NCBI RefSeq assembly: GCF_000026545.1
Contig: NC_011601.1
Direction: 5' to 3' (one strand)
From: Escherichia coli O127:H6 str. E2348/69
Lineage (GTDB): Bacteria > Pseudomonadota > Gammaproteobacteria > Enterobacterales > Enterobacteriaceae
DNA: 64,000 nucleotides
Part shown: piece by piece, positions 1 to 64,000 of the stretch
Numbering within the stretch: position 1 is the first letter of the stretch
Layout of the letters: each line of letters opens with the position of its first letter
Translations under genes and position numbers: made by a program
The notes under the pieces: generated by a model
Seen by the model: the letters and a program-made list of their open reading frames with translations, nothing else
Database searches by the model: none
Told to the model about the DNA's origin: nothing

Positions 1-1
1 T

Positions 2-850
2 TCTACTAAAGGGATTCGTGAAGGACATACAGTCATTATATTTAAACAATCTGATGGTTCGACTAATCGTTATGAAGGGAAGTCTTTTGAAAGAAAAGAT
101 GATAGTTTATTACACCTGATTACTAACAAGGTTCTGGCGTGTTACCAACGCGAAGCTAACAAGGAAATAGCGCGTCTATTAAATAATCTACAGAAGTTAA
201 ATAATCTACAGGGGTTAAATGATTCGCAGGTGAGTTGTAAAGGTTCAGTTGATTCTACGATTACGGATTTATTAGAAAAAGCATTGAATAAAGCCTTATT
301 AGCAATAAGGAACGAACATCTGCTATTAATGCCTCATGTATGTGATGAATCGATTTCATACTTACTGGGCGAAAATGGTATACTTGAAGAAATAGATAAG
401 CTCTACGAATTAAATGATCACGGAATTGATAATGACAAAGAAGGTAACAATGAAATTAATGACATCATGATTAACCTGTCTCATATTCTTATTGAATCCT
501 TAGATGATGCAAAGGTTAATCTTACACCGGTCATCCATTCGATGTTGGTGACTTTTTTAGATTTGCCATATAATAATGATGTAAAAATACTGGAGTGGTG
601 TTTTAATAAAAGCATGCAATATTTTGATGATTCTGCAAAGATAGAGCATGCATGCTCCGTAATAAATCATATTAATTTTCGCCGCGATCAGTCTAAAGTA
701 GCTGAGACATTATTTTTCAATCTCGATAAAGAGCCCTATAAAAATAGCCCTGAATTACAGGAGTTGATTTGGAAAAAGTTGGTTGTATATGTCAATGATT
801 TTAATTTAAGCAATCGAGAAAAAAACATATTTAATACAAAGGATATTTAA
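2..850 (+). CDS. yjgL: C-terminal part of an AT-rich, Asn/Leu-rich uncharacterized protein (YjgL-like); 5' end lies outside the window
   Basis: Frame 2 is open from nt 2 to the TAA at 848-850; the track ORF 230..850 is only its Met-initiated tail. Its position convergent with argI matches K-12 synteny as I recall it. Confidence 0.55.
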   Translation, partial: STKGIREGHTVIIFKQSDGSTNRYEGKSFERKDDSLLHLITNKVLACYQREANKEIARLLNNLQKLNNLQGLNDSQVSCKGSVDSTITDLLEKALNKALLAIRNEHLLLMPHVCDESISYLLGENGILEEIDKLYELNDHGIDNDKEGNNEINDIMINLSHILIESLDDAKVNLTPVIHSMLVTFLDLPYNNDVKILEWCFNKSMQYFDDSAKIEHACSVINHINFRRDQSKVAETLFFNLDKEPYKNSPELQELIWKKLVVYVNDFNLSNREKNIFNTKDI

Positions 851-1303
851 TAATGTTGAGTCACTATTTAATAAAGCACCTGTCAGCATTTTAGTTAATG
901 ATATTTTTTTTGAATGATTTTTTATGAAAAACACTGAGATGATTAACTGGTGCTTTCCTCGGTTACTTAAGAGTTATGAGGGCGAAAAAATTATTTTGAT
1001 AATTTAAAATGTGATTTAAATGATGAGGAATCTAATAAAGAAACTTTGAAGAATCAACTAGATAATGTTATCAAAGAAAAAATGAATAATGAATTCAAAC
1101 TTAGATTTAGAATGATGCAAACTATCTTTAAATCGAAGGTTAATGTATCGCCATATATTAACCAACAGCGTTTAAATACACTAAATCCTCCGGAAAATTT
1201 ACGTATAGCAATAGAAAAATTTGGCTGAAAGAAAAAACTATCACTGCATAAAATAATGTGATGCCGGGATGTTTTTGTATTTCCCAGCATCTTTATAGAG
1301 ATA

Positions 1304-2317
1304 TTAATTATTTAATTTACTGAGCGTCGCGACCATCACCGCTTTGATGGTATGCATGCGGTTTTCCGCCTGATCAAAAACAATGCTGGCGGCAGATTCG
1401 AAGACCTCATCAGTCACTTCCATTCCGCCATGTAGGCCAAACTCTTCCGCCATTTTCTTACCAAGCGTCGTCTGGTCGTCATGAAAAGCGGGCAGGCAGT
1501 GGAGGAATTTGACCTCCGGGTTACCGGTCAACTGCATCATCTTGCTGTTCACCTGATAATCACGCAGTAATGCAATCCGTTCTGCCCATTTCTCTTTTGC
1601 TTCCCCCATCGACACCCACACATCGGTATAGATAAAGTCAGCACCTTCTACTCCCTTGGCTACATCTTCCGTTAGCGTAATATTCCCGCCATTTTGCTGT
1701 GCCAGAGCGCGGCATTCCGTAACCAGCGCAGCTTCCGGCCAGCATGCCTGTGGCGCGACCAGACGCAAATCCAGACCGGTAAGCGCCGCAGCTTCGAGCA
1801 TCGAATTGCCCATGTTGTTACGCGCGTCACCTGCATAGACCAGCGTCATTTCGTTGAATGCTTTGCCGGGCAAATGCTCCTGCATGGTGAGGAGATCCGC
1901 CAGCAGCTGCGTGGGGTGGAACTCATTGGTCAGGCCGTTCCATACTGGCACGCCAGCGTATTCCGCCAGTGTTTCGACAATCTCCTGACCATAGCCGCGA
2001 TACTGAATACCGTCATACATGCGACCAAGCACGCGGGCAGTGTCTTTAATCGACTCTTTGTGACCAATCTGGCTGCCGCTTGGGCCGAGATAAGTAACGC
2101 GAGCACCCTGGTCATATGCGGCAACTTCGAAAGAGCATCGGGTACGGGTCGAGTCTTTTTCGAAGATGAGCGCGATGTTTTTGCCAGTGAGTCTGGCTTC
2201 TTCTTTACCGCTTTTCTTATCGGCTTTCAGCTTCGCGGCTAACTGCAACAAGCTGTTGAGTTCAGCTGGCGTGAAATCGAGTAATTTCAGGAAATGCTTA
2301 TGATAAAACCCGGACAT
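1304..2317 (-). CDS. argI: ornithine carbamoyltransferase I
   Basis: 337-aa ORF with OTCase motifs STRTR, HPTQ and HCLP, near-identical to my recollection of E. coli ArgI. It ends LSKLNN, apparently 3 aa longer than the K-12 form. Confidence 0.97.
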
Positions 2318-2342
2318 AGATCCCTCCTGTGGCTAACGCCTT

Positions 2343-2381
2343 AATGAATTAAAATTCAATTTATATGGATGATTATTCATT
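2343..2381 (-). promoter_or_regulatory. tandem ARG boxes (ArgR operator) in the argI promoter
   Basis: aaTGAATtaaaATTCAat (2343-2360) fits the 18-bp ARG-box consensus exactly. After a 3-bp spacer, taTGGATgattATTCAtt follows (2364-2381), directly upstream of the argI start. Confidence 0.85.
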
Positions 2382-2478
2382 TGCAAGTCTAAAGCATAAA
2401 TCTTTGTCACAAAGGTGGAGGCAATGTCAGTGGTGTGTGACAATAAGAGTATCGGCAGGACATTAAGAGGAATGAGCC

Positions 2479-2895
2479 ATGGCAAACCCGGAACAACTGG
2501 AAGAACAGCGTGAAGAAACACGTTTGATTATTGAAGAATTACTGGAAGATGGCAGCGATCCGGACGCGCTGTACACCATCGAACACCATCTTTCCGCAGA
2601 CGATCTGGAAACTCTGGAAAAAGCGGCAGTTGAAGCGTTTAAACTCGGTTACGAAGTGACCGATCCAGAAGAGCTGGAAGTTGAAGATGGTGATATCGTG
2701 ATTTGCTGCGACATCCTCAGCGAGTGCGCGTTGAATGCCGATCTGATCGATGCCCAGGTTGAACAACTGATGACGCTGGCGGAGAAATTTGACGTTGAGT
2801 ACGACGGTTGGGGCACTTACTTTGAAGATCCTAACGGCGAAGATGGCGACGATGAAGATTTTGTCGATGAAGACGATGACGGGGTTCGCCACTAA
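2479..2895 (+). CDS. rraB: RNase E inhibitor RraB
   Basis: 138-aa very acidic ORF ([29 protein letters not shown]...) matching my memory of RraB/YjgD, at its K-12 position. Confidence 0.93.
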
Positions 2896-2908
2896 TTAAT
2901 TGATTAAA

Positions 2909-2942
2909 ATGCCCGATAGCACATACTAGCGGGCATTTTTTT
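2909..2942. terminator. bidirectional rho-independent terminator between rraB and yjgM
   Basis: Stem atgcccg (2909-2915) / cgggcat (2930-2936) followed by a T-run; an A-rich stretch lies on the other side. Confidence 0.7.
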
Positions 2943-3444
2943 AGAGTTCGCGTAGCATCCGCACTTCACAATCAACATGGCCTGTGCAGCCAAGTGCATA
3001 GTCGATATGTTGAAAACCTAAATGTTCATACAAACCAATCGCTTCTTTCAAAAAAGCGGTCGTTTCCAGATAGCAGCGTTTGAAGCCCATTTCTCGCGCC
3101 TGCTCCATTGCCATTAAGGCCAGTTTTTTTGCCAGCCCTTTGCCGCGGATAGCCGGAAGAAAATACATCTTTTGCAGTTCGCAAATGTCTGACTCACTCC
3201 CGGTTAATGGCGCAATCCCACCGCCGCCGACCACTTCACCCTCGTACTCAACCACCCAATATGCGTGGCCAGGCTGACTATACACTTGATACAGCTCGTC
3301 AAGGTTCGGATCGGCGACGGTGTAGCCTTTATCAGCGGTAAGACCGTATTCGGCGGATACCTGACGAATGACGTGGGCGATAGCAGGATTATCGGCGACG
3401 GTAAGTTTGCGCAAACGGAGTGCGGGAGAAGCGACAACATTCAT
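2941..3444 (-). CDS. yjgM: GNAT-family N-acetyltransferase
   Basis: GNAT acetyl-CoA motif region ([21 protein letters not shown]). I place the start at MNVVASP (3444), giving 167 aa; the track ORF begins 6 codons earlier. Confidence 0.85.
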
Positions 3445-3636
3445 AGCATAGCTCAATTTCAAATGTATGATTTATAGCTCACTTTAATACCACCCTCGCT
3501 TAGGTGGTGCAAGAAGAAGATAAATCAGAAAATATTACGCATATCTCTCTGAGATAAAGCGTATTCTAGGCGAACCAGTATCAATTGACTGGAATTATTA
3601 TTGGTATGAATGGAATTTATTTTAGGGATATAGTTC

Positions 3637-4824
3637 ATGAATGATGTAAACATCGGGAAAGATAATTCTCGGCACTCGTTTGTTTTCACAGGCAAAGGTG
3701 GTGAGTATTTTCTTATTTGTCTTGTGAATTTTTTACTGACAATTATTACTCTGGGAATATATGGGCCGTGGGCATTGATAAAATGCCGTCGTTATATTTA
3801 TCAACATGTGACACTCAAGGGGCAACCATTTAGTTATAAGGGAACAGGTGGTGCCATTTTTGTTAGCATGTTACTTATTGTGGTGGTTTATCTTCTCAGT
3901 ATTTCTTGTTTTGCAGGTCAACACTTTGCGCTCGGTTTATTCCTGTTTGCTCTCTTGATCTGCGGTATTCCTTGTATGGCAGTGAAGAGTCTGCAGTATC
4001 AGGCGAACATGACCTCACTGAATGACATTCGCTTTGGCTTTAACTGCTCAATGATGCGTGCATGGTGGGTTATGTTAGGTCTGCCAGTTTTGTTGGCATT
4101 AGCTTTTTGGCTCGCACTGTACCTTATTGCGCAAGTGACGACATCGATAGGTGGGTTATTCTTTAACTTAGTGGTCTTAAGTTTGCTTTCCGTCATCGGA
4201 CTGGGTGTTATCAACGGTATTACCTATAGCAAGTGGATGCCATTACTGGGTAATAACACGACTTTTGGTGTCCATCAATTTTCCATTAAGGTCAACGTAA
4301 AAGAGTGCATTAAAGGCTGTATGCTCGCAATATTAACCATGGTTCCTTTCATCATTGTGATTGGTATTATGATCGCACCAGTATTTCAGCAGTTAATGAT
4401 GATGACCATGTTGGGTAGGTCTGATGCTGGCAGTGAGTTTGTATTACAATATTACCCGCAGATTATGGCTTCTTATTTCCTGTATTTTGTCGCGATCCTT
4501 GTGTTTGCCAGTTATCTCTATGTCACGTTACGCAGTTTGTTCCTGAATAATCTGACACTGGCAAATGGCGCTATTCGTTTTCATTCATCTGTTACCGCGA
4601 TCGGTATGCTTCTGCGCATGTTGGCGTTATTAATGGGGGCCTCAATTACCTGTGGTCTGGCTTATCCCTGGCTGAAAATGTGGATGGTTAGCTGGATTGC
4701 TAACAATACCCATGTCCAGGGCGACCTTGATTCGCTGGAGTTAACCAATGATGACAAACCGCAGGATAGCGGTTCGTTAATGTGGATATCTCGCGGTATT
4801 ATGCCGTATGTTCCGTTTATCTAA
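3637..4824 (+). CDS. yjgN: polytopic inner-membrane protein (DUF898-type)
   Basis: 395-aa ORF with many hydrophobic segments, at the K-12 yjgN position. Confidence 0.85.
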   Translation: MNDVNIGKDNSRHSFVFTGKGGEYFLICLVNFLLTIITLGIYGPWALIKCRRYIYQHVTLKGQPFSYKGTGGAIFVSMLLIVVVYLLSISCFAGQHFALGLFLFALLICGIPCMAVKSLQYQANMTSLNDIRFGFNCSMMRAWWVMLGLPVLLALAFWLALYLIAQVTTSIGGLFFNLVVLSLLSVIGLGVINGITYSKWMPLLGNNTTFGVHQFSIKVNVKECIKGCMLAILTMVPFIIVIGIMIAPVFQQLMMMTMLGRSDAGSEFVLQYYPQIMASYFLYFVAILVFASYLYVTLRSLFLNNLTLANGAIRFHSSVTAIGMLLRMLALLMGASITCGLAYPWLKMWMVSWIANNTHVQGDLDSLELTNDDKPQDSGSLMWISRGIMPYVPFI

Positions 4825-4830
4825 ATAAAA

Positions 4831-4860
4831 AGGCCGGAGCATGCTCCGGCCTTCGTTTTC
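4831..4860. terminator. bidirectional terminator between yjgN and valS
   Basis: Stem aggccggagc (4831-4840) / gctccggcct (4843-4852) followed by tcgttttc; an A-run lies upstream for the opposite strand. Confidence 0.7.
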
Positions 4861-4870
4861 ACGATGAGTA

Positions 4871-7726
4871 TTACAGCGCGGCGATAACAGCCTGCTGTTC
4901 AATCAGCTTCGCTTTCGCTTCTGCATAGCCTTCCAGCTTCTCACGCTCTTTCGCGATGACCGCTTCCGGTGCGCGGGCGACAAAGCCTTCGTTCGCCAGC
5001 TTGTTCTCAATACGGCTGATTTCGCCTTCGATCTTCGCTACTTCTTTCGCCAGACGTGCCAGCTCATCTTCTTTGTTGATGAGGCCTGCCATCGGGATCA
5101 GCAGTTCTGCGCCGTCGACGATCTTTGTAACGGAAACCGGACCTTTATCATCAGCAGGCAGCACGGTGATGCTTTCCAGACGCGCCAGCGTTTGCAGGAA
5201 GCCGCGGTTTTCATTTACGCGACGTTCTGCATCCGCGCTGCAACCACGCAGCAGCAGCTCCAGCGGTTTACCCGGTGCGATGTTCATTTCTGCACGGATG
5301 TTACGTACAGCAACGATCGCCTGTTTCAGCCACTCGGTGTCGGCCAGTGCGGCTTCATCAACCTGAGACGCATCGTACTGCGGGAACGGCTGCAGCATGA
5401 TGGTATCGGCAGTGATACCGCAAAGTACTTTCACTCGCTGCCAGATGGTTTCGGTGATGAACGGAATGATCGGATGCGCGAGGCGCAGCAGACCTTCCAG
5501 AACAGTCACCAGCGTATGGCGAGTACCGCGCAGTTCGGCTTCTGTTCCACCGTTCATTACCGGCTTGGTCAGCTCCAGATACCAGTCGCAGAACTGGTTC
5601 CAGGTGAACTCATACAGAATGCCTGCGGCGATATCGAAGCGGAAGCTGTCCAGCGCTTCGCGGTACGCTTTGATGGTCTGGTTGAACTCTGCCAGAATCC
5701 AGCGATCCGCCAGCGACAGCGTCATTTCACCGCCGTTAAAGCCGCAATCCTGACCTTCCGTATTCATCAGCACAAAGCGGCTGGCGTTCCACAGCTTGTT
5801 ACAGAAGTTACGGTAACCTTCCAGACGCTTCATATCCCAGTTGATGTCACGACCAGTAGAAGCCAGCGCCGCCAGGGTGAAGCGCAGCGCGTCAGTACCG
5901 TGCGGCTCAATGCCGTTCGGGAACTGCTTCTCGGTGCGCTTACGGATTTTGTCCGCCAGCTGCGGCTGCATCATATTGCCGGTACGTTTTTCCAGCAGTT
6001 CCGGCAGCGAAATACCGTCAACCATATCCAGTGGGTCAATCACGTTACCTTTGGATTTGGACATCTTCTGGCCTTCGTCATCACGAATCAGGCCGGTCAT
6101 GTAAACGGTGTGGAACGGCACCTGCGGTTTGCCATTTTCATCTTTGATGAAGTGCATGGTCATCATGATCATGCGGGCAATCCAGAAGAAGATGATGTCG
6201 AAGCCGGATACCATCACGCTGGTTGGGTGGAACTGGCGCAGTGCGTCGGTGTTTTCCGGCCAGCCGAGCGTGGAGAAGGTCCACAGCGCGGAGGAGAACC
6301 AGGTGTCGAGAACGTCTTCATCCTGACGCAGCGCAACATCAGCACCGAGGTTATTTTCTTTACGCACTTCGTCTTCGTTGCGGCCAACATAAACATTACC
6401 CGCTTCGTCATACCATGCCGGGATACGGTGACCCCACCATAGCTGACGAGAGATACACCAGTCCTGAATATCGCGCATCCAGGAGAAATACATGTTTTCG
6501 TACTGCTTCGGTACGAACTGAATGTCGCCATTCTCAACCGCTTCAACTGCCGGTTTCGCCAGTACATCGGCACGCACGTACCACTGGTCGGTCAGCATCG
6601 GTTCGATAACCACGCCACCACGGTCGCCATAAGGAACGGTCAGGTCGTGCGGTTTAATTTCTTCCAGCAGGCCGAGCGCGTCAACCGCAGCAACGACTGC
6701 TTTACGTGCAGCAAAACGCTCCAGTTTCTGGAACTCTGCCGGGATTTCGCTGGAATAAACGTCAGATTCGTTACCTTTGGTATCGAACACCTGGGCGCTT
6801 TCACGGATATCGCCGTCAAAGGTCAGGATGTTGATCATCGGCAGGGCGTGACGTTTACCGACTTCATAGTCGTTAAAGTCGTGCGCTGGGGTGATCTTCA
6901 CGCAGCCGGTGCCTTTTTCCATGTCGGCGTGTTCGTCGCCAACGATCGGAATACGACGGTTAACCAGCGGCAGAATGACATATTTGCCAATCAGATCTTT
7001 ATAACGCGGATCTTCCGGGTTAACGGCCACGCCAGTATCGCCCAGCAGGGTTTCCGGACGGGTAGTCGCAACCACCAGATAATCTTTACCGTCTGCGGTT
7101 TTCGCGCCGTCAGCCAGCGGATAGCGGATGTGCCACATCGAACCTTTCGATTCGCGGTTTTCCACTTCCAGGTCAGAGATAGCGGTGCGCAGTTTCGGGT
7201 CCCAGTTTACCAGGCGCTTGCCACGGTAAATCAGGTCTTCTTTATACAGACGAACGAAAACTTCTTTCACCGCATTGGACAGACCTTCGTCCATGGTGAA
7301 GCGTTCACGCTCCCAGTCGACGGAGTTGCCGAGACGGCGCATCTGACGGGTAATGGTGCCGCCTGATTCCGCTTTCCATTCCCAGATTTTGTCGATGAAA
7401 GCTTCGCGGCCGTAGTCGTGACGGGTTTTACCTTCTTCTGCGGCAATCTTGCGCTCAACGACCATCTGGGTAGCGATCCCGGCGTGGTCAGTACCGACCT
7501 GCCACAGGGTGTTTTTGCCCTGCATGCGCTGATAGCGGATCATGGTATCCATGATGGTTTGCTGGAAGGCGTGACCCATATGCAAACTGCCGGTGACGTT
7601 CGGCGGCGGGATCATGATGCAGAAACTTTCCTGGCTTTCATCGCCATTAGGCTTAAAGTAGCCCTGCTTTTCCCAGTGCTCGTAAAGCGGCTGTTCGATA
7701 TCTTGTGGGTTATATGTCTTTTCCAT
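4871..7726 (-). CDS. valS: valine--tRNA ligase
   Basis: 951-aa ORF with class I aaRS motifs [11 protein letters not shown] (HIGH) and KMSKS and a C-terminal coiled coil. Confidence 0.98.
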
Positions 7727-8169
7727 TATTTCCAGGTTGCCGTATTCAGGTTGAAACCAGCCACGCGGTAGGCTTTATAGCGTTCGCGCGCCAGTTGTTT
7801 CAGAGAATCTTCATAAGGAACGAAGTCTACCACTTCTGTGAAAGCGGTGGCAAAATCTGCAAAGCTTGTTCGCAGACTAATCAATATATCGCGCGGGCTG
7901 CTGCTGCGCTTTTGCGGCCAGGCGATCTCCACCGGCGCACCGCCGCGCGGTCCTTCTCCCGCTAAATTATGCGGAACAAAGCTTTCTGCCGGACGCGCCC
8001 ACAGGGCTTCATCCAGTCGGTAAGCCTGCTTTTCATCTTCACAGGCGATGAGTACGCGCTTACCACTGCGCCAACGTTCTGCGGCAATTTCACACACCAA
8101 CTGCTCAACGGCGCTTAAGCCATCGACGGTGGTGTCATTGTCCAGAAGGTAGAACGTTGCGTTTTTCAT
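7726..8169 (-). CDS. holC: DNA polymerase III chi subunit
   Basis: 147-aa ORF ([46 protein letters not shown]...). Its stop overlaps the valS start, as in K-12. Confidence 0.95.
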
Positions 8170-8216
8170 ATATGGGGCTTCTTGTGGTGGATTTAAATAC
8201 GTATCAGGTATACACC

Positions 8217-8310
<94 letters not shown>

Positions 8311-8330
8311 GACAACTTTACCTGATGCAA

Positions 8331-9845
<1,515 letters not shown>

Positions 9846-10108
9846 CTACGCTCCTGAATCTTAAAGACAACGGCGGTGGCTACAGATAGAATTGCAAGCT
9901 TTCGTAACTCATGTCCGCTGTTGCGATGACTTCGTGTTAATCTTAACGTTATTACGGCATTGGCACGTCAGAACAAAATCTGAGAGGTGAATCCGTTGAG
10001 TATAATTATCTTAGCGACGATTTCGACGACTCAAGAGAATAAATGACGTTTAAGCCATGAAACAAGCTAAAATCCTGCAAAAGACGAGTTTTTACGGGCG
10101 TATTTAAA

Positions 10109-11209
10109 GTGATAATCATAAGATATCTGGTGCGGGAGACGCTCAAAAGCCAGCTGGCGATACTCTTCATCTTGCTTTTGATCTTCTTCTGTCAAAAGTT
10201 AGTGAGGATCCTCGGCGCAGCGGTTGACGGCGATATTCCGGCGAATCTGGTGCTCTCCCTTCTCGGGTTGGGCGTGCCGGAAATGGCGCAGCTTATCCTG
10301 CCATTAAGCCTGTTCCTCGGGCTGCTGATGACGCTGGGCAAACTGTATACCGAAAGTGAAATTACGGTAATGCATGCCTGCGGTCTGAGCAAAGCGGTGC
10401 TGGTGAAAGCGGCAATGATCCTTGCGGTGTTCACGGCAATCGTCGCGGCGGTTAACGTGATGTGGGCGGGACCATGGTCATCGCGTCATCAGGATGAAGT
10501 GTTAGCAGAAGCGAAAGCGAACCCTGGCATGGCGGCGCTGGCGCAAGGGCAATTCCAGCAAGCGACTAATGGCAGCTCGGTGCTGTTCATCGAAAGCGTT
10601 GACGGCAGCGATTTCAAAGATGTGTTCCTCGCGCAAATTCGACCAAAAGGTAATGCACGACCTTCTGTGGTGGTGGCCGATTCCGGACATTTAACCCAGC
10701 TGCGCGACGGCTCCCAGGTCGTCACTCTCAACCAGGGAACGCGCTTCGAAGGCACTGCACTGTTACGTGATTTCCGCATTACGGATTTCCAGGATTATCA
10801 GGCGATCATTGGTCACCAGGCGGTGGCGCTCGACCCGAACGATACCGACCAGATGGACATGCGCACATTGTGGAACACTGACACCGATCGTGCTCGCGCA
10901 GAACTGAACTGGCGTATCACGTTGGTGTTCACCGTGTTTATGATGGCACTTATGGTCGTACCGCTGAGCGTGGTTAACCCGCGTCAGGGGCGCGTACTAT
11001 CGATGCTGCCAGCCATGCTGCTGTATCTGTTGTTCTTCCTGATCCAGACCTCCCTGAAATCGAACGGCGGTAAAGGTAAGCTGGACCCGACGCTGTGGAT
11101 GTGGACCGTTAACCTGATTTATCTGGCTTTGGCGATTGTTCTCAACCTTTGGGACACCGTGCCGGTCCGTCGCCTGCGCGCCAGTTTTTCGCGTAAAGGA
11201 GCGGTGTGA
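10109..11209 (+). CDS. lptF: LPS export ABC permease LptF
   Basis: 366-aa ORF with a GTG start (MIIIRYLVRETLKSQLAILF...), YjgP/YjgQ permease family. Confidence 0.95.
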   Translation: MIIIRYLVRETLKSQLAILFILLLIFFCQKLVRILGAAVDGDIPANLVLSLLGLGVPEMAQLILPLSLFLGLLMTLGKLYTESEITVMHACGLSKAVLVKAAMILAVFTAIVAAVNVMWAGPWSSRHQDEVLAEAKANPGMAALAQGQFQQATNGSSVLFIESVDGSDFKDVFLAQIRPKGNARPSVVVADSGHLTQLRDGSQVVTLNQGTRFEGTALLRDFRITDFQDYQAIIGHQAVALDPNDTDQMDMRTLWNTDTDRARAELNWRITLVFTVFMMALMVVPLSVVNPRQGRVLSMLPAMLLYLLFFLIQTSLKSNGGKGKLDPTLWMWTVNLIYLALAIVLNLWDTVPVRRLRASFSRKGAV

Positions 11210-12291
11210 TGCAACCTTTTGGCGTACTTGACCGCTATATCGGTAAAACTATTTTCACCACCATCATGATGACGCTGTTCATGCAGGTGTCGCTGTCCGG
11301 CATTATCAAGTTTGTCGATCAGCTGAAAAAAGCCGGGCAGGGGAGTTACGACGCGTTAGGCGCAGGAATGTATACCTTGCTGAGCGTGCCGAAAGATGTG
11401 CAAATCTTCTTCCCGATGGCGGCTCTGCTTGGGGCGTTGCTTGGTCTTGGGATGCTGGCGCAGCGCAGCGAACTGGTAGTCATGCAGGCTTCTGGTTTTA
11501 CCCGTATGCAGGTGGCGCTGTCGGTGATGAAAACCGCCATTCCGCTGGTCTTGCTGACGATGGCGATTGGTGAATGGGTCGCGCCGCAGGGCGAGCAGAT
11601 GGCGCGTAACTACCGTGCGCAGGCGATGTACGGCGGCTCGTTGCTCTCTACCCAGCAAGGTTTATGGGCGAAAGATGGCAACAACTTCGTCTACATTGAG
11701 CGGGTTAAAGGTGACGAAGAGTTAGGTGGCATCAGTATTTATGCCTTTAACGAGAATCGTCGTCTGCAATCCGTACGCTATGCCGCTACCGCGAAGTTTG
11801 ACCCGGAACATAAAGTCTGGCGTCTGTCGCAGGTTGATGAATCTGATTTGACCAATCCGAAACAGATCACCGGTTCGCAGACGGTGAGCGGCACCTGGAA
11901 AACCAACCTAACGCCAGACAAACTGGGCGTGGTGGCGCTGGACCCGGATGCACTCTCTATCCGCGGTTTGCACAACTATGTGAAGTATCTGAAGTCGAGC
12001 GGTCAGGATGCCGGACGTTATCAGCTCAACATGTGGAGCAAAATCTTCCAGCCGCTATCCGTGGCGGTGATGATGCTGATGGCGCTGTCGTTCATCTTTG
12101 GCCCACTGCGTAGCGTACCGATGGGCGTGCGTGTGGTCACCGGTATCAGCTTCGGTTTTGTCTTCTACGTACTGGACCAGATCTTCGGCCCGCTGACGTT
12201 GGTTTACGGCATCCCGCCGATCATTGGCGCACTGTTGCCAAGTGCCAGCTTCTTCTTAATCAGCCTGTGGCTGTTAATGAGAAAATCGTAA
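11209..12291 (+). CDS. lptG: LPS export ABC permease LptG
   Basis: The ATG at 11209 overlaps the lptF stop (gtgATGc). 360 aa, MQPFGVLDRYIGKTIF... Confidence 0.95.
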   Translation: MQPFGVLDRYIGKTIFTTIMMTLFMQVSLSGIIKFVDQLKKAGQGSYDALGAGMYTLLSVPKDVQIFFPMAALLGALLGLGMLAQRSELVVMQASGFTRMQVALSVMKTAIPLVLLTMAIGEWVAPQGEQMARNYRAQAMYGGSLLSTQQGLWAKDGNNFVYIERVKGDEELGGISIYAFNENRRLQSVRYAATAKFDPEHKVWRLSQVDESDLTNPKQITGSQTVSGTWKTNLTPDKLGVVALDPDALSIRGLHNYVKYLKSSGQDAGRYQLNMWSKIFQPLSVAVMMLMALSFIFGPLRSVPMGVRVVTGISFGFVFYVLDQIFGPLTLVYGIPPIIGALLPSASFFLISLWLLMRKS

Positions 12292-12297
12292 CCTAAC

Positions 12298-12322
12298 AAG
12301 GGAGCGAAAGCTCCCTTTTTTA
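12298..12322 (+). terminator. lptG rho-independent terminator
   Basis: gggagc-gaaa-gctccc hairpin (12300-12315) followed by a T-run. Confidence 0.75.
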
Positions 12323-12355
12323 TTGTTGACAAAGTCAAATACGAGTTCGAACGGT

Positions 12356-12393
12356 CCCCTCGCCCCTTTGGGGAGAGGGTTAGGGTGAGGGGC
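12356..12393. repeat. GC-rich nested-palindrome intergenic repeat (Box C-like family)
   Basis: cccctcgcccctttggggagagggttagggtgaggggc. This sequence type recurs in enterobacterial intergenic regions and generates the artefactual ORF 12204..12395 (..LTLSPKGRGD..). Confidence 0.5.
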
Positions 12394-12398
12394 ACAGA

Positions 12399-13913
12399 TC
12401 ACGTCTGACTTACCTTTTTCTCCCCCCCCAGCAAACTCCCCAACATCCCACGCACAATCTGATTCGTCACCTGGCGGGCGGCGCTTTTCGCCATTGTTTG
12501 CACCACACCATCTTTCTTCCCGCCGCGTGGTCCGGTAGTGCCAAACAAAATATCCTTCAATCCACCAAGAATACCGTCATCCACCGCCACCTCTTTCCCT
12601 TTCGCGGGAGGATTATTTTGCTGCTCGGTACTGGCCTGAAAGCCTTTTTGCAACATCTCATAGGCGGATTCCCGGTCCACGTCATCCTCGTACTTGCCAT
12701 ACACCGGAGAGTGATTAATCAAGCCATTACGCTCATCTTCCGTCACCGGCCCCATTCGTGAACAGGGGGCAATCACCATCGCCCGTTCCACCACTGAAGG
12801 GCTTCCTTTCGCATCGAGAAACGAGATTAACGCCTCGCCGGTCCCCAGTTCCTGGATTGCCTTTTCGGTATCAAACGCCGGATTGGCCCGCATGGTTTGC
12901 GCCGCAGCTTTTACTGCTTTCTGATCTTTGGGCGTAAAAGCCCGCAAAGCGTGTTGAACGCGATTACCGAGCTGGCCGAGCACATTATCCGGAATATCAG
13001 ACGGGTTTTGCGAAACGAACCAGACGCCCACGCCTTTTGAGCGAATAAGCCTTATCACCTGCTCAATCTTATCCAGCAGTACCTGCGGTGCGTCATTAAA
13101 CAGCAGATGCGCCTCGTCGAAGAAAAACACAAGTTTTGGTTTCTCCAGATCGCCCGCTTCTGGCAATTGTTCATACAACTCTGAAAGCATCCACAGCAGG
13201 CTGGCGGCGTACAGTTTAGGCATCTGATAAAGCTTTTCGGCGCTGAGGATATTGATAACGCCTTTACCGTTAGCATCGTTGCGCATCCAGTCTTTGATAT
13301 CCAGCATCGGCTCGCCAAAGAAATGCGCCGCACCTTGTTGCTCCAGCGACAGTAATCCGCGCTGGATGGCACCAACCGATGCGCTACTGATATTTCCGTA
13401 CTGATTCTGGAAGGATTTGGCGTTATCGCCGATGTACTGGGTAATCGCCCGCAGATCTTTAAAGTCGAGCAGTAACAGCCCCTGATCGTCAGCAATACGG
13501 AAGATGATATCCAGCACGCCAGATTGCACATCGTTGAGATTCAGCAGTCGCGCCAGCAACAGCGGGCCCAGATCCGAAACCGTCGCCCGCACCGGATGGC
13601 CTTTCTCGCCAAAGATATCCCACACCACCACCGGATTGGCATGCGGTTGCCAGTCGTTGACGCCGATATTTTTCAGTCTTGCGAGCAGTTTTTCCGACGC
13701 CTTTCCTGACTGCGCGATGCCGGTCAGATCGCCTTTCACATCGGCCATAAACACCGGAACACCGATTTCCGACAATGACTCTGCCAGTTTTTGCAGCGTG
13801 ACAGTTTTACCCGTCCCCGTTGCGCCAGTAATCAGCCCGTGACGGTTAGCCATTCCCGGCAGTAAAAACAGTTCTGTGTCCGGCGTGCGGGCAATTAACA
13901 GGGGTTCGCTCAT
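12399..13913 (-). CDS. yjgR: P-loop ATPase (DUF853 / HerA-FtsK-like)
   Basis: Walker [10 protein letters not shown] place the start at [11 protein letters not shown] (13913) behind a GGAGG RBS; the track ORF begins 16 codons upstream. Confidence 0.9.
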
Positions 13914-14013
13914 GAGATTTCCTCCAGTTTCCTGCCTGGAGTATAGGCAACGGCTGCGCACTCTTCACCGCTAAATTCAGCAGATTGCGAGATGCCTTCC
14001 AAAGAGATTTAAG

Positions 14014-14036
14014 TGCCGGGCGACAGGCACCCGGCA
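14014..14036 (-). terminator. hairpin downstream of ahr (possible terminator)
   Basis: tgccggg (14014-14020) / cccggca (14030-14036), 7 nt beyond the ahr stop. The U-tract is weak. Confidence 0.4.
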
Positions 14037-14042
14037 AAGGGA

Positions 14043-15062
14043 TCAGAAATCGGCTTTCAGAACCACGCGATAACGCGCCTTACCGTCGCGCACATGCTGG
14101 ATGGCGTCGTTAATTTTCGACATCGGGAACAGTTCGGTAGTCGGCGCAACCTTGCTGCGGGCGGCAAAGCGCATCAGCTTACGCAACTCATAAGGTGTAC
14201 CGGTAGCAGAGCCAGAGACACTGCGATCGCCCGCAATCAGCGTAAAGGCCGGAACCGGCAACGGCGTGAGAACCGCACCGACGGTGTGGAAATTACCGCC
14301 ATACGTCAGCGCCTCAAAATAAGGCTGCCAGTCGAGGCTGACGTTGACGGTGTTGATAATGAGATCAAACTGCCCCGCCAGTGCTTTCAGTGCCTGTGGA
14401 TCGCGGCTATTCACCACTTTATCGGCACCCATCACCAGCACTTCCTGCTCTTTCGCCGGATTAGAACTAAAGGCTGTCACCTCGCATCCCATTGCGTGCA
14501 GAAGTTTTATAGCTATATGCCCCAGCCCGCCAATACCAATTACCCCAACGCGGCTGGTGGCAGTGATATGGTGCATCAACAGCGGTTTAAAGACCGTGAT
14601 ACCGCCGCACAACAGCGGTCCGGCAGATTCAATGTCGATATTTTCTGGCAGTGGAATCACCCATTGCCAGTCCGCACGCAACTTCTCGGCAAAGCCACCG
14701 CGATTCATAATCGTCGGCACCGCACCTTGCTCGCAGTTGATCTGATTACCGCTAATACAGGCATCGCAATGCCCGCAGCTGCGTGCCGTCCAGCCAATCC
14801 CGACACGCTGACCGACCTGCAAACCTTTATCCTGCGCGGCACTCCCGAGCGCCACTACGCGACCAATCACCTCATGCCCGGCAACCAGTGGATATTGTGA
14901 AAATCCCCATTCGTTATCGATCATTGACAGATCGGAATGACAGATCCCGCAGTAATCCACCTGCACTTCAACATCTTGTGGCTTCAGTTCACCGGGATCG
15001 TACTCATAAACTTCCAGTTCGCCGCCCGCTTCTTTTGCGGCATAGCTTTTTATCATCGACAT
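14043..15062 (-). CDS. ahr: NADPH-dependent aldehyde reductase (Zn-ADH family)
   Basis: Start at [14 protein letters not shown] (15062), 339 aa. Zn-ADH motifs CGICHSD and GHEVIG and Rossmann motif GIGGLGH. Confidence 0.92.
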
Positions 15063-15200
15063 TTTTTGGTCCTTCTCTGGTGTGGTCTGGGAAGTGTAGA
15101 GCATGGCAGGGCGGGGTGCCTGGAGTGTGACAAAGGTTACACATCGCGGTATGCAATGCTGAAAATTTCAGCACTTAGCGAGGTGCGAGCAAGCTGGCGC

Positions 15201-15228
15201 TTGCATGGTGGCGTGCGACAGGTATAAT
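15201..15228 (+). promoter_or_regulatory. probable leuX sigma70 promoter
   Basis: TTGCAT (15201-15206), a 16-bp spacer, then TATAAT (15223-15228), about 30 nt upstream of the tRNA 5' end. Confidence 0.55.
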
Positions 15229-15257
15229 CCACAACGTTTTCCGCATACCTCTTCAGT

Positions 15258-15342
15258 GCCGAAGTGGCGAAATCGGTAGACGCAGTTGATTCAAAATCAA
15301 CCGTAGAAATACGTGCCGGTTCGAGTCCGGCCTTCGGCACCA
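15258..15342 (+). tRNA. leuX: tRNA-Leu (anticodon CAA)
   Basis: 85-nt gccgaagtggcgaaatcggtagacgcagttgattCAAaatcaaccgtagaaatacgtgccggttcgagtccggccttcggcacca: long variable arm, CAA anticodon, encoded CCA. Confidence 0.97.
15312..15342 (+). repeat. attL core: 31-bp direct repeat (3' end of leuX)
   Basis: cgtgccggttcgagtccggccttcggcacca is identical to 30373-30403. Confidence 0.9.
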
Positions 15343-15859
15343 AGTCACTAAATTTCTTACAATACAATAAGTTAGGAAATAAAATCTATCTCTTTTGCCT
15401 GTAAGAAATGCTCTGTTATGTCCCTTGAAAAAGCCGCTGTGGTTGATAGTGGTAATTGGGATGTTAACTCATAGCGGCGTGTAGTTCCAAGCGTCAAACA
15501 CGTACTGACTCAACTTGAAAGCTATGACGTAGCCACCGTCTCTAAACAATCCCAAAAACTTTTAGTGAAGCGCATTTTAGCCCGATGCCCCCGTTCTGTC
15601 GCCGTCGCGAGACGCCGCAGGGGATAAACAGGTTTATGGTGGTCACGGTACTTGCAGACCATATGCAAGCTCTGCCAGCGGTTCGGCCTCGCTCCCCTTG
15701 GGTACATGGTCATCCTGATAAGCCTCACTAACTGACATAACTGTGATGTAGTCGCCAGAGGCTCCGCTTGTTGTCTTACCACCAACGGGGCTTATGACTT
15801 TTATTGTGTCAGTAAACGGCATATTATCAGTGATAGTTCAAACAGTTAGTAGGTAGAAA

Positions 15860-16408
15860 ATGAAGACCAAAAGAAAGAGCTTTGATCAATTCTTATGGCA
15901 TGATATTGATTTTGAAGATGATGCTGCAAAACAGGAAGAATACCTTGAATCTGCATTGCCACTTATTGGCCAGATTGTTATGTATTTCAATGCGCTAGAG
16001 AAAGAATTAGATAAAGTCATTTATGAAGGATTCAGCGATCGGTCAGATCAGTTAGGAATAATAATTGTGCATAACATGAATTATGCAGCAAAAGTCGAGT
16101 TATTTAGACGTCACTCCGAATTATTCCATTTGGGTGTTGGGCAGCATGTTGATATGTTTGAAGGTCTTATAAAGGATCTCAAGGAATGTGGACGGTTACG
16201 AAACATTACTGTACATGCTGACTGGGATAGCACTGATGTCGAAGGATATACATATTTAGGCATCAAAATAACTAACAATGGAATATCTCAGGAATATATC
16301 CAGTTTGACCTGGGGTCGTTGGAAAGTATCCTTCAATTGATTTTCAGTACGAGATATAAGTTGAGTGATTATTCAGACTTAAGGGGAGATATACTGGCTT
16401 CACATTAG
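15860..16408 (+). CDS. HEPN-like protein (RNxxxH motif), candidate RNase toxin/defence effector
   Basis: 182-aa, predicted helical ORF in AT-rich cargo. The motif CGRLRNITVHADW fits the HEPN R-x4-6-H (RNxxxH) signature. Confidence 0.5.
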   Translation: MKTKRKSFDQFLWHDIDFEDDAAKQEEYLESALPLIGQIVMYFNALEKELDKVIYEGFSDRSDQLGIIIVHNMNYAAKVELFRRHSELFHLGVGQHVDMFEGLIKDLKECGRLRNITVHADWDSTDVEGYTYLGIKITNNGISQEYIQFDLGSLESILQLIFSTRYKLSDYSDLRGDILASH

Positions 16409-16477
16409 TGCCATTTTTTTACTAAATAGCTAACAAATACTATCGGTAAAAGACAACATCGCAATGGTAAAGCTGCC

Positions 16478-16948
16478 GTGAAGAAGACATTGATTGATTG
16501 GATCATAGAGACTGATAACTGGACAGGAATCGCAGCGTGGGCGGGTTTCGGTTTGTCAGTATTTCAGTTAGTAAAATCAAGAACATCGCTAAGACTTTAC
16601 CTCGGGTGTGATCAGCACGAGGACAGAATATACGTTTCGAACATAAGCGCACATGATGTAACGTTGAGTGTAGCCGGTGTCGTAACAGCCAGTGGACGCC
16701 TTAGAATGCTTTCCGACGAGTATTCGGATGAGAACATGATCACACCGATGTTACCAAGAAGGTTGAAAGCACGAGACGAAATGGTCTTGAACGTGCCCTT
16801 CATAAATAAGGCTCATCACAACAAAGTGCATCATCGTGGCGGGGTGTATATCAAAACATCTGACGGCAAGATGTTCAGTGATGTTTGTTGGATTAGACGC
16901 CAATGGTGGTGGTTACTGTCTGTAATACTGCGAGACACAAAGCGATAG
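16478..16948 (+). CDS. small membrane-anchored protein, unknown function
   Basis: 156-aa ORF with a GTG start, 70 nt after the HEPN-like gene. It has an N-terminal hydrophobic helix (WTGIAAWAGFGLSVFQLV) and a Trp-rich C-terminal segment. The RBS is weak. Confidence 0.4.
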   Translation: MKKTLIDWIIETDNWTGIAAWAGFGLSVFQLVKSRTSLRLYLGCDQHEDRIYVSNISAHDVTLSVAGVVTASGRLRMLSDEYSDENMITPMLPRRLKARDEMVLNVPFINKAHHNKVHHRGGVYIKTSDGKMFSDVCWIRRQWWWLLSVILRDTKR

Positions 16949-17159
16949 GACAAGCGAGTCGCAGCTCATATGAGTGCCAACTGACATACGGCTCAGTTGG
17001 AATACTAGGATCGCGACTACGTGTTGTCTGCGAAAAACTGGGACTCAATAGATGGGTGTAGATTTAATTGATACGATCCTGTACGCGAATATTTCTCAGC
17101 ATAAATATCATCCCAGCGTCGGATTATGGTATTCAGAATGTGTGTGATGGTCTCTATCT

Positions 17160-17852
17160 TTATTCAGACCTTTTCTTCTTATCTTCCCATTCTTTTAAAG
17201 TGCTCTGATATCTTTCTTCATTTATTCTTTTTTCCTCGGTTCTGTCGCTTGAGTTGTAATTATCTGTTTTAATTTTCTTGGCTCCTTGGGATATCGGCCT
17301 CCAGTCCTCTCTAATTTTTTTCACTTGCTCGGCTATTTGTGTCATTGGACTCCTTGCTCCTAAATAGCTAACCCCCTCGAAAGAAGCCATATCATAAGAA
17401 TATTCATTGAGTTCTCTTTCTGTAGATCCGGGCTGTTTTGACCAACTGACACTAATAGAATAAATTTGATCCTTAATTTGCTCATACTTGCAGAGATTGC
17501 TGTTGAGAGAGTGTCCGTTTTTTAATACGCTGACCTTGCTAAATGGTACGCCTCTATTTTTTCTATGTTCTGCATTAACGAGAGGGGGATCAAATTCGAC
17601 CGCTATATCATAGGCTGGTGCATTTCCAGTATTAGCGATATTAATGTCAAAATAAAAAGCAGCCCAAGAGTTTGGTTCAAGAGTCACAACAACATGTGGT
17701 TGAACTGATGCGTCAACCATCCTTTTCGTTTCGTTTGCTAATAGCCTTGTTACTCTCCACAAGAAAAACGTAGCAACTGCTGTTAGCAGTGCTGCAAAAG
17801 CAGAGATCATTGTGCTTATAGTATCTATATGCTGTGTGATGAATTCGATCAT
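17160..17852 (-). CDS. single-pass membrane protein, unknown function
   Basis: I place the start at MIEFITQH (17852) behind a GAGGGAGA RBS. It has a TM helix (ISAFAALLTAVATFFLW), a beta-rich middle and a Lys/Glu-rich tail; 230 aa. Confidence 0.55.
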   Translation of the reverse strand: MIEFITQHIDTISTMISAFAALLTAVATFFLWRVTRLLANETKRMVDASVQPHVVVTLEPNSWAAFYFDINIANTGNAPAYDIAVEFDPPLVNAEHRKNRGVPFSKVSVLKNGHSLNSNLCKYEQIKDQIYSISVSWSKQPGSTERELNEYSYDMASFEGVSYLGARSPMTQIAEQVKKIREDWRPISQGAKKIKTDNYNSSDRTEEKRINEERYQSTLKEWEDKKKRSE

Positions 17853-18178
17853 TCTTCTCCCTCGAAATATAGTGCTTATTGTTATCAAAGGTAAGATAGC
17901 TCCCGGCTTGAAAAATTGCACGCTTATGGTTGCCCCTCCCTCGACGGTTAAGGCTTCAACTTCCCCCGTGCGCCTCTCCCAGCCGAAGGCTGGGCGGGCT
18001 GTATATCGATTTGCCTTCCTCTGTGGCGTTTATGACCCTGTTTCGCGTTCTTACCGTGAGGCTGTGGGTTAGGGTTACTCTTCTCTTTAAACGCTAAATC
18101 ACTCCTGAATCTCCACTGTTAAAGCACTTTGCGTTGATGCTTGGCGCTTCTCTTGGCTGTCGTTATTGTTTTGGCTTT

Positions 18179-18298
18179 GGTGTCATCAATCGTTCGATTC
18201 TTGCTACCTGTCTGAGTGATTACTATCTGGTATCATCAATTTAGGGTTTGACTAAATGCCACCACCAATGCAATGATGCTACCGTTTTGTGATACCAG
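18179..18298. repeat. res-like repeat cluster upstream of the serine recombinase
   Basis: GGTGTCATCAAT (18179-18190) and GGTATCATCAAT (18229-18240) are direct repeats 50 bp apart. CTGGTATCA (18227-18235) and TGATACCAG (18290-18298) form a 9-bp inverted repeat. Confidence 0.4.
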
Positions 18299-18314
18299 AC
18301 GGGTGAGGTGAACC

Positions 18315-18884
18315 ATGAGGACTTTTATCTACTGCCGCGTTTCAACACGCGAGCAGGATACGCAGAATCAGGTGCTGGCTATTGAGCGTGCCGGGTATAA
18401 GGTGCCGGAGAGCAGGGTAATCAGCGAGGACATTTCCGGCAGCGTTCAGGCTATGCAGCGCCCTAAGTTCCGGGCGATGGTTGAGCACAAGCTGGAAGCG
18501 GGAGATCAGCTTGTCGTGCTGAAACTGGACAGGCTGGGGCGTGACAACATCGATGTGCAGCAGACCATCGACATGCTGTTAGAACGCGGCGTGAAGGTGG
18601 TGTCTCTTGACCTGCCAGCGCGTGATCTGACTTCATCTGAGGGCAAGCTAATCCGCCAGATGTTTGGAGCCTTTGCTGAGTTCGAGCGAAACCGTATCCG
18701 TGAGAGGACGCTGGACGGGCTGGAGAAGGCGAAAGCCAATGGCGTTAAGCTGGGACGCAAGGAAGCCACCGACACCACTCAAAAGGTGCAGGAGCTGCGG
18801 AGTGAGGGGCTGTCTCAATCGAAGGTAGCGAAGCATCTCGGCGTTAGCGTGAGCACCGTTAAACGTCACTGGAACAAGGGTTAG
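18315..18884 (+). CDS. serine recombinase (resolvase/invertase family)
   Basis: 189 aa with a catalytic N-terminus (YCRVSTREQ), LDRLGR, E-helix FAEFERNRIRERT and a C-terminal HTH (LGVSVSTVKRH). RBS GAGGTG. Confidence 0.9.
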   Translation: MRTFIYCRVSTREQDTQNQVLAIERAGYKVPESRVISEDISGSVQAMQRPKFRAMVEHKLEAGDQLVVLKLDRLGRDNIDVQQTIDMLLERGVKVVSLDLPARDLTSSEGKLIRQMFGAFAEFERNRIRERTLDGLEKAKANGVKLGRKEATDTTQKVQELRSEGLSQSKVAKHLGVSVSTVKRHWNKG

Positions 18885-19439
18885 GGGTGATGACCTACAA
18901 CCAAATGAGGTGCCAGCACTGGCCGTTACTGGGCTGTGGGAGATGGATGACCTACAGCTTTTGTATTTATTTCAGAGTGTTATGTTATGCGAAATCTCGT
19001 AATGCTATGATTTATAGTGTATTTTCGTATTACTTGCGGCTCTTGATGCGAAGAGATGGCGGGGCTTTAGCCGTGCCAGACGATGAGCATCAAGATCAGA
19101 TTGTGAATGTGATTCATCACTGAACAATTCGAGGGATGGGGCAGGGGAAGGGATCAAAGGCTGCGTTGTCCAATCACTAAGCTAGATTTGAAGCTGGTCA
19201 ACACGTTAGTAGTATCTTTAAAGTCGCATTTTAAATACATGTACAAAAAAGGGTTCTTCCCCTACATCCCCTTCTCCTAATCAGTGTTATCGCTTCACGC
19301 TCACCACTGGCTGCGCTTCTCGCTGTGCTCCAGCCCACTCGATCGCCTTTGGCTCATTCCCGGTCTTCGCCTGCTGTGATGCTCGGCCACTCTACGCAAC
19401 CGTGCTTGCCGTGGCATGCAACGCGGCGGGGATGTGTAG

Positions 19440-19750
19440 TGGAACGGTACTTTTTATCTATATTATTAATTTAATCAATCACATACTGTTATCGGTAGGT
19501 ATTCTTCAAAACATCTTCATTCATTTCTGTATCGTTCAATCATCTTTCTTGTTCGTTTCCTTTCAGGTCTTAGCCGTTGGTCATTGGTCTTACTGCCCGC
19601 TGTGCTACTGCCAGCTATGGCACGCCGTCACGGTCTACTGTCTGTCACCTGTCCTACTGCGTTCACTGTCTGCCGTCTGTCATCCTGTCGGATTCCATCC
19701 GTTGACGTTCCGCGCTCGCTTGTTTCGGCTGCGCCGCGCTCGCTCTGCGT
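19440..19750. other. candidate replication origin or other cis-acting region (AT-rich tract plus short repeats)
   Basis: An AT-rich tract at 19447-19560 is followed by at least 4 copies of (C)TACTG(C/T)(C/G) at 19591, 19606, 19636 and 19655, multiple CTGTC, and CCGCGCTCGCT twice (19710, 19734). It is non-coding and lies upstream of the helicase gene. Confidence 0.35.
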
Positions 19751-20149
19751 ATCTAGCGATACTATATCACTATAGACACTTTCATAATTATATAATGATT
19801 ACAGTAACTTATGTTTTCTGTTTTAAAAGCTACTAATAAGGAGATATAGAGCATTACTTACCCGCTTTTGACCGACAAAAATCGCGTTGTTAAGTATTGC
19901 CAGCCCAGGCTCAATAAGGCTTAGCGAGGTGGTGGCTAAAAAATGAGCTAATGAAGGTATCTACTAAGGAGAAAGAATAACTCCCGAAGCGCGACAAACT
20001 CTCCGATTTTGAAAGTGACTATTAAGGCAGATAAAGACACTGACACTGTTGCTGACATGAAAACTTCTAAAAGGGCAGAGAGTCTGCCGAACCCGTACCG
20101 CTGACCCAACCTGAGCTAATACCTACCCCTATTTTCTGGAGATTTCACC

Positions 20150-21994
20150 ATGCCAACAAACCTACGCCGCCTGCTTGCGCAGGCTGCCGACGCTGACCCG
20201 CTCAATACTGCGGACGCAGATGTACAGCAAATGATCGCTGACGGGATTGTTATTCGACGTTCCAAGATATGCCCTGTAAAGCGTAAACCCGTTAAGGCGG
20301 CATACAACACAAAGACCGAAGAGTTTTATTACAATGCAGATGGCTCCGCGATGACCTTGCGGGAGTGGCGAACGCTGCACGGTGTTCAACCGAAGAAACA
20401 AAAACAGCGCTCTGACACTGGGTTGCGGCAAGTCATCCAGCCCGGCGACGCGATTCACTGCCGACGCGCTGAGATTGAGCAATGGCTTAATAAGAAGCCC
20501 GCTCGTTATGTTGACCCGCTGCCGCCAGATTTTCCCGGTGTTCGCGTAGACGATGCCGCATTGAAACCGCGCGAGCACGCCGTGCCGGAAGCGACAACCG
20601 GACAGAATGCTTTTCTCAAAGCCTGCCGCGAGTTCCTGATTTGCGATGAGAAGACCATGCGCCGTATCAGTCGGGGCATGAACCAAATGGAAGCTATGCG
20701 CAACGCAGATTTCAAACGCTACGGAGACTCAGGGGAGTTTCGTCAATTGTGGTGTGGAGAGTCGAAGCCTACCGAAGATAGATTTAATAGTTCTAATCAT
20801 CATTGTGACCCGAACGGCTTGGCTGCTTCGCCGTCTGTGCCGCCACTGAATACTGCACCGTATGAGTTCCGCCCGCTGGCTCGCTGTGACCGAAACGCAC
20901 GCGTTAGCCTGCTGCCACCTGATGGGCTGGAGTGGAGGCCGGGGCAGTTGTCTGTTGCTGATGCGATCTTTTCCCGTGGCAGTGATGTGCTTGCCGTACT
21001 GCCGACCGGGTATGGCAAAAGCGCCGCCTTCACTTATCCATTGATTTATGAGTCCCGCGCTGGCATTGGCCTGTCTGTAATCGTGGTTCCTACTAATACC
21101 CTTAAGCGTCAGATTCTCCGCCAGTTGCGGGAGGCTGGCATTCACGCTGTGGCCTTTGGCGATAAGCTACCGAGGCACCGCAACGCACAACAACTGGCGG
21201 GACTAGCAGCCGGGGCGTTCCGGGTTGCTGTTGTTTCGCCTGAACATCTGGTTCCGTCGAGTCAGGTTCTCGCGGCGCTGATGGCTTATGGCGTTGATCG
21301 TTTTATTATCGATGAGGCACACACGGTCAAAGACTGGGATTTCCGCCCAGCTTACGACGCAATGCAGCACACACTACAGAATGCTTTTCCCTCGGCTCAG
21401 CGCTGCGTGTTTACGGCTACTCTACTACGAGAAAATGAGCGCGGTTTAATGGAGGCGCTGGGATGCCGTGGCGATTACGTTACATTCCGTGCTGATGTTG
21501 CTCGCGAGAATATCCAGTTGATTCCGGTCAGGCAGTGCCGCCAGCGATACCGCGCGGCTGTTGGTCTGGTCGAGGCTCTGCCAGAGGAAGAGAAGACGCT
21601 CATTCTAGTCAATGACCTTAAGACGTTGCGGGCGTACCTGAAACTCTTCGGCGACCGGGCGCGCCCATATCACTCGAAGACGATGCACCTGAGCAACGAG
21701 GAACGCCACGCAAACGCTGAGTGGTTTGCCTCTGCGCCGGGCGCGATTCTGATTGCTACTAAAGCCTTCGGGCTGGGTGCTGATGTTCCTGATATCCGTA
21801 ACGTTGTCGTGACATACGTTCCCGATGACTTGCCTGATCTCGTTCAGATGATTGGACGAGCCGGGCGCGATGGGGAACCTGCCCGCGCTTTTCTGCTGTG
21901 GTCATCGCTGGCGCTGGATGTTGCTCCTGATGAGCTTGCTTACTTCTACCGCCCTGAAAACTGTAACTGGCAGTACATCGCTAAATACCTCTGA
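20150..21994 (+). CDS. RecQ-family SF2 DNA helicase with a ~260-aa unknown N-terminal region
   Basis: 614 aa with motif I PTGYGKS, motif II DEAH, TAT, and the RecQ-type motif VI QMIGRAGRDG. RBS TGGAG. Confidence 0.85.
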   Translation: MPTNLRRLLAQAADADPLNTADADVQQMIADGIVIRRSKICPVKRKPVKAAYNTKTEEFYYNADGSAMTLREWRTLHGVQPKKQKQRSDTGLRQVIQPGDAIHCRRAEIEQWLNKKPARYVDPLPPDFPGVRVDDAALKPREHAVPEATTGQNAFLKACREFLICDEKTMRRISRGMNQMEAMRNADFKRYGDSGEFRQLWCGESKPTEDRFNSSNHHCDPNGLAASPSVPPLNTAPYEFRPLARCDRNARVSLLPPDGLEWRPGQLSVADAIFSRGSDVLAVLPTGYGKSAAFTYPLIYESRAGIGLSVIVVPTNTLKRQILRQLREAGIHAVAFGDKLPRHRNAQQLAGLAAGAFRVAVVSPEHLVPSSQVLAALMAYGVDRFIIDEAHTVKDWDFRPAYDAMQHTLQNAFPSAQRCVFTATLLRENERGLMEALGCRGDYVTFRADVARENIQLIPVRQCRQRYRAAVGLVEALPEEEKTLILVNDLKTLRAYLKLFGDRARPYHSKTMHLSNEERHANAEWFASAPGAILIATKAFGLGADVPDIRNVVVTYVPDDLPDLVQMIGRAGRDGEPARAFLLWSSLALDVAPDELAYFYRPENCNWQYIAKYL

Positions 21995-22031
21995 GTCGAA
22001 AGGCTCTCCCTGATTCTCTGGAGTTAATCAT

Positions 22032-22469
22032 ATGCCTGTTACCGAACATGCGCAGCGTCGTGCTGCGCGTGCGGATGCGCTCATCACCGCACAACTAGCC
22101 TTTGCCCTGAATGGGTACAACTGGGATGAACTGGCCGAACCTCATCGCAAGACCCTTAATCGTGAGGCCATCATTCGCGAGGTATCTACACCGCTGGAGC
22201 GATATTGCCTGCTGAATGATTGCGAGCCGTGGGAGTGTCTGGCCGCTGTACTGAACCGCATGAAAAGGCCGGATGGCTCGCGTCGCTGGAAAGCCGTCCG
22301 GTTGTCCGACCGGGTTTTCAATGGCCGGGTGCATCCAGTGCGCAAGACTCCTGATGAAGTTTACGCCGCCATTGCCCGCCGCTTGTTCCTGCCGAAGCCT
22401 GTGCATCAAGAAGTGATACAGCACATCCGTGCGCTTGGCTTGTTACCAGTTGGAGATAACCACCAATGA
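22032..22469 (+). CDS. hypothetical protein (island operon)
   Basis: 145 aa with RBS TGGAG 8 nt upstream; its stop overlaps the next start (ATGA). Confidence 0.6.
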   Translation: MPVTEHAQRRAARADALITAQLAFALNGYNWDELAEPHRKTLNREAIIREVSTPLERYCLLNDCEPWECLAAVLNRMKRPDGSRRWKAVRLSDRVFNGRVHPVRKTPDEVYAAIARRLFLPKPVHQEVIQHIRALGLLPVGDNHQ

Positions 22470-22675
22470 CGAAATCTGAATTTGAAAATGAAACATGGCG
22501 AATGAAGGGCTTGCTTCTTGGGGCGCTGATTCGCCGCCTTGAGGAAGATAAGGCTGGCGAGTCGCGCATGGTCGCAGCGGAGTTATCCAGTGCGGTCAAC
22601 TTCCTTAAGGCCAACGCCGTAGAAGCGCCGGACACATCATTCAACAACGTGTTCCCGGAGGATGACGAACAATGA
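22466..22675 (+). CDS. hypothetical protein (island operon)
   Basis: 69 aa with ATGA overlaps at both ends. Confidence 0.55.
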   Translation: MTKSEFENETWRMKGLLLGALIRRLEEDKAGESRMVAAELSSAVNFLKANAVEAPDTSFNNVFPEDDEQ

Positions 22676-22848
22676 CCCCTGAACAATTCAGACAATGGTT
22701 CGCCACGCTGCCACCGAACTATCAGAGCGCCGCACGCACCATGTACGACAACGCCCGCAAGTCGGGCATACATACCGCGTCAAGCCTTGCGCTGATTCAC
22801 ACGTTGGTTACTGACCAGATCAAATTTGATTCGGAGTTTAATTTATGA
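22672..22848 (+). CDS. hypothetical 58-aa protein (below the ORF-track cutoff)
   Basis: Hand translation gives MTPEQFRQWFATLPPNYQSAARTMYDNARKSGIHTASSLALIHTLVTDQIKFDSEFNL. ATGA overlaps with both neighbours fill the gap in the coupled chain. Confidence 0.5.
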   Translation: MTPEQFRQWFATLPPNYQSAARTMYDNARKSGIHTASSLALIHTLVTDQIKFDSEFNL

Positions 22849-23408
22849 CTTTGAGTATTACCGATATCCAGCGCATTAACGCGCTGGCTCATAAGCACCT
22901 AAAGAACAATGAAGAGATTGCAGCGGAGACAGGTCATACCCTGACCGATATTGACGCTGTAATCCGTGGCGTCTATGTCGATGACTTGGCCGAACATTGG
23001 AAAGACGATGCTGATATTACTCTGGCGGAGTACAACGCCATCCGCAGCCGCTATAAGCCCGGCAAGTTGCACCGCGATACAGAGTTTATGATTGCCCGCG
23101 ATATGCTGATTCGCCCTGAGACTGTGCTGGCTATCGCCCATTCCCGCTTTAGCAACGTCCACACGCACCCAGTGCCGAAAGCCGTCAAAGCAAAGCCGGA
23201 GAAAGCGAAAGTAGTGCGCAAGTTAGTGCTTACTGATTTAGATGAAATCCACAAGTTAGAGCGCTTCGGTTGGCCTGCTGCGGAGATCGCCGGGAAGCTG
23301 GGCGTCCCTGTTGAGGTCGTCGCGCATGTGCAACGCTGCCTGAGAAATCGTTGGTCGTACCCGGATACTCTGGAGTCTGTTAACTCCAAATTCAGCGAGG
23401 CTGAATGA
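22845..23408 (+). CDS. hypothetical protein with a probable C-terminal HTH
   Basis: 187 aa. The C-terminal segment WPAAEIAGKLGVPVEVVAHVQRCL looks HTH-like. Translationally coupled to its neighbours. Confidence 0.6.
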   Translation: MTLSITDIQRINALAHKHLKNNEEIAAETGHTLTDIDAVIRGVYVDDLAEHWKDDADITLAEYNAIRSRYKPGKLHRDTEFMIARDMLIRPETVLAIAHSRFSNVHTHPVPKAVKAKPEKAKVVRKLVLTDLDEIHKLERFGWPAAEIAGKLGVPVEVVAHVQRCLRNRWSYPDTLESVNSKFSEAE

Positions 23409-23641
23409 TGGCAGAGAACGAACCGCTGCACCCCGCCGTTAACCCTGATCTCTACGTGAACCTTGACGAACAACGCGAAGGATACGCTCCGATTGAATCA
23501 CAGGGTTGGGATGTGCTGACGCAGAACCTGACCGGGAAAGGTCGAACTGACCCCAGCCAAACACTTAACCAGAATCCGAAACAACGCCCGCACGGCTCCG
23601 TTGGTGAGCGTCGTTGGCTTCGTAAACGTGGATTACTTTAA
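23405..23641 (+). CDS. hypothetical protein
   Basis: 78 aa with an ATGA overlap with the upstream gene. Confidence 0.5.
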   Translation: MMAENEPLHPAVNPDLYVNLDEQREGYAPIESQGWDVLTQNLTGKGRTDPSQTLNQNPKQRPHGSVGERRWLRKRGLL

Positions 23642-23653
23642 CGAGGAATTACC

Positions 23654-23893
23654 ATGAGCAAAACTATCGTATTGCTGCCGCCCCGCAAGAATACAGACTG
23701 GGCTGCACAATTAAAGCTGATTTCTGAATCGCTTGAGGTGAGTCAGGCAGACCTCGCCCACGCCTATCAGGTTGATCGTCGGGATATGGGTAAAGCGTAT
23801 CACGGTGTGCGCAAACTGCCGGAGCGTTGTGTGCCTGTTCATATGCTGTTGTTAGCGCAGGTACACGACTTTAGAGCATTATCAGGAGAATAA
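23654..23893 (+). CDS. small HTH-like protein
   Basis: 79 aa, RBS GAGGA. The segment LEVSQADLAHAYQVDRRDMGKAYHG resembles an XRE-type HTH. Confidence 0.55.
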   Translation: MSKTIVLLPPRKNTDWAAQLKLISESLEVSQADLAHAYQVDRRDMGKAYHGVRKLPERCVPVHMLLLAQVHDFRALSGE

Positions 23894-23896
23894 TTT

Positions 23897-24577
23897 ATGT
23901 CTGACCAGAATGTTAATCCGTACCTTTCCGGTGCTGATGCTGCATCGCAGCAATCGCCATACATGGCTGCACCTGTTGGCGCTGACAATGGCGCATCCCG
24001 CTTTAGCTCTGTGCCTGCTGATGCTGATTTCCTCCGTACCCAGCCCGTTAACGGTAATGATGGCGGCCAATGGAATAATGGCAGTATCGCGAATCAGCAG
24101 GATCAGAACGCTGACAGCGCCGGGGCGCAGGTGGGCGATACTATCTCCCTGATGGATGGAACAGCTATTGAGTACACCGCCGAGCTGCAAGGATTGATGG
24201 GGCAGTTTCACCAGTCTGTCGAAAGCCAGCTAGGGCAGGGGACAGTTGACGCTATGTTGCAGTACGCTGGCACGCTCGACGCCGGGACGCAATCGACCCT
24301 TGAACGGATGGTTATGTCTGGCGACCCTGCGCAGATGCAGCGGGCGGTTCAGTATCTGCAAGAGCGTATGGCTGGCGGTTCCATTACCGGTTACGTCCCG
24401 AACGGCCAGACTGCCGCGCAACCTGTCGGAATGTCACATGCTGAGTTTATAGCAGCGTATGACCAGCTTTCGCAGTGGGCGCAGCAATCAGGGTATGGCC
24501 CCGGCCATCGCCAGTACGACGAACAATACCGTGCTCTGGTTGCGCAGCGCTCCGCTGGCAAACGTGCTGGTCGCTAA
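23897..24577 (+). CDS. Gln/Ala/Gly-rich protein in the scaffold position (candidate capsid assembly/scaffolding protein)
   Basis: 226 aa, RBS AGGAG. It has a low-complexity N-terminal half and a helical C-terminal half, and lies upstream of the capsid-like gene. Confidence 0.45.
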   Translation: MSDQNVNPYLSGADAASQQSPYMAAPVGADNGASRFSSVPADADFLRTQPVNGNDGGQWNNGSIANQQDQNADSAGAQVGDTISLMDGTAIEYTAELQGLMGQFHQSVESQLGQGTVDAMLQYAGTLDAGTQSTLERMVMSGDPAQMQRAVQYLQERMAGGSITGYVPNGQTAAQPVGMSHAEFIAAYDQLSQWAQQSGYGPGHRQYDEQYRALVAQRSAGKRAGR

Positions 24578-24716
24578 CGCCCAACGGTGGAATGCGCCCT
24601 GCAAGACTGAGTGCGCACCAACCCGGTACTACCACACCAATCTAAGCGCATGAGTCCCCGCAAGCCGCATTCTGCGCGGCATCTGAAAGCCTGTTTTTAA
24701 TTAACCGAGGTTCGTA

Positions 24717-25130
24717 ATGAGTACCTGTAATTTCCATGCCGTGGTGCGTGTCGCTGACGTGCGCCCGGATTTCGCCTTGCCGCTGGGTAGATGCGACCAC
24801 ATTTACCCTGAGCGTGTGCAGCACGTTTTCAATCCAGACGAAGCGGTTTATATCGTTGCCCGGTCTGCCACATCCGGCACCCGCACATCTGGCGTTAGCC
24901 GTGGGCTTTCCCCTGTGCTGCCGCCGAAGATGGCCGAGCGGATGCGCGAACGTGAACGGCACGAGAAAAACCGAGTCAGACCCCGCAAGGTGATCACTGA
25001 GGCGATACGCGCTGACATTATCGATCGCTCTGCAAAAGGTCAGAAGAATCGTTACATTGCAAGCAAGGTTGGTGTGTCTGAAACCTCTGTGCGGAAGGTG
25101 TTGAACATGGCGCGTATGAGTGCGCACTAG
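24717..25130 (+). CDS. DNA-binding protein with a C-terminal HTH (regulator or small-terminase-like)
   Basis: 137 aa, RBS GAGG. The C-terminus NRYIASKVGVSETSVRKVLN resembles a resolvase-type HTH. Confidence 0.55.
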   Translation: MSTCNFHAVVRVADVRPDFALPLGRCDHIYPERVQHVFNPDEAVYIVARSATSGTRTSGVSRGLSPVLPPKMAERMRERERHEKNRVRPRKVITEAIRADIIDRSAKGQKNRYIASKVGVSETSVRKVLNMARMSAH

Positions 25131-25349
25131 TGCAAGGTAATACGTTCACCTTACTTCACGCGCACTAACCCCTGAGAACCGTGCCAGCTCTGGCCTCAAA
25201 ACGCCCATTTCGGGGCACCTCATTCCTCTTAATCGATACCGTTCTGAATCCTGCCTCGGCGGGAGGATTACGCACGCCCGCGCCATGACGATGGCCGGGC
25301 CTATCTCGTCAGTGAATCCGCTGGCACAACCTACGTAGGAGTTTTACAT

Positions 25350-26345
25350 ATGGCCGATAACATTTACTCGCCTGACCAGTTCCGCCCACATTATGGCGGG
25401 GTGGAATCTGACAATGATATTCACATCGAGGCTTATGACCGGGATGTCCAGACCCGTTTAGAGTCCAAATCCGTATTTCTGGCCGAGGGGCTGTCTACAT
25501 ACAGGCCGCTGAAAGCCAGCAACCAATATCGTGTTGATCGCCTGAGTGGTGATCTGGAGGTGAAGGGCAGAACCGCAGGGCAATCGCTGGAGCCTACCGC
25601 TGTTAAGTCGGATAAGCTGATTATCTCTGTGGATACGCTGAGTTATATCCGCATCCCGATTGACTATCAGGATGACTGGACAGCACCCACCTTTCGCTCA
25701 GAGCTGAGCCGCAATATCGGTACTGCTCACGCTAAATTCTACGACGAAGCGCACACCATCCAGCTAATCAAAGCGACTGACTTTGTACCGCCGCCGACGT
25801 TGCAACCAACGTTTAACCCGCTGACGGATAATGTTGTCTCGCTCGACCTGACAGCGGGGAGCGAAGAGGACGCCGCAAACGAATTGTCTCACGCCGTAAA
25901 AGCGGCTGCTAATCGCTTTCTCACTGAGAAAGATATTCCGGTGGCCGAGCTGGTACTGCTTATCGACCCGGCTTGGTTCAGCATCCTGATGGAACATAAG
26001 AAGCTGATGAACATCCGTTACAGCCGGGATAGTGGCAACGATTACGCATGGCGTCGAGTTGGCTATGTCGCTTGGGTACGAGTCATTGAGCTGAACAGTT
26101 ACCCGCAGGGAGCCATTACCGCGCATGAACTGGGCGCTGATTATAATGTGACCGCAGGGGAAGCGCTGACACGGGCGACGCTGTTCCGGCCTGCGTCTGT
26201 ACTTGTGACAGTCGAAGCGCAGAGCGTCATCAATCGCCAGTGGGATGAGGAACGCGAAATGACAATGGTGATGGACTCATATCGCCTGTTCAATGTTGGG
26301 CTGCGCCGCCCGGACTGCGTTATCAATTTCCGACAAGCTGCATAA
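25350..26345 (+). CDS. major capsid protein, T7 gp10-like (HK97 fold, no delta domain)
   Basis: 331 aa, RBS AGGAG. Block-wise resemblance to my recollection of T7 gp10A: FRSELSRNIGTAHA / VRSEYTSQLGESLA, LLIDPAWFSIL / FYCDPDSYSAIL, and C-terminal FNVGLRRPDCVINF / AMGHGGLRPEAAGAVVF. Confidence 0.55.
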   Translation: MADNIYSPDQFRPHYGGVESDNDIHIEAYDRDVQTRLESKSVFLAEGLSTYRPLKASNQYRVDRLSGDLEVKGRTAGQSLEPTAVKSDKLIISVDTLSYIRIPIDYQDDWTAPTFRSELSRNIGTAHAKFYDEAHTIQLIKATDFVPPPTLQPTFNPLTDNVVSLDLTAGSEEDAANELSHAVKAAANRFLTEKDIPVAELVLLIDPAWFSILMEHKKLMNIRYSRDSGNDYAWRRVGYVAWVRVIELNSYPQGAITAHELGADYNVTAGEALTRATLFRPASVLVTVEAQSVINRQWDEEREMTMVMDSYRLFNVGLRRPDCVINFRQAA

Positions 26346-26361
26346 CTGGAGGGGCTGAGTC

Positions 26362-26871
26362 ATGGTTAATGATGCTTACGCCCCTGAGCTGTTGCGATCC
26401 CTTTTCCTGTATGACCCGGTGACAGGTCGCCTGCACCATAAAGCTAGCCGATGCCGGGTTACGGCTGGCTCCTATGCTGACTCCACCCGGCGAGCTGATG
26501 GCTATCGTCAAGTTGCCCTGCGACTGGATGGCAAGCAGTACCAGCTAAAAGCCCATCGCGTAGCGTGGATTCTTGCGCATGGTGCTATTCCCCACGGTAT
26601 GCAGATCGATCACATCAACGGTACCCGTGACGATAACCGCTTATGCAATCTGCGATTGGTTACGCAGCGGGAAAACGACCAGAACCGACGCAAGGCAAGG
26701 GGGTATAGCTGGAATAAGGGCTGTAGCAAATGGGAGGCTTACATACGCGTTGGTGGTGTACTCCGTCACCTTGGCTTATTCACATCCGAAGCGGCAGCTC
26801 GTGCTGTGTACCTGAAAGCTAAAGCCAGATACCACCCCTCAACGCCTGACGATTTATTGCAGGCTGCCTAA
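26362..26871 (+). CDS. HNH homing-type endonuclease with an AP2 DNA-binding domain
   Basis: 169 aa with HRVAWILAHGAIPHGMQIDHINGTRDDNRLCNLRLVT (HNH_3 type) followed by WNKGCSKWEAYIRVGGVLRHLGLFTSEAAA (AP2-like). Confidence 0.8.
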   Translation: MVNDAYAPELLRSLFLYDPVTGRLHHKASRCRVTAGSYADSTRRADGYRQVALRLDGKQYQLKAHRVAWILAHGAIPHGMQIDHINGTRDDNRLCNLRLVTQRENDQNRRKARGYSWNKGCSKWEAYIRVGGVLRHLGLFTSEAAARAVYLKAKARYHPSTPDDLLQAA

Positions 26872-26889
26872 CCCTCGGAGGTTCCATTA

Positions 26890-27315
26890 ATGGCTGATGA
26901 AAAGCCGATTAGGTCGCTGGCAGGTGATGACCCACGCCGCCAGCAGTACGCCGAACTGTTGGCGCAGGCTAGCCGCATGACTATTCCCCGGCTGCATCCG
27001 GGCGATGCTAACAGTGTGATGAGTCAGCTTGCAACGATGCTTGGCGCACCTGTCCCGATAGTCGGTGCTATGACTGAGCACGCCGCTGCATGGCGTGCCT
27101 GTCTGCTTGAGCAAGGACTTGGCGAGCTTCTGGATGGCTTGAGTAAACAGGTGCTGACCATCTTCTTTCTGCTCTGCTGGAGAGACAGCGCCTTGCGATT
27201 GGCTGGTAAGCAAAAGAAACGGCTTACAGCCGCCAGCGAGGGTTTGACCATTGAGCAATACCGGGCAATGCACCCGGCTTACAGAGAGGATAAAGAACAT
27301 GATAACCACGATTAA
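26890..27315 (+). CDS. hypothetical protein
   Basis: 141 aa, RBS GGAGG 8 nt upstream. Confidence 0.55.
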   Translation: MADEKPIRSLAGDDPRRQQYAELLAQASRMTIPRLHPGDANSVMSQLATMLGAPVPIVGAMTEHAAAWRACLLEQGLGELLDGLSKQVLTIFFLLCWRDSALRLAGKQKKRLTAASEGLTIEQYRAMHPAYREDKEHDNHD

Positions 27316-27598
27316 ATTAAGGTGGCGGTACATCGAGACGCCGCCAATGACTGGCGCACTCGCTGACCTGAAACAGTGGGTAATGAATGCCGTAGAGCCT
27401 GAGCTTGAGGCTGAATTTCGTAAGCTGCTGGGGCAGATGCGTCGCAATGGTATCAGTGATGGGCGCGTAAATGCGGTGGCTGATGAGCTTTATGCTCTGG
27501 TATGCCAACGCCAGCGCGAAGAATACGAAGCCTGCAAGCGGGCTGCCTCTGACAATGGAGACTTTGAATCATGGTTACACGGACAGACCAGCTACTAA
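27299..27598 (+). CDS. hypothetical protein
   Basis: I prefer the start at MITTIKLRW (27299), which has RBS AGAGAGGA upstream, over the track start at 27251. 99 aa. Confidence 0.5.
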   Translation: MITTIKLRWRYIETPPMTGALADLKQWVMNAVEPELEAEFRKLLGQMRRNGISDGRVNAVADELYALVCQRQREEYEACKRAASDNGDFESWLHGQTSY

Positions 27599-27996
27599 GA
27601 AAAGCTATGAGGGGCTATCTGGAACACCTTGGCAACATGCCGCTGGCGGAACGGATTACAAATGCTGCTGTATTCGAAGATGTGTATCGCTTTTTGTTGA
27701 ATGGTTCCGGGCGGCTGGAGCTGCGCCGCGCTGACGTGGCTGCCGTCCGTGTCTTCCTTTGGAACTATCAATACCGCCGCTGTGCTGTGACAGGTAAGCC
27801 GCTGCGCCTTGCGTCTGCCGTTCTGGATCACTGCCACCGAACCGGGCGCGTGCGTGCTGTGGTGCATCGTTCTGCTAACGCTGCTGAGGGAGGCCGCTAC
27901 GTTGGGCGGACGTGTGGTGTTAGCGTTACGAATCTAAGGGCTATGATTGGCAGCTATCGCAAGCAATACACTGGTATTGGCATGTTATATCCATAA
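27571..27996 (+). CDS. endonuclease VII-family (HNH-like) nuclease
   Basis: 141 aa. CAVTGKPL...VLDHCHRTGRVRAVVHRSANAAEG resembles the Endonuclease_7 motif (C-x2-C ... DH-x-H-x-TG-x-VRG..C..CN..G). Confidence 0.6.
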   Translation: MVTRTDQLLRKAMRGYLEHLGNMPLAERITNAAVFEDVYRFLLNGSGRLELRRADVAAVRVFLWNYQYRRCAVTGKPLRLASAVLDHCHRTGRVRAVVHRSANAAEGGRYVGRTCGVSVTNLRAMIGSYRKQYTGIGMLYP

Positions 27997-28037
27997 CTGC
28001 GGGGTAATAAACCCCGCCGAAATAGTAGCGTAGCCAC

Positions 28038-28940
28038 TCAAACAGGAATGTTGTAGTAATGACAAATTGCATTAGTTAGTAGAGCTGGTGCAGCAGACGC
28101 TGCAATATTTAGCGTCCCCGCATATGCTTTACCAATCATATTTACAACCCACTTCCCAAGGCTATCACTGAAATTGTCCGGGGTAGTTGGGGCGGGTGAT
28201 TCTTGTATAGCTTGATGAAGGCTCTTAATATCTTCATCATTAGCGCCCCAATCCTTGAGCTGCTTTTCAAGCGAGTTGAAGTCTCCAGCGTTGACAGTAT
28301 TATTTTGTGAAATGTCCCCGTTACCAGAGCCAATAACGCCAGCATTGTTTACGTTGCCATGAATGTTGGTCACGTTATGGACAGTCATTGGCGCTACCTC
28401 TTTTTCTCTTAATGAAAACTGTAACCCTTCGCCTAAAATACCCTTTGACTCTAAGTCTAAAGACCAGTCGAGGATCTTATTCCTAACGGTAGTAATTACA
28501 TGTTCTAGTACACCAGCGCTTATAACCCATACCATCTCAGTCTTTTGTCCGATACTTTGAGCTAATGTATCAGCCATCCAATCCGGGAGAGGTAAAAAAG
28601 GGTTTTCTCCTTTATTGCTCATCTTTTTTATAGATGATATTGATTCTGTAATGTGAAACGTTGATACCATTGCATTTAATTCCGCGTCGTTGAAGTTGAC
28701 CACAAGCGGAACCCAGCTCTGATGTTGGGGACTATATGCTTTTAACTGCGATTGACCTTTCCTGTATTCAGGAACCGTATCAAAGCTGGGATAGCCATTT
28801 AATTCGAGCTGTATCCACTCGGTCAAATCGCTGAGGCCGAGCTTCACTGCAATCATTTTGGCCTTCATGAGTACAGATAAAATGTCGGAGTCGGGATCGC
28901 ACGCTAGTGCTTGAAGTTCAAGAACTGGTGAGTTAGCCAT
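28038..28940 (-). CDS. AbiTii-like abortive-infection family protein
   Basis: 300 aa. The N-terminus LELQALACDPDSDILSVLMKAKMIAVKLGLSDLTEWIQLELNGY matches the AbiTii N-terminal pattern as I recall it. It lies adjacent to the integrase. Confidence 0.55.
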   Translation of the reverse strand: MANSPVLELQALACDPDSDILSVLMKAKMIAVKLGLSDLTEWIQLELNGYPSFDTVPEYRKGQSQLKAYSPQHQSWVPLVVNFNDAELNAMVSTFHITESISSIKKMSNKGENPFLPLPDWMADTLAQSIGQKTEMVWVISAGVLEHVITTVRNKILDWSLDLESKGILGEGLQFSLREKEVAPMTVHNVTNIHGNVNNAGVIGSGNGDISQNNTVNAGDFNSLEKQLKDWGANDEDIKSLHQAIQESPAPTTPDNFSDSLGKWVVNMIGKAYAGTLNIAASAAPALLTNAICHYYNIPV

Positions 28941-29027
28941 ATCAAGACCTTAGTATTGTTTTGATAAGGTATCTTACCCGCATCGAACCATGCAGTCTAA
29001 GGTTCGCAGGCCAAACTCACCCATGAG

Positions 29028-30239
29028 TTAGATGTTTATTCCTTCATGCTGGATGAGTTCGACATACTTACCGATCTCTATAGGGGAAGCTGCATTTTTC
29101 GAGTAAGTTTTGAAGCTCTCTGTACTCCCGCGCTCATGACCGACGAGCAGGGCAATACGATCTTCTGGCACTTGAGCACGGTCGAGCTGTTGCACAAAAG
29201 CATGGCGGAGTGAGTGAAACACTTTTCTCTCTGCGGCAGGCTCGCCAAGAGCTTTACGCTTTGCTCGCGTGAATTGCTGCGTATGCCACGTTGAGCGCTT
29301 CCCATCGGCCCGGTCTGTTATTGATGCGTGATAGAACAGAAAACCGCTATGTGTGGTCTTGAGCAATGACTTCACGAGAGGGATTATCTTGCTGTGTACA
29401 GGGACGATTCGCGCCGCGCTCTTAGTCTTCCCCTCGGTGATCTCAAAGCACAATATACCCTCGATAGTTTTAATACTGCTTTCACGTAGCGTACATATCT
29501 CATTGATCCGCATACCGCTGTATGCACCAATAGCCGTTACCGCCTTCATCTCGTCATCAAGCAAGGCATAGACCTTTGCCAGCTCTCCCGGTGCGAAGAC
29601 TTCATAGCTGACCTTGCTGCTTTTTGCTTCGAGCGCATGACCGCGCCAAGGATTGTCCTGTGGTGCATCGTGATAGCGATTGCGTGCCAGATCCCATATC
29701 TGCGCCAGTGCGCTTATATAGTTTTGGATAGTTTGGGGCGCTCGCTCAGTTTTGAGCTTATCTAACCAGCCTGTAACTATGGTTCGGTTAATATCCCGCA
29801 ACTGAACATCTTTCTTTTTCAAGTGGGTTAACAGCACCTCTACGGCTTTGTTGGTCTTGGATAACGTGGTTAGCTTTCGCTTCTCGCTGTATTGAAGCAG
29901 GTACAAATCACGCATTTTTAGCAAGGAAGGGCAAGCCTGAATCGATGCACCAAACGATGCGGGGGCTTCCTTGGCGTACACACTGACACGGCGTAGCTCA
30001 TCAATGATTTGGTCTACAGATGAGCCGCCTTGTGGCTTTAGCAGATTCCGTAAGCGAGTCCATTCCAGAGCAATAGCATCTCGAAACAATCGCGCTTGGC
30101 GTATGTCTCGTGTTCCTGTGCTTTTCATAAAGTAGCGCTTCCCTTGGAACAGGTGGCGCATATAGCTGGGAATAGCTATCCGCACGAGGTAATTCCCGCA
30201 GGGATCTAAAACTAGATAACGATCTCTCTTGAAACTCAT
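29028..30239 (-). CDS. tyrosine-type site-specific integrase
   Basis: 403 aa with a catalytic set consistent with R (SGMRINEI), HSLRH, LVGH and a C-terminal Y (FKTYSKN). Its start lies 133 nt from attR. Confidence 0.9.
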   Translation of the reverse strand: MSFKRDRYLVLDPCGNYLVRIAIPSYMRHLFQGKRYFMKSTGTRDIRQARLFRDAIALEWTRLRNLLKPQGGSSVDQIIDELRRVSVYAKEAPASFGASIQACPSLLKMRDLYLLQYSEKRKLTTLSKTNKAVEVLLTHLKKKDVQLRDINRTIVTGWLDKLKTERAPQTIQNYISALAQIWDLARNRYHDAPQDNPWRGHALEAKSSKVSYEVFAPGELAKVYALLDDEMKAVTAIGAYSGMRINEICTLRESSIKTIEGILCFEITEGKTKSAARIVPVHSKIIPLVKSLLKTTHSGFLFYHASITDRADGKRSTWHTQQFTRAKRKALGEPAAERKVFHSLRHAFVQQLDRAQVPEDRIALLVGHERGSTESFKTYSKNAASPIEIGKYVELIQHEGINI

Positions 30240-30372
30240 ACAAACCCCGGTTATGTTGTCGGGGCTTTTTCATGGCTAAACAGTCTGTGAAATGTGCCGG
30301 GGTCATGAGCTTTAGTCTAGCTAGTTCAACAAGTTAACGATGATTGTTGAAGCAAGCTAAGTCGCTATAACC

Positions 30373-30403
30373 CGTGCCGGTTCGAGTCCGGCCTTCGGCA
30401 CCA
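30373..30403 (+). repeat. attR core: displaced copy of the leuX 3' end
   Basis: Exact 31-bp copy of 15312-15342, with no upstream tRNA body. Confidence 0.9.
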
Positions 30404-30419
30404 CATCGTATGCAAATCG

Positions 30420-30443
30420 AGTCGCTCAAGGGCGGCTTTTTTT
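30420..30443 (+). terminator. probable native leuX rho-independent terminator, now at attR
   Basis: Hairpin agtcgc (30420-30425) / gcggct (30432-30437, one G-U pair) followed by T7, 17 nt after the repeated CCA end. Confidence 0.65.
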
Positions 30444-30627
30444 GTGTCTGGGATCCATTAGTTACCTATCTTTCTCGCTATTTTAACTCTCTCAGAGCCA
30501 ACCAATTTCAACCCATCGCAAACGAAAAATGTTGGTACAGGCGTTGGTATTTTCGGTTCGATATTAATTTGTATTAGCTCAGTCCTGATCTGACAGCTAT
30601 CTGCCAGATCAGGTTCGGATTAATACA

Positions 30628-33600
30628 TTATATCTGCCCGCCTACACCTTTAAACTTCTCAATAAACGCGACGATCTTCTGGAAAACCGTCTGTTTTTTC
30701 GTCTTATATTGCGGGTTTAACGGACTGAGTTTTGGCAATGTCTCGTTTAATTCCGTGCCATTTTCGGTGGCGTATTCGCGTTTTAAAGACGTGCGAATAT
30801 AGCGTTTCGCCGCCTCTTCATTGAGATTTTCTTCTTTAATCAACGCTTCTGCTTCACGTTGCTGTTCGCGTTGAGCAAAGGTAAAGAACGCGTCAATGAT
30901 GCTGGCTTTATCCGGCAAATCATCCAGGTTCGTTTGCTGAATAAAATCGACCACCAATCCTTCTTTAGCACGGTTCCCAAGGCTTGAACGAATTAAGCGT
31001 TTGACCTCTTCGGTCATTTCGCCCTTACCTTTGTTTTGTCTGTTGTGTTCGAAAATCAGTCCAAGGATATAATCCAGGTTTATTTCCTGAGACTTCAGCA
31101 AATCGACCTCAAAAACCACGTCATCCCAGTCGGTGGTTGATTTTTCTTTTTTGTCAGCTTCTTTCTCACGGCGCTGCCAGTCACGAATATCGTTATAGGC
31201 AGAACGATAATCCTGAATCTTGCGTTCAGCAGGGAGACGAATCGTTTGCAATTCAGCGAACTTTTCATCATCCACATAATGTTCTGCTTTGAATTTTTCT
31301 ACTGCAACAGGATCGCTAAGATCGATTTGTTGCAGGGCTTTCAGCGTGGCAAATTCATCATAGTTTTGCAGGATGTTCTCGGCACGCAGGTATTCACCAA
31401 ACAGTTTAACGAAGTCTTTCTTCTCTTTTTCACTTTCAATACTGGCAGGGTCAGGGAACCGTTGTTCCAGTTCTGCAACTACTGCCATAAAGCCGCGCTT
31501 AGCTTCACCAGTAGCAGCATCAGTAAAGCCTTCCATATACTCTGCATAACTCTTTTCTAACACTACATTTTTGGTGTTTTTGTCACCAAACAACGTTATG
31601 GCATCGATGGTTGAGCGTTCCAGATCGCGGAAAGTGACGATATTACCGAAGGTTTTAGTAGCGTCATAAATGCGGTTGGTGCGGGAAAATGCCTGCATCA
31701 GGCCGTGAAAACGCAAGTTTTTATCGACGAATAGCGTGTTCAATGTTGGAGCGTCGAAGCCGGTTAAAAACATCCCCACGACAATTAATAGATCGATATC
31801 CTGATTTTTAACCCGTTGGGCTAAATCACGATAGTAGTTCTGAAAACCGTTACTGTCGGTGCTGAAGTTAGTTTTAAAATAGCTGTTATACTCACGAATT
31901 GCAGCATCAAGAAACTCTTTAGCACTGCTGTCCATTGCGCTGGTATCAAAAGTTTCATCAGAAATTTCACCAATGGCATTTTGTTCTTCATTGGCGGTAA
32001 AGGAGAAGATTGTCGCAATACGCAGCGGTTTATAGGTAGCCGATTTATTAGCGGCTTCTTCTTGTAACCGTTTAAACGTCGCATAATAGGCTTTCGCGGC
32101 ATCCACGCTGCTCACTGCCAACATAGCATTAAAACCTTTTGAGCCAGGGAAGGTACGGTGGGTTTTCTGGCGGAAATTATTCAGAATATATTGCGTGATT
32201 TCCTGAATACGCATGGGATGAAGAAACGCCTGCTGATTTTCAGCCGCACTTAGTTTTTTCTCGTCAGTTTCTGTCTCTAAAGACTTAAACTGTGGTCGCA
32301 CATCGTTGTAGTCCACCTTGAATTTGAGCACTTTTTCGTCACGAATCGCATCGGTAATTACATACGAATGCAATTCACGACCAAATACGCTGGCGGTTGT
32401 TTCTGAGCCTAAGGCGTTTTCCGGGAAAATAGGGGTGCCGGTAAAACCAAACTGATAATAGCGTTTGAATTTCTTCTTCAGGTTTTTCTGCGCTTCTCCA
32501 AACTGGCTGCGGTGGCATTCATCAAATATAAACACCACTTGCTGATTATATACAGGCAGGTCGCTTTCTGCTTTCATCAGGTTATTGAGTTTCTGAATAG
32601 TAGTGACGATAATTTTGTTATCGTCCTTATCCAGATTTCGTTTAAGGCCTGCGGTATTTTCCGAGCCGTTGACGCTGTCTGGCGAAAAACGCTGATATTC
32701 CTTCATGGTCTGGTAATCGAGGTCTTTCCTGTCGACCACAAAGAAGACTTTATCAATAAAGTCCAGCTCTGTTGCCAGACGCGCGGCTTTAAAGCTGGTG
32801 AGGGTTTTACCAGAACCGGTAGTGTGCCAGATATACCCACCGCTTTCCGGTTTTGACCAGTTCTTCGCTGTAAAGGAACTCTTAATTTTCCACAGAATGC
32901 GCTCGGTGGCGGCAATCTGGTACGGTCGCATCACCAGTAGCGTCTGACTACTGTCAAAAACGCTGTAGTTCACCAGAACATTCAGCAGAGTATGTTTCTG
33001 GAAAAAGGTAGCGGTAAAGTCTTTGAGGTCTTTAATCAGCGTGTTGTCTGATTTCGCCCAGTTCATGGTGAAGTCAAAACTGTTTTTATCGCGCTTTGTC
33101 GTGTTGGCAAAATAACGGGTATCGGTGCCGTTAGAAATGACAAACAGTTGCAGATACTTAAACAGGGAATTTTCGCTGTTAAAACTCTCTTTACTGTAAC
33201 GATGTATCTGGTTGAAAGCCTCACGAATCGCCACCCCGCGTTTTTTTAGTTCGATTTGCACCAGCGGTAAACCATTAACCAGGATCGTGACGTCATAACG
33301 GTTAGCATGAGAACCCGTCTGTTCAAACTGCTGGATAATCTGCACCTTATTGCGCATGAGATTCTTTTTATCTATCAAATAGATGTTCTCAAGTCGCCCG
33401 TCGTCAAAAATAAAGTCGCAGATATAGTCGATATGGATTTTACGGGTTTTATCCAGAATACCATCGCTGGGGTTGTCCAGATACTGCTCCGTGAAGCGCC
33501 GCCACTCGCTGTCATTAAACATCACACCATTGAGGCTCTGAAGCTGTTCCCGAACATTAGACAGCATTGCCGACTGTGATTTTACGGAAATAAATTCATA

Positions 33601-33744
33601 ACCCTGATTCCGCAGGTCCTGAATCAGTTCACGTTCCAGGTCCGATTCGCTCTGGTAGCTGTCGCTTGTTTGCTCAGCTTTGATGTACTTATCAAGGACG
33701 ATAAAGTTATTGGATTCAGCAATGGTGTGTGTTTGATGAGTCAT
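30628..33744 (-). CDS. hsdR: type I restriction enzyme R subunit, type IC (EcoR124I family)
   Basis: 1038 aa, near-identical over its length to my recollection of EcoR124I HsdR ([24 protein letters not shown]...). Motifs TGSGKT and FDECHRS. Confidence 0.95.
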
Positions 33745-33865
33745 AGCGCATCCTTTGTGCCGCCTGGCAAGAGCCGGAAGGGCGTTAAGAGTGACTTCCG
33801 GCGCGTAAAAAATAGTCTATATACTGACCGGGTGTTAAGGTGGCCCGATCGGTAGCAATGGTCAA

Positions 33866-35088
<1,223 letters not shown>

Positions 35089-35092
<4 letters not shown>

Positions 35093-36645
35093 TTTTGCAC
35101 CTCGCAGCCTTCAATTTCAGCCACAATCGCATCAATATCTTTACGCAACTGGTCGATTTTGCTAACCGTAGTTTTAAGCTCTGCATTTAGCTCAGCAATA
35201 TTGATAATTTCGCGGTTATCTTTCGCTTCTACATAGCAGCTCACCGACAGGTTATAGTCATTAGCGACAACGGTCTCAAACGCGACAGATTTCGCCAGAT
35301 GAGCAACATCTTCCTTGCTGGCAAATACCTGCATAATCTGTTCGATATGGGCATCGGTCAGGATATTGTTGTTGGTCTCTTTTTTGAATAGTTCGCTGGC
35401 ATCAATAAACTGAACTTTGGTATCCGTTTTATGTTTAGACAGCACCAGAATATTTACGGCAATGGTGGTGCCAAAGAACAGGTTCGGTGCCAGTGAAATC
35501 ACGGTTTCGACATAGTTATTGTCAACCAGATACTGACGGATTTTCTGCTCCGCGCCGCCACGGTAAAAAATGCCCGGGAAGCAGACAATCGCAGCACGAC
35601 CTTTGGCAGAAAGATAGTTCAGCGCATGTAATACAAACGCAAAGTCAGCTTTGGATTTGGGGGCCAGAACGCCAGCCGGGGCAAAACGCTCATCGTTAAT
35701 CAGCGTCGGGTCATCGCTGCCAATCCATTTCACCGAATACGGCGGGTTAGAAACGATGGCATCAAACGGTTTTTCATCTCTGAAGTGCGGCTCAGTCAGC
35801 GTATTGCCCAGCTTGATATCAAACTTGTCGTAGTTGATGTTGTGCAAAAACATGTTCATACGTGCCAGGTTATAGGTCGTATGGTTGATTTCCTGTCCGA
35901 AAAAGCCTTCTTCAATGATATGGTTATCAAACTGCTTTTTAGCCTGCAACAACAGTGAGCCGGAACCCGCTGCCGGGTCGTAGATTTTGTTAACGTTGGT
36001 CTGCCCGTGCATAGCCAGTTGTGCAATCAGCTTGGAGACGTGCTGCGGTGTAAAGAACTCACCGCCTGACTTACCGGCATTTGCCGCATAGTTAGAAATC
36101 AGGAACTCATAGGCATCACCGAACAGGTCAATCTGATGTTCGTTGAAGTTACCAAGTTTTAACCCTTCAACCCCTTTCAGAACCGCAGCCAGGCGGGCAT
36201 TTTTATCTTTAACGGTGTTACCCAGGCGGTTACTGGTGGTATCGAAATCAGCAAACAAACCTTTGATGTCTGCTTCTGAAGGGTAGCCGTAAGCAGAACT
36301 TTCGATAGCAACGAAGATGCTGTTTAAATCTGCATTCAGTCTGTCATTGGTATTTGCTTTCGCCGCTACGTTGCAGAAAAGCTGACTGGGGTAGATGAAG
36401 TAGCCTTTAGTTTTGATGGCATCGTCTTTAATATCATCAGTAATTACGCTGTCATCCAGTTTCGCATAACAGATACTGTCATCACCGGCTTCAATATAGC
36501 TGGAAAAATTTTCGCTGATAAAACGGTAGAAAAGCGCGCCCAGAACGTATTGCTTAAAATCCCATCCATCGACCGAACCTCTGACATCGTTAGCAATTTG
36601 CCAGATTTGGCGATGAAGCTCCGCGCGCTGCTGAAGACTGGTCAT
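35089..36645 (-). CDS. hsdM: type I N6-adenine DNA methyltransferase M subunit
   Basis: 518 aa with motif [11 protein letters not shown] and motif IV NPPY ([10 protein letters not shown]). Its stop overlaps the hsdS start. Confidence 0.95.
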
Positions 36646-36951
36646 TTTTTATCCTTTGAATGTGTTTTTAACGTCGGCTTTTGCCGGGATTTTACCGGAA
36701 GTTTTTTGGTTTTTCAGATTTGTATGATGGTGAGGAGGGGATTCAGTACCAGATTGTTAGTGCATCTTATTCAGCATTCACCGTTTGAGTCAGGAGGCTA
36801 TTTTATATGCCCATCGCCCATCCGTAGGTGATCAGATAATTTATTGCGAGTCACCTTCCCGATTTTCAATCTCATTATTTACCCAATATTTCACCAGAGG
36901 ATAATCCGTCTGCTACTAACGGCGAGTGTATTTTTTTACGGATGAAAGATT

Positions 36952-37785
36952 ATGCAAACAGAAGCTGAAGTCTTAACCGATCACAACGAGATAATTCGCT
37001 CGACCAATATTGAGCGTATCGTCACAGGACGTGATAGCGCACTGAAGCTGATAGCGACGCTAATCCAAAAACTGGATGATATCTCCAGTCTGACATCCAG
37101 TATTGGCGGTGATGTGGCTGGAACCTGGGGAATGCGTAATGGATATGCCTTTGACTGCTGGCTGATGCAACCAACCGACAAAGCGATGTCGGCGATCACC
37201 CGCAATATCGATCGCAGCATCTGGCGCGATCTCATGCTGAAGTCCGGGATGTTGACTCTGATGGATGCCGAAGCCCGCAGTCAGTGGGCAAAGAACCTGG
37301 AGGAGGGCGATCTCCCGGCGATTAGCGAAGCCAACATCCTGAGTACCTTTGAACAACTCCACCACAATAAGCATGATGTTTTCGAACGTGGGATTATCAA
37401 TGTATTTAAGGGATTGAGCTGGGATTACAAAACCAATAATCCCTGTTATTTCGGTAAGAAGATTATCGTTAACAATCTGGTGAAGCATGACCGATGGGGT
37501 TACAGCCTGCACTGGGGCTGGCGGCGAGATCAGCTTGCCGATCTGGAACGGATGTTCTATCTGCTGGATGGGAAGGCCATTCCCGATAACCGGCATGATG
37601 TTGCGATTCGGTTTATGGACTTCGTTAGTGCTCACCCGCATGAGCAGGTATTTAATGACGATTTATTTGTCATCCGCTATTACCAGAAAGGCAGTGGACA
37701 CATCACATTCAAGCGACTGGATCTGGTGGATAAGATGAATGACATTGTGGCGAAGCACTATCCGTCAGCGTTATCAGCAAAATGA
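36952..37785 (+). CDS. DUF4942-like protein, unknown function
   Basis: 277 aa, divergent from hsdM. The C-terminal pattern FVIRYYQKGSGHITFKRLDLVDKMN resembles DUF4942-type proteins as I recall them. I see no catalytic motif. Confidence 0.5.
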   Translation: MQTEAEVLTDHNEIIRSTNIERIVTGRDSALKLIATLIQKLDDISSLTSSIGGDVAGTWGMRNGYAFDCWLMQPTDKAMSAITRNIDRSIWRDLMLKSGMLTLMDAEARSQWAKNLEEGDLPAISEANILSTFEQLHHNKHDVFERGIINVFKGLSWDYKTNNPCYFGKKIIVNNLVKHDRWGYSLHWGWRRDQLADLERMFYLLDGKAIPDNRHDVAIRFMDFVSAHPHEQVFNDDLFVIRYYQKGSGHITFKRLDLVDKMNDIVAKHYPSALSAK

Positions 37786-38146
37786 ATGTCGTATGTTTGC
37801 TGTCAAAATGTCGTTACTGGAACCCTCTGAATTTCGGCATATCCATTTACTGGAAATAATACCTACCTGAAAAACCGTTGATTCCCTATGCAACTAGAAA
37901 CCGCACACAGGTTGAAAAAACGAGTAGCTATTTTACGTCTGAAAGAATGCTATAGCCTTCTCTGAGAGCCACCAACATCATGCGTTTTGCAGTTCAAAGT
38001 CATCAGATAAATGTGGTGGCTCCAGGGCAGAAGGTAATTTCAGGATGAAAGTTATTTTTTTTATCACAAAATTTAACATTTTTGAGATTAATCCGATAAG
38101 ATAAGGCTATCCCAATTTCCCTCCCCCCTACATATTGGATTAAGAG

Positions 38147-40201
38147 ATGGTTCAGGATTCATCAGCATTAGCCCCTTTCTTTCGTGCTCAAATTGAAAAA
38201 AATAATCAATACAATTCAGTTTGGGGCAAACACTACCGCGAGCTTGTAGAACAGATTCAGGCCGAAAAACCAAACTTTTCTGAAGCCACGATTCGGCAGG
38301 TATGGTATGAACGTGACAATGGTGTCTCCAGCCTGATGCAAGGTGGGATGTCATTGGTTGAATTTGAAAATGCACAAAAAGACCTTCTAACGCTCACCCG
38401 TCAGATAGCAGAAGAGTGTACACAAGAAAATTATAATCGGGTCATTGAACGTCTTATCAAACTTAAAGCGGACGGAGTATTAAATAAGGTATATAGGGCT
38501 CTTTGTAATCGTGCTTTTGCAGCAATATACCCATCAAAAATTAGCAGTGTCGTGAATGTTAATAATTTTTTTAGTTGCTACAATTATTGCAACAACCATT
38601 TCCAGCTAGGTCTTTCCGGAGAACGGGAGTGGCTGGCTCGCAATGTTGATCTTAAAGAAACGCTAAATCGTGCGCTGGGTGATGATATCGACCCTATTGA
38701 GCTGAATATGTCACTTTGGCATCTCTATGCGTATGAAATTCAGGATAAAAATGCTATCGGTTTAGTTGGAAGCGAAAGTGCTTTACAAGAAAATGAGCAA
38801 GAAGATGATGTTATAAGTTCGCCATTGCCTAAAAACACAATTCTCTATGGCCCGCCAGGTACAGGTAAAACATATCGTACTATTGAGCTTGCTGTACAAA
38901 TTTGTGATCCGATCGCTTACTCCCTGCAGGAGGGTAAGGATGAGAGTGAAAAACGTCGCGAGTTGAAAAAGATTTATGATCAGCTTATCAAAGATAATCG
39001 AGTGCGTTTTATCACCTTTCATCAGAGCTTTGGTTATGAAGAGTTTATTGAAGGTTTAAGAGCTGAGACTACTGATGACGGTAATGTAAAATACGAAATA
39101 AAGGCAGGTATTTTTAAACAGATATGCGAGGATGCCGCCTTTGGTCATGCTGGTGCGCAGGAAATGTTGGATAGCGCACTTACTCGCCTACAAGAACGTT
39201 TATCTGAAGGTGAAAATATCACGCTGGAAACACAACAGGGTAAGGCCTTCCAGCTGACGTATAAAAGTCAAACCAACTTTGGAATTTTTCCGTCACAATC
39301 GAAAAAAGAGGATTTAGGACAGGGTTACAATGCCTATTTGAAGGATATTCGGCAAGTTTATCAGGATCCACGAGCAAAAGTACATAATCCATCTTATGTA
39401 CGCAGTATCCTTAACTATTTAATTAATCAACGTTATCTGCCTCTGAATACTCAGAGCGTAGCTTCAGAAAAAAAGGAAAACTATGTTCTCATTATTGATG
39501 AAATAAATCGGGGTAATATTTCAAAAATTTTTGGTGAACTAATTACCCTTATTGAGCCATCTAAACGGGCTGGTGAGCCAGAATCGCTTAGCGTATTGCT
39601 GCCATACTCTTCCACTCCATTTAGTGTACCGAATAACCTTTATTTAATTGGTACCATGAACACTGCTGATCATTCGCTTACTGCACTTGATACTGCACTA
39701 CGTCGCAGATTTGATTTTGAAGCGATGCTGCCAGATATTACTGTTCTGAAAGATACTGTCATTAAAGGTATTGATCTGCCTCGTCTATTGCAGACGCTTA
39801 ACGATCGCATCCAGGTTTTATACGATAGAGAACATATGCTGGGGCATGCTTTTTTTATCCCTGTTGTGCAGGCAAAAGAAGACGAAGCTCTGGCATTTGA
39901 AAGATTCAAACGGATTATGCGAAATAAGATACTACCATTGCTGGAAGAATATTTTTACAATGACTGGCAAAAAATTCGCATGGTACTGGCTGATAACCAA
40001 AAAGAGGAAGCACCAGATCTTCAATTTGTACGTGAGGTGAAATACCAGAAAAAGTATGCCGATCTCTTTGGTGATAACGGAACAGATGACTTGGGAACCA
40101 GTTTTCACCTGGCAGCAGAGGATGACAACGTTTGGGACAATCCAATCGCCTGGCAGCAAATTTATGCACCTCAAAAAGAAAAACGCAGGAGTGCGGAATG
40201 A
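38147..40201 (+). CDS. McrB-family AAA+ GTPase with a non-canonical N-terminal domain and an internal insertion
   Basis: 684 aa with Walker A GPPGTGKT (aa 235-242), FITFHQSFGYEEFIEG, Walker B YVLIIDEINRGN (aa 446-457) and the McrB signature MNTADHS. Confidence 0.85.
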   Translation: MVQDSSALAPFFRAQIEKNNQYNSVWGKHYRELVEQIQAEKPNFSEATIRQVWYERDNGVSSLMQGGMSLVEFENAQKDLLTLTRQIAEECTQENYNRVIERLIKLKADGVLNKVYRALCNRAFAAIYPSKISSVVNVNNFFSCYNYCNNHFQLGLSGEREWLARNVDLKETLNRALGDDIDPIELNMSLWHLYAYEIQDKNAIGLVGSESALQENEQEDDVISSPLPKNTILYGPPGTGKTYRTIELAVQICDPIAYSLQEGKDESEKRRELKKIYDQLIKDNRVRFITFHQSFGYEEFIEGLRAETTDDGNVKYEIKAGIFKQICEDAAFGHAGAQEMLDSALTRLQERLSEGENITLETQQGKAFQLTYKSQTNFGIFPSQSKKEDLGQGYNAYLKDIRQVYQDPRAKVHNPSYVRSILNYLINQRYLPLNTQSVASEKKENYVLIIDEINRGNISKIFGELITLIEPSKRAGEPESLSVLLPYSSTPFSVPNNLYLIGTMNTADHSLTALDTALRRRFDFEAMLPDITVLKDTVIKGIDLPRLLQTLNDRIQVLYDREHMLGHAFFIPVVQAKEDEALAFERFKRIMRNKILPLLEEYFYNDWQKIRMVLADNQKEEAPDLQFVREVKYQKKYADLFGDNGTDDLGTSFHLAAEDDNVWDNPIAWQQIYAPQKEKRRSAE

Positions 40202-41508
40202 AATCTTCCAGTCATTTCACTGTGTTCGAATACGGGCATTTAGTGAGTGAGGAAGGTGATGCCCGTATAAATAATGCGGTAGTGCTACCTGCAGACCTAT
40301 TTAAATGGCTTGAGCTGCGCTGTCTGAAAGACGATGCTGATAATACTCATCGTTTGCTCACCCTTAGCAGCCGGAATGGAGTAAAAACGCTGCAGGTAAA
40401 AAACTATGCAGGAGTAATCTCACTGCCAGGGGGGCGATTTCTCGAAATCCTGCCTAAAACAGGTCAGGATAATGAGGATACTGTTCGTCAACAATTACTG
40501 ATGATGTTACGTACGTTAAAATCATTTCGTCATATTGCCTCCTCTGAATCTGGCGTCAAAATATCTAAAATGCCTCTGATGGATATCTTTATTCAACAAT
40601 TTATAGAGAGCGTGCGTAAGATTGTGCAGAGAGGGTTAAAACGTGACTATTTACGTCAGGAAGATAATCTTCCATGGATGAAAGGAAGATTACGGATCTC
40701 TGCACAATTAAGCAAAAACTGTATTAGGCGGGATCGTTTTCAGGTGGAGTATGACGAGTACAGCGTCAATCGTCTGGAAAACCGGATACTCAAAACTGCA
40801 ATCAATAAGATTAGTCGCCAGACCAGTAATCCACAATTATTACAGCAGATAACACAGCTGCAGTTTCACTTTGAAAATATCACGTCAGTTCATGATGCTT
40901 ATATAGCTTTCGAGCAGTTACACTTTGATAGACAAATGCATCACTATGAGCAAGCATTAGCGTGGGCGAAGATGATTTTATTGGGCGATTCTCCACACTG
41001 TATGTATGGGGATGTTAATGCTTTTTCACTGCTTTTCCCGATGGAGGCTGTTTTTGAATCTTTTGTGACGACATGGATGCGTTATCGTTATTATGATAAA
41101 TGGCGAGTGGACGCACAGGTAAGTTCAAAAAATCTGATTAGTTATAACGGTAAAGCTTTATTTAAGCTGCGGCCTGATATTTGTTTACGGCCTCGTAAAA
41201 GTACTACTGGTTCAGTTATTACCTGTGATGTTAAATGGAAGATAGTAAATGGCAGAAAGGACAGTCTTGAACAATCTCAAGCCGATCTCTACCAAATGCT
41301 TGCCTATGGATTGAATTACCAGGAGGGGGAAGGTGATATGATTTTGATATACCCCTATCATAACGGATTTAATCAGCCATCTCCTCATCCTTATGAATTT
41401 AGCCATCAGAAGGAAAATAGGTTACGTTTATGGGTTGTACCTTTCTTTATTGGCGAGAGTTTACAAACATCAGAGTTGCGTTTTCCTGGTGGGGCTGAAT
41501 TTATTTAG
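40198..41508 (+). CDS. McrC-like nuclease subunit
   Basis: The ATG at 40198 overlaps the mcrB-like stop (ATGA) and has RBS AGGAG 6 nt upstream. 436 aa with a PD-(D/E)xK-like LRPDI...CDVKWK. Confidence 0.8.
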   Translation: MKSSSHFTVFEYGHLVSEEGDARINNAVVLPADLFKWLELRCLKDDADNTHRLLTLSSRNGVKTLQVKNYAGVISLPGGRFLEILPKTGQDNEDTVRQQLLMMLRTLKSFRHIASSESGVKISKMPLMDIFIQQFIESVRKIVQRGLKRDYLRQEDNLPWMKGRLRISAQLSKNCIRRDRFQVEYDEYSVNRLENRILKTAINKISRQTSNPQLLQQITQLQFHFENITSVHDAYIAFEQLHFDRQMHHYEQALAWAKMILLGDSPHCMYGDVNAFSLLFPMEAVFESFVTTWMRYRYYDKWRVDAQVSSKNLISYNGKALFKLRPDICLRPRKSTTGSVITCDVKWKIVNGRKDSLEQSQADLYQMLAYGLNYQEGEGDMILIYPYHNGFNQPSPHPYEFSHQKENRLRLWVVPFFIGESLQTSELRFPGGAEFI

Positions 41509-41570
41509 TATTTGTAGGCTATCTCTTTATACAATTTATTTGTCTATTTGTATGCACAAAATAGCCTACC

Positions 41571-42443
41571 TCACCCCCTAAAAACCTCTTTCCGATGCCA
41601 CTCTACAAACACCTCATAAGGGTAATTTTTACGTACCTGCGGCAAAGCAATAGTTTTCCCGTCAAAATCCCAGAATAGTTTCTCAACGATCCCTCCGCCG
41701 TTTACCGCATCTGATACCAGTACCCGCATATTTTCGTCCAGGCCAATCGATCCTTTATCAAAGGCTTTATGGTGAATTGCGCAAAGCGCCAGGCCATTAG
41801 GAATTTCACAAGGACCGCCGTGCTGTTTCCATTTTATATGCGCCGCTTCAAGCGCGACGGTGGTGTCGTCGTGGCGCATATTAAAGCCACATATCGCGCA
41901 CTGGTAGTTATAAGCGCGTAATACATTTTTGCGAAATAACGGGTCGCGCTGTTTACGGATTTGCTGGAGGTCAAAACCCAATTCGTCAGCAATTTCCTCC
42001 TGAATACTCTCGGTAAAATGCGCTTCGAGTATCTGTTGCGCCAGGGTATTGATGAGTTTTTTATTGCCGGTTACCAGGGCGTAGTGCTGTTCATCGAAAC
42101 CGCCTGCAACGCGGTGTTCGGTCAGTTCCTTCACTGGCGGTTGTCGGCTGCTCCCTGCTGTTGAGCAAAGCCCGGCATTGTGTAATTGCCAGAATCCGTC
42201 GCCTTGTAATCGCCAGAACGGCATATCAGGTCGGTACTGTGAACGCTGTGGCCCAAAACGTTCCAGTAAACTGTGCAGAGGTTCGTAGATTTCCGAGCCA
42301 TAATCGAAAAGGCGCGGATGTCCATTCAGGTATCCCGCTAATACGTATAGCAATAACAATGGCTTATGCGGCGCGCGCTGTTCACCCTTGTGCCAGATTT
42401 TTATATTGGCAATTGCCTGCTGTAGCGATTTACTGGAAGCCAT
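41571..42443 (-). CDS. HNH (HNH_2-type) endonuclease with an N-terminal putative modified-DNA reader domain
   Basis: I prefer the start at MASSKSLQQ (42443, RBS AGGGA). The C-terminus is YQCAICGFNMRHDDTTVALEAAHIKW...NGLALCAIHHKAFDKG. The N-terminus has RAPHKPLLLLYVL ... PFWRLQGDGFW. Confidence 0.7.
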   Translation of the reverse strand: MASSKSLQQAIANIKIWHKGEQRAPHKPLLLLYVLAGYLNGHPRLFDYGSEIYEPLHSLLERFGPQRSQYRPDMPFWRLQGDGFWQLHNAGLCSTAGSSRQPPVKELTEHRVAGGFDEQHYALVTGNKKLINTLAQQILEAHFTESIQEEIADELGFDLQQIRKQRDPLFRKNVLRAYNYQCAICGFNMRHDDTTVALEAAHIKWKQHGGPCEIPNGLALCAIHHKAFDKGSIGLDENMRVLVSDAVNGGGIVEKLFWDFDGKTIALPQVRKNYPYEVFVEWHRKEVFRG

Positions 42444-42579
42444 TGATATCCCTGGCAGTGAAATAATTGCGATCATGCTCGCAAATTTTCTTCTGTTCAA
42501 GCCTGCAAGTGAAGATATATTACTTTGATCTCATTTGTTTTTTTGCTGCCTGCTCTGAGAACGTATAAGGATATTCCCC

Positions 42580-43230
42580 ATGAATAAACTTCCCGACCAT
42601 CTTCCGCGGCGGTATATCATCGAAGCTATCCATTTATGGGATGCGGGAGAAACTCATCAGTTCCAGCCTGCACGGTTGTATTAGATTGAATATCATGGCC
42701 GACGTTACCCCTCGAAGGCGATTGCTGGCATCGCAGCGACATTGATGACGGGGACGCAATTTACCCCTGCGGATTTCACCGGCGGAATAAAATCTAAATG
42801 CGTCAAACTACTCATAGAGCAGGGATTTCATATTCATCAGGATAAAGCCGCTGCGGCTCCCATAGCCGACGTTCTGTTCCCGGATGAGTTGCCGTCGCAG
42901 GAGACCTACGTTGAAGGTGCGGCGATAAAGGTGACAGTAAACCGCTATGAACGCGATAAAAAGGTCCGAGATAAAGCGGTCGAATATCATGGATGCCAGT
43001 GCAACGTATGCGGCGTTGATCTGGTGAAGATCTATGGTGATATTGCTGAAGGCTTTATCCATATGCATCACCTGGTGCCGCTTTCAGCCATTAAAGAGGA
43101 TTACCAGCTGGATCCAGTTAATGATTTGCTGCCTGTGTGTCCTAATTGCCATGCGATGTTGCACCGACGCAAACCACCGTTTACGCCGGAGGAGTTAAAA
43201 GCGTTGATGGATGCGAATAAATCAAATTAA
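42580..43230 (+). pseudogene. McrA-like HNH endonuclease interrupted by an in-frame TAG at codon 35
   Basis: ATG at 42580 with RBS AAGGA. The frame runs MNKLPDHLPRRYIIEAIHLWDAGETHQFQPARLY-TAG(42682-42684)-IEYHGRRYPSKAIAGIAA... and continues into track ORF 42742..43230, which carries CQCNVCG...HMHHLVPLS...LLPVCPNCHAMLH. Confidence 0.7.
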
Positions 43231-43237
43231 TGAACGC

Positions 43238-44218
43238 TCACCTTTCGCGCCAAAACTGCAAAATTGCTTCTACAAACCTGTCAGAAATAATCCCCCGACG
43301 GGCTGCCGCGCTGAAATGACTGCTTCGCAGTGCCGTCGTCCAGTTCTCCGGTGACCGGTACGCTGAACCGTAATATCCCGTGCTTAAATCGTCCGGGTCT
43401 TCATCAGGCGCGTTCGTCAGTCCTCTTTCACCTTGTTGCTGGAAGTCGACGAAAATAATATTGGCTAAAACATTATTTTGATAATTGCCATAAATAGCTT
43501 CATACGCATGAGGGAAATTTTCTTTCCAGTACCAGGTGGTATCGCCGCAAAACCACGGTGCGTCAGTAATATTATTAAGCTGAGAATGGTATTGTTTTAG
43601 ATCCCTACGAAAGGCTTCAACCATATGATTAAAGTGTTGAGGATGTGACGCGTAGTCACTGGTCATTAAGTCAAATTCGCCTTGCATCCAGCATACGCCG
43701 AGGAATTTGTTCTGCGGATTTTTTGCCAGTGCGGCTCGCGTTCTGCTCACTAAATCCTGGTATAGCGGAGTATCCGTTCCCCAACGACAAGCATCATGGC
43801 TGGCTCCGTGCCGTTCTGAATATGTCCCTTCGCTGCCCGCGGTAAAAGCCGATCCGCCACGGCAACACGGAACGATGAGAACCCCTGCATTATCAGGAAT
43901 AAAGGGCAGTAATTTCCGTGCTATATGCAGTGCCTGGCCAACGGTGCCGTACTGTGTTTGATGATTCGTTGCCAGAGGATGGTGATAACCCTGCATATCC
44001 TGAACATCGTGTGGGCAGTGAGTCAGTGGAATAATGTCGTTAAAGTGACATGACGGGCCTCCGGGATGCGTATGCGCAAATCTCGCTAATTGTTTAATTC
44101 TGGGATGAGGCGCATCTTCCTTGTCCGGTAATGGTAGTCCTTCGCCATACGCCATGGCATTAGATTGACCAGCAACGGTAAGAACATAGTAATAATCGGG
44201 CGATATTATCGCGTTCAT
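43238..44218 (-). CDS. nanS: 9-O-acetyl-N-acetylneuraminate esterase
   Basis: 326 aa (MNAIISPDYYYVLTVAGQSNAMAYGEG...) matching my recollection of NanS/YjhS. Confidence 0.92.
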   Translation of the reverse strand: MNAIISPDYYYVLTVAGQSNAMAYGEGLPLPDKEDAPHPRIKQLARFAHTHPGGPSCHFNDIIPLTHCPHDVQDMQGYHHPLATNHQTQYGTVGQALHIARKLLPFIPDNAGVLIVPCCRGGSAFTAGSEGTYSERHGASHDACRWGTDTPLYQDLVSRTRAALAKNPQNKFLGVCWMQGEFDLMTSDYASHPQHFNHMVEAFRRDLKQYHSQLNNITDAPWFCGDTTWYWKENFPHAYEAIYGNYQNNVLANIIFVDFQQQGERGLTNAPDEDPDDLSTGYYGSAYRSPENWTTALRSSHFSAAARRGIISDRFVEAILQFWRER

Positions 44219-44282
44219 ATAATTTTCGCGTAATTGAAATGATAAATTGATAGCAGGGCCCCTTTACCGGGGCCCTGAAGCG

Positions 44283-45389
44283 TTAGTTTTGTACTGTGAC
44301 TTTATTATCCTTCACAGAAATCAAAACTGAATCCGTCACCGCTTTGCCGCCTGCAGTTTCACCGCCAATAATTAATAAACTATTATTCCAGGGCAATGAT
44401 ACTCCGTAGGCCCGACCTTGCGATAATTCACCCGATTTATCCCATTTCCCGTTATGCCAAAGATGAATATCAGCGCTATATGATTTTTTCAGGCCTTCAT
44501 GCGCATAGTTCTTACCGTTCTGGTAATTTTCTCGTGAACCTTTGAATCCGGCCCCTCCGGCAAATATAAGTGAGTCATTGCTCATGCCTGCAAAACCGCC
44601 AGCGACGCCATCTGGTGATGTGACGGGAGCAAGCTTATTCCATTTTAAATTATTACCGGTGAAATCAAGTTCAAATACGGCATCCGTTCGCAATCCTGGT
44701 TTGGCTTCGCCATTAATAAGCCAGGTTTTATCACCTTTATTCACAACCGCCGCACCAGCCGTTCCGTACCAGGGAGATTCGCCAGCGTAACTCCATTGCT
44801 GTGTAGAGGGATCAAAAGACAACAGAAACTTATTGAAGAAATAATCTTCTGCTTTTTTGTCAAAATAGTGGGCGTTGATTTTATCTATAGTGGTTGAATC
44901 TTTTCCAGCTTCGTTGAGATCTTCAAAATAGCCATTGAAGATATTCTGGTTAACACCGCCAGTAACATAAGCCTTGCCGTTGTGTACAAAAGTCACATGG
45001 CCCGCCATGCCCATCGGCGCGTGCGACATCAATTTAACCCAGCTATTGGTTTTGGGGTTGTATTTGTGTACGTCATTAAATACCTGAGTCAAGCCCTCGC
45101 TGTTTTTGCCAATGCCGCCAAACACATACAGATTGCCATCAATAAATGCAGAGGTTGCTTGATCTCTCGGTCCGCCAGGGAATGCAGCTAACGCTGTCCA
45201 TTTTTTATCTTTGGCCTGTGTATCCAGCTTGTACCATGCTGTACCTGCGCTACCTAAACCAATGTAGACAGTGCCGTTATCAATTGCTCCGGTACCACTT
45301 TTAAATGGCACAGGAGTTTCCGGTAATACAGACGCGTTTGCGGCAAATGAAGCCATTATGATAGTAAGCGCCGTTATTGTTTTATTCAT
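44283..45389 (-). CDS. nanM: N-acetylneuraminate epimerase (Kelch-repeat)
   Basis: Start at MNKTITAL (45389, RBS AGGAG), 368 aa, with a signal peptide and Kelch repeats. Confidence 0.92.
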   Translation of the reverse strand: MNKTITALTIIMASFAANASVLPETPVPFKSGTGAIDNGTVYIGLGSAGTAWYKLDTQAKDKKWTALAAFPGGPRDQATSAFIDGNLYVFGGIGKNSEGLTQVFNDVHKYNPKTNSWVKLMSHAPMGMAGHVTFVHNGKAYVTGGVNQNIFNGYFEDLNEAGKDSTTIDKINAHYFDKKAEDYFFNKFLLSFDPSTQQWSYAGESPWYGTAGAAVVNKGDKTWLINGEAKPGLRTDAVFELDFTGNNLKWNKLAPVTSPDGVAGGFAGMSNDSLIFAGGAGFKGSRENYQNGKNYAHEGLKKSYSADIHLWHNGKWDKSGELSQGRAYGVSLPWNNSLLIIGGETAGGKAVTDSVLISVKDNKVTVQN

Positions 45390-45408
45390 TGTGACTGTCT
45401 CCTGTCTA

Positions 45409-46125
45409 CTACAGTTTAAATGACACACCAATGCGATAACTGTTTTCCGATAAATTATCTCTGCCGTTGTAAACACCCTGACGGTCAAGGTAGTCATATT
45501 CTATGTATGGCGTAATATCGGGCGTCATATGGTATTGTAGAACAAATGCATTTTCCGTCGCCCATTTCTTATGGTTTGCATAGCGATAATCGTTCTGTTT
45601 GCTGTATAGCGTCGTTTGCCATGCGAAGGTGAAATCACTATTAATATGGTAAGTGACATATCCATCCCAACGATGAACGTTATCACGAGACATATCACCG
45701 GATAAGTCTTGTTGTCGGTAAGCTTTCCAGTCGTAACGATAGCGAATGCCAAAATTAAGATCTTTTGTCGCGTCCCAGGACAGTTTTACGTAGGGTCCGT
45801 AGCGTGTGCCGTTGCTGCTAAAATGCGTTAACATTCCCGGGCGCACCGTCCATTGATCATCAAGTTTAATCGCGTAATTAACTTCAACCTGAACATCATT
45901 GAGTGCGGCATTTTCCTTTTTATTATCATGAATGGTATTCCAGGTATTACTTTCCATACTTGCCCACCATCCATTTTGCCATCCCTCACTGACTTTGAGT
46001 CGAGTCTCATAGGCGTGGCTTCCACTACGATATCCACCACGTACGTCCAGTGTCGCAGCCTGAGAAATTAGTGGTGACGAAAAGCACAGTAATAATACGC
46101 CAGAAAGTATTTTAGCCTTTTTCAT
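45409..46125 (-). CDS. nanC: N-acetylneuraminic acid outer-membrane channel
   Basis: Start at MKKAKILSGVLLL (46125), 238 aa, KdgM-family beta-barrel ending ..YRIGVSFKL. Confidence 0.92.
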   Translation of the reverse strand: MKKAKILSGVLLLCFSSPLISQAATLDVRGGYRSGSHAYETRLKVSEGWQNGWWASMESNTWNTIHDNKKENAALNDVQVEVNYAIKLDDQWTVRPGMLTHFSSNGTRYGPYVKLSWDATKDLNFGIRYRYDWKAYRQQDLSGDMSRDNVHRWDGYVTYHINSDFTFAWQTTLYSKQNDYRYANHKKWATENAFVLQYHMTPDITPYIEYDYLDRQGVYNGRDNLSENSYRIGVSFKL

Positions 46126-46541
46126 ATATTTCACTCATTTATAGGATACAGAAAGCAATACAAAGCCCGCATAAACAATTAGCATTTATGTTGTGTAATA
46201 TTTTTTGCCAGGCTTATAGTGTCTTTGGCAACGAGTAGCTGTATTTTATATTTTTTGTATAAGGTCTCCTGTGAAAATTCTCTTTCCACATTATTTAAAT
46301 AAACAGAGAACCAGATTAAATACCTGAGTATAAAATCTCTTCTGATGTTTAATTGATTTGAATGTTCGTAAGCTATATCACTTACTCAATCCATTTTACC
46401 CAGAGTCATAAAATAGAGTGTCTGTTAATCTCATTTTCATATTCCTTTCAGACTGAAGTGCGTTTTCATCACCCGATGAGAAAGAACTGAAGTGATGTTT
46501 GCCATAGATTGCGAGATGCCCTGTCTCATTGACTATCGCGG

Positions 46542-46564
46542 TGCACCTTTATACCTGTTATACC
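46542..46564 (-). promoter_or_regulatory. NanR operator (GGTATA repeats) in the nanC-fimB regulatory region
   Basis: The minus strand reads GGTATAacaGGTATAaaGGTGCA: two exact repeats plus one degenerate GGTATA repeat with nan-operator spacing. Confidence 0.6.
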
Positions 46565-47588
46565 AGATCAAAAATCACGCAATCCATACAACAAAACGAG
46601 ATTTGCAATTCGTGTCACAAAATATGTCGATCTTTTTCTAAGAGGAAGATGGCATGTGAAGCCAGACGAACACTTGAGGTGGTCTTCAAAAACTAAATGA
46701 TTTCTTTTAACTGTTTGTTTTATAAAAAATTTATTTAGGGTCTAAACAAGGGAAGCTTTGCAAGCTAACTCAGTGAGCGTGGTGAAAACAAGTGTTTACC
46801 CGCCATCAGGATGATCATAATTCTCATCATGAAATATGTTTCCTGGTTTTGGCTTGTAAGTGGTCACCCCTGAAGTCGATCTGGAAAGGCTTGTAGATGT
46901 TGGTGTTTTCAGGATGATGTTTCAGATAGTTTGTTTGCCGTATCGCCCGGCGAATAGCTGTGATTGAGGAAGGTTTAAGTCGCAGTGACCAATGCCATAT
47001 TTACCAACGAATGTAGATGAAAAAGCGTCTCCTGCGTTCCCCCATATCTCCAGGAAATACACAGTCTGAAAAAGGAATGTAACAATCTCATGGCGTAAGC
47101 TGACGAACCAGGCAGGAATAATCGCTAGGGACCTAAGCATTAGCATGATAATAGCCATTAAGAAATTACTGTGTTCCATGAAATAGCCATTTTGTGGCAA
47201 ATGCAGTTGACTAATAATGTCATATGTGAGACGGCTAGTTGAACAAATATTAAATTTTGCTGAATTTTTTATGTTGATTTTACTTGTTACAGAACATATC
47301 ACATGATATATAGATAAGATTAGTTGCATTAATGATGAGGGTTATTATTCGATTCGTATCAGATTTATAAATATATAAAGGTACATAGCATGCAAGAGCA
47401 TGGCGTTTGTATGGCAAAGTTATTATAAGTAACTATCGCTACTCCATTTAAGTTCACTCAGAAGAACTGGTCCACTTACGTTAGTTATTAAGCAAACGTT
47501 CGCTTTTATAAACATAATCAGGATTAAAATGTTGGATTATTGCTAACCCAGCACAGCTAGTGCGCGTCTGTAATTATAAGGGAAAACG

Positions 47589-48191
47589 ATGAAGAATAAG
47601 GCTGATAACAAAAAAAGGAACTTCCTGACCCATAGTGAAATCGAATCACTCCTTAAAGCAGCAAATACCGGGCCTCATGCTGCACGTAATTATTGTCTGA
47701 CATTACTTTGTTTTATTCATGGTTTCCGGGCGAGTGAAATTTGCCGATTGAGGATTTCGGATATTGATCTTAAGGCAAAGTGTATATATATCCATCGATT
47801 AAAAAAAGGCTTTTCAACAACGCACCCGCTATTGAACAAAGAAATTCAGGCTTTAAAAAACTGGTTGAGTATCCGTACTTCTTATCCGCATGCTGAGAGC
47901 GAGTGGGTATTCTTATCACGTAAGGGGAATCCACTTTCTCGGCAACAGTTTTACCATATTATCTCGACTTCCGGTGGTAATGCCGGGTTGTCACTGGAGA
48001 TTCATCCGCACATGTTACGCCATTCGTGTGGTTTTGCTTTGGCGAATATGGGAATAGATACGCGACTTATCCAGGATTATCTTGGACATCGCAATATTCG
48101 TCATACTGTCTGGTATACCGCCAGCAATGCAGGGCGTTTTTACGGCATCTGGGATAGAGCCAGAGGACGACAGCGTCACGCTGTTTTATAG
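47589..48191 (+). CDS. fimB: type 1 fimbriae switch recombinase FimB
   Basis: 200-aa tyrosine recombinase (HPHMLRHSCGFALA...GHRNIRHTVWYT). Confidence 0.96.
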   Translation: MKNKADNKKRNFLTHSEIESLLKAANTGPHAARNYCLTLLCFIHGFRASEICRLRISDIDLKAKCIYIHRLKKGFSTTHPLLNKEIQALKNWLSIRTSYPHAESEWVFLSRKGNPLSRQQFYHIISTSGGNAGLSLEIHPHMLRHSCGFALANMGIDTRLIQDYLGHRNIRHTVWYTASNAGRFYGIWDRARGRQRHAVL

Positions 48192-48668
48192 AGATAGTTG
48201 AGATACCAGGGATGGTGTTAAAAACTACATTATTCTTACGATATATCAAAAATGATTAACCATTTATTAATTGATGTTATTGTAAGTATGATTCTTAATT
48301 ATCATAATAAACATTAAGTTAACCATATCCATACAAAATACAATGGTTTATGTTCTTCAAAATAAATAAACAAAATCATTCATAAATTTACACATCACTT
48401 AAATTCGCCTGTTTTCATACTTTTTTCTTTATTTTTTAAGCAACTGGAAGTTAATCCACTGCAATCTATTGTTATATTGAATCAAATCAATGAAAATAGA
48501 TGTTGTCACATCAGTGATATTTTATTTTTGTATGATATTTAATGTAATTGACTGATAGCCACATCACTTCGTGTGTGGTTATCTTTTTATCTATTGGGCT
48601 AATTTTGACCGATTGAGGTTTCCTATAGGTATTCATTCAAATATATCTCAGTCAGGAGTACTACTATT

Positions 48669-49265
48669 GTGAGTAAACGTCGTTATCTTACCGGTAAAGA
48701 AGTTCAGGCCATGATGCAGGCGGTGTGTTACGGGGCAACGGGAGCCAGAGATTATTGTCTTATTCTGTTGGCATATCGGCATGGGATGCGTATTAGTGAA
48801 CTGCTTGATCTGCATTATCAGGATCTTGACCTTAATGAAGGTCGAATAAATATTCGCCGACTGAAGAACGGATTTTCTACCGTTCACCCGTTACGTTTTG
48901 ATGAGCGTGAAGCTGTGGAACGCTGGACCCAGGAACGTGCTAACTGGAAAGGTGCTGACCGGACCGACGCTATATTTATTTCTCGCCGCGGGAGTCGGCT
49001 TTCTCGCCAGCAGGCCTATCGCATTATTCGCGATGCCGGTATTGAAGCTGGAACCGTAACGCAGACTCATCCTCATATGTTAAGGCATGCTTGTGGTTAT
49101 GAACTGGCGGAACGTGGTGCAGATACCCGTTTAATTCAGGATTATCTCGGGCATCGAAATATTCGCCATACTGTGCGTTATACCGCCAGTAATGCTGCTC
49201 GTTTTGCCGGATTATGGGAAAGAAATAATCTCATAAACGAAAAATTAAAAAGAGAAGAAGCTTGA
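48669..49265 (+). CDS. fimE: type 1 fimbriae switch recombinase FimE
   Basis: 198 aa with a GTG start (MSKRRYLTGKEVQAMMQAV...). Confidence 0.96.
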   Translation: MSKRRYLTGKEVQAMMQAVCYGATGARDYCLILLAYRHGMRISELLDLHYQDLDLNEGRINIRRLKNGFSTVHPLRFDEREAVERWTQERANWKGADRTDAIFISRRGSRLSRQQAYRIIRDAGIEAGTVTQTHPHMLRHACGYELAERGADTRLIQDYLGHRNIRHTVRYTASNAARFAGLWERNNLINEKLKREEA

Positions 49266-49312
49266 TTTAACTTATTGATAATAAAGTTAAAAAACAAATA
49301 AATACAAGACAA

Positions 49313-49626
49313 TTGGGGCCAAACTGTCTATATCATAAATAAGTTACGTATTTTTTCTCAAGCATAAAAATATTAAAAAACGACAAAAAGCATCTAACTG
49401 TTTTATATGTAAATTATTTCTCTTGTAAATTAATTTCACATCACCTCCGCTATATGTAAAGCTAACGTTTCTGTAGCTCGACGCAACTTCCTCATTCTTC
49501 TCTCCAAAAACCACCTCATGCAATATAAAAAACTGCAAATAAAGATAACTATAGAACATTAAGCCAACAAATAAACTGAAAAAGTTTGTGCGCGATGCTT
49601 TCCTCTATGAGTCAAAATGGCCCCAA
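49313..49626. promoter_or_regulatory. fimS: fimS invertible promoter element (314 bp), apparently in the OFF orientation
   Basis: 9-bp inverted repeats TTGGGGCCA (49313-49321) and TGGCCCCAA (49618-49626). A sigma70-like TTGAGA - 18 nt - TATGAT reads on the minus strand (49361-49332) away from fimA. Confidence 0.85.
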
Positions 49627-49745
49627 ATGTTTCATCTTTTGGGGGAAAACTGTGCAGTGTTGGCAGTCAAACTCGTTGACAAAACAAAGTGTACAGAACG
49701 ACTGCCCATGTCGATTTAGAAATAGTTTTTTTAAAGGAAAGCAGC

Positions 49746-50294
49746 ATGAAAATTAAAACTCTGGCAATCGTTGTTCTGTCGGCTCTGTCCCTCAGTTCCA
49801 CAGCGGCTCTGGCCGCTGCCACGACGGTTAATGGTGGGACCGTTCACTTTAAAGGGGAAGTTGTTAACGCCGCTTGCGCAGTTGATGCAGGCTCTGTTGA
49901 TCAAACCGTTCAGTTAGGACAGGTTCGTACCGCATCGCTGGCGCAGGAAGGAGCAACCAGTTCTGCTGTCGGTTTTAACATTCAGCTGAATGATTGCGAT
50001 ACCAATGTTGCATCTAAAGCAGCTGTTGCCTTTTTAGGTACGGCGATTGATGCGGCTCATACCAACGTTCTGGCTCTGCAGAGTTCGGCTGCGGGTAGCG
50101 CAACAAATGTTGGTGTGCAGATTCTGGACAGAACAGGTGTTGCGCTGACGCTGGACGGTGCGACATTTAGTTCAGAAACAACCCTGAATAACGGTACTAA
50201 CACCATTCCGTTCCAGGCGCGTTATTTTGCAACCGGTGCTGCAACCCCGGGTGCTGCTAATGCGGATGCGACCTTCAAGGTTCAGTATCAATAA
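49746..50294 (+). CDS. fimA: type 1 fimbrial major subunit
   Basis: Start at [14 protein letters not shown] (49746), 182 aa. Confidence 0.95.
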
Positions 50295-50358
50295 CCTACC
50301 CAGGTTCAGGGACGTCATTACGGGCAGGGATGCCCACCCTTGTGCGATAAAAATAACG

Positions 50359-50898
50359 ATGAAAAGGAAGAGATTATTTCTGTTAGCGTCGTTGCTGCCA
50401 ATGTTTGCTCTGGCCGGAAATAAATGGAATACCACGCTGCCCGGCGGAAATATGCAATTTCAGGGCGTCATTATTGCGGAAGCTTGCCGGATTGAAGCCG
50501 GTGACAAACAAATGACGGTCAATATGGGGCAAATCAGCAGTAACCGGTTTCATGCGGTAGGGGAAGATAGCGCACCGGTGCCTTTTGTTATTCATTTACG
50601 GGAATGTAGCACGGTGGTGAGTGAACGTGTGGGGGTGGCGTTTCACGGTGTCGCGGATGGTAAAAATCCGGATGTGCTTTCCGTGGGAGAGGGGCCAGGG
50701 ATAGCCACCAATATTGGCGTAGCGTTGTTTGATGAAGAAGGAAACCTCGTACCGATTAACCGTCCTCCAGTAAACTGGAAACGGCTTTATTCAGGCTCTA
50801 CTTCGCTACATTTCATCGCCAAATATCGTGCTACCGGGCGTCGGGTTACTGGCGGCATCGCCAATGCCCAGGCCTGGTTCTCTTTAACCTATCAGTAA
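50359..50898 (+). CDS. fimI: fimbrial protein FimI
   Basis: Start at [19 protein letters not shown] (50359), 179 aa. Confidence 0.9.
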
Positions 50899-50934
50899 TT
50901 GTTCAGCAGATAATGTGATAACAGGAACAGGACA

Positions 50935-51660
50935 GTGAGTAATAAAAACGTCAATGTAAGGAAATCGCAGGAAATAACATTCTGCTTGCTGGCAGGTATC
51001 CTGATGTTCATGGCAATGGTGGTTGCCGGACGCGCTGAAGCGGGAGTGGCCTTAGGTGCGACTCGCGTAATTTATCCGGCAGGGCAAAAACAAGTGCAAC
51101 TTGCCGTGACAAATAATGATGAAAATAGCACCTATTTGATTCAATCATGGGTAGAAAATGCCGATGGTGTAAAGGATGGCCGTTTTATCGTGACGCCACC
51201 TCTGTTTGCGATGAAGGGAAAAAAAGAGAATACCTTGCGTATTCTTGATGCAACAAATAACCAATTGCCACAGGATCGGGAAAGTTTATTCTGGATGAAT
51301 GTTAAAGCGATTCCGTCAATGGATAAATCAAAATTGACTGAGAATACGCTACAGCTCGCAATTATCAGCCGCATTAAACTGTACTATCGTCCGGCTAAAT
51401 TAGCGTTGCCACCCGATCAGGCCGCAGAAAAATTAAGATTTCGTCGTAGCGCGAATTCTCTGACTCTGATTAACCCGACACCCTATTACCTGACGGTAAC
51501 AGAGTTGAATGCCGGAACCCAGGTTCTTGAAAATGCATTGGTGCCTCCAATGGGCGAAAGCACGGTTAAATTGCCTTCTGATGCAGGAAGCAATATTACT
51601 TACCGAACAATAAATGATTATGGCGCACTTACCCCCAAAATGACGGGCGTAATGGAATAA
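50935..51660 (+). CDS. fimC: periplasmic fimbrial chaperone
   Basis: 241 aa with a GTG start, PapD-like chaperone. Confidence 0.95.
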   Translation: MSNKNVNVRKSQEITFCLLAGILMFMAMVVAGRAEAGVALGATRVIYPAGQKQVQLAVTNNDENSTYLIQSWVENADGVKDGRFIVTPPLFAMKGKKENTLRILDATNNQLPQDRESLFWMNVKAIPSMDKSKLTENTLQLAIISRIKLYYRPAKLALPPDQAAEKLRFRRSANSLTLINPTPYYLTVTELNAGTQVLENALVPPMGESTVKLPSDAGSNITYRTINDYGALTPKMTGVME

Positions 51661-51725
51661 CACAGGGGGAATTTTTCGCCTGAATAAAAAGAATTAACTG
51701 CCGGGTGATTTAAACCGGAGGAATA

Positions 51726-54362
51726 ATGTCATATCTGAATTTAAGAATTTACCAGCGAAACACACAATGCTTGCATATTCGTAAGCATCGTTTGGCTGTT
51801 TTTTTTGTCCGGCTCTTTGTCGCCTGTGCTTTTGCCGCACAGGCACCTTTGTCATCTGCCGAACTCTATTTTAATCCGCGCTTTTTAGCGGATGATCCCC
51901 AGGCTGTGGCCGATTTATCGCGTTTTGAAAATGGGCAAGAATTGCCGCCAGGGACGTATCGTGTCGATATCTATTTGAATAATGGTTATATGGCAACGCG
52001 TGATGTCACATTTAATACGGGCGACAGTGAACAAGGGATTGTTCCCTGCCTGACACGCGCGCAACTCGCCAGTATGGGGCTGAATACAGCTTCTGTCTCC
52101 GGTATGAATCTGCTGGCGGATGATGCCTGCGTGCCATTAACCTCAATGATCCATGACGCTACTGCGCATTTAGATGTTGGTCAGCAGCGACTCAACCTGA
52201 CGATCCCTCAGGCATTTATGAGTAATCGCGCGCGTGGATATATTCCTCCTGAGTTGTGGGATCCCGGTATTAATGCCGGCTTGCTCAATTATAATTTCAG
52301 CGGAAATAGTGTACAGAATCGGATTGGTAGTAACAGCCATTATGCATATTTAAACCTACAGAGTGGGCTAAATATTGGTGCGTGGCGTTTACGCGACAAT
52401 ACCACCTGGAGTTATAACAGTAGCGACAGTTCATCAGGTAGCAAAAATAAATGGCAGCATATCAATACCTGGCTTGAGCGAGACATAATTCCGTTACGTT
52501 CCCGGCTGACGCTGGGTGATGGTTATACCCAGGGCGATATTTTCGATGGTATTAACTTTCGCGGCGCACAATTGGCCTCAGATGACAATATGTTACCCGA
52601 TAGCCAAAGAGGATTTGCCCCGGTGATCCACGGTATTGCTCGTGGTACTGCACAGGTCACTATTAAACAAAATGGGTATGACATTTATAATAGTACGGTG
52701 CCACCGGGGCCTTTTACCATCAACGATATCTATGCCGCAGGTAATAGTGGTGACTTGCAGGTAACGATTAAAGAGGCTGACGGCAGTACGCAGATTTTTA
52801 CCGTACCCTATTCGTCAGTCCCGCTCTTGCAACGTGAAGGGCATACACGTTATTCCATTACGGCAGGAGAATACCGTAGTGGAAATGCGCAACAGGAAAA
52901 ACCCCGCTTTTTCCAGAGTACATTACTCCACGGCCTTCCGGCTGGCTGGACAATATATGGTGGAGCGCAACTGGCGGATCGTTATCGTGCTTTTAATTTC
53001 GGTATCGGGAAAAACATGGGGGCACTGGGCGCTCTGTCTGTGGATATGACGCAGGCTAATTCCACACTTCCCGATGACAGTCAGCATGACGGACAATCGG
53101 TGCGTTTTCTTTATAACAAATCGCTCAATGAGTCAGGCACGAATATTCAGTTAGTGGGTTACCGTTATTCGACCAGTGGGTATTTTAATTTCGCTGATAC
53201 AACATACAGTCGAATGAATGGCTACAACATCGAAACACAGGATGGTGTTATTCAGGTTAAGCCGAAATTCACCGACTATTACAATCTCGCTTATAACAAA
53301 CGCGGGAAATTACAACTCACCGTTACTCAGCAACTCGGGCGCACATCAACACTGTATTTGAGTGGTAGCCATCAAACTTATTGGGGAACGAGTAATGTCG
53401 ATGAGCAATTCCAGGCAGGATTAAATACTGCGTTCGAAGATATTAACTGGACGCTCAGCTATAGCCTGACGAAAAACGCCTGGCAAAAAGGACGGGATCA
53501 GATGTTAGCTCTTAACGTCAATATTCCTTTCAGCCACTGGCTGCGTTCTGACAGTAAATCTCAGTGGCGACATGCCAGTGCCAGCTACAGCATGTCACAC
53601 GATCTCAACGGTCGGATGACCAATCTGGCCGGTGTATACGGTACGTTGCTGGAAGACAACAACCTCAGCTATAGCGTGCAAACCGGTTATGCCGGGGGAG
53701 GCGATGGAAATAGCGGAAGTACAGGCTACGCCACGCTGAATTATCGCGGTGGTTACGGCAATGCCAATATCGGTTACAGCCATAGCGATGATATTAAGCA
53801 GCTCTATTACGGAGTCAGCGGTGGGGTACTGGCTCATGCCAATGGCGTAACGCTGGGGCAGCCGTTAAACGATACGGTGGTGCTTGTTAAAGCGCCTGGC
53901 GCAAAAGATGCAAAAGTCGAAAACCAGACAGGAGTGCGTACCGACTGGCGGGGTTATGCCGTGCTGCCATATGCCACTGAATATCGGGAAAACAGAGTGG
54001 CGCTGGATACCAATACCCTGGCTGATAACGTCGATTTAGATAATGCGGTCGCTAACGTTGTTCCCACCCGTGGAGCGATCGTGCGAGCAGAGTTTAAAGC
54101 GCGCGTTGGGATAAAACTGCTCATGACGCTAACCCACAATAATAAGCCGCTGCCGTTTGGGGCGATGGTGACATCAGAGAGTAGCCAGAGTAGCGGCATT
54201 GTTGCGGATAATGGTCAGGTTTACCTCAGCGGAATGCCTTTAGCGGGAAAAGTTCAGGTGAAATGGGGAGAAGAGGAAAATGCTCACTGTGTCGCCAATT
54301 ATCAACTGCCACCAGAGAGTCAGCAGCAGTTATTAACCCAGCTATCAGCTGAATGTCGTTAA
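51726..54362 (+). CDS. fimD: outer-membrane fimbrial usher
   Basis: 878 aa. Confidence 0.96.
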   Translation: MSYLNLRIYQRNTQCLHIRKHRLAVFFVRLFVACAFAAQAPLSSAELYFNPRFLADDPQAVADLSRFENGQELPPGTYRVDIYLNNGYMATRDVTFNTGDSEQGIVPCLTRAQLASMGLNTASVSGMNLLADDACVPLTSMIHDATAHLDVGQQRLNLTIPQAFMSNRARGYIPPELWDPGINAGLLNYNFSGNSVQNRIGSNSHYAYLNLQSGLNIGAWRLRDNTTWSYNSSDSSSGSKNKWQHINTWLERDIIPLRSRLTLGDGYTQGDIFDGINFRGAQLASDDNMLPDSQRGFAPVIHGIARGTAQVTIKQNGYDIYNSTVPPGPFTINDIYAAGNSGDLQVTIKEADGSTQIFTVPYSSVPLLQREGHTRYSITAGEYRSGNAQQEKPRFFQSTLLHGLPAGWTIYGGAQLADRYRAFNFGIGKNMGALGALSVDMTQANSTLPDDSQHDGQSVRFLYNKSLNESGTNIQLVGYRYSTSGYFNFADTTYSRMNGYNIETQDGVIQVKPKFTDYYNLAYNKRGKLQLTVTQQLGRTSTLYLSGSHQTYWGTSNVDEQFQAGLNTAFEDINWTLSYSLTKNAWQKGRDQMLALNVNIPFSHWLRSDSKSQWRHASASYSMSHDLNGRMTNLAGVYGTLLEDNNLSYSVQTGYAGGGDGNSGSTGYATLNYRGGYGNANIGYSHSDDIKQLYYGVSGGVLAHANGVTLGQPLNDTVVLVKAPGAKDAKVENQTGVRTDWRGYAVLPYATEYRENRVALDTNTLADNVDLDNAVANVVPTRGAIVRAEFKARVGIKLLMTLTHNNKPLPFGAMVTSESSQSSGIVADNGQVYLSGMPLAGKVQVKWGEEENAHCVANYQLPPESQQQLLTQLSAECR

Positions 54363-54371
54363 GGGGGCGTG

Positions 54372-54902
54372 ATGAGAAACAAACCTTTTTATCTTCTTTG
54401 CGCTTTTTTGTGGCTGGCGGTAAGTCACGCTTTGGCTGCGGATAGCACGATTACTATCCGCGGCTATGTCAGAGATAATGGCTGTAGTGTGGCCGCTGAA
54501 TCAACCAATTTTACTGTTGATCTGATGGAAAACGCGGCGAAGCAATTTAACAACATTGGCGCGACGACTCCTGTCGTTCCATTTCGTATTTTGCTGTCAC
54601 CCTGTGGTAACGCTGTTTCTGCCGTAAAGGTTGGGTTTACTGGCGTTGCAGATAGCCACAATGCCAACCTGCTTGCACTTGAAAATACGGTGTCAGCGGC
54701 TGCGGGACTGGGAATACAGCTTCTGAATGAGCAGCAAAATGAGATACCCCTTAATGCCCCATCGTCCGCGATTTCGTGGACGACCCTGACGCCGGGTAAA
54801 CCAAATACGTTGAATTTTTACGCCCGGCTAATGGCGACACAGGTGCCTGTCACTGCGGGGCATATCAATGCCACGGCTACCTTCACTCTTGAATATCAGT
54901 AA
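54372..54902 (+). CDS. fimF: fimbrial adaptor subunit FimF
   Basis: ATG at 54372 ([22 protein letters not shown]), 176 aa. Confidence 0.93.
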
Positions 54903-54914
54903 CTGGAGATGCTC

Positions 54915-55418
54915 ATGAAATGGCGCAAACGTGGGTATTTATTGGCGGCAATGTTGGCGTTCGCAAGTGCGACGATACAGGCAGCCGATGTCACCATCAC
55001 GGTTAACGGTAAGGTCGTCGCCAAACCGTGTACGGTTTCCACCACCAATGCCACGGTAGATCTCGGCGATCTTTATTCTTTCAGTCTGATGTCTGCCGGG
55101 GCGGCATCGGCCTGGCATGATGTTGCGCTTGAGTTGACTAATTGTCCGGTGGGAACGTCGAGGGTCACTGCCAGCTTCAGCGGGGCAGCCGACAGTACCG
55201 GATATTATAAAAACCAGGGGACCGCGCAAAACATCCAGTTAGAGCTACAGGATGACAGTGGCAACACATTGAATACTGGCGCAACCAAAACAGTTCAGGT
55301 GGATGATTCCTCACAATCAGCGCACTTCCCGTTACAGGTCAGAGCATTGACGGTAAATGGCGGAGCCACTCAGGGAACCATTCAGGCAGTGATTAGCATC
55401 ACCTATACCTACAGCTGA
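54915..55418 (+). CDS. fimG: fimbrial adaptor subunit FimG
   Basis: ATG at 54915 (MKWRKRGYLLAAMLAFASA), 167 aa, RBS TGGAG. Confidence 0.93.
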   Translation: MKWRKRGYLLAAMLAFASATIQAADVTITVNGKVVAKPCTVSTTNATVDLGDLYSFSLMSAGAASAWHDVALELTNCPVGTSRVTASFSGAADSTGYYKNQGTAQNIQLELQDDSGNTLNTGATKTVQVDDSSQSAHFPLQVRALTVNGGATQGTIQAVISITYTYS

Positions 55419-55437
55419 ACCCAAAGAGATGATTGTA

Positions 55438-56340
55438 ATGAAACGAGTTATTACCCTGTTTGCTGTACTGCTGATGGGCTGGTCGGTAAATGCCTGGTCA
55501 TTCGCCTGTAAAACCGCCAATGGTACCGCAATCCCTATTGGCGGTGGCAGCGCCAATGTTTATGTAAACCTTGCGCCTGCCGTGAATGTGGGGCAAAACC
55601 TGGTCGTGGATCTTTCGACGCAAATCTTTTGCCATAACGATTACCCGGAAACCATTACAGATTATGTCACACTGCAACGAGGCTCGGCTTATGGCGGCGT
55701 GTTATCTAATTTTTCCGGGACCGTAAAATATAGTGGCAGTAGCTATCCATTTCCTACCACCAGTGAAACGCCGCGGGTTGTTTATAATTCGAGAACGGAT
55801 AAGCCGTGGCCGGTGGCGCTTTATTTGACGCCTGTGAGCAGTGCGGGCGGGGTGGCGATTAAAGCTGGCTCATTAATTGCCATGCTTATTTTGCGACAGA
55901 CCAACAACTATAACAGCGATGATTTCCAGTTTGTGTGGAATATTTACGCCAATAATGATGTGGTGGTGCCTACTGGCGGCTGCGATGTTTCTGCTCGTGA
56001 TGTCACCGTTACTCTGCCGGACTACCCTGGTTCAGTGCCGATTCCTCTTACCGTTTATTGTGCGAAAAGCCAAAACCTGGGGTATTACCTCTCCGGCACA
56101 ACCGCAGATGCGGGCAACTCGATTTTCACCAATACCGCGTCGTTTTCACCCGCGCAGGGCGTCGGCGTACAGTTGACGCGCAACGGTACGATTATTCCAG
56201 CGAATAACACGGTATCGTTAGGAGCAGTAGAGACTTCGGCGGTAAGTCTGGGATTAACGGCAAATTACGCACGTACCGGAGGGCAGGTGACTGCAGGGAA
56301 TGTGCAATCGATTATTGGCGTGACATTTGTTTATCAATAA
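55438..56340 (+). CDS. fimH: mannose-binding fimbrial adhesin
   Basis: ATG at 55438 (MKRVITLFAVLLMGWSVNAWS|FACKTANG...), 300 aa. Confidence 0.96.
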   Translation: MKRVITLFAVLLMGWSVNAWSFACKTANGTAIPIGGGSANVYVNLAPAVNVGQNLVVDLSTQIFCHNDYPETITDYVTLQRGSAYGGVLSNFSGTVKYSGSSYPFPTTSETPRVVYNSRTDKPWPVALYLTPVSSAGGVAIKAGSLIAMLILRQTNNYNSDDFQFVWNIYANNDVVVPTGGCDVSARDVTVTLPDYPGSVPIPLTVYCAKSQNLGYYLSGTTADAGNSIFTNTASFSPAQGVGVQLTRNGTIIPANNTVSLGAVETSAVSLGLTANYARTGGQVTAGNVQSIIGVTFVYQ

Positions 56341-56374
56341 AGAAATCACAGGACATTGCTAATGCTGGTACCTG

Positions 56375-56452
56375 AGGCGCTACGCTATCAGACCTACAAA
56401 ACCTGCACGTTAGCCCTTTGTAGGCCAGATGCGCCAGCGTCGCATCTGGCAT
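56375..56452. repeat. REP/BIME-like element downstream of fimH
   Basis: gcgctacgctatcagacctaca and gtaggccagatgcgccagcgtcgcatctggcat are REP-type palindromic units. Confidence 0.7.
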
Positions 56453-56484
56453 AAACAAAGCGCACTTTGCCGACAATCCGAACA

Positions 56485-56516
56485 GAGCCTGCCATTGGCA
56501 GGCTCCGGTGTTCTTT
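56485..56516. terminator. hairpin between fimH and the gntP remnant (probable bidirectional terminator)
   Basis: gagcctgcc (56485-56493) / ggcaggctc (56497-56505) followed by cggtgttctttt. Confidence 0.5.
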
Positions 56517-56732
56517 TACGCTACCATGCTAATAATCAACACCATAATCAGCCCAACCACGGAGTTGACCAGCTCCAGCAGACCCCAGGTTTTCAACGTG
56601 TCTTTTACTGACAGGTCAAAGTAATCTAAGAGGCATTGCTAATGTAGGGAATGTGTCTGAACCTGCGGTCATTGTCAGTACCAGCATCAGACCAATGCCG
56701 AATACCACTCAGAGAATGTTAAGCACATGCAT
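56516..56732 (-). pseudogene. gntP: gntP (gluconate/fructuronate permease) remnant: nonsense codon plus a large internal deletion
   Basis: The minus strand reads ATG CAT GTG CTT AAC ATT CTC TGA (MHVLNIL*, stop at 56709-56711, where I recall Trp). After about 19 GntP-like codons the sequence diverges, then rejoins the last 36 codons ([36 protein letters not shown]). Confidence 0.8.
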
Positions 56733-56785
56733 AGCGTTTTACCTTACCTGGTTGAACCGTTGTTATTTTGGGCGACATGTTATGT

Positions 56786-56801
56786 AAATTGGTCAACCAT
56801 T
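56786..56801. promoter_or_regulatory. UxuR/ExuR-type operator half-palindrome upstream of uxuA
   Basis: AAATTGGTCAACCATT resembles the AAATTGGT..ACCAATTT operator consensus. Confidence 0.45.
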
Positions 56802-56892
56802 GTTGCGATGAATGTCACATCCTCTGATCAATAACCATCGATTACCCTTTGCTGCAATTTGCAGCAACAACCAGGAGAGTGAAATTCTTGTG

Positions 56893-56910
56893 ATGTGGTT
56901 AACCAATTTT
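56893..56910. promoter_or_regulatory. UxuR/ExuR-type operator next to a TTGACA -35 box
   Basis: atgTGGTTAACCAATTTt has a palindromic core TGGTTAACCA. TTGACA lies at 56921-56926. Confidence 0.55.
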
Positions 56911-57071
56911 AGAATTCGGGTTGACATGTCTTACCAAAAGGTAGAACTTATACGCCATCTCATCCGATGCGACGCTACGGCTGTGGCCGGGTTGTTCATC
57001 CGGATACCTAAACAACTCCGGGGTTCCGCGTCTCTTCGCTGTTGAACCCACTATGTGAAAGAGGAAAAATC

Positions 57072-58256
57072 ATGGAACAGACCTGGCGCTGGTACGGCCC
57101 AAACGATCCGGTTTCTTTAGCTGATGTCCGTCAGGCGGGCGCAACTGGCGTGGTTACCGCGCTGCACCATATCCCGAATGGCGAAGTATGGTCCGTTGAA
57201 GAGATCCTCAAACGCAAGGCGATCGTTGAAGACGCAGGCCTGGTATGGTCTGTCGTAGAAAGCGTGCCAATTCACGAAGATATCAAAACCCACACCGGCA
57301 ACTATGAGCAGTGGATCGCTAACTATCAGCAGACTCTGCGCAACCTGGCGCAGTGCGGCATTCGCACCGTGTGCTACAACTTCATGCCGGTGCTCGACTG
57401 GACCCGTACTGACCTCGAATACGTGCTGCCAGACGGCTCCAAAGCTCTGCGCTTCGACCAGATCGAATTCGCTGCATTCGAAATGCATATCCTGAAGCGT
57501 CCAGGCGCGGAAGCGGATTACACCGAAGAAGAAATTGCTCAGGCCGCAGTTCGCTTCGCTACCATGAGCGACGAAGACAAAGCGCGTCTGACCCGTAACA
57601 TCATTGCCGGTCTGCCAGGTGCGGAAGAAGGGTATACCCTCGACCAGTTCCGTAAGCACCTGGAGCTATACAAAGATATCGACAAAGCCAAACTGCGCGA
57701 AAACTTTGCCGTCTTCCTGAAAGCGATTATTCCGGTTGCCGAAGAAGTTGGCGTGCGTATGGCGGTTCACCCGGACGATCCGCCGCGCCCGATCCTCGGC
57801 CTGCCGCGCATTGTTTCCACCATTGAAGATATGCAGTGGATGGTTGATACCGTAAACAGCATGGCGAACGGTTTCACCATGTGCACCGGTTCCTACGGCG
57901 TGCGTGCTGACAACGATCTGGTTGATATGATCAAGCAGTTCGGTCCGCGTATTTACTTCACCCATCTGCGCTCCACCATGCGTGAAGATAACCCGAAAAC
58001 CTTCCACGAAGCGGCGCACCTGAACGGTGACGTTGATATGTACGAAGTGGTGAAAGCGATTGTTGAAGAAGAACACCGTCGTAAAGCGGAAGGCAAAGAA
58101 GACCTGATCCCGATGCGTCCGGACCACGGTCATCAGATGCTGGACGACCTGAAGAAGAAAACCAATCCTGGTTACTCCGCAATTGGTCGTCTGAAAGGCC
58201 TGGCCGAAGTTCGCGGTGTCGAACTGGCGATCCAGCGCGCTTTCTTTAGCCGTTAA
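57072..58256 (+). CDS. uxuA: mannonate dehydratase
   Basis: ATG at 57072 ([23 protein letters not shown]...), 394 aa, RBS GAGGAAAA. Confidence 0.96.
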
Positions 58257-58336
58257 TACCCACCGGCATGGCTGCGCGCCGTGCCGGTTCCTTCTTCCTT
58301 GCCGTCACTCTCTGAAGACGGATTCTGGAGTTTACG

Positions 58337-59797
58337 ATGACTACTATTGTTGACAGCAATCTGCCGGTTGCCCGCCCGTCATGGGATCATTCTCGTCTGG
58401 AATCACGCATTGTGCATCTCGGTTGCGGGGCGTTTCACCGCGCGCACCAGGCGCTGTATACCCATCATCTGCTGGAAAGTACCGACAGCGACTGGGGTAT
58501 CTGCGAAGTTAACCTGATGCCAGGCAACGACCGCGTGCTGATCGAAAACCTGAAAAAACAGCAACTGCTGTACACCGTGGCGGAAAAAGGCGCGGAAAGC
58601 ACCGAGCTGAAAATTATCGGTTCGATGAAAGAAGCGCTGCATCCGGAAATCGACGGCTGCGAAGGTATTCTCAACGCGATGGCGCGTCCGCAGACGGCGA
58701 TTGTCTCCCTGACGGTCACGGAAAAAGGCTACTGTGCCGATGCGGCAAGCGGTCAGTTGGATCTCAATAACCCGCTGATCAAGCACGATCTCGAAAACCC
58801 GACTGCGCCGAAGTCTGCGATTGGTTACATCGTAGAAGCCCTGCGGCTGCGTCGTGAAAAAGGGCTGAAAGCGTTTACGGTGATGTCCTGCGATAACGTG
58901 CGTGAAAACGGTCATGTGGCGAAGGTCGCCGTTCTTGGGCTGGCTCAGGCGCGTGACCCGCAACTGGCGGCATGGATTGAAGAAAACGTCACCTTCCCGT
59001 GCACCATGGTTGACCGCATCGTTCCGGCGGCGACGCCAGAAACCTTACAGGAAATTGCTGACCAGCTGGGTGTTTACGACCCGTGCGCCATTGCCTGCGA
59101 ACCGTTCCGTCAGTGGGTGATTGAAGATAACTTCGTTAATGGTCGCCCGGACTGGGATAAAGTCGGCGCGCAGTTTGTTGCGGATGTTGTACCGTTCGAA
59201 ATGATGAAGCTGCGTATGCTGAACGGTAGCCACTCTTTCCTGGCGTACCTCGGTTACCTCGGCGGCTATGAAACTATTGCCGACACCATGACTAACCCGG
59301 CTTATCGCAAAGCGGCCTTTGCCCTGATGATGCAGGAACAAGCGCCAACGCTGTCGATGCCGGAAGGTACAGACCTGAACGCTTATGCGACGCTGCTGAT
59401 CGAGCGTTTCAGCAACCCGTCTCTGCGTCACCGTACCTGGCAGATTGCAATGGACGGCAGCCAGAAGTTACCACAGCGTCTGCTGGATCCGGTGCGTTTG
59501 CACCTGCAAAACGGCGGTAGCTGGCGTCACCTGGCGCTGGGCGTGGCGGGCTGGATGCGTTACACCCAGGGCGTGGATGAGCAGGGTAATGCCATTGACG
59601 TGGTTGACCCGATGCTGGCGGAGTTCCAGAAGATCAACGCGCAGTATCAGGGTGCAGACCGCGTGAAAGCACTGCTGGGCCTGAGCGGTATCTTTGCCGA
59701 TGATCTGCCGCAGAACGCCGACTTTGTTGGCGCGGTGACGGCGGCATATCAGCAGCTGTGTGAGCGCGGTGCGCGCGAGTGTGTGGCTGCGCTGTAA
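58337..59797 (+). CDS. uxuB: D-mannonate oxidoreductase
   Basis: 486 aa with an N-terminal Rossmann motif HLGCGAFHRAH. Confidence 0.95.
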   Translation: MTTIVDSNLPVARPSWDHSRLESRIVHLGCGAFHRAHQALYTHHLLESTDSDWGICEVNLMPGNDRVLIENLKKQQLLYTVAEKGAESTELKIIGSMKEALHPEIDGCEGILNAMARPQTAIVSLTVTEKGYCADAASGQLDLNNPLIKHDLENPTAPKSAIGYIVEALRLRREKGLKAFTVMSCDNVRENGHVAKVAVLGLAQARDPQLAAWIEENVTFPCTMVDRIVPAATPETLQEIADQLGVYDPCAIACEPFRQWVIEDNFVNGRPDWDKVGAQFVADVVPFEMMKLRMLNGSHSFLAYLGYLGGYETIADTMTNPAYRKAAFALMMQEQAPTLSMPEGTDLNAYATLLIERFSNPSLRHRTWQIAMDGSQKLPQRLLDPVRLHLQNGGSWRHLALGVAGWMRYTQGVDEQGNAIDVVDPMLAEFQKINAQYQGADRVKALLGLSGIFADDLPQNADFVGAVTAAYQQLCERGARECVAAL

Positions 59798-59820
59798 CTA
59801 ACTGATTACCCTACAGACTT

Positions 59821-59867
59821 ACTGGTCAATCAAACTAATATTTGGTTGACCAGTTTTCGTTTTTTTG
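59821..59867 (+). terminator. uxuB rho-independent terminator
   Basis: actggtcaa (59821-59829) / ttgaccagt (59846-59854) followed by tttcgttttttt. Confidence 0.7.
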
Positions 59868-59940
59868 CCCACCTGTACGTGCCAACATCCAGTGCTAATG
59901 GTATAGTTTGAGCTTAACGGGTGCCGTAAAATTGCCCGTT

Positions 59941-59973
<33 letters not shown>

Positions 59974-60011
59974 AAAAAATTTGATTAACCGCACCTAACG
60001 GACACAACACC

Positions 60012-60785
60012 ATGAAATCTGCCACCTCTGCGCAAAGACCTTACCAGGAAGTCGGGGCGATGATCCGCGATCTGATCATAAAGACGCCGTACAATCCTGG
60101 CGAACGGCTGCCACCGGAGCGTGAAATTGCAGAAATGCTTGATGTCACGCGGACGGTGGTACGTGAAGCGCTGATCATGCTGGAGATCAAAGGGCTGGTG
60201 GAAGTGCGTCGGGGTGCAGGTATCTATGTTCTTGATAGCTCAGGCAGCCACAACGCAGACAGTCCGGATGCCAACGTCTGCAACGATGCCGGTCCTTTTG
60301 AGCTGTTACAGGCGCGGCAGTTACTGGAAAGTAACATCGCCGAGTTTGCCGCCCTGCAGGCTACCCGCGAAGATATCGTCAAAATGCGCCAGGCATTGCA
60401 ACTGGAAGAGCGTGAACTGGCTTCCAGCGCGCCGGGCAGCAGCGAAAGCGGTGACATGCAGTTCCATCTCGCTATTGCCGAAGCAACGCATAACAGCATG
60501 CTGGTGGAGTTATTCCGTCAGTCCTGGCAGTGGCGGGAAAACAATCCAATGTGGATCCAGTTGCACAGCCACCTGGATGACAGCCTGTATCGCAAAGAGT
60601 GGTTGGGCGATCACAAACAGATCCTCGCCGCGTTAATCAAAAAAGATGCCCGAGCGGCGAAGCTGGCAATGTGGCAGCATCTGGAGAATGTGAAGCAGCG
60701 CTTGCTGGAGTTCTCTAATGTTGATGACATCTATTTCGATGGCTATCTGTTTGATTCATGGCCGCTGGATAAAGTCGACGCCTGA
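60012..60785 (+). CDS. uxuR: GntR-family repressor of the uxu regulon
   Basis: 257 aa with an N-terminal wHTH (GERLPPEREIAEMLDVTRTVVREAL) and an FCD domain. Confidence 0.95.
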   Translation: MKSATSAQRPYQEVGAMIRDLIIKTPYNPGERLPPEREIAEMLDVTRTVVREALIMLEIKGLVEVRRGAGIYVLDSSGSHNADSPDANVCNDAGPFELLQARQLLESNIAEFAALQATREDIVKMRQALQLEERELASSAPGSSESGDMQFHLAIAEATHNSMLVELFRQSWQWRENNPMWIQLHSHLDDSLYRKEWLGDHKQILAALIKKDARAAKLAMWQHLENVKQRLLEFSNVDDIYFDGYLFDSWPLDKVDA

Positions 60786-60798
60786 TCCCTCATTTCTG

Positions 60799-60822
60799 GT
60801 GCAAAGTTGAACCGCTTTGCAC
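60799..60822 (+). terminator. hairpin after uxuR (possible terminator)
   Basis: gtgcaaag (60799-60806) / ctttgcac (60815-60822). The T-tract is poor. Confidence 0.4.
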
Positions 60823-61198
60823 TATGTATGTTCCCTGAATAGTTAATTATGTTCTGCAGAATATATTATGCGTAAATTAATCATTACGTACGATATATTG
60901 TTTTGGAATAATTATATATCAGTTTAACGCTGAGAAATTATTCGGAATAATCAGAATATGTTAACGTATTTCCGTTATGTTTAATGACTTTTGTCAAATG
61001 ATACCTTTTTAAATAAAAAGTCAGTGGATATTCTTTTCTGTACAGTGTTTTATCTTTGGCGGATCTTATAAATCCCTTATGAAAGTGCCAGGGACGCAAT
61101 GAGCATAAAGGAATGATTATGGAATATGAGCATCAACCCAGTGGTGTCCGGCAGCCAGGGCAGGATACAGATGCCACTAAACGTCAGGAGTGCGCAAA

Positions 61199-61582
61199 AT
61201 GATGCGCCAATCAGTTCAGACGGTATTACCTGAAAGTACAGGAAACAATACGTTATCGCTGCGTGATTCCGTATGCCGGGATCTCTTTCAACTTTTTAGT
61301 TCTCCCCATTCACCGCTACCAATATTACTTGTTTCAGGCATGCCTGAGTGGCAAGGGCATAATCAGAGCGACAAGCTTCTCCAGAGTTGGTATTGCCGCC
61401 AGTTACGTTCCGCGCTTTTATTTCATGAGCCACGTATTGCGGCATTGCAGGTCAATCTGAAAGCAGTCTATTGCCACGAGTTGGTCATTAGTCTGGATAT
61501 GATGCTGTACCACGATGATGAGCCGCTAACGTTTGACCTGGTCTGGCAGAAGGGGAGCTGGCATCGCACGATGCCGCAGTAA
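61199..61582 (+). CDS. iraD: anti-adaptor protein IraD (RssB inhibitor)
   Basis: [30 protein letters not shown]...[26 protein letters not shown] matches my recollection of IraD. The ATG at 61199 has an AGGAG 8 nt upstream; the track starts at a GTG at 61190. Confidence 0.75.
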
Positions 61583-61629
61583 ATGACGGGAAACGCGATA
61601 CGCGCAAGACGTATCGCGTTAGGTCACAA

Positions 61630-62007
61630 TTAGTGGGAGGTTCTGATTGCTGCTTTCAAGGCCGGAAGCCGGGACGGACTGGCACTGAGCTTATCAATCC
61701 CCATGGTGAGCAGTCGTGCTGTTTGCTGGGTATCTCCAGCCATTTCGCCGCACATACTGACCGGAATTTCATTATTACGTCCGGCCTGACACACCATAGC
61801 AATAGCGTTAATCACCGCGTCATTACGATAATCGACCAGTTCCGCGACGGTGCTATTTCCTCTGTCTGCCGCCATAATATATTGCGTCAGATCGTTGGTG
61901 CCGATGGAAAAGAAATCGACTTCACTGGCTAATTTTTCTGCAATCATGACTGCAGCAGGAACCTCAATCATAATTCCCAGCGCCGGAAGATTTTCTGCAG
62001 AAAACTT
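61630..62007 (-). pseudogene. C-terminal fragment of a PtsI-like PEP-utilizing enzyme
   Basis: ..NLPALGIMIEVPAAVMIAEKLASEVDFFSIGTNDLTQY...CGEMAGD.. corresponds to the TIM-barrel C-terminus of enzyme I. The frame is closed at 62008-62010, exactly at the hypT stop, and no N-terminal two thirds is present. Confidence 0.75.
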
Positions 62008-62919
62008 TCAGCCAGGTTCAATCTCCAGCTCGCGCAGTTCACGCCAGAAGCGTTCGGCAACTGGATTCATGCGGGTATTCATCCGGTATGCATAGGCCTG
62101 AATCGGGATTACCAGTTCGTCCCGATTCAGTACAACGAGCTGCCCGCTGCGAATTTCTTGTTGTATGGCGTACTCCGGTAGCCAGGCAATCCCACAGCCG
62201 TCGAGGGCAACCTGCTTTAAAAGCTCGCTCATCGAAGAGACAAAAAAGGTGCTGAAACTCAACTCACTGTGGCGCGTCAGAGTGCGATTAATCAATCGTC
62301 CCATGTAGGAGTTGCGGCTGTAATTCAGTAACGGAAAGTGTGGCTGAGCGAGGTTAAAAAGTGCTTCTCCGTATTCGTCACTGGCGCAGACGGGGAACAA
62401 TTGAGATTCAAATAAGCGGATGTGGTCAAACGGCGCTTCCAGCAAATCTTCGTCGTGAAAGGAAAAAATACAGTCACTTTGCCCTTCGCGCAGTTTATCG
62501 ACCGCTTCATCGACATCAATGGCTTCAATTGCCCAGGTAAAGATCGGCGGCATCTGGCTGATAATGGACGGTAACAGACCGAGGGAAAGAGAGTGTGCAG
62601 CGGCTATCTTGATTTTACGTTGCGCGTAATCGCTGCCGCCACGCAGCTCTGCCAGATTGCTCTCTAACTGTTGCAACAGATGGCGGATCTGCGAATGGAA
62701 GATTTTCCCTTGTTCTGAGAGTTGCAGCGGCGTTACCTGGCGGTTAAATAATTCAACACCAATCGCCTGTTCCAGTGCACGGATGCGGCGGCTGAATGCT
62801 GGTTGCGAGACGTTGCGACTGACTGCCGCCTGGGAAAAATTGCGACATTTTTCCAGGGTCAGAAAATCATAAAGCCATTTGGTTTCAATGTTATGCAAAA
62901 CCGCACCACAGTCATCCAT
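62008..62919 (-). CDS. hypT: LysR-family hypochlorite-responsive regulator
   Basis: Start at MDDCGAVLHNIETKWLYDFLTLEKCRNFSQAA (62919), 303 aa. Confidence 0.9.
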   Translation of the reverse strand: MDDCGAVLHNIETKWLYDFLTLEKCRNFSQAAVSRNVSQPAFSRRIRALEQAIGVELFNRQVTPLQLSEQGKIFHSQIRHLLQQLESNLAELRGGSDYAQRKIKIAAAHSLSLGLLPSIISQMPPIFTWAIEAIDVDEAVDKLREGQSDCIFSFHDEDLLEAPFDHIRLFESQLFPVCASDEYGEALFNLAQPHFPLLNYSRNSYMGRLINRTLTRHSELSFSTFFVSSMSELLKQVALDGCGIAWLPEYAIQQEIRSGQLVVLNRDELVIPIQAYAYRMNTRMNPVAERFWRELRELEIEPG

Positions 62920-62983
62920 TACGTTATACTCTGCCAGCCGCCCTTGCGGGCATTCTACGTCCATTCGGGCGGCTGACAACCGT

Positions 62984-64000
62984 TTATGCCGTTTCAAACG
63001 TTCCTTTCACGCAGGCTTTGCCGTCTTTGACCATCAGTTTGCCGCGAGCGTATACCTGCTCAATGCGCAATTCAGGCGTCATGACCAGTAAGTCTGCGTC
63101 ATTGCCTGGCAGAATTTCGCCTTTCCCGGTCAGGTTAAGGAAACCGGCTACGCTACTGGTGAGCGGGCGCAGGGCATCGCTGATACTGAAATCATAGTCT
63201 TTGACCAGCACCTGCACGGTTTCCAGCAATGTTTCAAAACCTGCAACACCGATATGGGTTAAATTTCCTTCGTCATCAAAGAACGGCTGGCTACCGTTGC
63301 CGTCGGAACTGAGGGTGACGCGTGCCAGCGGAATACCCGCCTGAACGGCGCGGGCAATACCTTCGGCAGGGGCGACCGGTTCGTCAATGCTGCTGGTGAT
63401 GTCGATGGTGCCGCCTTTGCGCGCGAACTCCAGCGCCTGCTCAAACAACGGAACGTTGCGGTTAACGTGGGTCGGCAGCAGCTTGCTGATCGGCACATCG
63501 CAGTTTTCCAGCAGGTCATAGACTGGCTGTAACGCCTTTTTGCTGTCACCCATGTGGAACACGGTGACGCCAGGTTTACCGCCGAGCAAACCGCCAACGC
63601 GGGATTCCGCCGCCATATTAGCCAGGTGATAAACGTCCGGTGCGGCAGAACGGTGATCAGAGATGGCGCATTTCACACCAATCACGCGATCGATAATCGC
63701 CACGTCTTTTTCCACGGAACCCGTAATAGTGCGGGAAGGGACATGATAAGCGCCGGTCAGCATCCAGGCGCTGATGCCTTCTTCATTGAGCGCACGGGTC
63801 TTGGCGAGCAGGGATTCCGGGTGGCGAGAGATAGAGTCGGTGCCCAGCAGGCCAACCACTGACGTGATGCCCGCTTCCGTCAGACGACTTAACGCCACTT
63901 CCGGCGTGCGTGTCGTGGGACCTGCTTCGCCGCCACCACCAATCAAATGGACGTGTTGATCAATAAAACCTGGGCAGAGGATCTGCCCGCTGAGATCGAC
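62984..64000 (-). CDS. iadA: isoaspartyl dipeptidase (5' end outside the window)
   Basis: The frame is open to the window edge (..ILCPGFIDQHVHLIGGGGEAGPTTRTPEV..), an amidohydrolase HxH motif is present, and it ends ..VKGTFETA. Confidence 0.92.
   Translation of the reverse strand, partial: VDLSGQILCPGFIDQHVHLIGGGGEAGPTTRTPEVALSRLTEAGITSVVGLLGTDSISRHPESLLAKTRALNEEGISAWMLTGAYHVPSRTITGSVEKDVAIIDRVIGVKCAISDHRSAAPDVYHLANMAAESRVGGLLGGKPGVTVFHMGDSKKALQPVYDLLENCDVPISKLLPTHVNRNVPLFEQALEFARKGGTIDITSSIDEPVAPAEGIARAVQAGIPLARVTLSSDGNGSQPFFDDEGNLTHIGVAGFETLLETVQVLVKDYDFSISDALRPLTSSVAGFLNLTGKGEILPGNDADLLVMTPELRIEQVYARGKLMVKDGKACVKGTFETA

Follow-up and report, generated by a model that had tools for sequence, protein, structure and literature searches.

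A 15,061-bp site-specific integrative element occupies the 3′ end of leuX in EPEC E2348/69, inside a window of 64,000 nt, the whole stretch of DNA that was analysed (Table 1). The sequence matches E2348/69 at 100% identity. Its ends are marked by the 31-mer CGTGCCGGTTCGAGTCCGGCCTTCGGCACCA, which was found exactly twice in a search of the whole window. No further copies were present in the window at up to three mismatches, none of 100 shuffles matched, and a shorter 25-mer probe identified the same two copies only. The earlier note had described these exact repeats, with a hairpin and T7 run after the distal copy only, and both descriptions were borne out. It had also suggested that the leuX terminator was pushed 15 kb away. 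When positions 15342 and 30404 were joined in silico, as that note had outlined, a single uninterrupted ahr-leuX-terminator-hsdR site was recovered in 204 complete E. coli genomes (98.5–99.6% identity among the matches listed), which shows that a 15,061-bp insertion displaced the native terminator. Homology to the empty site ends exactly at the repeat and the same 31-bp repeat lies at both ends of family members in other genera, ruling out that it is a piece of a longer duplication. The leuX terminator is also found 3′ of attR in the Trabulsiella and Enterobacter copies of the element. All three features of a tRNA-integrated island with a tyrosine recombinase were thus identified, namely an intact tRNA gene with a displaced 3′ end, an internal integrase and an empty site.

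Table 1. Features of the leuX element and its boundaries (positions within the window)
Feature	Position	Strand	Evidence or remark
leuX, tRNA-Leu(CAA), intact	15258–15342	+	ARAGORN; Rfam tRNA 59.4 bits
attL repeat copy, last 31 nt of intact leuX	15312–15342	+	exact repeat
Conserved non-coding left-arm block	15343–15806	+	96–98% identical across genera
Structured-RNA-like element, ~190 nt, same sense as leuX	15619–15809	+	covariance model R1, 234.5 bits
Cargo hotspot 1, AT-rich	15807–17901	.	ORFs 15860–16408(+), 16478–16948(+), 17160–17852(-)
Conserved junction right of hotspot 1	17902–18159	.	first 44 bp kept in every family member
Small serine recombinase (resolvase/invertase type)	18315–18884	+	Pfam PF00239 8.3e-37; HTH_7; phrog_125
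1.27-kb non-coding region upstream of helicase operon	18885–20149	.	direct repeats, palindromic stretch
SF2 RecQ-like DEAD/DEAH helicase, 614 aa	20150–21994	+	Pfam DEAD/Helicase_C
Conserved 145-aa protein, no function assigned	22032–22469	+	dN/dS 0.145
69-aa homologue of N-terminal half of T7/phiKMV-type small terminase	22466–22675	+	Pfam PF11123 3e-4, below cut-off
Four small conserved ORFs	22672–22848; 22845–23408 (C-terminal HTH); 23408–23641; 23654–23893	+	conserved
Short scaffold homologue, 226 aa (411 aa in phage Lidtsur)	23897–24577	+	family HMM, hhalign
137-aa HTH_23 protein	24717–25130	+	swappable slot between scaffold and MCP
Major capsid protein (MCP), HK97 fold, T7/phiKMV type	25350–26345	+	phrog_267 3.3e-64
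HNH_3 endonuclease, homing-endonuclease type	26362–26871	+	Pfam PF13392 1.8e-18; phrog_99
Two conserved proteins, no function assigned	26890–27315; 27299–27598	+	conserved
Endonuclease VII homologue	27571–27996	+	Pfam PF02945; phrog_423 1.4e-15; hhalign to Lidtsur gp30 97.6%
Cargo hotspot 2, here AbiTii (abortive-infection family)	28038–28940	-	Pfam PF18864 4.3e-44; PADLOC AbiTii
Tyrosine integrase, 403 aa, DUF6538 + SAM_5 + catalytic domain	29028–30239	-	Pfam PF00589 1.3e-16
attR repeat copy, displaced 3′ end of leuX	30373–30403	+	exact repeat
Native leuX intrinsic terminator, displaced by 15,061 bp	30419–30443	+	stem 30419–30438, TTTTTTT 30437–30443

The mosaic composition noted earlier was confirmed by the G+C profile, which is 36–47% at 15.5–17.5 kb, 51–59% at 20–28 kb and 43% at 28–29 kb. 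The integrase (dN/dS 0.098) starts 133 nt from the attR repeat and reads inward, as had been described, and shares no identity above 28% with phage integrases. Its tRNA-distal position, previously recognised as opposite to the layout with the integrase after the tRNA, is constant in the family and contrasts with the E. coli Nissle leuX island, where the integrase directly follows the tRNA. The only ORF longer than 403 aa is that of the helicase, and no core ORF other than those of the helicase and integrase exceeds 331 aa. The helicase, which carries an N-terminal extension of ~260 aa and scores 140 bits against NCBIfam recQ_fam (below the cut-off), is presumed to be the replication protein. 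It also matches the PADLOC ‘DpdF’ sub-model PDLC02858 (1.9e-277). A Dpd (7-deazaguanine DNA modification) system was rejected, as only the helicase matches (NCBIfam DpdF 124 bits against a cut-off of 550) and no DpdA, DpdB, DpdC or other Dpd gene was detected in a PADLOC scan of ten element proteins. Upstream of the helicase operon, CTGTC-rich direct repeats (19637–19687) and an AT-rich palindromic stretch (19760–19830) mark the non-coding region as a candidate origin or regulatory region. The place of the serine recombinase is conserved in the family, in which at least two divergent forms occur (~97% or only 26–35% identical to the E2348/69 copy).

The left-arm block is far better conserved than the synonymous sites of the adjoining genes, and the ORF at 15522–15785 on its minus strand (dN/dS 0.69) is probably non-coding. 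The RNA-like element ends ~50 nt before the first cargo gene; model R1 gave 97 matches in the loci searched. Its pairing is 94%, compared with 31–46% in slid controls, with 12 pairs showing double changes and abundant G-U pairs, and the observed value was reached by none of 500 shuffles. No Rfam match was obtained for the ~190-nt block. The covarying block beside attL was also observed in sibling islands at three other tRNA genes. The same block could be viewed as an oriT mimic, in which case the island would be an integrative mobilizable element moved by conjugation, with the capsid genes as incidental cargo. It holds hairpins and YATCCTG, which resembles the MOB_P nick consensus; the invariant motif GGTACAYGGTYATCCTGATAA and its adjacent inverted repeats are widespread, with one copy on a plasmid. 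However, GGTACAYGGTYATCCTGATAA falls within helices that covary and are rich in G-U pairs on one strand, and the loops switch between UUCG and GNRA types, favouring RNA over a nick site in DNA. Furthermore, Pfam, PHROGs and NCBIfam scans revealed neither a relaxase nor a coupling protein or mobilisation gene, and the capsid module shows both conservation and selection, making movement by conjugation very unlikely.

The capsid module has its closest counterparts in phiKMV-like Autographiviridae. The MCP (dN/dS 0.107) is 54–56% identical to those of Bonnellvirus, a phiKMV-like group, across 97–98% of its length, and it matches phage capsid proteins in the PDB over its full length (E 8.6e-78). 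The scaffold homologue aligns only to the C-terminal ~100 residues of the phage scaffold (Lidtsur gp40 310–410, hhalign 93.8%), and its family HMM matches 56 phage ORFs lying directly upstream of MCP genes (E ~2e-4). Throughout 65 clusters, one of which is named ‘Scaffolding protein’ by UniRef, these proteins measure 224–231 aa; a low-confidence AF2 model has a disordered N-terminus, a helical core and a C-terminal helix-turn-helix. The slot between scaffold and MCP holds an unrelated 115-aa gene in some relatives. The family HMM of the 69-aa TerS-like protein (dN/dS 0.10) matches Lidtsur TerS at 3.6e-4 (hhalign 93–94%, E 1e-7), and homologues of the HNH endonuclease adjoin the MCP gene in 45 phage loci. 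The four small ORFs are presumed regulators, and the product of 26890–27315 is all-helical in a low-confidence AF2 model.

The core was found in 59 of 5426 complete E. coli genomes, as a single copy in each, and the same family occurs in Enterobacter, Kluyvera, Kosakonia, Trabulsiella and other Enterobacteriaceae, with Klebsiella, Citrobacter, Cronobacter and Phytobacter members among its protein clusters. The insertion site is almost always leuX, with the layout unchanged, and sizes of 12.9–15.2 kb amount to about one third of the 41–43-kb phage genomes. Gene order is fixed: leuX/attL, the conserved non-coding block, hotspot 1, the serine recombinase and a non-coding region are followed by the helicase operon (with short scaffold, MCP, TerS fragment, HNH and EndoVII), hotspot 2, the integrase and attR. 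A deeply diverged sub-family retains this order with an MCP 58% and a scaffold-like protein 44% identical, the latter still 232 aa long. Five genes of the element have homologues in phiKMV-like phages and temperate Autographiviridae are reported to exist, which would suit a decaying remnant of a temperate T7-like prophage. Against such decay, every ORF is intact and all core genes are under purifying selection (dN/dS 0.10–0.33), several genera and the diverged sub-family share one compact gene set, the scaffold is uniformly half-length in all 65 clusters, and no remains of RNAP, DNAP, portal, tail or TerL genes were found as pseudogenes in the element. This origin is therefore considered highly improbable.

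Defence cargo is swapped between family members at the two hotspots. No function was assigned to the three ORFs of hotspot 1 (17160–17852 is phrog_11802), which in relatives holds DUF3800, AbiJ, Rap1a or IS elements, or only 164 bp. In place of AbiTii, hotspot 2 of relatives contains TIR, a cytosine methyltransferase with an NmeDI-like nuclease, or other genes. This cargo (AbiTii here; TIR, DUF3800, AbiJ and the methyltransferase/nuclease pair elsewhere) would suit an integrative defence island that has domesticated capsid, scaffold and TerS-like genes as weapons against phages, the products acting as dominant-negative decoys that poison podophage capsid assembly or packaging. Such an island would not be packaged and would spread by ordinary transduction or recombination. 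The loss of the C-terminal half of the TerS homologue, as might be expected of an inhibitor, is consistent with this, as is the failure to find a packaged form in metagenomes, IMG/VR or phage records. However, the MCP is full length, is under strong purifying selection and is accompanied by a scaffold to match, an integrase, att sites that are intact, and a helicase and candidate origin. Together with a size held tightly at 13–15 kb across genera, this suits a replicon capable of transfer better than a defence locus that stays in place. Interference and transfer are, moreover, coupled in known satellites, and a purely defensive role is regarded as rather unlikely.

The most probable identity of the leuX element is a phage satellite of a kind not yet described. 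It carries an MCP, a short scaffold and a TerS fragment, and no portal, large terminase (TerL), tail, polymerase or lysis genes were detected among its ORFs in Pfam, PHROGs and NCBIfam scans. It belongs to the conserved 13–15 kb Enterobacteriaceae family, and sequence comparison suggests a satellite of phiKMV-like Autographiviridae podophages (Bonnellvirus and relatives), a reading to which we give a probability of roughly 0.55. The nearest phages infect E. coli, Enterobacter, Kosakonia, Cronobacter and Pantoea, a range that overlaps the hosts of the element. At rest, the island would sit in leuX and express its defence cargo. Since attL is not followed by a terminator (no terminator-like sites were found on the plus strand between 15343 and 18131), transcription from the leuX promoter may read through into hotspot 1. 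Infection by a suitable, probably virulent, podophage would trigger integrase-mediated excision, after which the element would replicate with its own helicase and helper enzymes. Its MCP and half-length scaffold would assemble on the helper portal and core into capsids, probably of reduced size; the capacity of a T=4 shell would be ~0.43 × 42 kb = ~18 kb, which fits genomes of 13–15 kb. The TerS-like protein would divert the large terminase of the helper to satellite DNA, concatemer processing or damage to the helper genome may fall to the HNH and EndoVII nucleases, and particles would leave with helper tails through helper-driven lysis.

Several observations count against a satellite. The predicted attP junction was absent from metagenome and IMG/VR collections and the element was absent from phage records; two IMG/VR contigs look like proviral calls, and the ~15-kb contigs are not circles but arise where assemblies break at the 31-bp repeat. 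Even the closest phage MCP known shares just 56% identity, and both TerS and scaffold are only distantly related to their phage homologues (HMMER E ~1e-4; hhalign 93–94%). No similarity to helper-type phages was found outside the capsid gene, and hence no recognisable pac site or terminal repeat, nor was a common promoter motif found. Scans of Pfam, PHROGs and NCBIfam revealed no recognisable excisionase, primase or AlpA/Xis.

Among known satellites, the element resembles the P4-like group (P4 in leuX, with P2 as helper) in its ~11–15 kb size, its use of the 3′ end of the same tRNA gene, its presumed parasitism on a helper virion with probably smaller capsids and, as in PICIs also, defence cargo in hotspots, of which it has two. 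It differs in its integrase, which is tRNA-distal and of another clade (DUF6538 N-terminus, at most 28% identity to phage integrases), in encoding its own MCP and scaffold, and in its presumed helper, a podophage rather than a P2-like myophage. Scans of the submitted ORFs (Pfam, PHROGs, NCBIfam) found no Sid, Psu, Delta, alpha primase-helicase or AlpA/Vis, so that a P4-like satellite was rejected. A classical PICI (int-alpA-pri/rep with TerS, Ppi or Rpp) was likewise rejected, there being no AlpA or primase-Rep match and the replication gene being an SF2 helicase. Like cf-PICIs, the element is a chromosomal island of ~15 kb that codes for an HK97-fold capsid protein of its own as well as an HNH nuclease. 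However, cf-PICIs carry portal, protease, connectors, TerS and TerL and take only tails, whereas the element lacks its own portal, protease, head-tail connectors and TerL, has no int-alpA-pri module and has an MCP of T7/phiKMV type; it was not assigned to them. PLE (Vibrio cholerae/ICP1) and PICMI (Vibrionaceae) share with it a virulent helper (presumed here) and a defensive role, and PLE is reported to manipulate the helper's packaging motor as well. Neither shows apparent sequence or architectural similarity to the element. PLE, with its own specific gene set, belongs to another host, has no annotation in common with the element and uses an external scaffold, not an MCP. PICMIs (int, AlpA, Fis, Prim-Pol), which are reported to be without any capsid-remodelling genes, were rejected since the element has capsid genes and no Prim-Pol or AlpA match. 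KpLE2, the Nissle leuX island and the ARMADA/Druantia islands also represent sequential tRNA-Leu insertions next to ahr with direct repeats and defence cargo, but have AlpA-like excisionases, HUH Rep proteins and tRNA-proximal integrases. The word ‘capsid’ is absent from the paper describing the ARMADA/Druantia islands (bioRxiv 10.1101/2025.09.15.676423).

The combination of an MCP and a half-length scaffold suggests, by analogy, the same redirection logic as SaPI Ccm/CpmAB. SaPIbov5 Ccm, a homologue of the helper capsid protein, and SaPI CpmB, a short scaffold with a coat-binding C-terminus, redirect assembly to small capsids. The leuX element differs from these in host, phage type and gene families, and it supplies both MCP and scaffold. 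The main addition to the earlier note is the identity of the element, as a capsid-encoding, satellite-like family.

The exact 31-bp repeat proposed in the earlier note as the boundary of an insertion in leuX was found twice in the window, with no further site at up to three mismatches and none in shuffled sequence, and its first copy forms the 3' end of an intact tRNA-Leu(CAA) gene (see table of features). An empty site, built in silico by joining the 400 bp that end at position 15342 to the 400 bp that start at 30404, was matched over the full 800 bp in 204 of 5426 complete E. coli genomes. The 40 matches listed each consist of one unbroken piece at 98.5–99.6% identity, and the annotated gene order at empty sites is ahr, tRNA-Leu, HsdR. 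As the empty site is matched uninterrupted, the insertion is defined to the base as 15,061 bp, and the stem-loop and run of seven T residues which lie 3' of the distal repeat only are identified as the native leuX terminator, bearing out the suggestion that it had been displaced by the insertion. In Trabulsiella and Enterobacter, too, this terminator lies 3' of the element's attR.

Features of the element and its flanks (window coordinates)
Feature	Position	Strand	Basis or remark
leuX, tRNA-Leu(CAA)	15258-15342		intact
attL copy of 31-bp repeat	15312-15342
Conserved left block	15343-15806
RNA-like end of left block (~190 nt)	15619-15809		same sense as leuX
Variable hotspot 1	15807-17901		genes of no assigned function in window
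Conserved junction	starts 17902
Small serine recombinase	18315-18884		profile search; at least two divergent forms in family
CTGTC-rich direct repeats	19637-19659, 19665-19687		in 1.27-kb non-coding region
AT-rich palindromic stretch	19772-19805		between CTGTC repeats and helicase operon
Core, two parts	20127-24577, 25349-27917		split by swappable slot
SF2 RecQ-like helicase, 614 aa	20150-21994		profile search
TerS-like ORF, 69 aa	22466-22675
Scaffold-like ORF, 226 aa	23897-24577
Swappable slot	24578-25349		scaffold-like gene to MCP
Major capsid protein (MCP)	25350-26345		phrog_267, 3.3e-64
HNH_3 endonuclease	26362-26871		profile search
Endonuclease VII	27571-27996		profile search
Hotspot 2	27918-29088		AbiTii; elsewhere TIR, methyltransferase + nuclease, others
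AbiTii	28038-28940	minus	profile search
Tyrosine integrase, 403 aa	29028-30239	minus	profile search; start 133 nt from repeat
Integrase and attR module	29089-30403
attR copy of 31-bp repeat	30373-30403
Stem-loop (then T7 run)	30419-30438
Defence cluster beyond attR	30628 to ~45900		type I R-M (hsdRSM), DUF4942, McrBC
Defence cluster, continued			phosphorothioate-dependent restriction endonuclease + HNH gene; then nanMC, fim operon

In the relatives, identity of the attR copy invariably extends through ...CCGGCCTTCG, after which the final 6–8 nt are degraded, either by a 1-nt deletion (loci L005 and L007) or by expansion of TTCGCACC to 3–4 tandem copies (loci L003, L004, and L105). The crossover accordingly lies 5' of that point, and selection is seen to act only on the attL copy, which completes the tRNA. 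At leuX of Enterobacter chuandaensis (L007), a different second left-arm block starts right after attR (15024–15348 of that locus) and has 68–71% identity to window positions 15343–15587; two related elements appear to stand in tandem there. In the E2348/69 window, a defence cluster lies immediately outside attR and there are no more leuX fragments.

The minus-strand integrase and the mosaic composition described in the earlier note were both confirmed, the G+C content being 36–47% at 15.5–17.5 kb, 51–59% at 20–28 kb and 43% at 28–29 kb. The tRNA-distal position of the integrase, regarded in that note as the reverse of the familiar leuX layout, is shared by the whole family and by sibling islands; the leuX island of E. 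coli Nissle differs in having its integrase directly after leuX. The N-terminus of the protein is of DUF6538 type and a SAM_5 domain is present; none of the integrases in 50,697 phage records exceeds 28% identity to it, and thus it is not P4-like. With this layout, transcription exiting leuX encounters no terminator and runs into the conserved block and hotspot 1, not into the integrase gene.

Of the 5426 complete E. coli genomes, 59 carry the 8-kb core of the element as a single copy (83–95% identity, colinear); it is also present in Trabulsiella, Kluyvera, Kosakonia and several Enterobacter species, with protein clusters extending to Klebsiella, Citrobacter, Cronobacter, and Phytobacter. A tRNA-Leu(CAA) gene adjoins the element in nine of the 11 family loci examined, and in loci containing both ends an identical 31-bp repeat encloses 13–15 kb. 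The Kosakonia locus (L012) begins within the element, so that only its attR end is visible, and one Enterobacter bugandensis member has another integrase (38% identity) and another site. The anatomy of the element is considered solid.

RefSeq annotates mostly hypothetical proteins within the element, and all core ORFs other than the helicase and integrase are of 331 aa or less. Profile searches of the element gave no family match for portal, large terminase, protease, tail, polymerase or lysis proteins, nor for relaxase, primase, or AlpA. The flanks of hotspot 1 are conserved at its junctions among relatives, where its place is taken by DUF3800, AbiJ, Rap1a or IS elements, or by merely 164 bp; its interpretation as a site-specific cassette system of the serine recombinase was abandoned as unsupported, as the left boundary shifts and a repeated core site is not seen. 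The AbiTii protein of hotspot 2 is 100% identical between E2348/69 and Kluyvera ascorbata ATCC 33433, compared with ~92% nucleotide identity for the element outside this gene, which suggests a recent exchange of cargo between genera. Such cargo brings to mind a defence island whose capsid genes act as decoys. This explanation is considered unlikely, since it would leave both the intact mobile backbone and the constant size unexplained.

Between the scaffold-like and MCP genes, the slot is occupied here by the gene of a 137-aa HTH_23 protein, and elsewhere in the family by an unrelated 115-aa gene. The 137-aa protein has a weak match to a phage late activator (phrog_836), and the slot may be a determinant of helper specificity. 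Upstream of the helicase operon, the repeats and AT-rich stretch of the non-coding region form what looks like an origin-like arrangement (candidate region 19637–19830). ORF 15522–15785 on the minus strand was dismissed as an excisionase, as its dN/dS of 0.69 indicates that it is probably non-coding. In profile searches against the PDB, a 141-aa protein had no matches and a 187-aa protein only a weak HTH match, while modelling with AlphaFold reached a mean pLDDT of ~55 for the 141-aa and scaffold-like proteins, insufficient for fold search. The PADLOC 'DpdF' sub-model PDLC02858 matches the helicase over its full length (E = 1.9e-277). Membership of a Dpd system was rejected, as there was no Dpd match besides the helicase in the PADLOC scan of ten of the element's proteins; the sub-model may derive from this island family and could give misleading DpdF matches.

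The capsid protein shares 54–56% identity over 97–98% of its length with the MCPs of Escherichia phages Lidtsur, J8-65, and relatives (Bonnellvirus, Autographiviridae, with phiKMV-like gene order) and 41–50% with those of hundreds of further phiKMV-like phages, and it aligns along its whole length with phage capsid proteins of known structure (E = 8.6e-78). Remote homologies were sought with HMMs and alignments of the family (13 elements) against ORFs of 79 phage loci and Lidtsur gene families. The scaffold-like protein corresponds to the C-terminal part (~100 residues) of the phage scaffolding protein, which is 411 aa long: its HMM found 56 phage ORFs, all directly upstream of MCP genes (E ~2e-4), and hhalign gave 93.8% against residues 310–410 of Lidtsur gp40. 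The TerS-like ORF is a homologue of the N-terminal half of the T7-type small terminase (Pfam PF11123, 3e-4; HMM, 3.6e-4; hhalign, 93–94%), with the motif AAELS..FLK.N in the alignment. Endonuclease VII scored 97.6% against Lidtsur gp30 in hhalign. Relatives of the HNH protein adjoin the MCP gene in 45 phage loci, in the manner of free-standing homing endonucleases. Nucleotide similarity between the element and Lidtsur (blastn, 7-nt words) was confined to the MCP gene, and no helper-like pac sequence was found in this comparison; a search for repeat motifs in Lidtsur intergenic regions returned one early-region motif.

All core genes are under purifying selection (dN/dS 0.10–0.33 overall), including those for the MCP (0.107), scaffold-like protein (0.12) and TerS-like protein (0.10). 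A deep sub-family in Enterobacter hormaechei (locus L107, Logan SRR35738729) has an MCP 58% identical to that of the element and 51% to that of Lidtsur, together with a 232-aa scaffold-like protein (44% identity). It keeps the gene order resolvase, helicase, scaffold, MCP and distal DUF6538 integrase, and has in addition a pRha-domain protein and another HNH gene; no tRNA or leuX repeat was present in the 21-kb locus. Retention of the capsid module in this sub-family indicates that it is old and has been maintained in an integrated element, being neither a recent capture nor part of a decaying prophage. That the element is a prophage remnant is most improbable, as both the selection data and the conserved architecture speak against it.

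The gene set comprises integration functions, a replication helicase, regulators, and genes acting on the head assembly and packaging of a helper, and lacks all parts required to form a particle by itself. The preferred reading is that the element is a phage satellite whose helper we infer to be a phiKMV-like podophage (probability roughly 0.55). Under this mechanism, the MCP and half-length scaffold of the element would assemble on the portal and core of the helper, probably into smaller shells. At 13–15 kb, the elements are about one third of the 41–43-kb phage genomes, a size compatible with the ~18 kb that a T=4 shell should hold. The TerS fragment would divert or obstruct the helper's large terminase, and the helicase would be the replication gene, accompanied by the non-coding region with its CTGTC repeats and AT-rich stretch. 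Precedents exist in Ccm of SaPIbov5, which is an MCP homologue, and CpmB of SaPI1, a short scaffold with a coat-binding C-terminus. Cf-PICIs, moreover, have been described as forming their own capsids.

Neither metagenome nor IMG/VR contigs contained the attP junction predicted for the element, and none of the phage records contains the element itself. Only two family contigs occur in IMG/VR, both judged to be proviral calls from their sizes and identifiers. One 15,229-bp contig (L105, Logan SRR31716236) has both ends inside the 31-bp repeat, most simply explained by an assembly break at the repeat, and terminal overlap was seen in none of 49 contigs or loci of 10–17 kb. Element-sized Logan contigs (~14–15 kb) could be misread as circular or packaged genomes.

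The left block beside attL is 96–98% identical across genera, the dS of neighbouring genes being 0.3–0.9, and was found in 624 of 5426 E. coli genomes. In Nissle, the sole example examined, the block survives as a relic within a leuX island that has decayed (20001–20464 of locus L100). This relic, which is followed by an AbiJ gene, lies 7.3 kb from leuX, behind another island with the tRNA-proximal integrase; the arrangement is evidence of successive insertion and decay at leuX. The last ~190 nt of the block have homologues of 72–83% identity ~280 nt 3' of tRNA-Gly in other small islands, one homologue being located on a plasmid, and an invariant 21-mer of the block occurs in at least 120 metagenome contigs. 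A covariance model of the ~190-nt segment recovered 97 copies, in whose alignment 94% of cells pair, compared with 31–46% with slid partners; 12 pairs changed on both sides account for 163 cells, against 23–44 when slid and with none of 500 shuffles as high, counts which lean toward the model because the alignment was fitted to it. G-U pairs are frequent in the helices, and in an independent MAFFT alignment the loops switch between UUCG and GNRA types and three sequences have an inserted hairpin. No matching family was found in Rfam. A same-strand tRNA lies 203–316 nt upstream, at the ends of small islands, in 55 of 87 copies: Gly(CCC) in 27, Leu(CAA) in 25, Ala(GGC) in two, and Thr(CGT) in one. 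The segment resembles a structured RNA. Its candidate roles are in the integration module or, for cargo transcribed from the tRNA promoter, as a leader or processing element. It has also been considered that the element might be mobilised by conjugation, with the left block mimicking an oriT. This is very unlikely, as mobilisation genes are absent and the block behaves like RNA.

A sibling island in E. coli U1 (L104; NZ_CP041359.1, ~281.5–293.8 kb) is 12.3 kb long, lies in tRNA-Gly(CCC) and is bounded by a 20-bp repeat. This island shares the RNA-like block and encodes a serine recombinase, and its distal integrase is 37% identical to that of the E2348/69 element. Its MCP is of a different type (phrog_29), and it has a lambda-O-like initiator as well as tape-measure-like and tail-fibre-like genes. 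One or other MCP type is present in 12 of 48 long metagenome loci with the block. These observations suggest a wider group with a common backbone and swapped helper-specific modules, in which the U1 island may be a second type of satellite. A tentative proposal, doubtful as a whole, is that the element represents one lineage within a so far unrecognised superfamily of phage satellites that integrate into tRNA genes of Enterobacteriaceae. Its members would share a tRNA-distal DUF6538-type integrase, a small serine recombinase and the ~190-nt structured RNA, placed 200–320 nt 3' of the tRNA used for integration (Leu-CAA, Gly-CCC, Ala-GGC or Thr-CGT) and possibly transcribed from the host tRNA promoter. 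Helper-specific capsid modules would be swapped between members, and the lineage described here would form small capsids of its own, assembled on the portal of virulent phiKMV/T7-like podophages.

None of the defining gene sets of P4-like elements, PICI, cf-PICI, and PICMI is matched by the element. Nor is a gene set that defines any of the four satellite families screened for by SatelliteFinder recognised here, so that this tool would probably miss the island. The full-text literature searched contained no description of the family, and no report was found there of a satellite of T7/phiKMV-like virulent podophages. In the E2348/69 genome paper, the island may figure as an integrative element without a name. 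The presence of the element in E2348/69, together with cultured candidate helpers (Bonnellvirus, isolated on K-12), makes the proposal directly testable. The RNA-like block next to four different tRNA targets forms a separate lead. If the satellite reading is true, E. coli would have a satellite family directed at T7/phiKMV-like virulent podophages, and the element would represent a form of hijacking intermediate between known types, with its own coat and half-length scaffold and a borrowed portal, motor, and tail. This would bear on phage therapy with Autographiviridae, on the traffic of defence genes at the leuX hotspot and on annotation; on the superfamily reading, the element, resident in a standard laboratory strain, would be the first satellite of Autographiviridae.

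Follow-up and report, generated by a model that had tools for sequence, protein, structure and literature searches.

The window analysed here, that is the whole stretch of 64,000 bp from the chromosome of Escherichia coli O127:H6 str. E2348/69, contains an island of approximately 15 kb inserted in the leuX tRNA gene. On the basis of its capsid protein gene, its HNH endonuclease gene and the tyrosine integrase gene placed at its far end, the island is best described as satellite-like. The features relevant to this study are the following:

15258-15342: leuX, tRNA-Leu(CAA), identified with ARAGORN
15312-15342, plus strand: attL, the 31-bp 3' end of leuX; an exact copy lies at the opposite end of the island (pattern search, pairwise alignment)
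15548-15806: conserved block at the left end of the backbone (blastn against seven sister loci)
15807-17900: hypervariable cargo slot, 2.1 kb, 39.8% G+C, delimited by homology breaks, GC content and cargo that differs per sister island
15860-16408, plus strand: ORF1, 182 aa (WP_000851053.1), stand-alone and HEPN-like, predicted to be an RNase; motif R114-N115-x3-H119
16478-16948, plus strand: ORF2, 156 aa (GTG start) or 152 aa (TTG 16490), small and conserved, with 28 homologues
17160-17852, minus strand: ORF3, 230 aa from ATG (WP_000569068.1), phrog_11802, "putative lysogenic conversion protein" of the P2 Z region
18315-18884, plus strand: serine recombinase (Resolvase and HTH_7 domains, Pfam E 8e-37), kept in sister islands
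20150-28000, plus strand: island backbone from the helicase to the endonuclease VII-like gene, including small unknown genes (Pfam, PADLOC, PHROGs and RefSeq annotation)
20150-21994, plus strand: DEAD/DEAH helicase, backbone
25350-26345, plus strand: major head protein, backbone
26362-26871, plus strand: HNH endonuclease, backbone
27571-27996, plus strand: endonuclease VII-like gene, backbone
29028-30239, minus strand: tyrosine integrase adjoining attR (RefSeq label "site-specific integrase")
30373-30403, plus strand: attR, second and identical copy of the 31-bp leuX 3' end (same methods as for attL)

Among 5426 complete E. coli genomes, 61 were matched by a query covering the recombinase and the helicase (18178-21994); in 49 of these the match extended over 80% or more of the query. 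The backbone has a G+C content of 53.7% and the chromosomal flank one of 50.3%. An Rfam scan returned the tRNA as its sole match, and a literature search on the E2348/69 leuX island and on phage P2-EC53 (see below) found no publication. The strong PADLOC "DpdF" match of the helicase raised the possibility of a Dpd (7-deazaguanine) island, which was rejected as no other gene of the island was annotated or scanned as dpd.

Between the conserved, tRNA-proximal left end of the island, which shows 94-98% identity by blastn to sister islands located at leuX and at tRNA-Gly, and the serine recombinase, which is the first backbone gene to its right, lies a cargo slot whose flanks are kept across the sister islands while its contents are swapped. 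Homology with five sister loci stops at 15796-15806 and restarts at 17901/17902. The original prediction had described three ORFs of lower GC content than the rest of the island, situated between attL and the serine recombinase, and this description holds: ORF1, ORF2 and ORF3 have G+C contents of 36.6, 45.3 and 38.7%, respectively. A scan for promoter and terminator consensus sequences found sites no more often than in shuffled sequence.

Other cargo was found in sister islands: a 190-aa RNxxxH protein together with a DUF3800 protein (PDC-M04A) and either a 136-aa protein or ORF3; an AbiJ_NTD4 protein (PDC-S32) together with an ORF3 copy disrupted by IS3; a 304-aa protein; and a 259-aa protein followed by a 75-aa protein and ORF2. 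Since the same slot thus holds other candidate defence genes according to PADLOC (AbiJ_NTD4/PDC-S32 and DUF3800/PDC-M04A), the region 15807-17900 is supported as an accessory-gene slot of the defence-hotspot type at the tRNA-proximal end of the satellite-like island, in line with the att-proximal cargo hotspot that had been proposed for it; a three-gene cassette is not supported. P4-like satellites and P2-like phages are known to carry defence hotspots (PMC9122126; PMC13586616), and the slot resembles these in that a short locus of variable content is enclosed by conserved flanks on a small integrative element, known, candidate and unknown defence genes being swapped in it as modules. It differs from them in its position, at the att-proximal end and adjoining a serine recombinase. 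The island itself differs from P4-like satellites by its major head protein, HNH endonuclease, DEAD/DEAH helicase and serine recombinase, and no P4 markers were noticed in it, as judged without a formal satellite classifier. With its flanks fixed at 15806 and 17901 and a backbone matched by the 61 complete E. coli genomes, the slot represents a place for harvesting uncharacterised candidate defence genes. Among these is ORF3, a widespread P2 Z-region protein to which no function has been assigned since its first deposition. These findings leave current concepts unchanged and extend known patterns, namely HEPN effectors and hotspots in satellites.

All three ORFs are real coding genes. They are under purifying selection (dN/dS of 0.03-0.11 against their homologues), and 17 homologues were found for ORF1, 28 for ORF2 and at least 243 for ORF3. 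The ORFs themselves have no match in Pfam or NCBIfam, and each hits none of the PADLOC-DB v2 families at E up to 1; in a PHROGs scan of the three, only ORF3 was matched. Searching phage and plasmid collections by tblastn with ORF1 and ORF2 gave nothing except one remote match of ORF2 on a Pseudomonas plasmid, and a scan of IMG/VR revealed no relative of ORF1.

ORF1 forms a module of its own (approximately 15770-16420), which includes its upstream region. It had been singled out for an RNxxxH motif, and the string CGRLRNITVHADW is indeed present. As a HEPN signature the bare R-x4-6-H string carries no weight, chance matches to it occurring in ORF2 and in unrelated neighbours; what upholds the assignment is conservation, as R114, N115 and H119 are invariant in 13 of 13 ORF1 homologues and conserved to 90% or more in a diverse set of 73 family members, whose mean column identity is 27%. 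HEPN domains are defined by a helix bundle, by the placement of R-x4-6-H and by a polar residue (N, D or H) after the R (Anantharaman et al. 2013, PMC3710099). In the structural model, ORF1 folds into a four-helix up-down bundle of two alpha-hairpins (helices 22-57, 64-93 and 99-119, then a beta-hairpin, then helix 151-181), in which R114-x4-H119 closes the third helix, just where the loop leading to helix 4 begins, and the polar residue right after the conserved R is N115. The arrangement of the helices, and the position of the motif where the third one ends, agree with the HEPN fold as published. A second conserved acidic residue, which HEPN proteins would have in helix 2, is not clearly recognisable in ORF1. 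E47 is near-invariant but belongs to the first long helix, with D51 and not K or R after it.

When the 73 family members were scanned one by one against Pfam, HEPN_Cthe2314 was found in seven (best E 5e-4), HEPN_RiboL-PSP in seven (best E 1e-3) and HEPN_Apea in two (best E 0.012), together with matches to HepT-like and pEK499_p136; PADLOC matches of the relatives were to PD-T4-2_B, Csx1/Csm6 and Cas13c/d (best E 4.5e-06, Csx1). These matches come from relatives and not from ORF1, and are weak, mostly between E 1e-4 and 0.1. Some homologues carry the ORF1-type domain fused to Schlafen AlbA_2 and HEPN_Toprim_N or to AIG2, and distant ones adjoin restriction-modification, PIN, DUF3800 and toxin/antitoxin genes. 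Clustered at 50% identity, the family falls into about 486 groups, which are distributed over Proteobacteria and Bacteroidota. A Foldseek search of the PDB with the ORF1 model gave no significant match (best E 0.39), profile searches of the PDB sequences with the ORF1 family gave nothing at E up to 10, and hhalign comparisons of the family with the AbiJ_NTD4 protein, a DUF4145 protein and the 262-aa neighbour of ORF2 homologues (see below) were not significant. Its similarity to the 190-aa RNxxxH protein of the sister islands is weak (hhalign E 5.7e-5, probability 66%; hmmsearch 9-10 bits). Taken with the predicted fold, the data suggest that ORF1 is a HEPN-like protein, putatively an RNase, belonging to a family of stand-alone proteins of approximately 180 aa that is uncatalogued, having no Pfam, NCBIfam or PADLOC model of its own.

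ORF1 has the same kind of motif as the Cthe_2314-like (PF18730), RiboL-PSP-HEPN (PF18735) and Apea-like (PF18739) families, which are the most-matched among the 73 members, but it and its 12 closest homologues match none of these at E up to 10. ApeA is a validated single-gene defence; ORF1 matches none of the PADLOC ApeA models. Compared with the toxins of HEPN-MNT pairs (PDB 7ae2, 5yep, 8xdj and 6m6u), ORF1 is longer, has the hairpin insert and shows no sequence similarity. Moreover, no MNT gene adjoins it, its neighbours being ORF2 and non-coding DNA; no NTase domain was found in the slot or among the recorded Pfam matches of genes beside ORF1 homologues. The "HEPN Solo" protein HepS of the Salmonella prophage Gifsy-1, an abortive-infection anticodon nuclease (PDB 9oik), shows that solo HEPN proteins can directly sense phage structural proteins (PMC13043305). 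HepS has no detectable sequence homology to ORF1, 9oik being among the PDB chains that the family profile fails to reach, and differs in its strands, which are terminal, those of ORF1 forming an internal beta-hairpin behind the motif.

ORF3 also occupies its own module (approximately 17170-17992), with a conserved upstream block. It matches phrog_11802 over residues 1-228 of 230 (E 4.4e-127) and is 84% identical over its full length to ORF1 of P2-EC53 (CAD54906.1) and to gp24 of phage R18C. In P2-like phages its homologues are located between the tail-fibre assembly and tail-sheath genes, where they are the only sizeable ORF of the slot, and one relative adjoins a CAP12/PCTIR TIR gene. ORF3 is therefore a full-length homologue of a Z-region protein and resembles the P2 Z/fun-slot morons, but resides here in a satellite-like island and not in a P2 phage. 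ORF2 and ORF3 had both been put forward as membrane-anchored. For ORF3 this stands: its N-terminal membrane helix is strong (19-residue Kyte-Doolittle mean of 1.87), and the beta-rich domain said to follow it appears in the AlphaFold model as seven strands. ORF3 is a predicted single-pass membrane protein whose Ig-like beta-sandwich and C-terminal helices would lie on the cytoplasmic side. For ORF2 anchoring is doubtful, its N-terminal hydrophobic stretch (residues 15-32) being weak, with no 19-residue Kyte-Doolittle mean above approximately 1.1.

ORF2, the module of which has its edges at 16490-16947, is absent from the PGAP annotation of E2348/69 and shows 94% identity to WP_000219901.1 from strain VREC0864. 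Because the ATG of its homologues is ATT in E2348/69, translation would start at GTG 16478 or at the conserved TTG 16490, of which the latter, giving 152 aa, is more likely. Elsewhere the usual partner of ORF2 is an upstream 75-aa gene, translationally coupled to it through a TGATG overlap and absent in E2348/69; the two are often accompanied by a divergent 262-aa gene, and the one ORF2 relative found in IMG/VR stands in this usual order (262 aa, 75 aa, ORF2). ORF2 of E2348/69 is the distal gene of such a "75-aa plus 152-aa" operon, orphaned here, and may be a remnant.

The original prediction interpreted the three genes as one abortive-infection cassette, composed of a HEPN RNase and two membrane-anchored partners. 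The genes are adjacent in a single AT-rich block beside attL, and abortive-infection systems often employ HEPN effectors as well as membrane effectors (PMC9122126), but the distribution of the genes makes this reading very improbable. Only three records cover the whole region among the 5426 complete E. coli genomes, all of them E2348/69 sequences, and no other locus has all three genes, each of which was found with other neighbours; the original prediction had itself named such a lack of co-occurrence as an outcome that would refute it. ORF1 homologues occur without ORF2 or ORF3 in ten of the fetched loci, and in Erwinia, Rahnella, Salinisphaera and Bacteroidota neither gene was found near the homologues of ORF1. 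ORF2 is the only one of the three in VREC0864, and its homologues have other neighbours in 11 further loci as well. ORF3 homologues were found without ORF1 or ORF2 in two loci, and in NCTC11023 ORF3 has different partners. Furthermore, ORF3 is convergent to the other two genes, is preceded by a conserved block of its own and shares the Z region of P2-EC53 with no other sizeable ORF; comparing the ORF2 and ORF3 families with hhalign revealed no profile similarity, so that the two are unrelated, and ORF3 has no sequence relationship to ORF1 either. DNA homology breakpoints are located at the edges of each of the three genes. ORF1, ORF2 and ORF3 are thus independently assorting single-gene modules and not one system.

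A narrower association was considered for ORF1 and ORF2, as a two-gene system in which a HEPN RNase would act with a small, possibly membrane-associated sensor, regulator or second effector, ORF3 being a separate module. The two genes lie on the same strand, 70-80 bp apart, and occur without ORF3 in Kosakonia arachidis as one 1,624-bp block of 97% identity; because of this high identity the block represents one recent event, and does not count as independent co-occurrence. In Ewingella, an ORF2 homologue is located approximately 55 bp downstream of a gene for a DUF4145 protein, DUF4145 being a HEPN family (PMC3710099). Thus, at both junctions where the 75-aa partner is lacking (Kosakonia/E2348/69 and Ewingella), the upstream gene is of the HEPN type, and the copies without the 75-aa gene have their ATG replaced by ATT or ATA while keeping the conserved TTG. 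Against a pair, ORF2 is missing beside ORF1 homologues in two Erwinia loci, Rahnella, Salinisphaera, Christiangramia and marine metagenomes, the Erwinia ORF1 module stops 12 bp after the stop codon, and the usual neighbours of ORF2 are the coupled 75-aa gene and, often, the divergent 262-aa gene. We therefore regard a two-gene system as unlikely.

The explanation that we consider the most probable, though with reservation, is that the slot contains three independently acquired single-gene modules and not one system. It builds on the coding status of the genes, their module boundaries and independent assortment, the conservation of the motif, the predicted fold and the hotspot context. With regard to RNase activity, trigger and any anti-phage effect, we infer that ORF1 would be a metal-independent RNase, whose active site would form from two R-N-x3-H motifs meeting in a dimer. 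By the logic of HepS, it would be kept inactive until a phage-derived cue appears and, once triggered, would cleave tRNA or other RNA, leading to aborted infection. The membrane helix of ORF3 (N-terminus out, C-terminus in) would anchor the Ig-like domain, together with the charged helices, on the inner side of the membrane, with a putative role in superinfection exclusion or membrane-level defence. ORF2, here without its partner and its ATG, may be a remnant. If ORF1 is active, it would extend the abortive-infection RNases carried by mobile elements by a family of compact HEPN effectors, each encoded by a single gene. A bolder proposal, which we put forward as speculative and judge slightly less likely still than a two-gene system, is that ORF1 is the founding member of a new family of abortive-infection RNases of the solo HEPN type, acting alone or with ORF2; that ORF2 is a portable accessory behind different HEPN genes (in E. 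coli and Kosakonia a member of the ORF1 family, in Ewingella a DUF4145 gene); and that the slot marks an undescribed family of capsid-encoding satellites with an att-proximal defence hotspot.

The three modules could also represent cargo unrelated to defence, with ORF1 acting as an addiction toxin or other RNA-processing factor in the stabilisation or regulation of the island, ORF3 altering host physiology as a membrane protein of lysogenic conversion, and ORF2 decaying, a possibility to which we give about as little credence as to the ORF1-ORF2 pair. HEPN proteins also serve as toxins of toxin/antitoxin systems and in RNA processing (PMC3710099), "lysogenic conversion protein" is the only database label of ORF3, and ORF2 lacks its partner gene, its ATG and a PGAP call. 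However, no antitoxin-like or MNT gene is adjacent, PADLOC candidate defence genes fill the same slot in sister islands, and relatives of ORF1 are located amid restriction-modification and toxin/antitoxin genes or fused to Schlafen and HEPN/Toprim domains. Relatives of ORF3 occupy the P2 Z/fun slot, one of them beside the TIR gene, and the frame of ORF2 is intact and under purifying selection, with a dN/dS of 0.10.

The 15-kb island is enclosed by a 31-bp exact repeat of the leuX 3' end (15312-15342, repeated at 30373-30403). Across 15350-18300 it matches the E. coli O127:H6 E2348/69 chromosome with 100% identity. The features are, from left to right:

15258-15342, leuX, tRNA-Leu(CAA), directly upstream of the three ORFs
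15860-16408 (+), ORF1, 182 aa, cargo, with ORF2 and ORF3 the leftmost genes of the island
16478-16948 (+), ORF2, 156 aa from a GTG start, cargo
17160-17852 (-), ORF3, 230 aa, cargo
18315-18884, resolvase-type serine recombinase, next after the three ORFs
20150-21994 (+), DEAD/DEAH helicase, right of the serine recombinase
between the helicase and the major head protein, a run of small genes with no assigned identity
25350-26345, major head protein (phrog_267)
right of the major head protein, an HNH endonuclease and an endonuclease VII-like protein
29028-30239 (-), tyrosine integrase, right end of the island

The element at 15312-30403 looks like a satellite of a compact, capsid-encoding type. 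Among 5426 complete E. coli genomes, a recombinase-helicase query from the island found a match in 61, with at least 80% query coverage in 49, and the matching islands were inserted at leuX or at the tRNA-Gly beside actS. Erwinia and Klebsiella have seemingly related elements that carry a resolvase, DUF6945 or Phage_cap_E.

The three ORFs are present where they had been proposed, and their low G+C content was confirmed (36.6% for ORF1, 45.3% for ORF2 and 38.7% for ORF3, versus 53.7% for the island backbone); the variable slot that holds them (15807-17900) has 39.8%, and the chromosomal flank 50.3%. RefSeq lists ORF1 (WP_000851053.1) and ORF3 (WP_000569068.1) as hypothetical proteins, and ORF2 is absent from its annotation of E2348/69. 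For ORF1, 17 homologues came from an indexed search and an exhaustive HMM search gave 486 representatives of clusters; homologues of ORF2 number 28, and those of ORF3 more than 243. Comparison with homologous DNA gave dN/dS values of 0.034 (ORF1), 0.10 (ORF2) and 0.10-0.11 (ORF3); all three are real genes.

The original prediction had joined them into one candidate abortive-infection cassette, a HEPN RNase with two membrane-anchored partners. This did not survive a co-occurrence check, in which an initial set of comparison loci was searched with the three proteins by tblastn and gene lists were used for later ORF2 and ORF3 loci: each gene was found elsewhere without the other two. ORF1 homologues stand without ORF2 and ORF3 in Erwinia typographi, Erwinia sp. 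AG740, Rahnella, Serratia, Salinisphaera, Christiangramia and marine metagenomes; ORF2 homologues stand without ORF1 and ORF3 in VREC0864 and all other ORF2 loci except Kosakonia; and ORF3 homologues stand without ORF1 and ORF2 in NCTC11023, P2 prophages, Xanthomonas and Rhizobium. The sole exception, Kosakonia arachidis, shares positions 15325-16947 (the end of leuX, the left end of the island, ORF1 and ORF2) as a block of 1,624 bp at 97% identity; ORF3 is missing there, and homology picks up again at 17902. Clean DNA breakpoints delimit an ORF1 module (about 15770-16420), an ORF2 module (16490-16947) and an ORF3 module (about 17170-17992). Judged by these distributions, ORF1, ORF2 and ORF3 do not belong together as one unit.

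The slot itself behaves as a hotspot. In the inspected sister islands conservation of the left flank stops at 15796-15806 and that of the right flank starts at 17901/17902; the content in between differs among the islands:

a 190-aa protein with a K-L-R-N-x3-H motif, a DUF3800 protein (PADLOC PDC-M04A), and a 136-aa protein or ORF3
an AbiJ_NTD4 protein (PADLOC PDC-S32) and an IS3-disrupted copy of ORF3
a 304-aa protein alone
a 259-aa protein, a 75-aa protein and ORF2

These swappable contents, PADLOC candidates included, support the proposal of an att-proximal hotspot that takes up defence cargo, and the slot fits published descriptions of hotspots in P4 satellites and P2 phages (PMC9122126, PMC13586616). 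As a whole the earlier observation was largely right; the slot genes merit a place in a defence screen, and current views are not overturned. The DUF3800 cassette opens with a gene for a 190-200-aa protein (1939-2511 in sister island L014, also in L002, L013 and L015) that has the K-L-R-N-x3-H motif and resembles the ORF1 family weakly (hhalign E 5.7e-5 at a probability of 66%), and a recurrent pairing of HEPN-like and DUF3800 proteins (PADLOC PDC-M04) may exist. A Bacteroidota ORF1 homologue (locus L007) has a DUF3800 protein two genes away. In E. coli OkiPb01685 (L012, 2209-4174) the ORF3 homologue is cut in two by an IS3-family insertion, and decay and turnover are therefore ongoing in the slot.

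The assignment of ORF1 to HEPN proteins is supported by motif conservation, position in the fold and recurrent weak family matches. An R-x4-6-H string is by itself weak evidence, with chance matches in ORF2 and unrelated neighbour genes. DLKECGRLRNxxxHAxW is invariant across 13 ORF1 homologues of identity as low as 38%, and in a diverse set of 73 family members (mean column identity of the alignment 27%) the sole near-invariant positions are I36, G37, F43, L46, E47, K78, L107, R114, N115 and H119. In the AlphaFold model (pLDDT 77, pTM 0.75) residues 22-57, 64-93 and 99-119 are helical, with the motif at the end of the third helix; a beta-hairpin (131-147) and a final helix (151-181) come next. 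When the 73 members were scanned one by one, HEPN_Cthe2314 (n=7, best E 5e-4) and HEPN_RiboL-PSP (n=7, best E 1e-3) were the Pfam families matched by the most members, further Pfam matches being HEPN_Apea, HepT-like and pEK499_p136; PADLOC matches to PD-T4-2_B, Csx1/Csm6 and Cas13c/d recurred. Matches of ORF1 relatives to HEPN families are thus recurrent, if weak. ORF1 itself had zero matches in Pfam, NCBIfam and PADLOC, and profile searches of PDB sequences with the ORF1 family were empty. AbiA (8oz7), AbiF (8vz6), Roquin and MtlR/YggD are named in the HEPN case, and no Foldseek match of the model was significant. The second acidic residue expected of HEPN proteins is not clearly placed. From sequence and model we conclude that ORF1 probably falls in the HEPN superfamily, as a family without a Pfam, NCBIfam or PADLOC model, and we infer RNase activity. 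It would then be a self-contained HEPN RNase, always present yet inactive, on the model of HepS, a solo HEPN protein (218 aa) of prophage Gifsy-1. HepS becomes active when it binds a tail-tip protein of a phage, whereupon it cuts tRNA anticodon loops (PMC13043305). The kind is already known, and ORF1 would be a new member.

For ORF2, the predicted N-terminal transmembrane helix is doubtful: a hydrophobic stretch is present but weak by the Kyte-Doolittle 19-residue measure. The ATG of its homologues is ATT in E2348/69, which leaves in-frame TTG (16490) and GTG (16478) codons. The homologue is preceded by a 75-aa gene in Raoultella, Klebsiella, VREC0864, one further species and an IMG/VR contig, with a TGATG overlap at the VREC0864 junction and often a divergent 262-aa gene upstream. 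This 75-aa partner is absent in E2348/69, whose homology to the 75-aa plus ORF2 loci starts exactly at 16490. A functional ORF1-ORF2 pair could be argued from Ewingella, where the ORF2 homologue sits behind a different HEPN-family gene, DUF4145 (PMC3710099), and both copies without the 75-aa partner therefore follow HEPN genes; we regard such a pair as unlikely. By gene neighbourhood ORF2 is usually part of another operon. At island ends in Enterobacterales (loci L004, L016-L019, L021 and L036) a divergent 259-266-aa protein is followed by the 75-aa protein and the ORF2 homologue, none with a Pfam or PADLOC match; this arrangement may be an uncharacterised system of its own.

ORF3 is a known, uncharacterised phage moron, already recorded from P2 phages without an explanation. 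Its match to phrog_11802 covers the full length (E 4e-127), and it is 84% identical both to gp24 of the P2-like phage R18C and to the "putative lysogenic conversion protein" CAD54906.1 of P2-EC53, the only ORF of that phage's "proviral Z-region". In E. coli prophages it is flanked by tail-fibre assembly and tail-sheath genes; homologues extend to Xanthomonas, sphingomonads and Rhizobium, where they adjoin an integrase or stand between DUF6680 and a CAP12/PCTIR TIR gene. Its proposed N-terminal transmembrane helix is strong (Kyte-Doolittle 19-residue mean 1.87), and an N-out, C-in topology is suggested because no K/R precedes the helix and four follow it. ORF3 probably takes part in superinfection exclusion or in defence, working at the inner membrane.

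Several further observations concern the island. Its helicase matches the PADLOC 'DpdF' model PDLC02858 (E 1.9e-277, residues 112-614, profile 2-504 of 504), and no further dpd-like gene was found among the genes annotated or scanned in the 15-kb island; either this sub-model was derived from the satellite helicase family, or the family is linked to Dpd systems. A 73-bp segment just inside attL (15433-15505), with no Rfam match, is 89% identical to DNA beside proA-associated islands of Erwinia sp. AG740 and Raoultella terrigena (L006, L016 and L017) and could be a conserved recombination or regulatory site of the island end. An 87-aa ORF (15522-15785, -) overlaps the conserved left-end block (15548-15806); its core (…MTMYPRGARPNRWQSLHMVCKYRDHHKPVYPLRRL…) was found again in Kosakonia and, more weakly, in Rahnella, on the opposite side of the ORF1 homologue. 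Immediately past attR lie type I restriction genes (30628-36645, -), hsdR and a RefSeq-annotated S subunit, and the satellite therefore adjoins a chromosomal restriction locus.

Follow-up and report, generated by a model that had tools for sequence, protein, structure and literature searches.

A leuX-integrated element of Escherichia coli E2348/69 with phiKMV-type head genes: a probable satellite of virulent Autographiviridae

In the window analysed, a stretch of 64,000 nucleotides from Escherichia coli O127:H6 str. E2348/69 (NC_011601.1), the leuX gene for tRNA-Leu(CAA) (15258–15342, plus strand; ARAGORN and Rfam tRNA) hosts an att-bounded, integrase-carrying element of 15,061 bp (15343–30403). 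A direct-repeat search localized its ends to an exact 31-bp repeat, in which attL makes up the 3′ end of the tRNA gene (15312–15342) and attR lies at 30373–30403 on the plus strand. The tyrosine integrase is encoded at 29028–30239 on the minus strand (PF00589, E=1e-16; phrog_1). An integrase-bearing unit of ~15 kb had been proposed in a first-pass annotation of this DNA, and the boundaries bear it out. The island family uses at least three att sites (tRNA-Leu, tRNA-Gly and at least one further site) and the integrases are swapped accordingly, those of islands at other sites being 38–40% identical to the one described here.

Two variable cargo bays, which hold mostly anti-phage genes, flank the conserved part of the element. 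Hotspot 1 (15343–18314) is low in G+C (41–46%, vs. 53–58% in the core) and carries ORFs at 15860–16408 (+), 16478–16948 (+) and 17160–17921 (−); none of the three had a Pfam or PADLOC match, and the last matches a family with no assigned function (phrog_11802, E=6e-127). In other islands this bay contains DUF3800, TIR, Rap1a or other genes. Hotspot 2 encodes an AbiTii abortive-infection protein (28038–28940, minus strand; PF18864, E=4e-44; PADLOC AbiTii, E=2e-48), replaced elsewhere by an R-M system, a Dcm methylase, a TIR protein with a ThsB-type TIR domain or a YafO toxin, or left empty. P4 and PICI satellites likewise keep defence genes in hotspots, as outlined in PMC9122126.

Next to hotspot 1 lies a serine recombinase gene of the resolvase/invertase type (18315–18884, plus strand; PF00239, E=8e-37; phrog_125), found at the same position in all islands as one of two divergent alleles. 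It is followed by ~1.2 kb lacking a convincing gene (18885–20149), in which imperfect direct repeats of ACTGTCTGxC occur at 19588–19687 with A+T-rich flanks at 19440–19540 and 19770–19830. In an alignment of 23 islands, 55–83% of the columns in this region were conserved, with at least two sequence types and the best-conserved block at 19360–19450, and an Rfam search of it gave no match. The region is conserved between islands and is a candidate replication origin or regulatory region. Two sigma-70-like promoters were found, compared with an expectation of 7.1±2.8; as they lie on the minus strand, none faces the plus-strand genes. Neither a phage-RNA-polymerase promoter nor a pac site was recognisable.

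The plus-strand train at 20150–27996 consists of 14 ORFs in the ORF list, separated by gaps of 3–37 bp or overlapping by 4–65 bp (4 bp at four junctions), in agreement with the tight coupling noted earlier; two wider gaps of 139 bp and 219 bp flank a variable 137-aa ORF. The first gene (20150–21994) encodes a 614-aa SF2 helicase with a RecQ-like core at residues 261–588 (PF00270, PF00271). The RecQ assignment of the first-pass annotation holds for this core (TIGR00614, E=6e-41, under the family cut-off), while the N-terminal 260 residues have relatives in these islands only and an AF2 model was unusable (pLDDT 38). The conserved p145 (22032–22469; dN/dS 0.155), kept in all islands, had no match in Pfam, PHROG and further family searches, and showed a borderline similarity to ORF 39251–39442 of phage Lidtsur (hhalign 60.8%, E=8e-5). 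The conserved small core proteins p58 (22672–22848), p78 (23405–23641) and p79 (23654–23893; two allele types) accompany p187 (22845–23408), which is found in these islands only and has weak HTH matches. An AF2 model of p187 (pLDDT 78) displays three three-helix modules and matches generic multi-HTH folds only, and the protein is predicted to bind DNA through three tandem helix-turn-helix-like modules. Directly upstream of the capsid gene, p137 (24717–25130) is a small HTH protein (HTH_23, E=4e-4) with a weak match to the late transcriptional activators of phrog_836 (E=1.4e-3); in other islands this slot is taken by an unrelated ORF of 87–158 aa. The distal end of the train encodes a 169-aa HNH endonuclease of the homing type (26362–26871; PF13392, E=2e-18; phrog_99, E=3e-53), the conserved core proteins p141 (26890–27315) and p115 (27251–27598; 99 aa from the RefSeq start at 27299), and a 141-aa endonuclease VII-type nuclease (27571–27996; PF02945, E=4e-6; phrog_423, E=1e-15), so that both nucleases recognized at first pass are confirmed. 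In some Klebsiella phages an HNH homologue separates the scaffold gene from the capsid gene. The endonuclease VII matched 59 phage ORFs at E<1e-3 and is akin to the enzyme of phiKMV-like phages (hhalign 97.8% with that of Lidtsur).

The ORF at 25350–26345 had been proposed as a T7-type capsid gene on the strength of sequence blocks shared with T7 gp10A. Its 331-aa product (WP_000774673) is an HK97-fold major capsid protein of the Autographiviridae (phiKMV/Bonnellvirus) type: it matched phrog_267, major head protein, at E=3e-64 and solved capsids over its full length (23sf_I, E=9e-78; 8eld_A, E=4e-73; 8vb0_A, E=3e-57). These blocks were in register with the best BLASTP alignment to gp10A, to which, however, the resemblance is only remote (22% identity over 165 aa, E=0.02). 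Among 753 matching phage records the Bonnellvirus coliphages ranked highest, at 56% identity, and the Bonnellvirus/Waewaevirus group comprises the nearest known relatives by capsid. The capsids of the islands form a monophyletic clade of their own, 90–94% identical between islands compared with 56% to the closest phages and with intermediates absent, and the capsid gene has the lowest dN/dS of the core train (0.10).

The 226-aa protein upstream (23897–24577), called scaffold-like for its position, proved to be a scaffolding-protein homologue: its family HMM matched 47 phage ORFs, and hhalign against 17 phage scaffolds gave 97.7% (E=2.4e-12) in an alignment reaching the extreme C-terminus. The similarity covers its C-terminal ~100 residues and the C-terminus of scaffolds of phiKMV-like phages, which are longer (259–411 aa); the comparison with T7 gp9 that had been suggested yielded no match. 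Every phage locus compared shows the scaffold position upstream of the capsid, and the matches inspected immediately preceded either the capsid gene or an HNH gene inserted ahead of the capsid gene. The scaffold gene has a dN/dS of 0.117. A terminase had been thought absent, which is correct for the large subunit; overlooked, however, was a 69-aa ORF (22466–22675; dN/dS 0.127) that corresponds to a small terminase of the T7 group (gp18/DNA maturase A type), with homology to its N-terminal half and without its C-terminal third. Its match to PF11123 (E=3e-4) is under the cut-off, although seven of eight family members match; a search of 9,803 phage ORFs with the family HMM returned the TerS of Lidtsur as the sole match (E=1.7e-4), and hhalign with five phage TerS proteins gave 95.0% (E=3.6e-8; columns 12–53).

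An unbiased hhalign screen of 20 island families against the 55 genes of Lidtsur exceeded 85% probability only for the capsid, endonuclease VII, scaffold and TerS. By sequence homology, the capsid, short scaffold, truncated small terminase, HNH nuclease and endonuclease VII are all of phiKMV-phage ancestry; the element supplies more than the coat protein alone, contrary to what had been suggested. Homologues of a portal, large terminase, tail, RNA polymerase or DNA polymerase were not found in the element, nor were the hallmark genes of P4, PICI, cfPICI or PLE, in accordance with the first-pass view that portal and tail are missing and that the gene set is unlike those of known satellites. The element has no detectable primase, and its SF2/RecQ-type helicase differs from known satellite initiators. 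No DNA similarity to any phage was found beyond the capsid gene, and no phage record in GenBank holds the element. The two IMG/VR contigs that contain it both have chromosomal flanks, and no virion-derived copy was found. A search of IMG/VR and of JGI metagenome contigs yielded no attP junction; in each of the 22 metagenome contigs that include the right end of an island, attR is in the integrated form.

The same core and gene order were present in 59 of 5,426 complete E. coli genomes, and the core occurs in about ten further enterobacterial genera, including Trabulsiella, Enterobacter, Kluyvera, Kosakonia, Klebsiella, Citrobacter, Cronobacter and Phytobacter. It comprises 16 genes: 15 in every island examined and the position-conserved, sequence-variable ORF upstream of the capsid. 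With median dN/dS values of 0.10–0.27 for the 14 genes tested (13 of the core train and the integrase), the core genes are under purifying selection. A deep-branching relative on a 7.3-kb contig (L118) retains all covered core genes but p79 at 30–57% identity and in nearly the same order, with the HNH gene relocated. Degraded copies also occur: that of E. coli UTME-7 has lost half of the capsid gene, the HNH gene and p141, and L118 and another copy (L017) contain frameshifts. As for whether the module is always ~15 kb, 16 of 18 att-bounded copies measured 14,471–15,400 bp, the exceptions being one IS-bearing and one deletion copy, and further att-bounded contigs span 14.1–15.1 kb. The cargo varies from 3.2 to 5.8 kb on the left and from 1.35 to 3.7 kb on the right, and in the 18 copies the two lengths are inversely correlated (r=−0.80, p=6e-5, a value that is optimistic because the islands compared are phylogenetically related). 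Element length is held near 14.8 kb although the end cargo varies.

Taking the size of related phages for that of the helper, the satellite/helper genome ratio would be 14.8/42.3 kb, or 0.35. The same ratio applies to P4/P2 (11.6/33.6 kb) and SaPI1/80alpha (15.2/43.8 kb), two pairs in which the satellite makes T=4 heads out of a T=7 helper. A compact, conserved size is typical of classical satellites according to the 2025 commentary of Penades (PMC12772148). With a coat, a scaffold and a small-terminase-like gene of its own, and with portal, motor and tail missing, the element is most likely a satellite. We found no publication describing the element, and we propose that it probably represents an undescribed family of integrative satellites of virulent phiKMV-like Autographiviridae.

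An alternative that we regard as unlikely is a mobile island devoted to defence, spread by other means and never encapsidated, in which the capsid, short scaffold and truncated TerS would be dominant-negative mimics that poison phiKMV-like head assembly and packaging while the HNH enzyme and endonuclease VII cut phage DNA. Known defence genes on both flanks (AbiTii, R-M, ThsB-type TIR, YafO), the leuX site itself, which is the most occupied defence hotspot of E. coli (PMC12707154), and the failure to find an excised form in IMG/VR or JGI metagenome contigs agree with such a role, as does the missing C-terminal third of the TerS homologue, a trait that an inhibitor might have; interference by structural proteins has a precedent for tails, as summarized in PMC11364771. 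A decoy, however, leaves unexplained the constancy of 14.5–15.4 kb and the trade-off between cargo bays, as well as the helicase, ori-like region and resolvase in the invariant core, and a full-length, strongly constrained coat with a matching scaffold whose coat-binding end is intact suggests a pair competent for assembly more than a poison. Satellite transfer and interference can, moreover, coexist.

It is also conceivable, though improbable in our judgement, that small capsids are never made and that three head-to-tail copies (3 × 14.8 = 44.4 kb) fill a T=7 helper head of 41–44 kb, the coat and scaffold serving another role such as marking or biasing assembly. Packaging in the T7 group is site-specific rather than headful and would enforce a one-third rule less obviously, and the conserved coat with its shortened scaffold would be left unexplained. 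The element does amount to almost exactly one third of the 41–44 kb genomes of related phages, and PICMI satellites are reported to package concatemers in full-size heads (PMC10803314). The phiKMV ancestry of five core genes and the decayed copies would also fit a domesticated or decaying temperate Autographiviridae-like prophage that lost its portal, terminase and tail to become a passive island, a reading we consider very unlikely: the first-pass annotation had raised the case of homologous segments embedded in full-length prophages, but no copy found sits inside a prophage or carries additional phage genes, the reduced set, order and size recur across many genera and three att sites, the core is constrained, the 30–57%-identical relative retains almost the whole set, and the eight other conserved core-train genes, which have no assigned function, lack a homologue in Lidtsur.

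For the satellite that we favour, the most likely helpers are virulent phiKMV-like Autographiviridae of enterobacteria; since the nearest capsid is 56% identical and phage DNA similarity is confined to the capsid gene, no specific helper can be named, and the fit of so diverged a coat to a helper portal, core and tail is uncertain. The integrated element would be mostly silent, with no sigma-70-like promoter towards the gene train. Upon helper infection it would excise by means of its own integrase and replicate from the stretch of iterons and A+T-rich DNA that precedes the helicase gene, a step in which p187, with its tandem HTH modules, may participate together with the SF2 helicase and the serine resolvase. 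The TerS-like protein could steer the helper large terminase to satellite DNA or block the helper TerS, endonuclease VII would trim branched DNA for packaging, and the HNH enzyme may cleave helper DNA. On the helper portal and core, the coat and short scaffold of the element would form procapsids of small size, probably T=4, and the particle would be finished with helper tails.

The element is delimited by two 31-bp repeats, namely the last 31 bp of the leuX gene for tRNA-Leu(CAA) (15258-15342) and an exact copy of them at 30373-30403 (attR), which together set its length to 15,061 bp. A tyrosine integrase gene is located on the minus strand at the far end (29028-30239), such that the island possesses the integrase and att sites that are generic to satellites. 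Inside these limits, the gene train predicted at 20150-27996 by the first-pass annotation proved to be real: it is made up of 14 closely packed plus-strand ORFs, whose neighbours overlap by 4-65 bp or are 3-37 bp apart, and the only two larger gaps (139 and 219 bp) flank a variable helix-turn-helix (HTH) ORF. This slot, 5' of the capsid gene (24717-25130), is occupied by either a 137-aa HTH protein or unrelated ORFs of 87-158 aa (among the compared loci, L013 9057-9404, L114 9057-9320 and L108 11172-11645) and is the sole variable slot in an otherwise fixed core. Besides tRNA-Leu, members of the island family were localized to tRNA-Gly and to at least one further site, with three alternative att/integrase pairs, and the integrases of islands at different sites share a mutual identity of only 38-40%.

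The 331-aa product of 25350-26345 (WP_000774673) matched PHROG 267, 'major head protein' (E=3e-64), 753 phage records and, over the full length, the solved capsid proteins 23sf_I (E=9e-78), 8eld_A (E=4e-73) and 8vb0_A (E=3e-57). The nearest phage capsids are 54-56% identical and belong to E. coli Bonnellvirus (Lidtsur, forsur, glasur and J8-65) and to phages of Kosakonia, Cronobacter, Pantoea and Enterobacter, all of them Autographiviridae whose 41-44 kb genomes follow the phiKMV-type gene order. The protein had earlier been described as a T7-type capsid on the strength of sequence blocks resembling gp10A, and two of these blocks were indeed reproduced in register by a BLASTP alignment with T7 gp10A. 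The assignment as a phage major capsid protein is correct, but gp10A is a remote relative (22% identity, E=0.02), and the true relatives are the phiKMV-like phages. With a best phage-capsid identity of 56%, there is no close donor in the databases, and no capsid intermediates between 90% and 56% identity were found in IMG/VR. The capsid of L118, a deep-branching island relative on a 7.3-kb Logan contig (SRR27227106), is 57-59% identical to island capsids versus at most 52% to any phage capsid, so that the island capsids form a separate, old clade. The L118 capsid gene itself is split by a frameshift, which may be genuine or stem from the assembly.

HMMs of every island core family were built from 12 islands and used to search 9,803 ORFs from 79 phiKMV-like phage loci. 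The family of the 226-aa protein encoded at 23897-24577 matched 47 phage ORFs at E<1e-3; the inspected matches were localized between portal and capsid, and a scaffold position was present in every locus examined. The match comprises the last ~65 residues and reaches the C-terminus of both the island and the phage proteins, while alignment of the family profile with that of 17 diverse phage scaffolds gave 97.7% probability (E=2.4e-12) over the C-terminal ~100 residues. The earlier guess of a scaffold is thus substantiated by homology to the C-terminus of phiKMV-like scaffolds, the end with which scaffolds of tailed phages bind the coat. At 226 versus 259-411 aa, the island protein is shorter than its phage counterparts, and its N-terminal half is specific to the family. 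Since no similarity to T7 gp9 was found for this family and the capsid is so distant from gp10A, the two T7 proteins were discarded as relevant relatives. Searches against PDB sequences yielded no meaningful match for the scaffold or for the small-terminase (TerS)-like protein. The latter, encoded at 22466-22675 (69 aa), resembles Pfam PF11123, a T7 gp18-type DNA packaging protein (E=3e-4); this match is under the cut-off, yet it was found in 7/8 family members. The Lidtsur small terminase was the sole match of the family HMM among the 9,803 phage ORFs (E=1.7e-4), and hhalign against five phage small terminases gave 95% (E=3.6e-8) over columns 12-53. The island motif 'RM-AAELS--V-FLK-N' corresponds to 'P(L/M)-AA(E/D)-S----FLKDN' in the phage consensus, and the protein is devoid of the C-terminal third of the ~100-aa phage small terminase. 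The first-pass annotation had listed portal, terminase and tail as missing, which is accurate for the portal, the large terminase and the tail but overlooked this N-terminal TerS fragment.

To compare the element with a complete phage, all 20 island families were aligned with all 55 Lidtsur gene families using hhalign. Of these 1,100 comparisons, only four gave a clear match: capsid (100%), endonuclease VII (97.8%), scaffold (93.7%, E=2e-7) and TerS (87.6%, E=3.5e-6). The next-best pair, the core protein p145 (22032-22469) and a 63-aa Lidtsur ORF at 39251-39442 that is located 3' of the large terminase gene, reached 60.8% (E=8e-5, 29 columns) and, given 1,100 comparisons, is not significant alone. 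The element resembles phiKMV-like phages (Lidtsur, J8-65, LIMEzero, KP34 and phiKMV) in having homologous capsid (56%), scaffold C-terminus, TerS N-terminus, endonuclease VII and HNH sequences and in retaining the local order scaffold to capsid. Unlike these phages, which are 41-44 kb and virulent, it is 15 kb and integrated, and it is without primase-helicase and lysis genes. Nor was any counterpart of the portal, large terminase (TerL), tail (tubular A/B), internal core protein, single-subunit RNA polymerase or DNA polymerase of an Autographiviridae (pro)phage found by Pfam, PHROG, blastn-short or hhalign against Lidtsur; only the helicase is long enough to be a portal. No DNA similarity to phage records was detected outside the capsid gene, including by blastn-short of the island against phages. 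The outcome is an incomplete virion and packaging set (coat, scaffold and the N-terminal part of TerS) with helper-morphogenesis functions, as is generic to satellites. A fragment from a Methylotenera MAG (L011) considered as an island relative was dismissed, since it is a piece of an ordinary phage and encodes portal, scaffold, capsid and tail tube. The HNH enzyme of the island has phage homologues as well. In a subset of Klebsiella-type phiKMV-like phage contigs (L057, L069, L072, L074, L077, L086, L087, L089 and L094), these are located between the scaffold and capsid genes (E down to 2e-36), and insertion at such a place is typical homing-endonuclease behaviour. The island HNH enzyme possibly targets the same locus in a helper.

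Outside the morphogenetic genes, the 614-aa protein at 20150-21994 had been called a RecQ-type helicase. It does contain a RecQ-family SF2 core, but the match to TIGR00614 (E=6e-41) stays under the family cut-off. Its N-terminal 260 residues have relatives in these islands only and no distant homologues, and the AF2 model (pLDDT 38) was unusable. The PADLOC profile PDLC02858 ('DpdF') aligned with the helicase end to end over residues 112-614 (E=2e-277). Membership in the Dpd (7-deazaguanine) system was rejected, as evidenced by a score of 124 bits against the NCBIfam DpdF cut-off of 550, and Pfam and PADLOC scans found no other dpd genes in the island. The PADLOC profile was apparently derived from members of this very island family and could lead to mis-annotation. 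The AF2 model of p187 (22845-23408) displayed three tandem HTH-like modules (pLDDT 78), and a fold search returned only generic tandem-HTH matches (TM ~0.2), none of them specific. A serine recombinase (18315-18884) occupies the same position in every island (the window and L003-L010) as one of two alleles, ~97% or 26-35% identical to that of the window. The ~1.2 kb between it and the helicase gene contain no convincing gene; they include imperfect direct repeats (19588-19687) and A+T-rich blocks and, in a comparison of 23 islands, are conserved as two or more sequence types, and we regard them as a candidate origin or regulatory region. Sigma-70-like promoters were depleted across 18800-28100 (2 found versus 7.1+-2.8 in shuffles); both matches were on the minus strand, and none faced the 14-gene train. 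No repeated promoter-like motif could be derived in Lidtsur, no promoter or pac motif was common to island and phages, and Rfam identified only the tRNA in the island.

The suspected mismatch with known satellites was confirmed by scans for hallmark genes, using Pfam and PHROG on all island ORFs and NCBIfam on ten core proteins. Judged by its sequence, the element is a member of none of the P4-like, classical PICI, cf-PICI, PLE and PICMI groups, their defining genes being absent in these scans with general family profiles. With respect to P4, no Sid, Psu, Delta, alpha primase-helicase or AlpA/Cox-like regulators were found, nor were CpmA or CpmB homologues (Pfam, PHROG, NCBIfam), and the SF2/RecQ-like helicase is the sole replication-type protein in the island. 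As for classical PICIs of the SaPI and EcCI types, an integrase is present, and AlpA, a primase and PriCT/D5_N domains are absent from the scans; these satellites have no capsid gene and combine their integrase with an AlpA or Stl-type regulator, Pri-Rep (primase and replication initiator) and a TerS, Ppi or Rpp packaging module, whereas the element has its own capsid and a T7 gp18-type TerS fragment. Beyond the integrase, Pfam and PHROG revealed no correspondence with PLE or PICMI. Both PLE (with a core of RepA, TcaP, NixI and others) and PICMI (with a minimal int-alpA-fis-primase core) are capsid-less and have Vibrionaceae hosts, while the element is found in Enterobacteriaceae and encodes a capsid.

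Through its own coat, the element finds its closest functional match in the cf-PICIs. Like these satellites of Enterobacteriaceae, it is an integrative unit of ~15 kb with its own major capsid protein, a cross-genus distribution and accessory/defence cargo, and it is presumed to form satellite-sized heads and to obtain the remainder from a helper. However, cf-PICIs come with everything needed to build and fill a head (HK97-type capsid, portal, protease, head-tail connectors, TerS and sometimes TerL), and the tail is all that they steal from temperate siphophages (10.1101/2022.09.08.507074; PMC13612085). The element instead has an Autographiviridae-type coat, a scaffold and a TerS fragment, with no match to a portal, protease, adaptor or connector, AlpA or primase in Pfam and PHROG. 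It resembles SaPI and P4 in a genome ~35% of the helper's and in a satellite-encoded scaffold-type protein, but these use the helper coat. CpmB of SaPI mimics the C-terminus of the 80alpha scaffold, and the short island scaffold likewise retains the C-terminal part through which the phage scaffold binds the coat; Sid, in turn, scaffolds from the outside and has no relationship to phage scaffolds. A presumed virulent helper, nucleases, packaging interference and an integrated, host-protecting island are traits that the element would have in common with PLE (Vibrio cholerae/ICP1) and PICMI, although the gene sets are unrelated and the helpers of the latter are myo- or schitoviruses, not Autographiviridae. 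Known satellites employ the helper's coat (P4, PICI, PLE), full-size heads (PICMI) or a whole head kit (cf-PICI), and to our knowledge the enterobacterial families parasitise temperate phages. Two reports describe PLE as remodelling the ICP1 coat via TcaP and PICMI as using full-size heads (PMC10945586; PMC10803314). The satellites named in a commentary of December 2025 are P4, PICIs, cf-PICIs, PLE and one of a jumbo phage, and many families are considered unexplored there (PMC12772148). A full-text literature search, to which the E2348/69 genome paper did not belong, found no description of the element.

The finding of a candidate satellite with a phiKMV-like coat, scaffold and TerS fragment stands. 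We tentatively propose, at slightly short of an even chance for the reading with all of its parts, that the islands constitute the first satellite family of T7-superfamily (Autographiviridae) podophages, a hijacker equipped with coat and scaffold only. A private, anciently captured capsid/scaffold pair would build small heads, probably T=4, and these would be assembled on the stolen portal, core and tail of the helper, whose terminase would be redirected or blocked by the truncated TerS. A possible target of the capsid-linked HNH enzyme is the scaffold-capsid locus of the helper, the home of homologous homing endonucleases in related phages. Swappable anti-phage cargo would be ferried among at least 10 genera of enterobacteria, the reference EPEC strain E2348/69 being one of the carriers.

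The cargo of E2348/69 consists of three unknown ORFs in the left bay and AbiTii in the right bay. Other islands carry DUF3800, TIR proteins (one with a ThsB-type domain), an R-M system, a Dcm methylase, YafO or Rap1a, or have empty bays. One of the left-bay ORFs (17160-17921, minus strand), for which a hydrophobic segment is predicted at the N-terminus, aligns over its full length with PHROG 11802 (function unknown; E=6e-127), which places the same protein in phages or prophages; a homologue with 87% identity is carried by the Kosakonia island L009. It is unlikely that the islands serve defence only and use their phage-type proteins as structural mimics. A second defence cluster, without an integrase, is located directly to the right of attR (30404-42500) and is followed by the nan and fim operons. 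It comprises a type I R-M system (hsdR 30628-33744, hsdS, and hsdM ending at 36645), a DUF4942 gene, McrBC (38147-41508), a phosphorothioate-DNA-dependent restriction endonuclease (41571-42500) and an HNH pseudogene.

A size of ~15 kb was found for 16 of the 18 att-bounded copies, all intact and with a total of only 14,471-15,400 bp. The sole copies outside 14.5-15.4 kb are L110 (E. coli LT883142, 16,437 bp), which has an ISSen4 insertion, and L112 (E. coli UTME-7, tRNA-Gly, 13,163 bp), a decayed copy that has lost the 3' half of the capsid gene, HNH and p141 (26890-27315 in the window). Four more att-bounded contigs measure 14.1-15.1 kb. Across all 18 copies, the left cargo (3.2-5.8 kb) and the right cargo (1.35-3.7 kb) are anticorrelated in length (Pearson r=-0.80, p=6e-5, an optimistic value because the copies are interrelated). 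A limit set by capsid capacity would produce just such a pattern, a constant total within which one bay grows at the expense of the other, and a compact, conserved size is described as typical of classical satellites (PMC12772148). The ratio of the island to the 42.3-kb related phage genome is 0.35. An equal ratio applies to P4/P2 and SaPI1/80alpha, both of which are T=4-from-T=7 systems. Being almost exactly one third of a related phage genome, the element might also be packaged as a trimer in full heads without small capsids, an alternative to which we assign only a small chance.

Free forms were sought by means of a degenerate pattern for the excised (attP) junction, which is predicted to read GAAGCAAGCTAAGYCGC(N5)CCCGTGCCGGTTCGAGTCCGGCCTTCGGCACCANGTCAYTAAA. 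This gave 0 matches in IMG/VR and JGI metagenome contigs; as a control, the right end of the island was present in 22 metagenome contigs, with attR in 22/22. No GenBank phage records holding the element were found. Logan contigs of ~15 kb were considered as free circles and rejected, since they are att-bounded in the integrated order, and an assembly break at the 31-bp repeat explains them.

The core was found once per genome in 59 of 5,426 complete E. coli genomes, 54 of which contained at least 80% of it. Identical gene order was observed in Trabulsiella, Enterobacter, Kluyvera and Kosakonia genomes, and protein searches added Klebsiella, Citrobacter, Cronobacter and Phytobacter; extra phage genes occurred in no island copy found. 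L118 has kept the covered core genes at 30-57% identity, except p79 (23654-23893), in nearly the same order, with HNH moved to a position after the homologues of p141 and p115 (27251-27598). Median pairwise dN/dS was 0.10-0.27 for all 14 genes tested (13 of the core train and the integrase), the lowest values in the train being those of the capsid (0.10), scaffold (0.117) and TerS-like (0.127) genes. The island family is not a remnant: decayed copies do occur occasionally (the UTME-7 deletion and an IS insertion elsewhere), but the spread, constant order, lack of extra phage genes and low dN/dS make a passive prophage remnant highly improbable.

The proposal of an Autographiviridae satellite is directly testable, as its carrier E2348/69 is a strain available in many laboratories and E. 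coli K-12 supports the growth of candidate helpers (Lidtsur, other 'sur' phages and J8-65). If it is true, the coat, scaffold and terminase fragment of a virulent T7-family lineage would represent a missing intermediate in satellite design, and satellites would extend to podophages that are widely used in phage therapy and biotechnology. The islands would also serve as a natural model of T-number control by a coat/scaffold pair that assembles on a foreign portal, and their transfer could explain the intergeneric movement of part of the leuX defence hotspot.

Follow-up and report, generated by a model that had tools for sequence, protein, structure and literature searches.

What is the 12.8-kb cluster of defence genes that lies between leuX/attR and nanS on the chromosome of Escherichia coli O127:H6 E2348/69, which a sequence-only reading had suggested might be an additional or relocated locus resembling the immigration control region (ICR)? 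We analysed this cluster (positions 30404–43237; hereafter the block) within a window of 64,000 nucleotides of contig NC_011601.1, which is 100% identical to this strain, combining the PGAP annotation with Pfam, PADLOC and NCBIfam for gene calls. The block contains eight genes, seven of which are intact. On the left, tRNA-Leu(CAA) leuX (15258–15342, + strand; ARAGORN) carries the attL core in its last 31 nt (15312–15342), and a second exact copy of this 31-bp leuX 3′ core forms attR at 30373–30403 (+). The two copies bound a 15,061-bp integrative element in leuX (15343–30372 between the repeats) that lies outside the block and is annotated with a tyrosine integrase (29028–30239, −), AbiTii (28038–28940, −) and a DpdF-like helicase (20150–21994, +). 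Because the exact repeat ends at 30403, base 30404 is the first after attR of this element. The conserved right anchor is nanS (43238–44218, −), an intact 326-aa open reading frame with approximately 98% identity to K-12; K-12 homology picks up again 3 nt past the nanS stop. In K-12, the leuX–nanS interval is filled by 40 kb of KpLE2, in agreement with the earlier figure, and the distance of 7 bp between the last gene and the nanS stop was confirmed by measurement (43230 to 43238).

No integrase or transposase is annotated by PGAP inside 30404–43237, and no further att-like copy was found there with approximately 26% mismatches allowed, the only copies being those that flank the 15-kb element. 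The block has neither an integrase of its own nor att repeats at both ends, the features expected of a tRNA-integrated island, and a promoter scan returned sites no commoner than chance. The earlier claim that integrase, IS and att are absent thus holds for the block, but a trace of a mobile element remains at its left edge. This is a relic arm of the integrase-proximal type (30404–30627, +; 224 bp), recognized through alignments and a terminator scan, from which the integrase gene is missing. It starts with a terminator-like hairpin with a T-run (30419–30438 plus tail) and, from 30404 to approximately 30580, aligns at around 80% identity with the leuX–intB spacer of K-12 KpLE2 and the leuX–int spacer of JX2. 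Strain 1303 has the same arm after leuX; JX2 has a complete island of 33 kb, running from int to CbtA, that terminates at a degenerate attR (TTCGAGTCCGGCCTTC-GCACCA), beyond which lie the same arm, hsdRSM and DUF4942; in 20KM2762, the arm follows a CP4-like island end with a degenerate attR; and strain 1943 carries a similar arm, with an integrase N-terminal pseudogene and dptFGH after it. Judged by these alignments, the first 224 bp of the block resemble the spacer that separates tRNA and integrase in P4-type leuX islands. An intact integrase directly after this exact arm was seen in no genome, the known integrase-upstream spacers being about 80% identical to it rather than identical, and the first ~45 nt of the arm, a widely shared leuX terminator, may be native chromosome instead of island DNA.

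A second island-like piece is the DUF4942 gene (36952–37785, +; PF13708, E = 1e-68), which in Klebsiella, Citrobacter and others is the last gene of a CP4-like island backbone (DUF932, antirestriction, RadC, DUF987, CbeA, CbtA, DUF4942). No attR relic follows DUF4942 or occurs elsewhere in the block, and the right end of the proposed old island is therefore placed solely by DUF4942 as the terminal backbone gene. DUF4942 has no demonstrated nucleic-acid function, which corrects the view that the block holds only nucleic-acid-targeting genes.

Between the arm and DUF4942 lies an hsd cassette. hsdR (30628–33744, −) encodes an intact 1,038-aa type IC restriction subunit (Pfam HSDR_N, SWI2_SNF2, T1R_D3-like and EcoR124_C) that aligns over its full length with EcoR124I HsdR (PDB 2w00; 2,266 bits, residues 1–1038), and its C-terminal EcoR124_C domain matches PF12008 with E = 3e-72. 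hsdS (33866–35092, −; 408 aa), the length of which varies among strains at the leuX locus, has EcoR124-type conserved regions that align with EcoR124 HsdS in PDB 7bst, as well as two distinct target-recognition domains; positions 34477–34521 encode its central (TAEL)x3 repeat. hsdM (35089–36645, −) encodes a 518-aa m6A methyltransferase subunit (TIGR00497, 644 bits; N6_Mtase, HsdM_N). The genes are ordered M–S–R, with a 4-nt overlap between hsdM and hsdS and a 121-bp gap ahead of hsdR. Given the full-length alignment of HsdR with EcoR124I, the conserved regions and TAEL repeats of HsdS and the M–S–R order, the hsd genes are, on sequence comparison, EcoR124-family type IC.

The next two genes encode a McrB-family AAA+ GTPase (38147–40201, +; 684 aa) and a McrC-family nuclease subunit (40198–41508, +; 436 aa; PF10117, E = 3e-100) that overlaps mcrB by 4 nt. 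The McrB-like protein has an all-alpha N-terminal domain (approximately residues 1–200) that matches no Pfam family, and a predicted beta-strand insertion inside its ATPase part. With a McrB AAA+ GTPase core and an adjacent McrC nuclease subunit, the pair is of McrBC type, but neither protein reached the NCBIfam equivalog cut-offs for EcoKMcrBC orthology (McrB, 116.8 bits versus 637; McrC, 107.8 versus 338).

Two divergent HNH genes border nanS. The first (41571–42443, −) encodes an intact 290-aa SBD-HNH protein, assigned by NF045808 (PT-DNA_restrict; 437 bits, cut-off 180, residues 6–289) to the phosphorothioate-DNA-dependent restriction endonucleases of the EcoWI/SprMcrA type; it combines an N-terminal sulfur-binding domain (SBD; PF26340), matching the ScoMcrA and SprMcrA structures, with a C-terminal HNH domain (HNH_2, PF13391). 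The second (42580–43230, +) is a ScoMcrA_N-HNH endonuclease gene, encoding 216 aa in other strains and disrupted here, where codon 35 is TAG (42682–42684) instead of GAG. The pair of divergent HNH nuclease genes read from the sequence is present, but its second member is broken. In K-12, SBD-HNH is reduced to a 250-bp fragment and the HNH gene to its first 16 nt, joined to the nanS stop, and the right-hand HNH genes persist beneath KpLE2-like and other islands.

These components differ in how widely they occur among 5,426 complete E. coli genomes. The whole block is present in 163 of them, confirming its proposed accessory nature, and other strains have a leuX-anchored interval with different gene content. 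The McrBC pair was found in 315 genomes, always on the chromosome and in 309 cases at at least 99% identity. For the hsd cassette, the corresponding number is 324 genomes (at at least 80% coverage), with 779 plasmid places, and in a plasmid collection it occurred on 1,099 plasmids at around 97% identity, one of which carries the same hsdS at 97.8%. SBD-HNH left a trace in 4,871 genomes, K-12 included (near full length in 1,706), and the HNH gene in 2,756 (near full length in 1,238). These distributions indicate that an eroding nanS flank, made up of the two HNH genes, is found almost throughout E. coli. Presence in most E. coli had been named earlier as the mark of core rather than accessory DNA; as the HNH genes are near-universal, this partly applies to those two, though not to the block as a whole. 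Divergence also varies along the block: between E2348/69 and strain 1303, mcrB and mcrC are 99.5–99.6% identical, hsdR 95.9%, hsdM 96.7%, DUF4942 92.8% and HNH 95.4%, and flanking core genes 94.3–98.5%. The near-identity of mcrBC wherever it is present fits a recent spread.

On this basis, we consider it probable that the block is an immobilised, composite and layered defence island at the leuX hotspot that now behaves as ordinary chromosome. The sequence comparisons show the gene content, the integrity of the genes, the relic arm, the module frequencies and, from only about ten loci, the layering; the order of acquisition, which we infer by a parsimony argument from these loci and not by phylogenetic reconstruction, would be as follows. 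The layer next to nanS would be the near-universal, repeatedly eroded flank with its two divergent HNH genes, an EcoWI-type SBD-HNH predicted to cut phosphorothioate-modified DNA and the ScoMcrA_N-HNH gene, a pseudogene here. A second layer would be the McrBC-type, presumably GTP-dependent type IV enzyme with its unusual helical N-terminal domain, which appears to have spread recently. The third would consist of the remains of a P4-integrase/CP4-like leuX island, that is, the tRNA-proximal arm without integrase and the terminal DUF4942 gene, with an EcoR124-family hsdM–hsdS–hsdR cassette of a kind also circulating on plasmids between them. The latest event would be the insertion of the fresh 15-kb integrase-bearing element into E2348/69 leuX, ahead of all layers.

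Could the whole 12.8-kb block instead be ancestral chromosome, an old restriction locus, inherited vertically and since lost or overwritten in most lineages, that owes nothing to a mobile element? The lack of mobility genes and att copies, the identical position in unrelated strains, the near-universal HNH pair and a divergence of hsdR, hsdM, SBD-HNH and HNH from strain 1303 about equal to that of flanking core genes would all suit such a history. We nevertheless regard it as unlikely, since the complete block is limited to 163 of 5,426 genomes, the hsd cassette is carried by more than 1,000 plasmids at ~97% identity, mcrBC keeps 99.5% identity between strains with 2–6% divergence in their core genes, and the arm and DUF4942 are recognizable pieces of an island backbone. 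Much less probable still is a single intact, mobilisable island integrated into leuX by a trans-acting integrase, such as the one encoded by the neighbouring 15-kb element. The block does begin directly after an att copy, with an integrase gene 164 bp to the left, and many strains share the same 12.8-kb unit; however, no second att copy exists at the nanS end or inside, the modules are found separately and at very different frequencies, and strains 1303 and MINF_1D have the block in an interval without any integrase. The persistence of the right-hand genes under KpLE2-like and other islands argues against this history as well, and the HNH genes, as a near-species-wide nanS flank, do not support the earlier picture of one island filling the leuX–nanS interval.

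A translocation of the classical ICR (hsd–mcrBC–mrr) from yjiA–yjiN to leuX in this lineage would account for a functionally similar locus at leuX together with a canonical locus from which hsdMS, mcrBC and mrr have been lost, with only an hsdR fragment left behind. In E2348/69, the yjiA–yjiN region, approximately 30–36 kb beyond the block and so distinct from it in location, is limited to symE, a pseudogene of the hsdR C-terminus and a gene for a NERD+UvrD helicase; hsdMS, mcrBC and mrr are missing there, leaving no resident locus to which the leuX genes could be "additional". The hsdR remnant points to decay in place, the hsd genes at leuX are type IC and not IA, IB or ID, the McrB and McrC scores fall well short of the EcoK equivalog cut-offs, and the block has no mrr. 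Among 9,040 enterobacterial genomes, the leuX hotspot was recorded as a site of type IC systems (4%), whereas none were seen at the ICR (PMC12707154). Translocation is thus extremely improbable, and the "relocated" label falls with it. The block, read as a layered, immobilised defence island, is neither additional nor relocated.

Family knowledge suggests what the block may do. HsdM2S would methylate a bipartite target, the spacer of which, judging by the three TAEL repeats, is probably 7 nt long; HsdR would cleave unmodified DNA, and the type IV enzymes would cleave DNA with foreign modifications. Together, these predicted activities would provide cover against unmodified and modified invaders alike. 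EcoWI-type SBD-HNH has been reported to restrict dnd+ plasmids (PMC7461809).

The individual modules resemble known systems to different degrees. EcoR124I and EcoR124II of plasmid R124 share with the E2348/69 cassette an HsdR of equal length that aligns throughout, the N-terminal, central and C-terminal HsdS conserved regions with the TAEL repeat (three copies in EcoR124II, as here) and the M–S–R order. Both target-recognition domains are unlike those of EcoR124 HsdS, and the E2348/69 target sequence should therefore be different; the cassette is also chromosomal here, although near-identical ones occur on plasmids. As in the McrBC systems of K-12 and Thermococcus gammatolerans, an adjacent, overlapping McrC carries a full PF10117 domain, but McrB is 684 aa rather than 459 aa, and its N-terminal 200 aa bear no relation to either the DNA-binding domain of EcoK or the T. 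gammatolerans YTH domain. SBD-HNH has the SBD-plus-HNH architecture of EcoWI, SprMcrA and ScoMcrA, and the partner gene has the ScoMcrA_N head domain and HNH; unlike that group, the E2348/69 SBD-HNH has no SRA domain, and head domain and HNH sit in a partner gene of their own, which is transcribed divergently and is inactivated in this strain.

At the level of the locus, the gene families and coordinates proposed for a restriction/defence cluster at the leuX hotspot were borne out. Hotspot #37, anchored by leuX, carries defence genes in 97.3% of genomes and has no detectable mobile element in 68% of cases (Hochhauser et al. 2023, PMC10121019), and its interval is defined by lptG and uxuR (EcoSal Plus 2025 review, PMC12707154), which bound it in the window at 11206–12291 and 60012–60785. 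The block lies in this same defence-packed interval (lptG/leuX to the nan–fim–uxuR side), the defence content of which varies among strains, and, like most published instances, is without a detectable mobile element; type IC restriction–modification is listed as typical there and absent from the ICR. The block is thus one instance of a well-documented leuX defence hotspot, a phenomenon already published. The accessible text of the hotspot papers gives frequencies and examples and does not describe the layering (arm relic, DUF4942 relic and near-universal SBD-HNH/HNH flank). The ICR (yjiA–yjiN; Raleigh and colleagues) is likewise chromosomal, combines type I restriction–modification with type IV enzymes, varies among strains in cassette-like fashion and has no obvious mobility gene inside, but it differs from the leuX block in locus and enzyme families. 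Unlike the ICR, the leuX block has a tRNA integration site as its left anchor, so that integrase-bearing elements pile up ahead of it.

The interval between attR and nanS (30404–43237; window coordinates equal NZ_LT827011.1 coordinates minus 4,715,068) holds hsdR (30628–33744), hsdS (33866–35092) and hsdM (35089–36645) on the minus strand, a DUF4942 gene (36952–37785), a 684-aa McrB-family gene (38147–40201) and mcrC (40198–41508) on the plus strand, and a divergent HNH pair: SBD-HNH, annotated as a "phosphorothioated DNA-binding restriction endonuclease" (41571–42443; minus), and a second HNH gene ending at 43230 (plus). PGAP annotation and Pfam, PADLOC and NCBIfam scans agreed on this content. 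At 12.8 kb, the block is 100% identical to E. coli O127:H6 E2348/69. PGAP annotated no integrase or transposase in 30404–43237, and a search of the window with 31-, 23- and 17-nt att cores (up to ~26% mismatches) found no further att-like copies inside the block; gene scans, annotation and att search thus agree with the sequence-only reading that this restriction cluster lacks integrase, IS and att copies. Its description as purely nucleic-acid-targeting needs amending for DUF4942, which has no known nucleic-acid function; the AlphaFold model of this protein is poor (mean pLDDT 60), and a Foldseek search with it against the PDB returned nothing with E < 1. Nor is the gene set wholly intact, as one of the eight genes is a pseudogene: the second HNH gene encodes 216 aa in other strains, whose GAG at codon 35 is replaced by TAG (42682–42684) in E2348/69, and PGAP annotates a 181-aa ORF starting directly after this stop. 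A promoter/terminator scan gave a site count not above that of shuffled sequence.

On the right, the HNH stop (43230) and the nanS stop (43238; gene 43238–44218, minus) are separated by 7 bases, as first read, and homology to K-12 picks up again 3 nt beyond the nanS stop. The 326-aa nanS ORF is intact in E2348/69, although many RefSeq records call it truncated there. A YthB-like 29-aa ORF (43230–43319) overlaps the HNH stop. On the left, the 31-nt 3′ end of leuX (tRNA-Leu(CAA), 15258–15342, the sole tRNA in the window) is repeated exactly at 30373–30403. These 31-bp repeats bound a 15,061-bp integrative element (15343–30403) with a tyrosine integrase (29028–30239; minus) at its tRNA-distal end, AbiTii (28038–28940), a helicase (20150–21994; PADLOC DpdF model, E = 2e-277), an HNH gene (26362–26871) and a serine recombinase (18315–18884); it resembles a small element or satellite that carries defence genes. 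In K-12, the leuX–nanS interval is filled by 40 kb of KpLE2, as first stated.

The sequence-only reading was that the block appears to be an additional or relocated immigration-control-like locus. The yjiA–yjiN interval of E2348/69 (12739–15911 of L002, the canonical region of this strain; NZ_LT827011.1 4788738–4792866) contains only symE, a C-terminal hsdR pseudogene and a gene for a 616-aa NERD+UvrD helicase that matches the PADLOC candidate defence model C3a187 (E = 3e-140). That region has no hsdM, hsdS, mcrBC or mrr, so that no K-12-type immigration control region exists there to which the leuX block could be an addition, and the different enzyme families mean that the block is not a relocated copy. 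In the window and the canonical locus, the two regions inspected, no type I system other than the leuX-block hsd genes was seen.

Among 5,426 complete E. coli genomes, the whole block is present in 163 (≥80% coverage), supporting the view of an accessory defence cluster at the leuX hotspot. Its parts are distributed unequally: the McrBC pair occurs in 315 genomes, the hsd cassette (≥80% coverage) in 324 genomes plus 779 plasmid places, SBD-HNH as any trace in 4,871 and near full length in 1,706, and HNH as any trace in 2,756 and near full length in 1,238, with both HNH-family genes near full length in 325. K-12 retains relics of this pair. Alignment places a ~250-bp fragment of the SBD-HNH gene in the unannotated yjhR–nanS gap, which excludes its identification with the pseudogene yjhZ; the divergent intergenic region of the pair is also kept there, and the first 16 nt of the HNH gene are fused to the nanS stop, giving ATGAATAAACTCCCCG joined to the antisense of the nanS 3′ end. 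The deleted HNH gene has left its start codon in K-12, and the small ORF ythB begins there (about 42280–42700 in L003, the K-12 locus; NC_000913.3 about 4536280–4536700). On the genome counts and these relics, the two HNH genes are an old flank of nanS that has been eroded repeatedly, and do not belong to a strain-specific island, so that the block can no longer be regarded as a single island. The intact member, SBD-HNH, scores 437 bits against the NCBIfam PT-DNA_restrict model (cut-off, 180), and its sulfur-binding domain matches those of ScoMcrA and SprMcrA.

Between E2348/69 and strain 1303 (38147–41508 versus 19725–23086 of L004, the strain 1303 locus), mcrB and mcrC are 99.5% and 99.6% identical, compared with 95.9% for hsdR, 96.7% for hsdM, 92.8% for DUF4942, 97.7% for SBD-HNH, 95.4% for HNH and 94.3–98.5% for flanking core genes, a mosaic pattern overall. 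In the 315 genomes, the pair is always chromosomal and single copy, and in 309 it is ≥99% identical to that of E2348/69. McrB residues ~1–200 (38147–38750) form a confidently predicted all-alpha domain that matched no Pfam family, newer release included, and for which 128 relatives could be detected in 1.84 billion representative proteins. Alignments or Pfam scans of the relatives examined place the domain in McrB-like proteins throughout, on the N-terminal side of the ATPase, and in at least one relative an EVE reader domain stands between it and the AAA+ core. The ATPase part of the E2348/69 protein also has a predicted beta-strand insertion (about residues 355–400). The N-terminal domain may represent a new module for target recognition or regulation in a type IV enzyme.

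The hsd genes belong, by sequence similarity, to the EcoR124 (type IC) family. HsdR residues 1 to 1038 align with EcoR124I HsdR (2266 bits), and HsdS shares the N-terminal, central and C-terminal conserved regions of EcoR124 HsdS but differs in its target-recognition domains. In EcoR124I and EcoR124II, the number of TAEL repeats relates to the length of the target spacer; by analogy, the three repeats of this HsdS predict a spacer of 7 nt. A literature search for an E2348/69 methylome gave nothing relevant. An EcoprrI/PrrC arrangement is excluded because the 121-bp hsdS–hsdR gap is too short for a prrC gene. The cassette matches 1,099 records of the plasmid collection, including a 140-kb E. 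coli plasmid (AP027478.1, 1392–7411) whose type IC cassette shares the hsdS allele of E2348/69 and is 97.8% identical over 99% of its length. The plasmid homology is bounded exactly by the hsdR stop and the hsdM start.

Between attR and hsdR lies a 224-bp arm (30404–30627) that begins with a terminator-like hairpin, is then ~80% identical to the spacers separating leuX from intB in K-12 and leuX from int in strain JX2, and breaks off about where an integrase gene would start. At the other end of the cassette, DUF4942 is the last gene of the CP4-like backbone found in Klebsiella, Citrobacter and other enterobacteria (DUF932, antirestriction, RadC, DUF987, CbeA, CbtA, DUF4942). JX2 has a complete 33-kb island running from int to CbtA, after which come a degenerate attR, the arm, hsdRSM and DUF4942. 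This order could be read as one CP4-like island with hsdRSM as cargo between CbtA and DUF4942; however, the degenerate attR and arm separate CbtA from hsdR in the alignment, which makes the JX2 island a later insertion. Two further strains show such stacking: 20KM2762 has the arm of E2348/69 directly after the end of a CP4-like island, and strain 1943 (4001–8157 of its locus, L009) has a related arm, then an integrase N-terminal pseudogene and dptFGH, genes for phosphorothioate (PT)-dependent restriction. Either PT self-marking systems or, as in E2348/69, a nuclease that attacks PT-DNA can therefore occupy the leuX interval. In KMi025, an IS66 links a KpLE2-like fec island to a truncated DUF4942, after which come mcrBC and SBD-HNH.

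We favour a layered origin of the block on these comparisons. The layers and relics are read directly from the alignments, and from them we infer a sequence of events in which an ancestral HNH pair adjoining nanS would have been joined by a recently spread McrBC cassette and by both ends of a decayed P4-integrase/CP4-like island around a plasmid-like type IC cassette, with the newest elements integrating at leuX ahead of older ones. Elements would insert at the tRNA and lose their integrases through deletion, leaving cargo fixed next to older relics; the block would then illustrate how a defence island without visible mobility genes can form. The layered arrangement may be older than E. coli. 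In Klebsiella (contigs L018, 13554–15238, and L019, 13345–16885), an island ending in DUF4942 is followed, a few kb downstream, by the same divergent SBD-HNH/ScoMcrA_N-HNH pair, and other Klebsiella contigs have an McrC, McrB(DUF8426) and HsdR cluster at the corresponding position.

E2348/69 is a widely used EPEC reference strain, and because the block holds a type I system and two type IV systems that are, from their sequences, apparently both intact, it is a plausible contributor to how readily this strain accepts plasmids, phages and modified DNA. SBD-HNH has the same SBD-plus-HNH architecture as E. coli EcoWI, a nuclease that cleaves DNA with the GpsAAC modification and, in vivo, blocks dnd+ plasmids (PMC7461809). 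The locus itself was defined by Hochhauser et al. as hotspot #37, which is occupied in 97.3% of genomes, carries a defence system in 97.4% of occupied sites, includes 31 system types and has no detectable mobile element in 68% of cases, its mode of mobilisation having been left undetermined (PMC10121019). A plausible reason for this high occupancy is the SBD-HNH/HNH flank, which is near-universal. Homologous recombination, and not site-specific integration, may drive the turnover of defence cassettes without a mobile element, with three fossil sequences of earlier elements as anchors: the integrase-less arm after leuX, DUF4942 and the eroding SBD-HNH/HNH pair beside nanS. If true, this would explain the 99.5% identity of mcrBC across strains whose neighbouring genes differ by 3–7%, and would address the mobilisation question of Hochhauser et al. 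(PMC10121019). That such turnover operates at hotspot #37 and that the McrB N-terminal domain is a new module is, as a joint proposal, tentative and on balance somewhat doubtful. A 2025 EcoSal Plus review names leuX as the anchor of hotspot #37, gives a figure of 4% for type IC systems there and reports that none were found at the immigration control region (PMC12707154). The block is thus a worked example of a published phenomenon and not a new kind of system.
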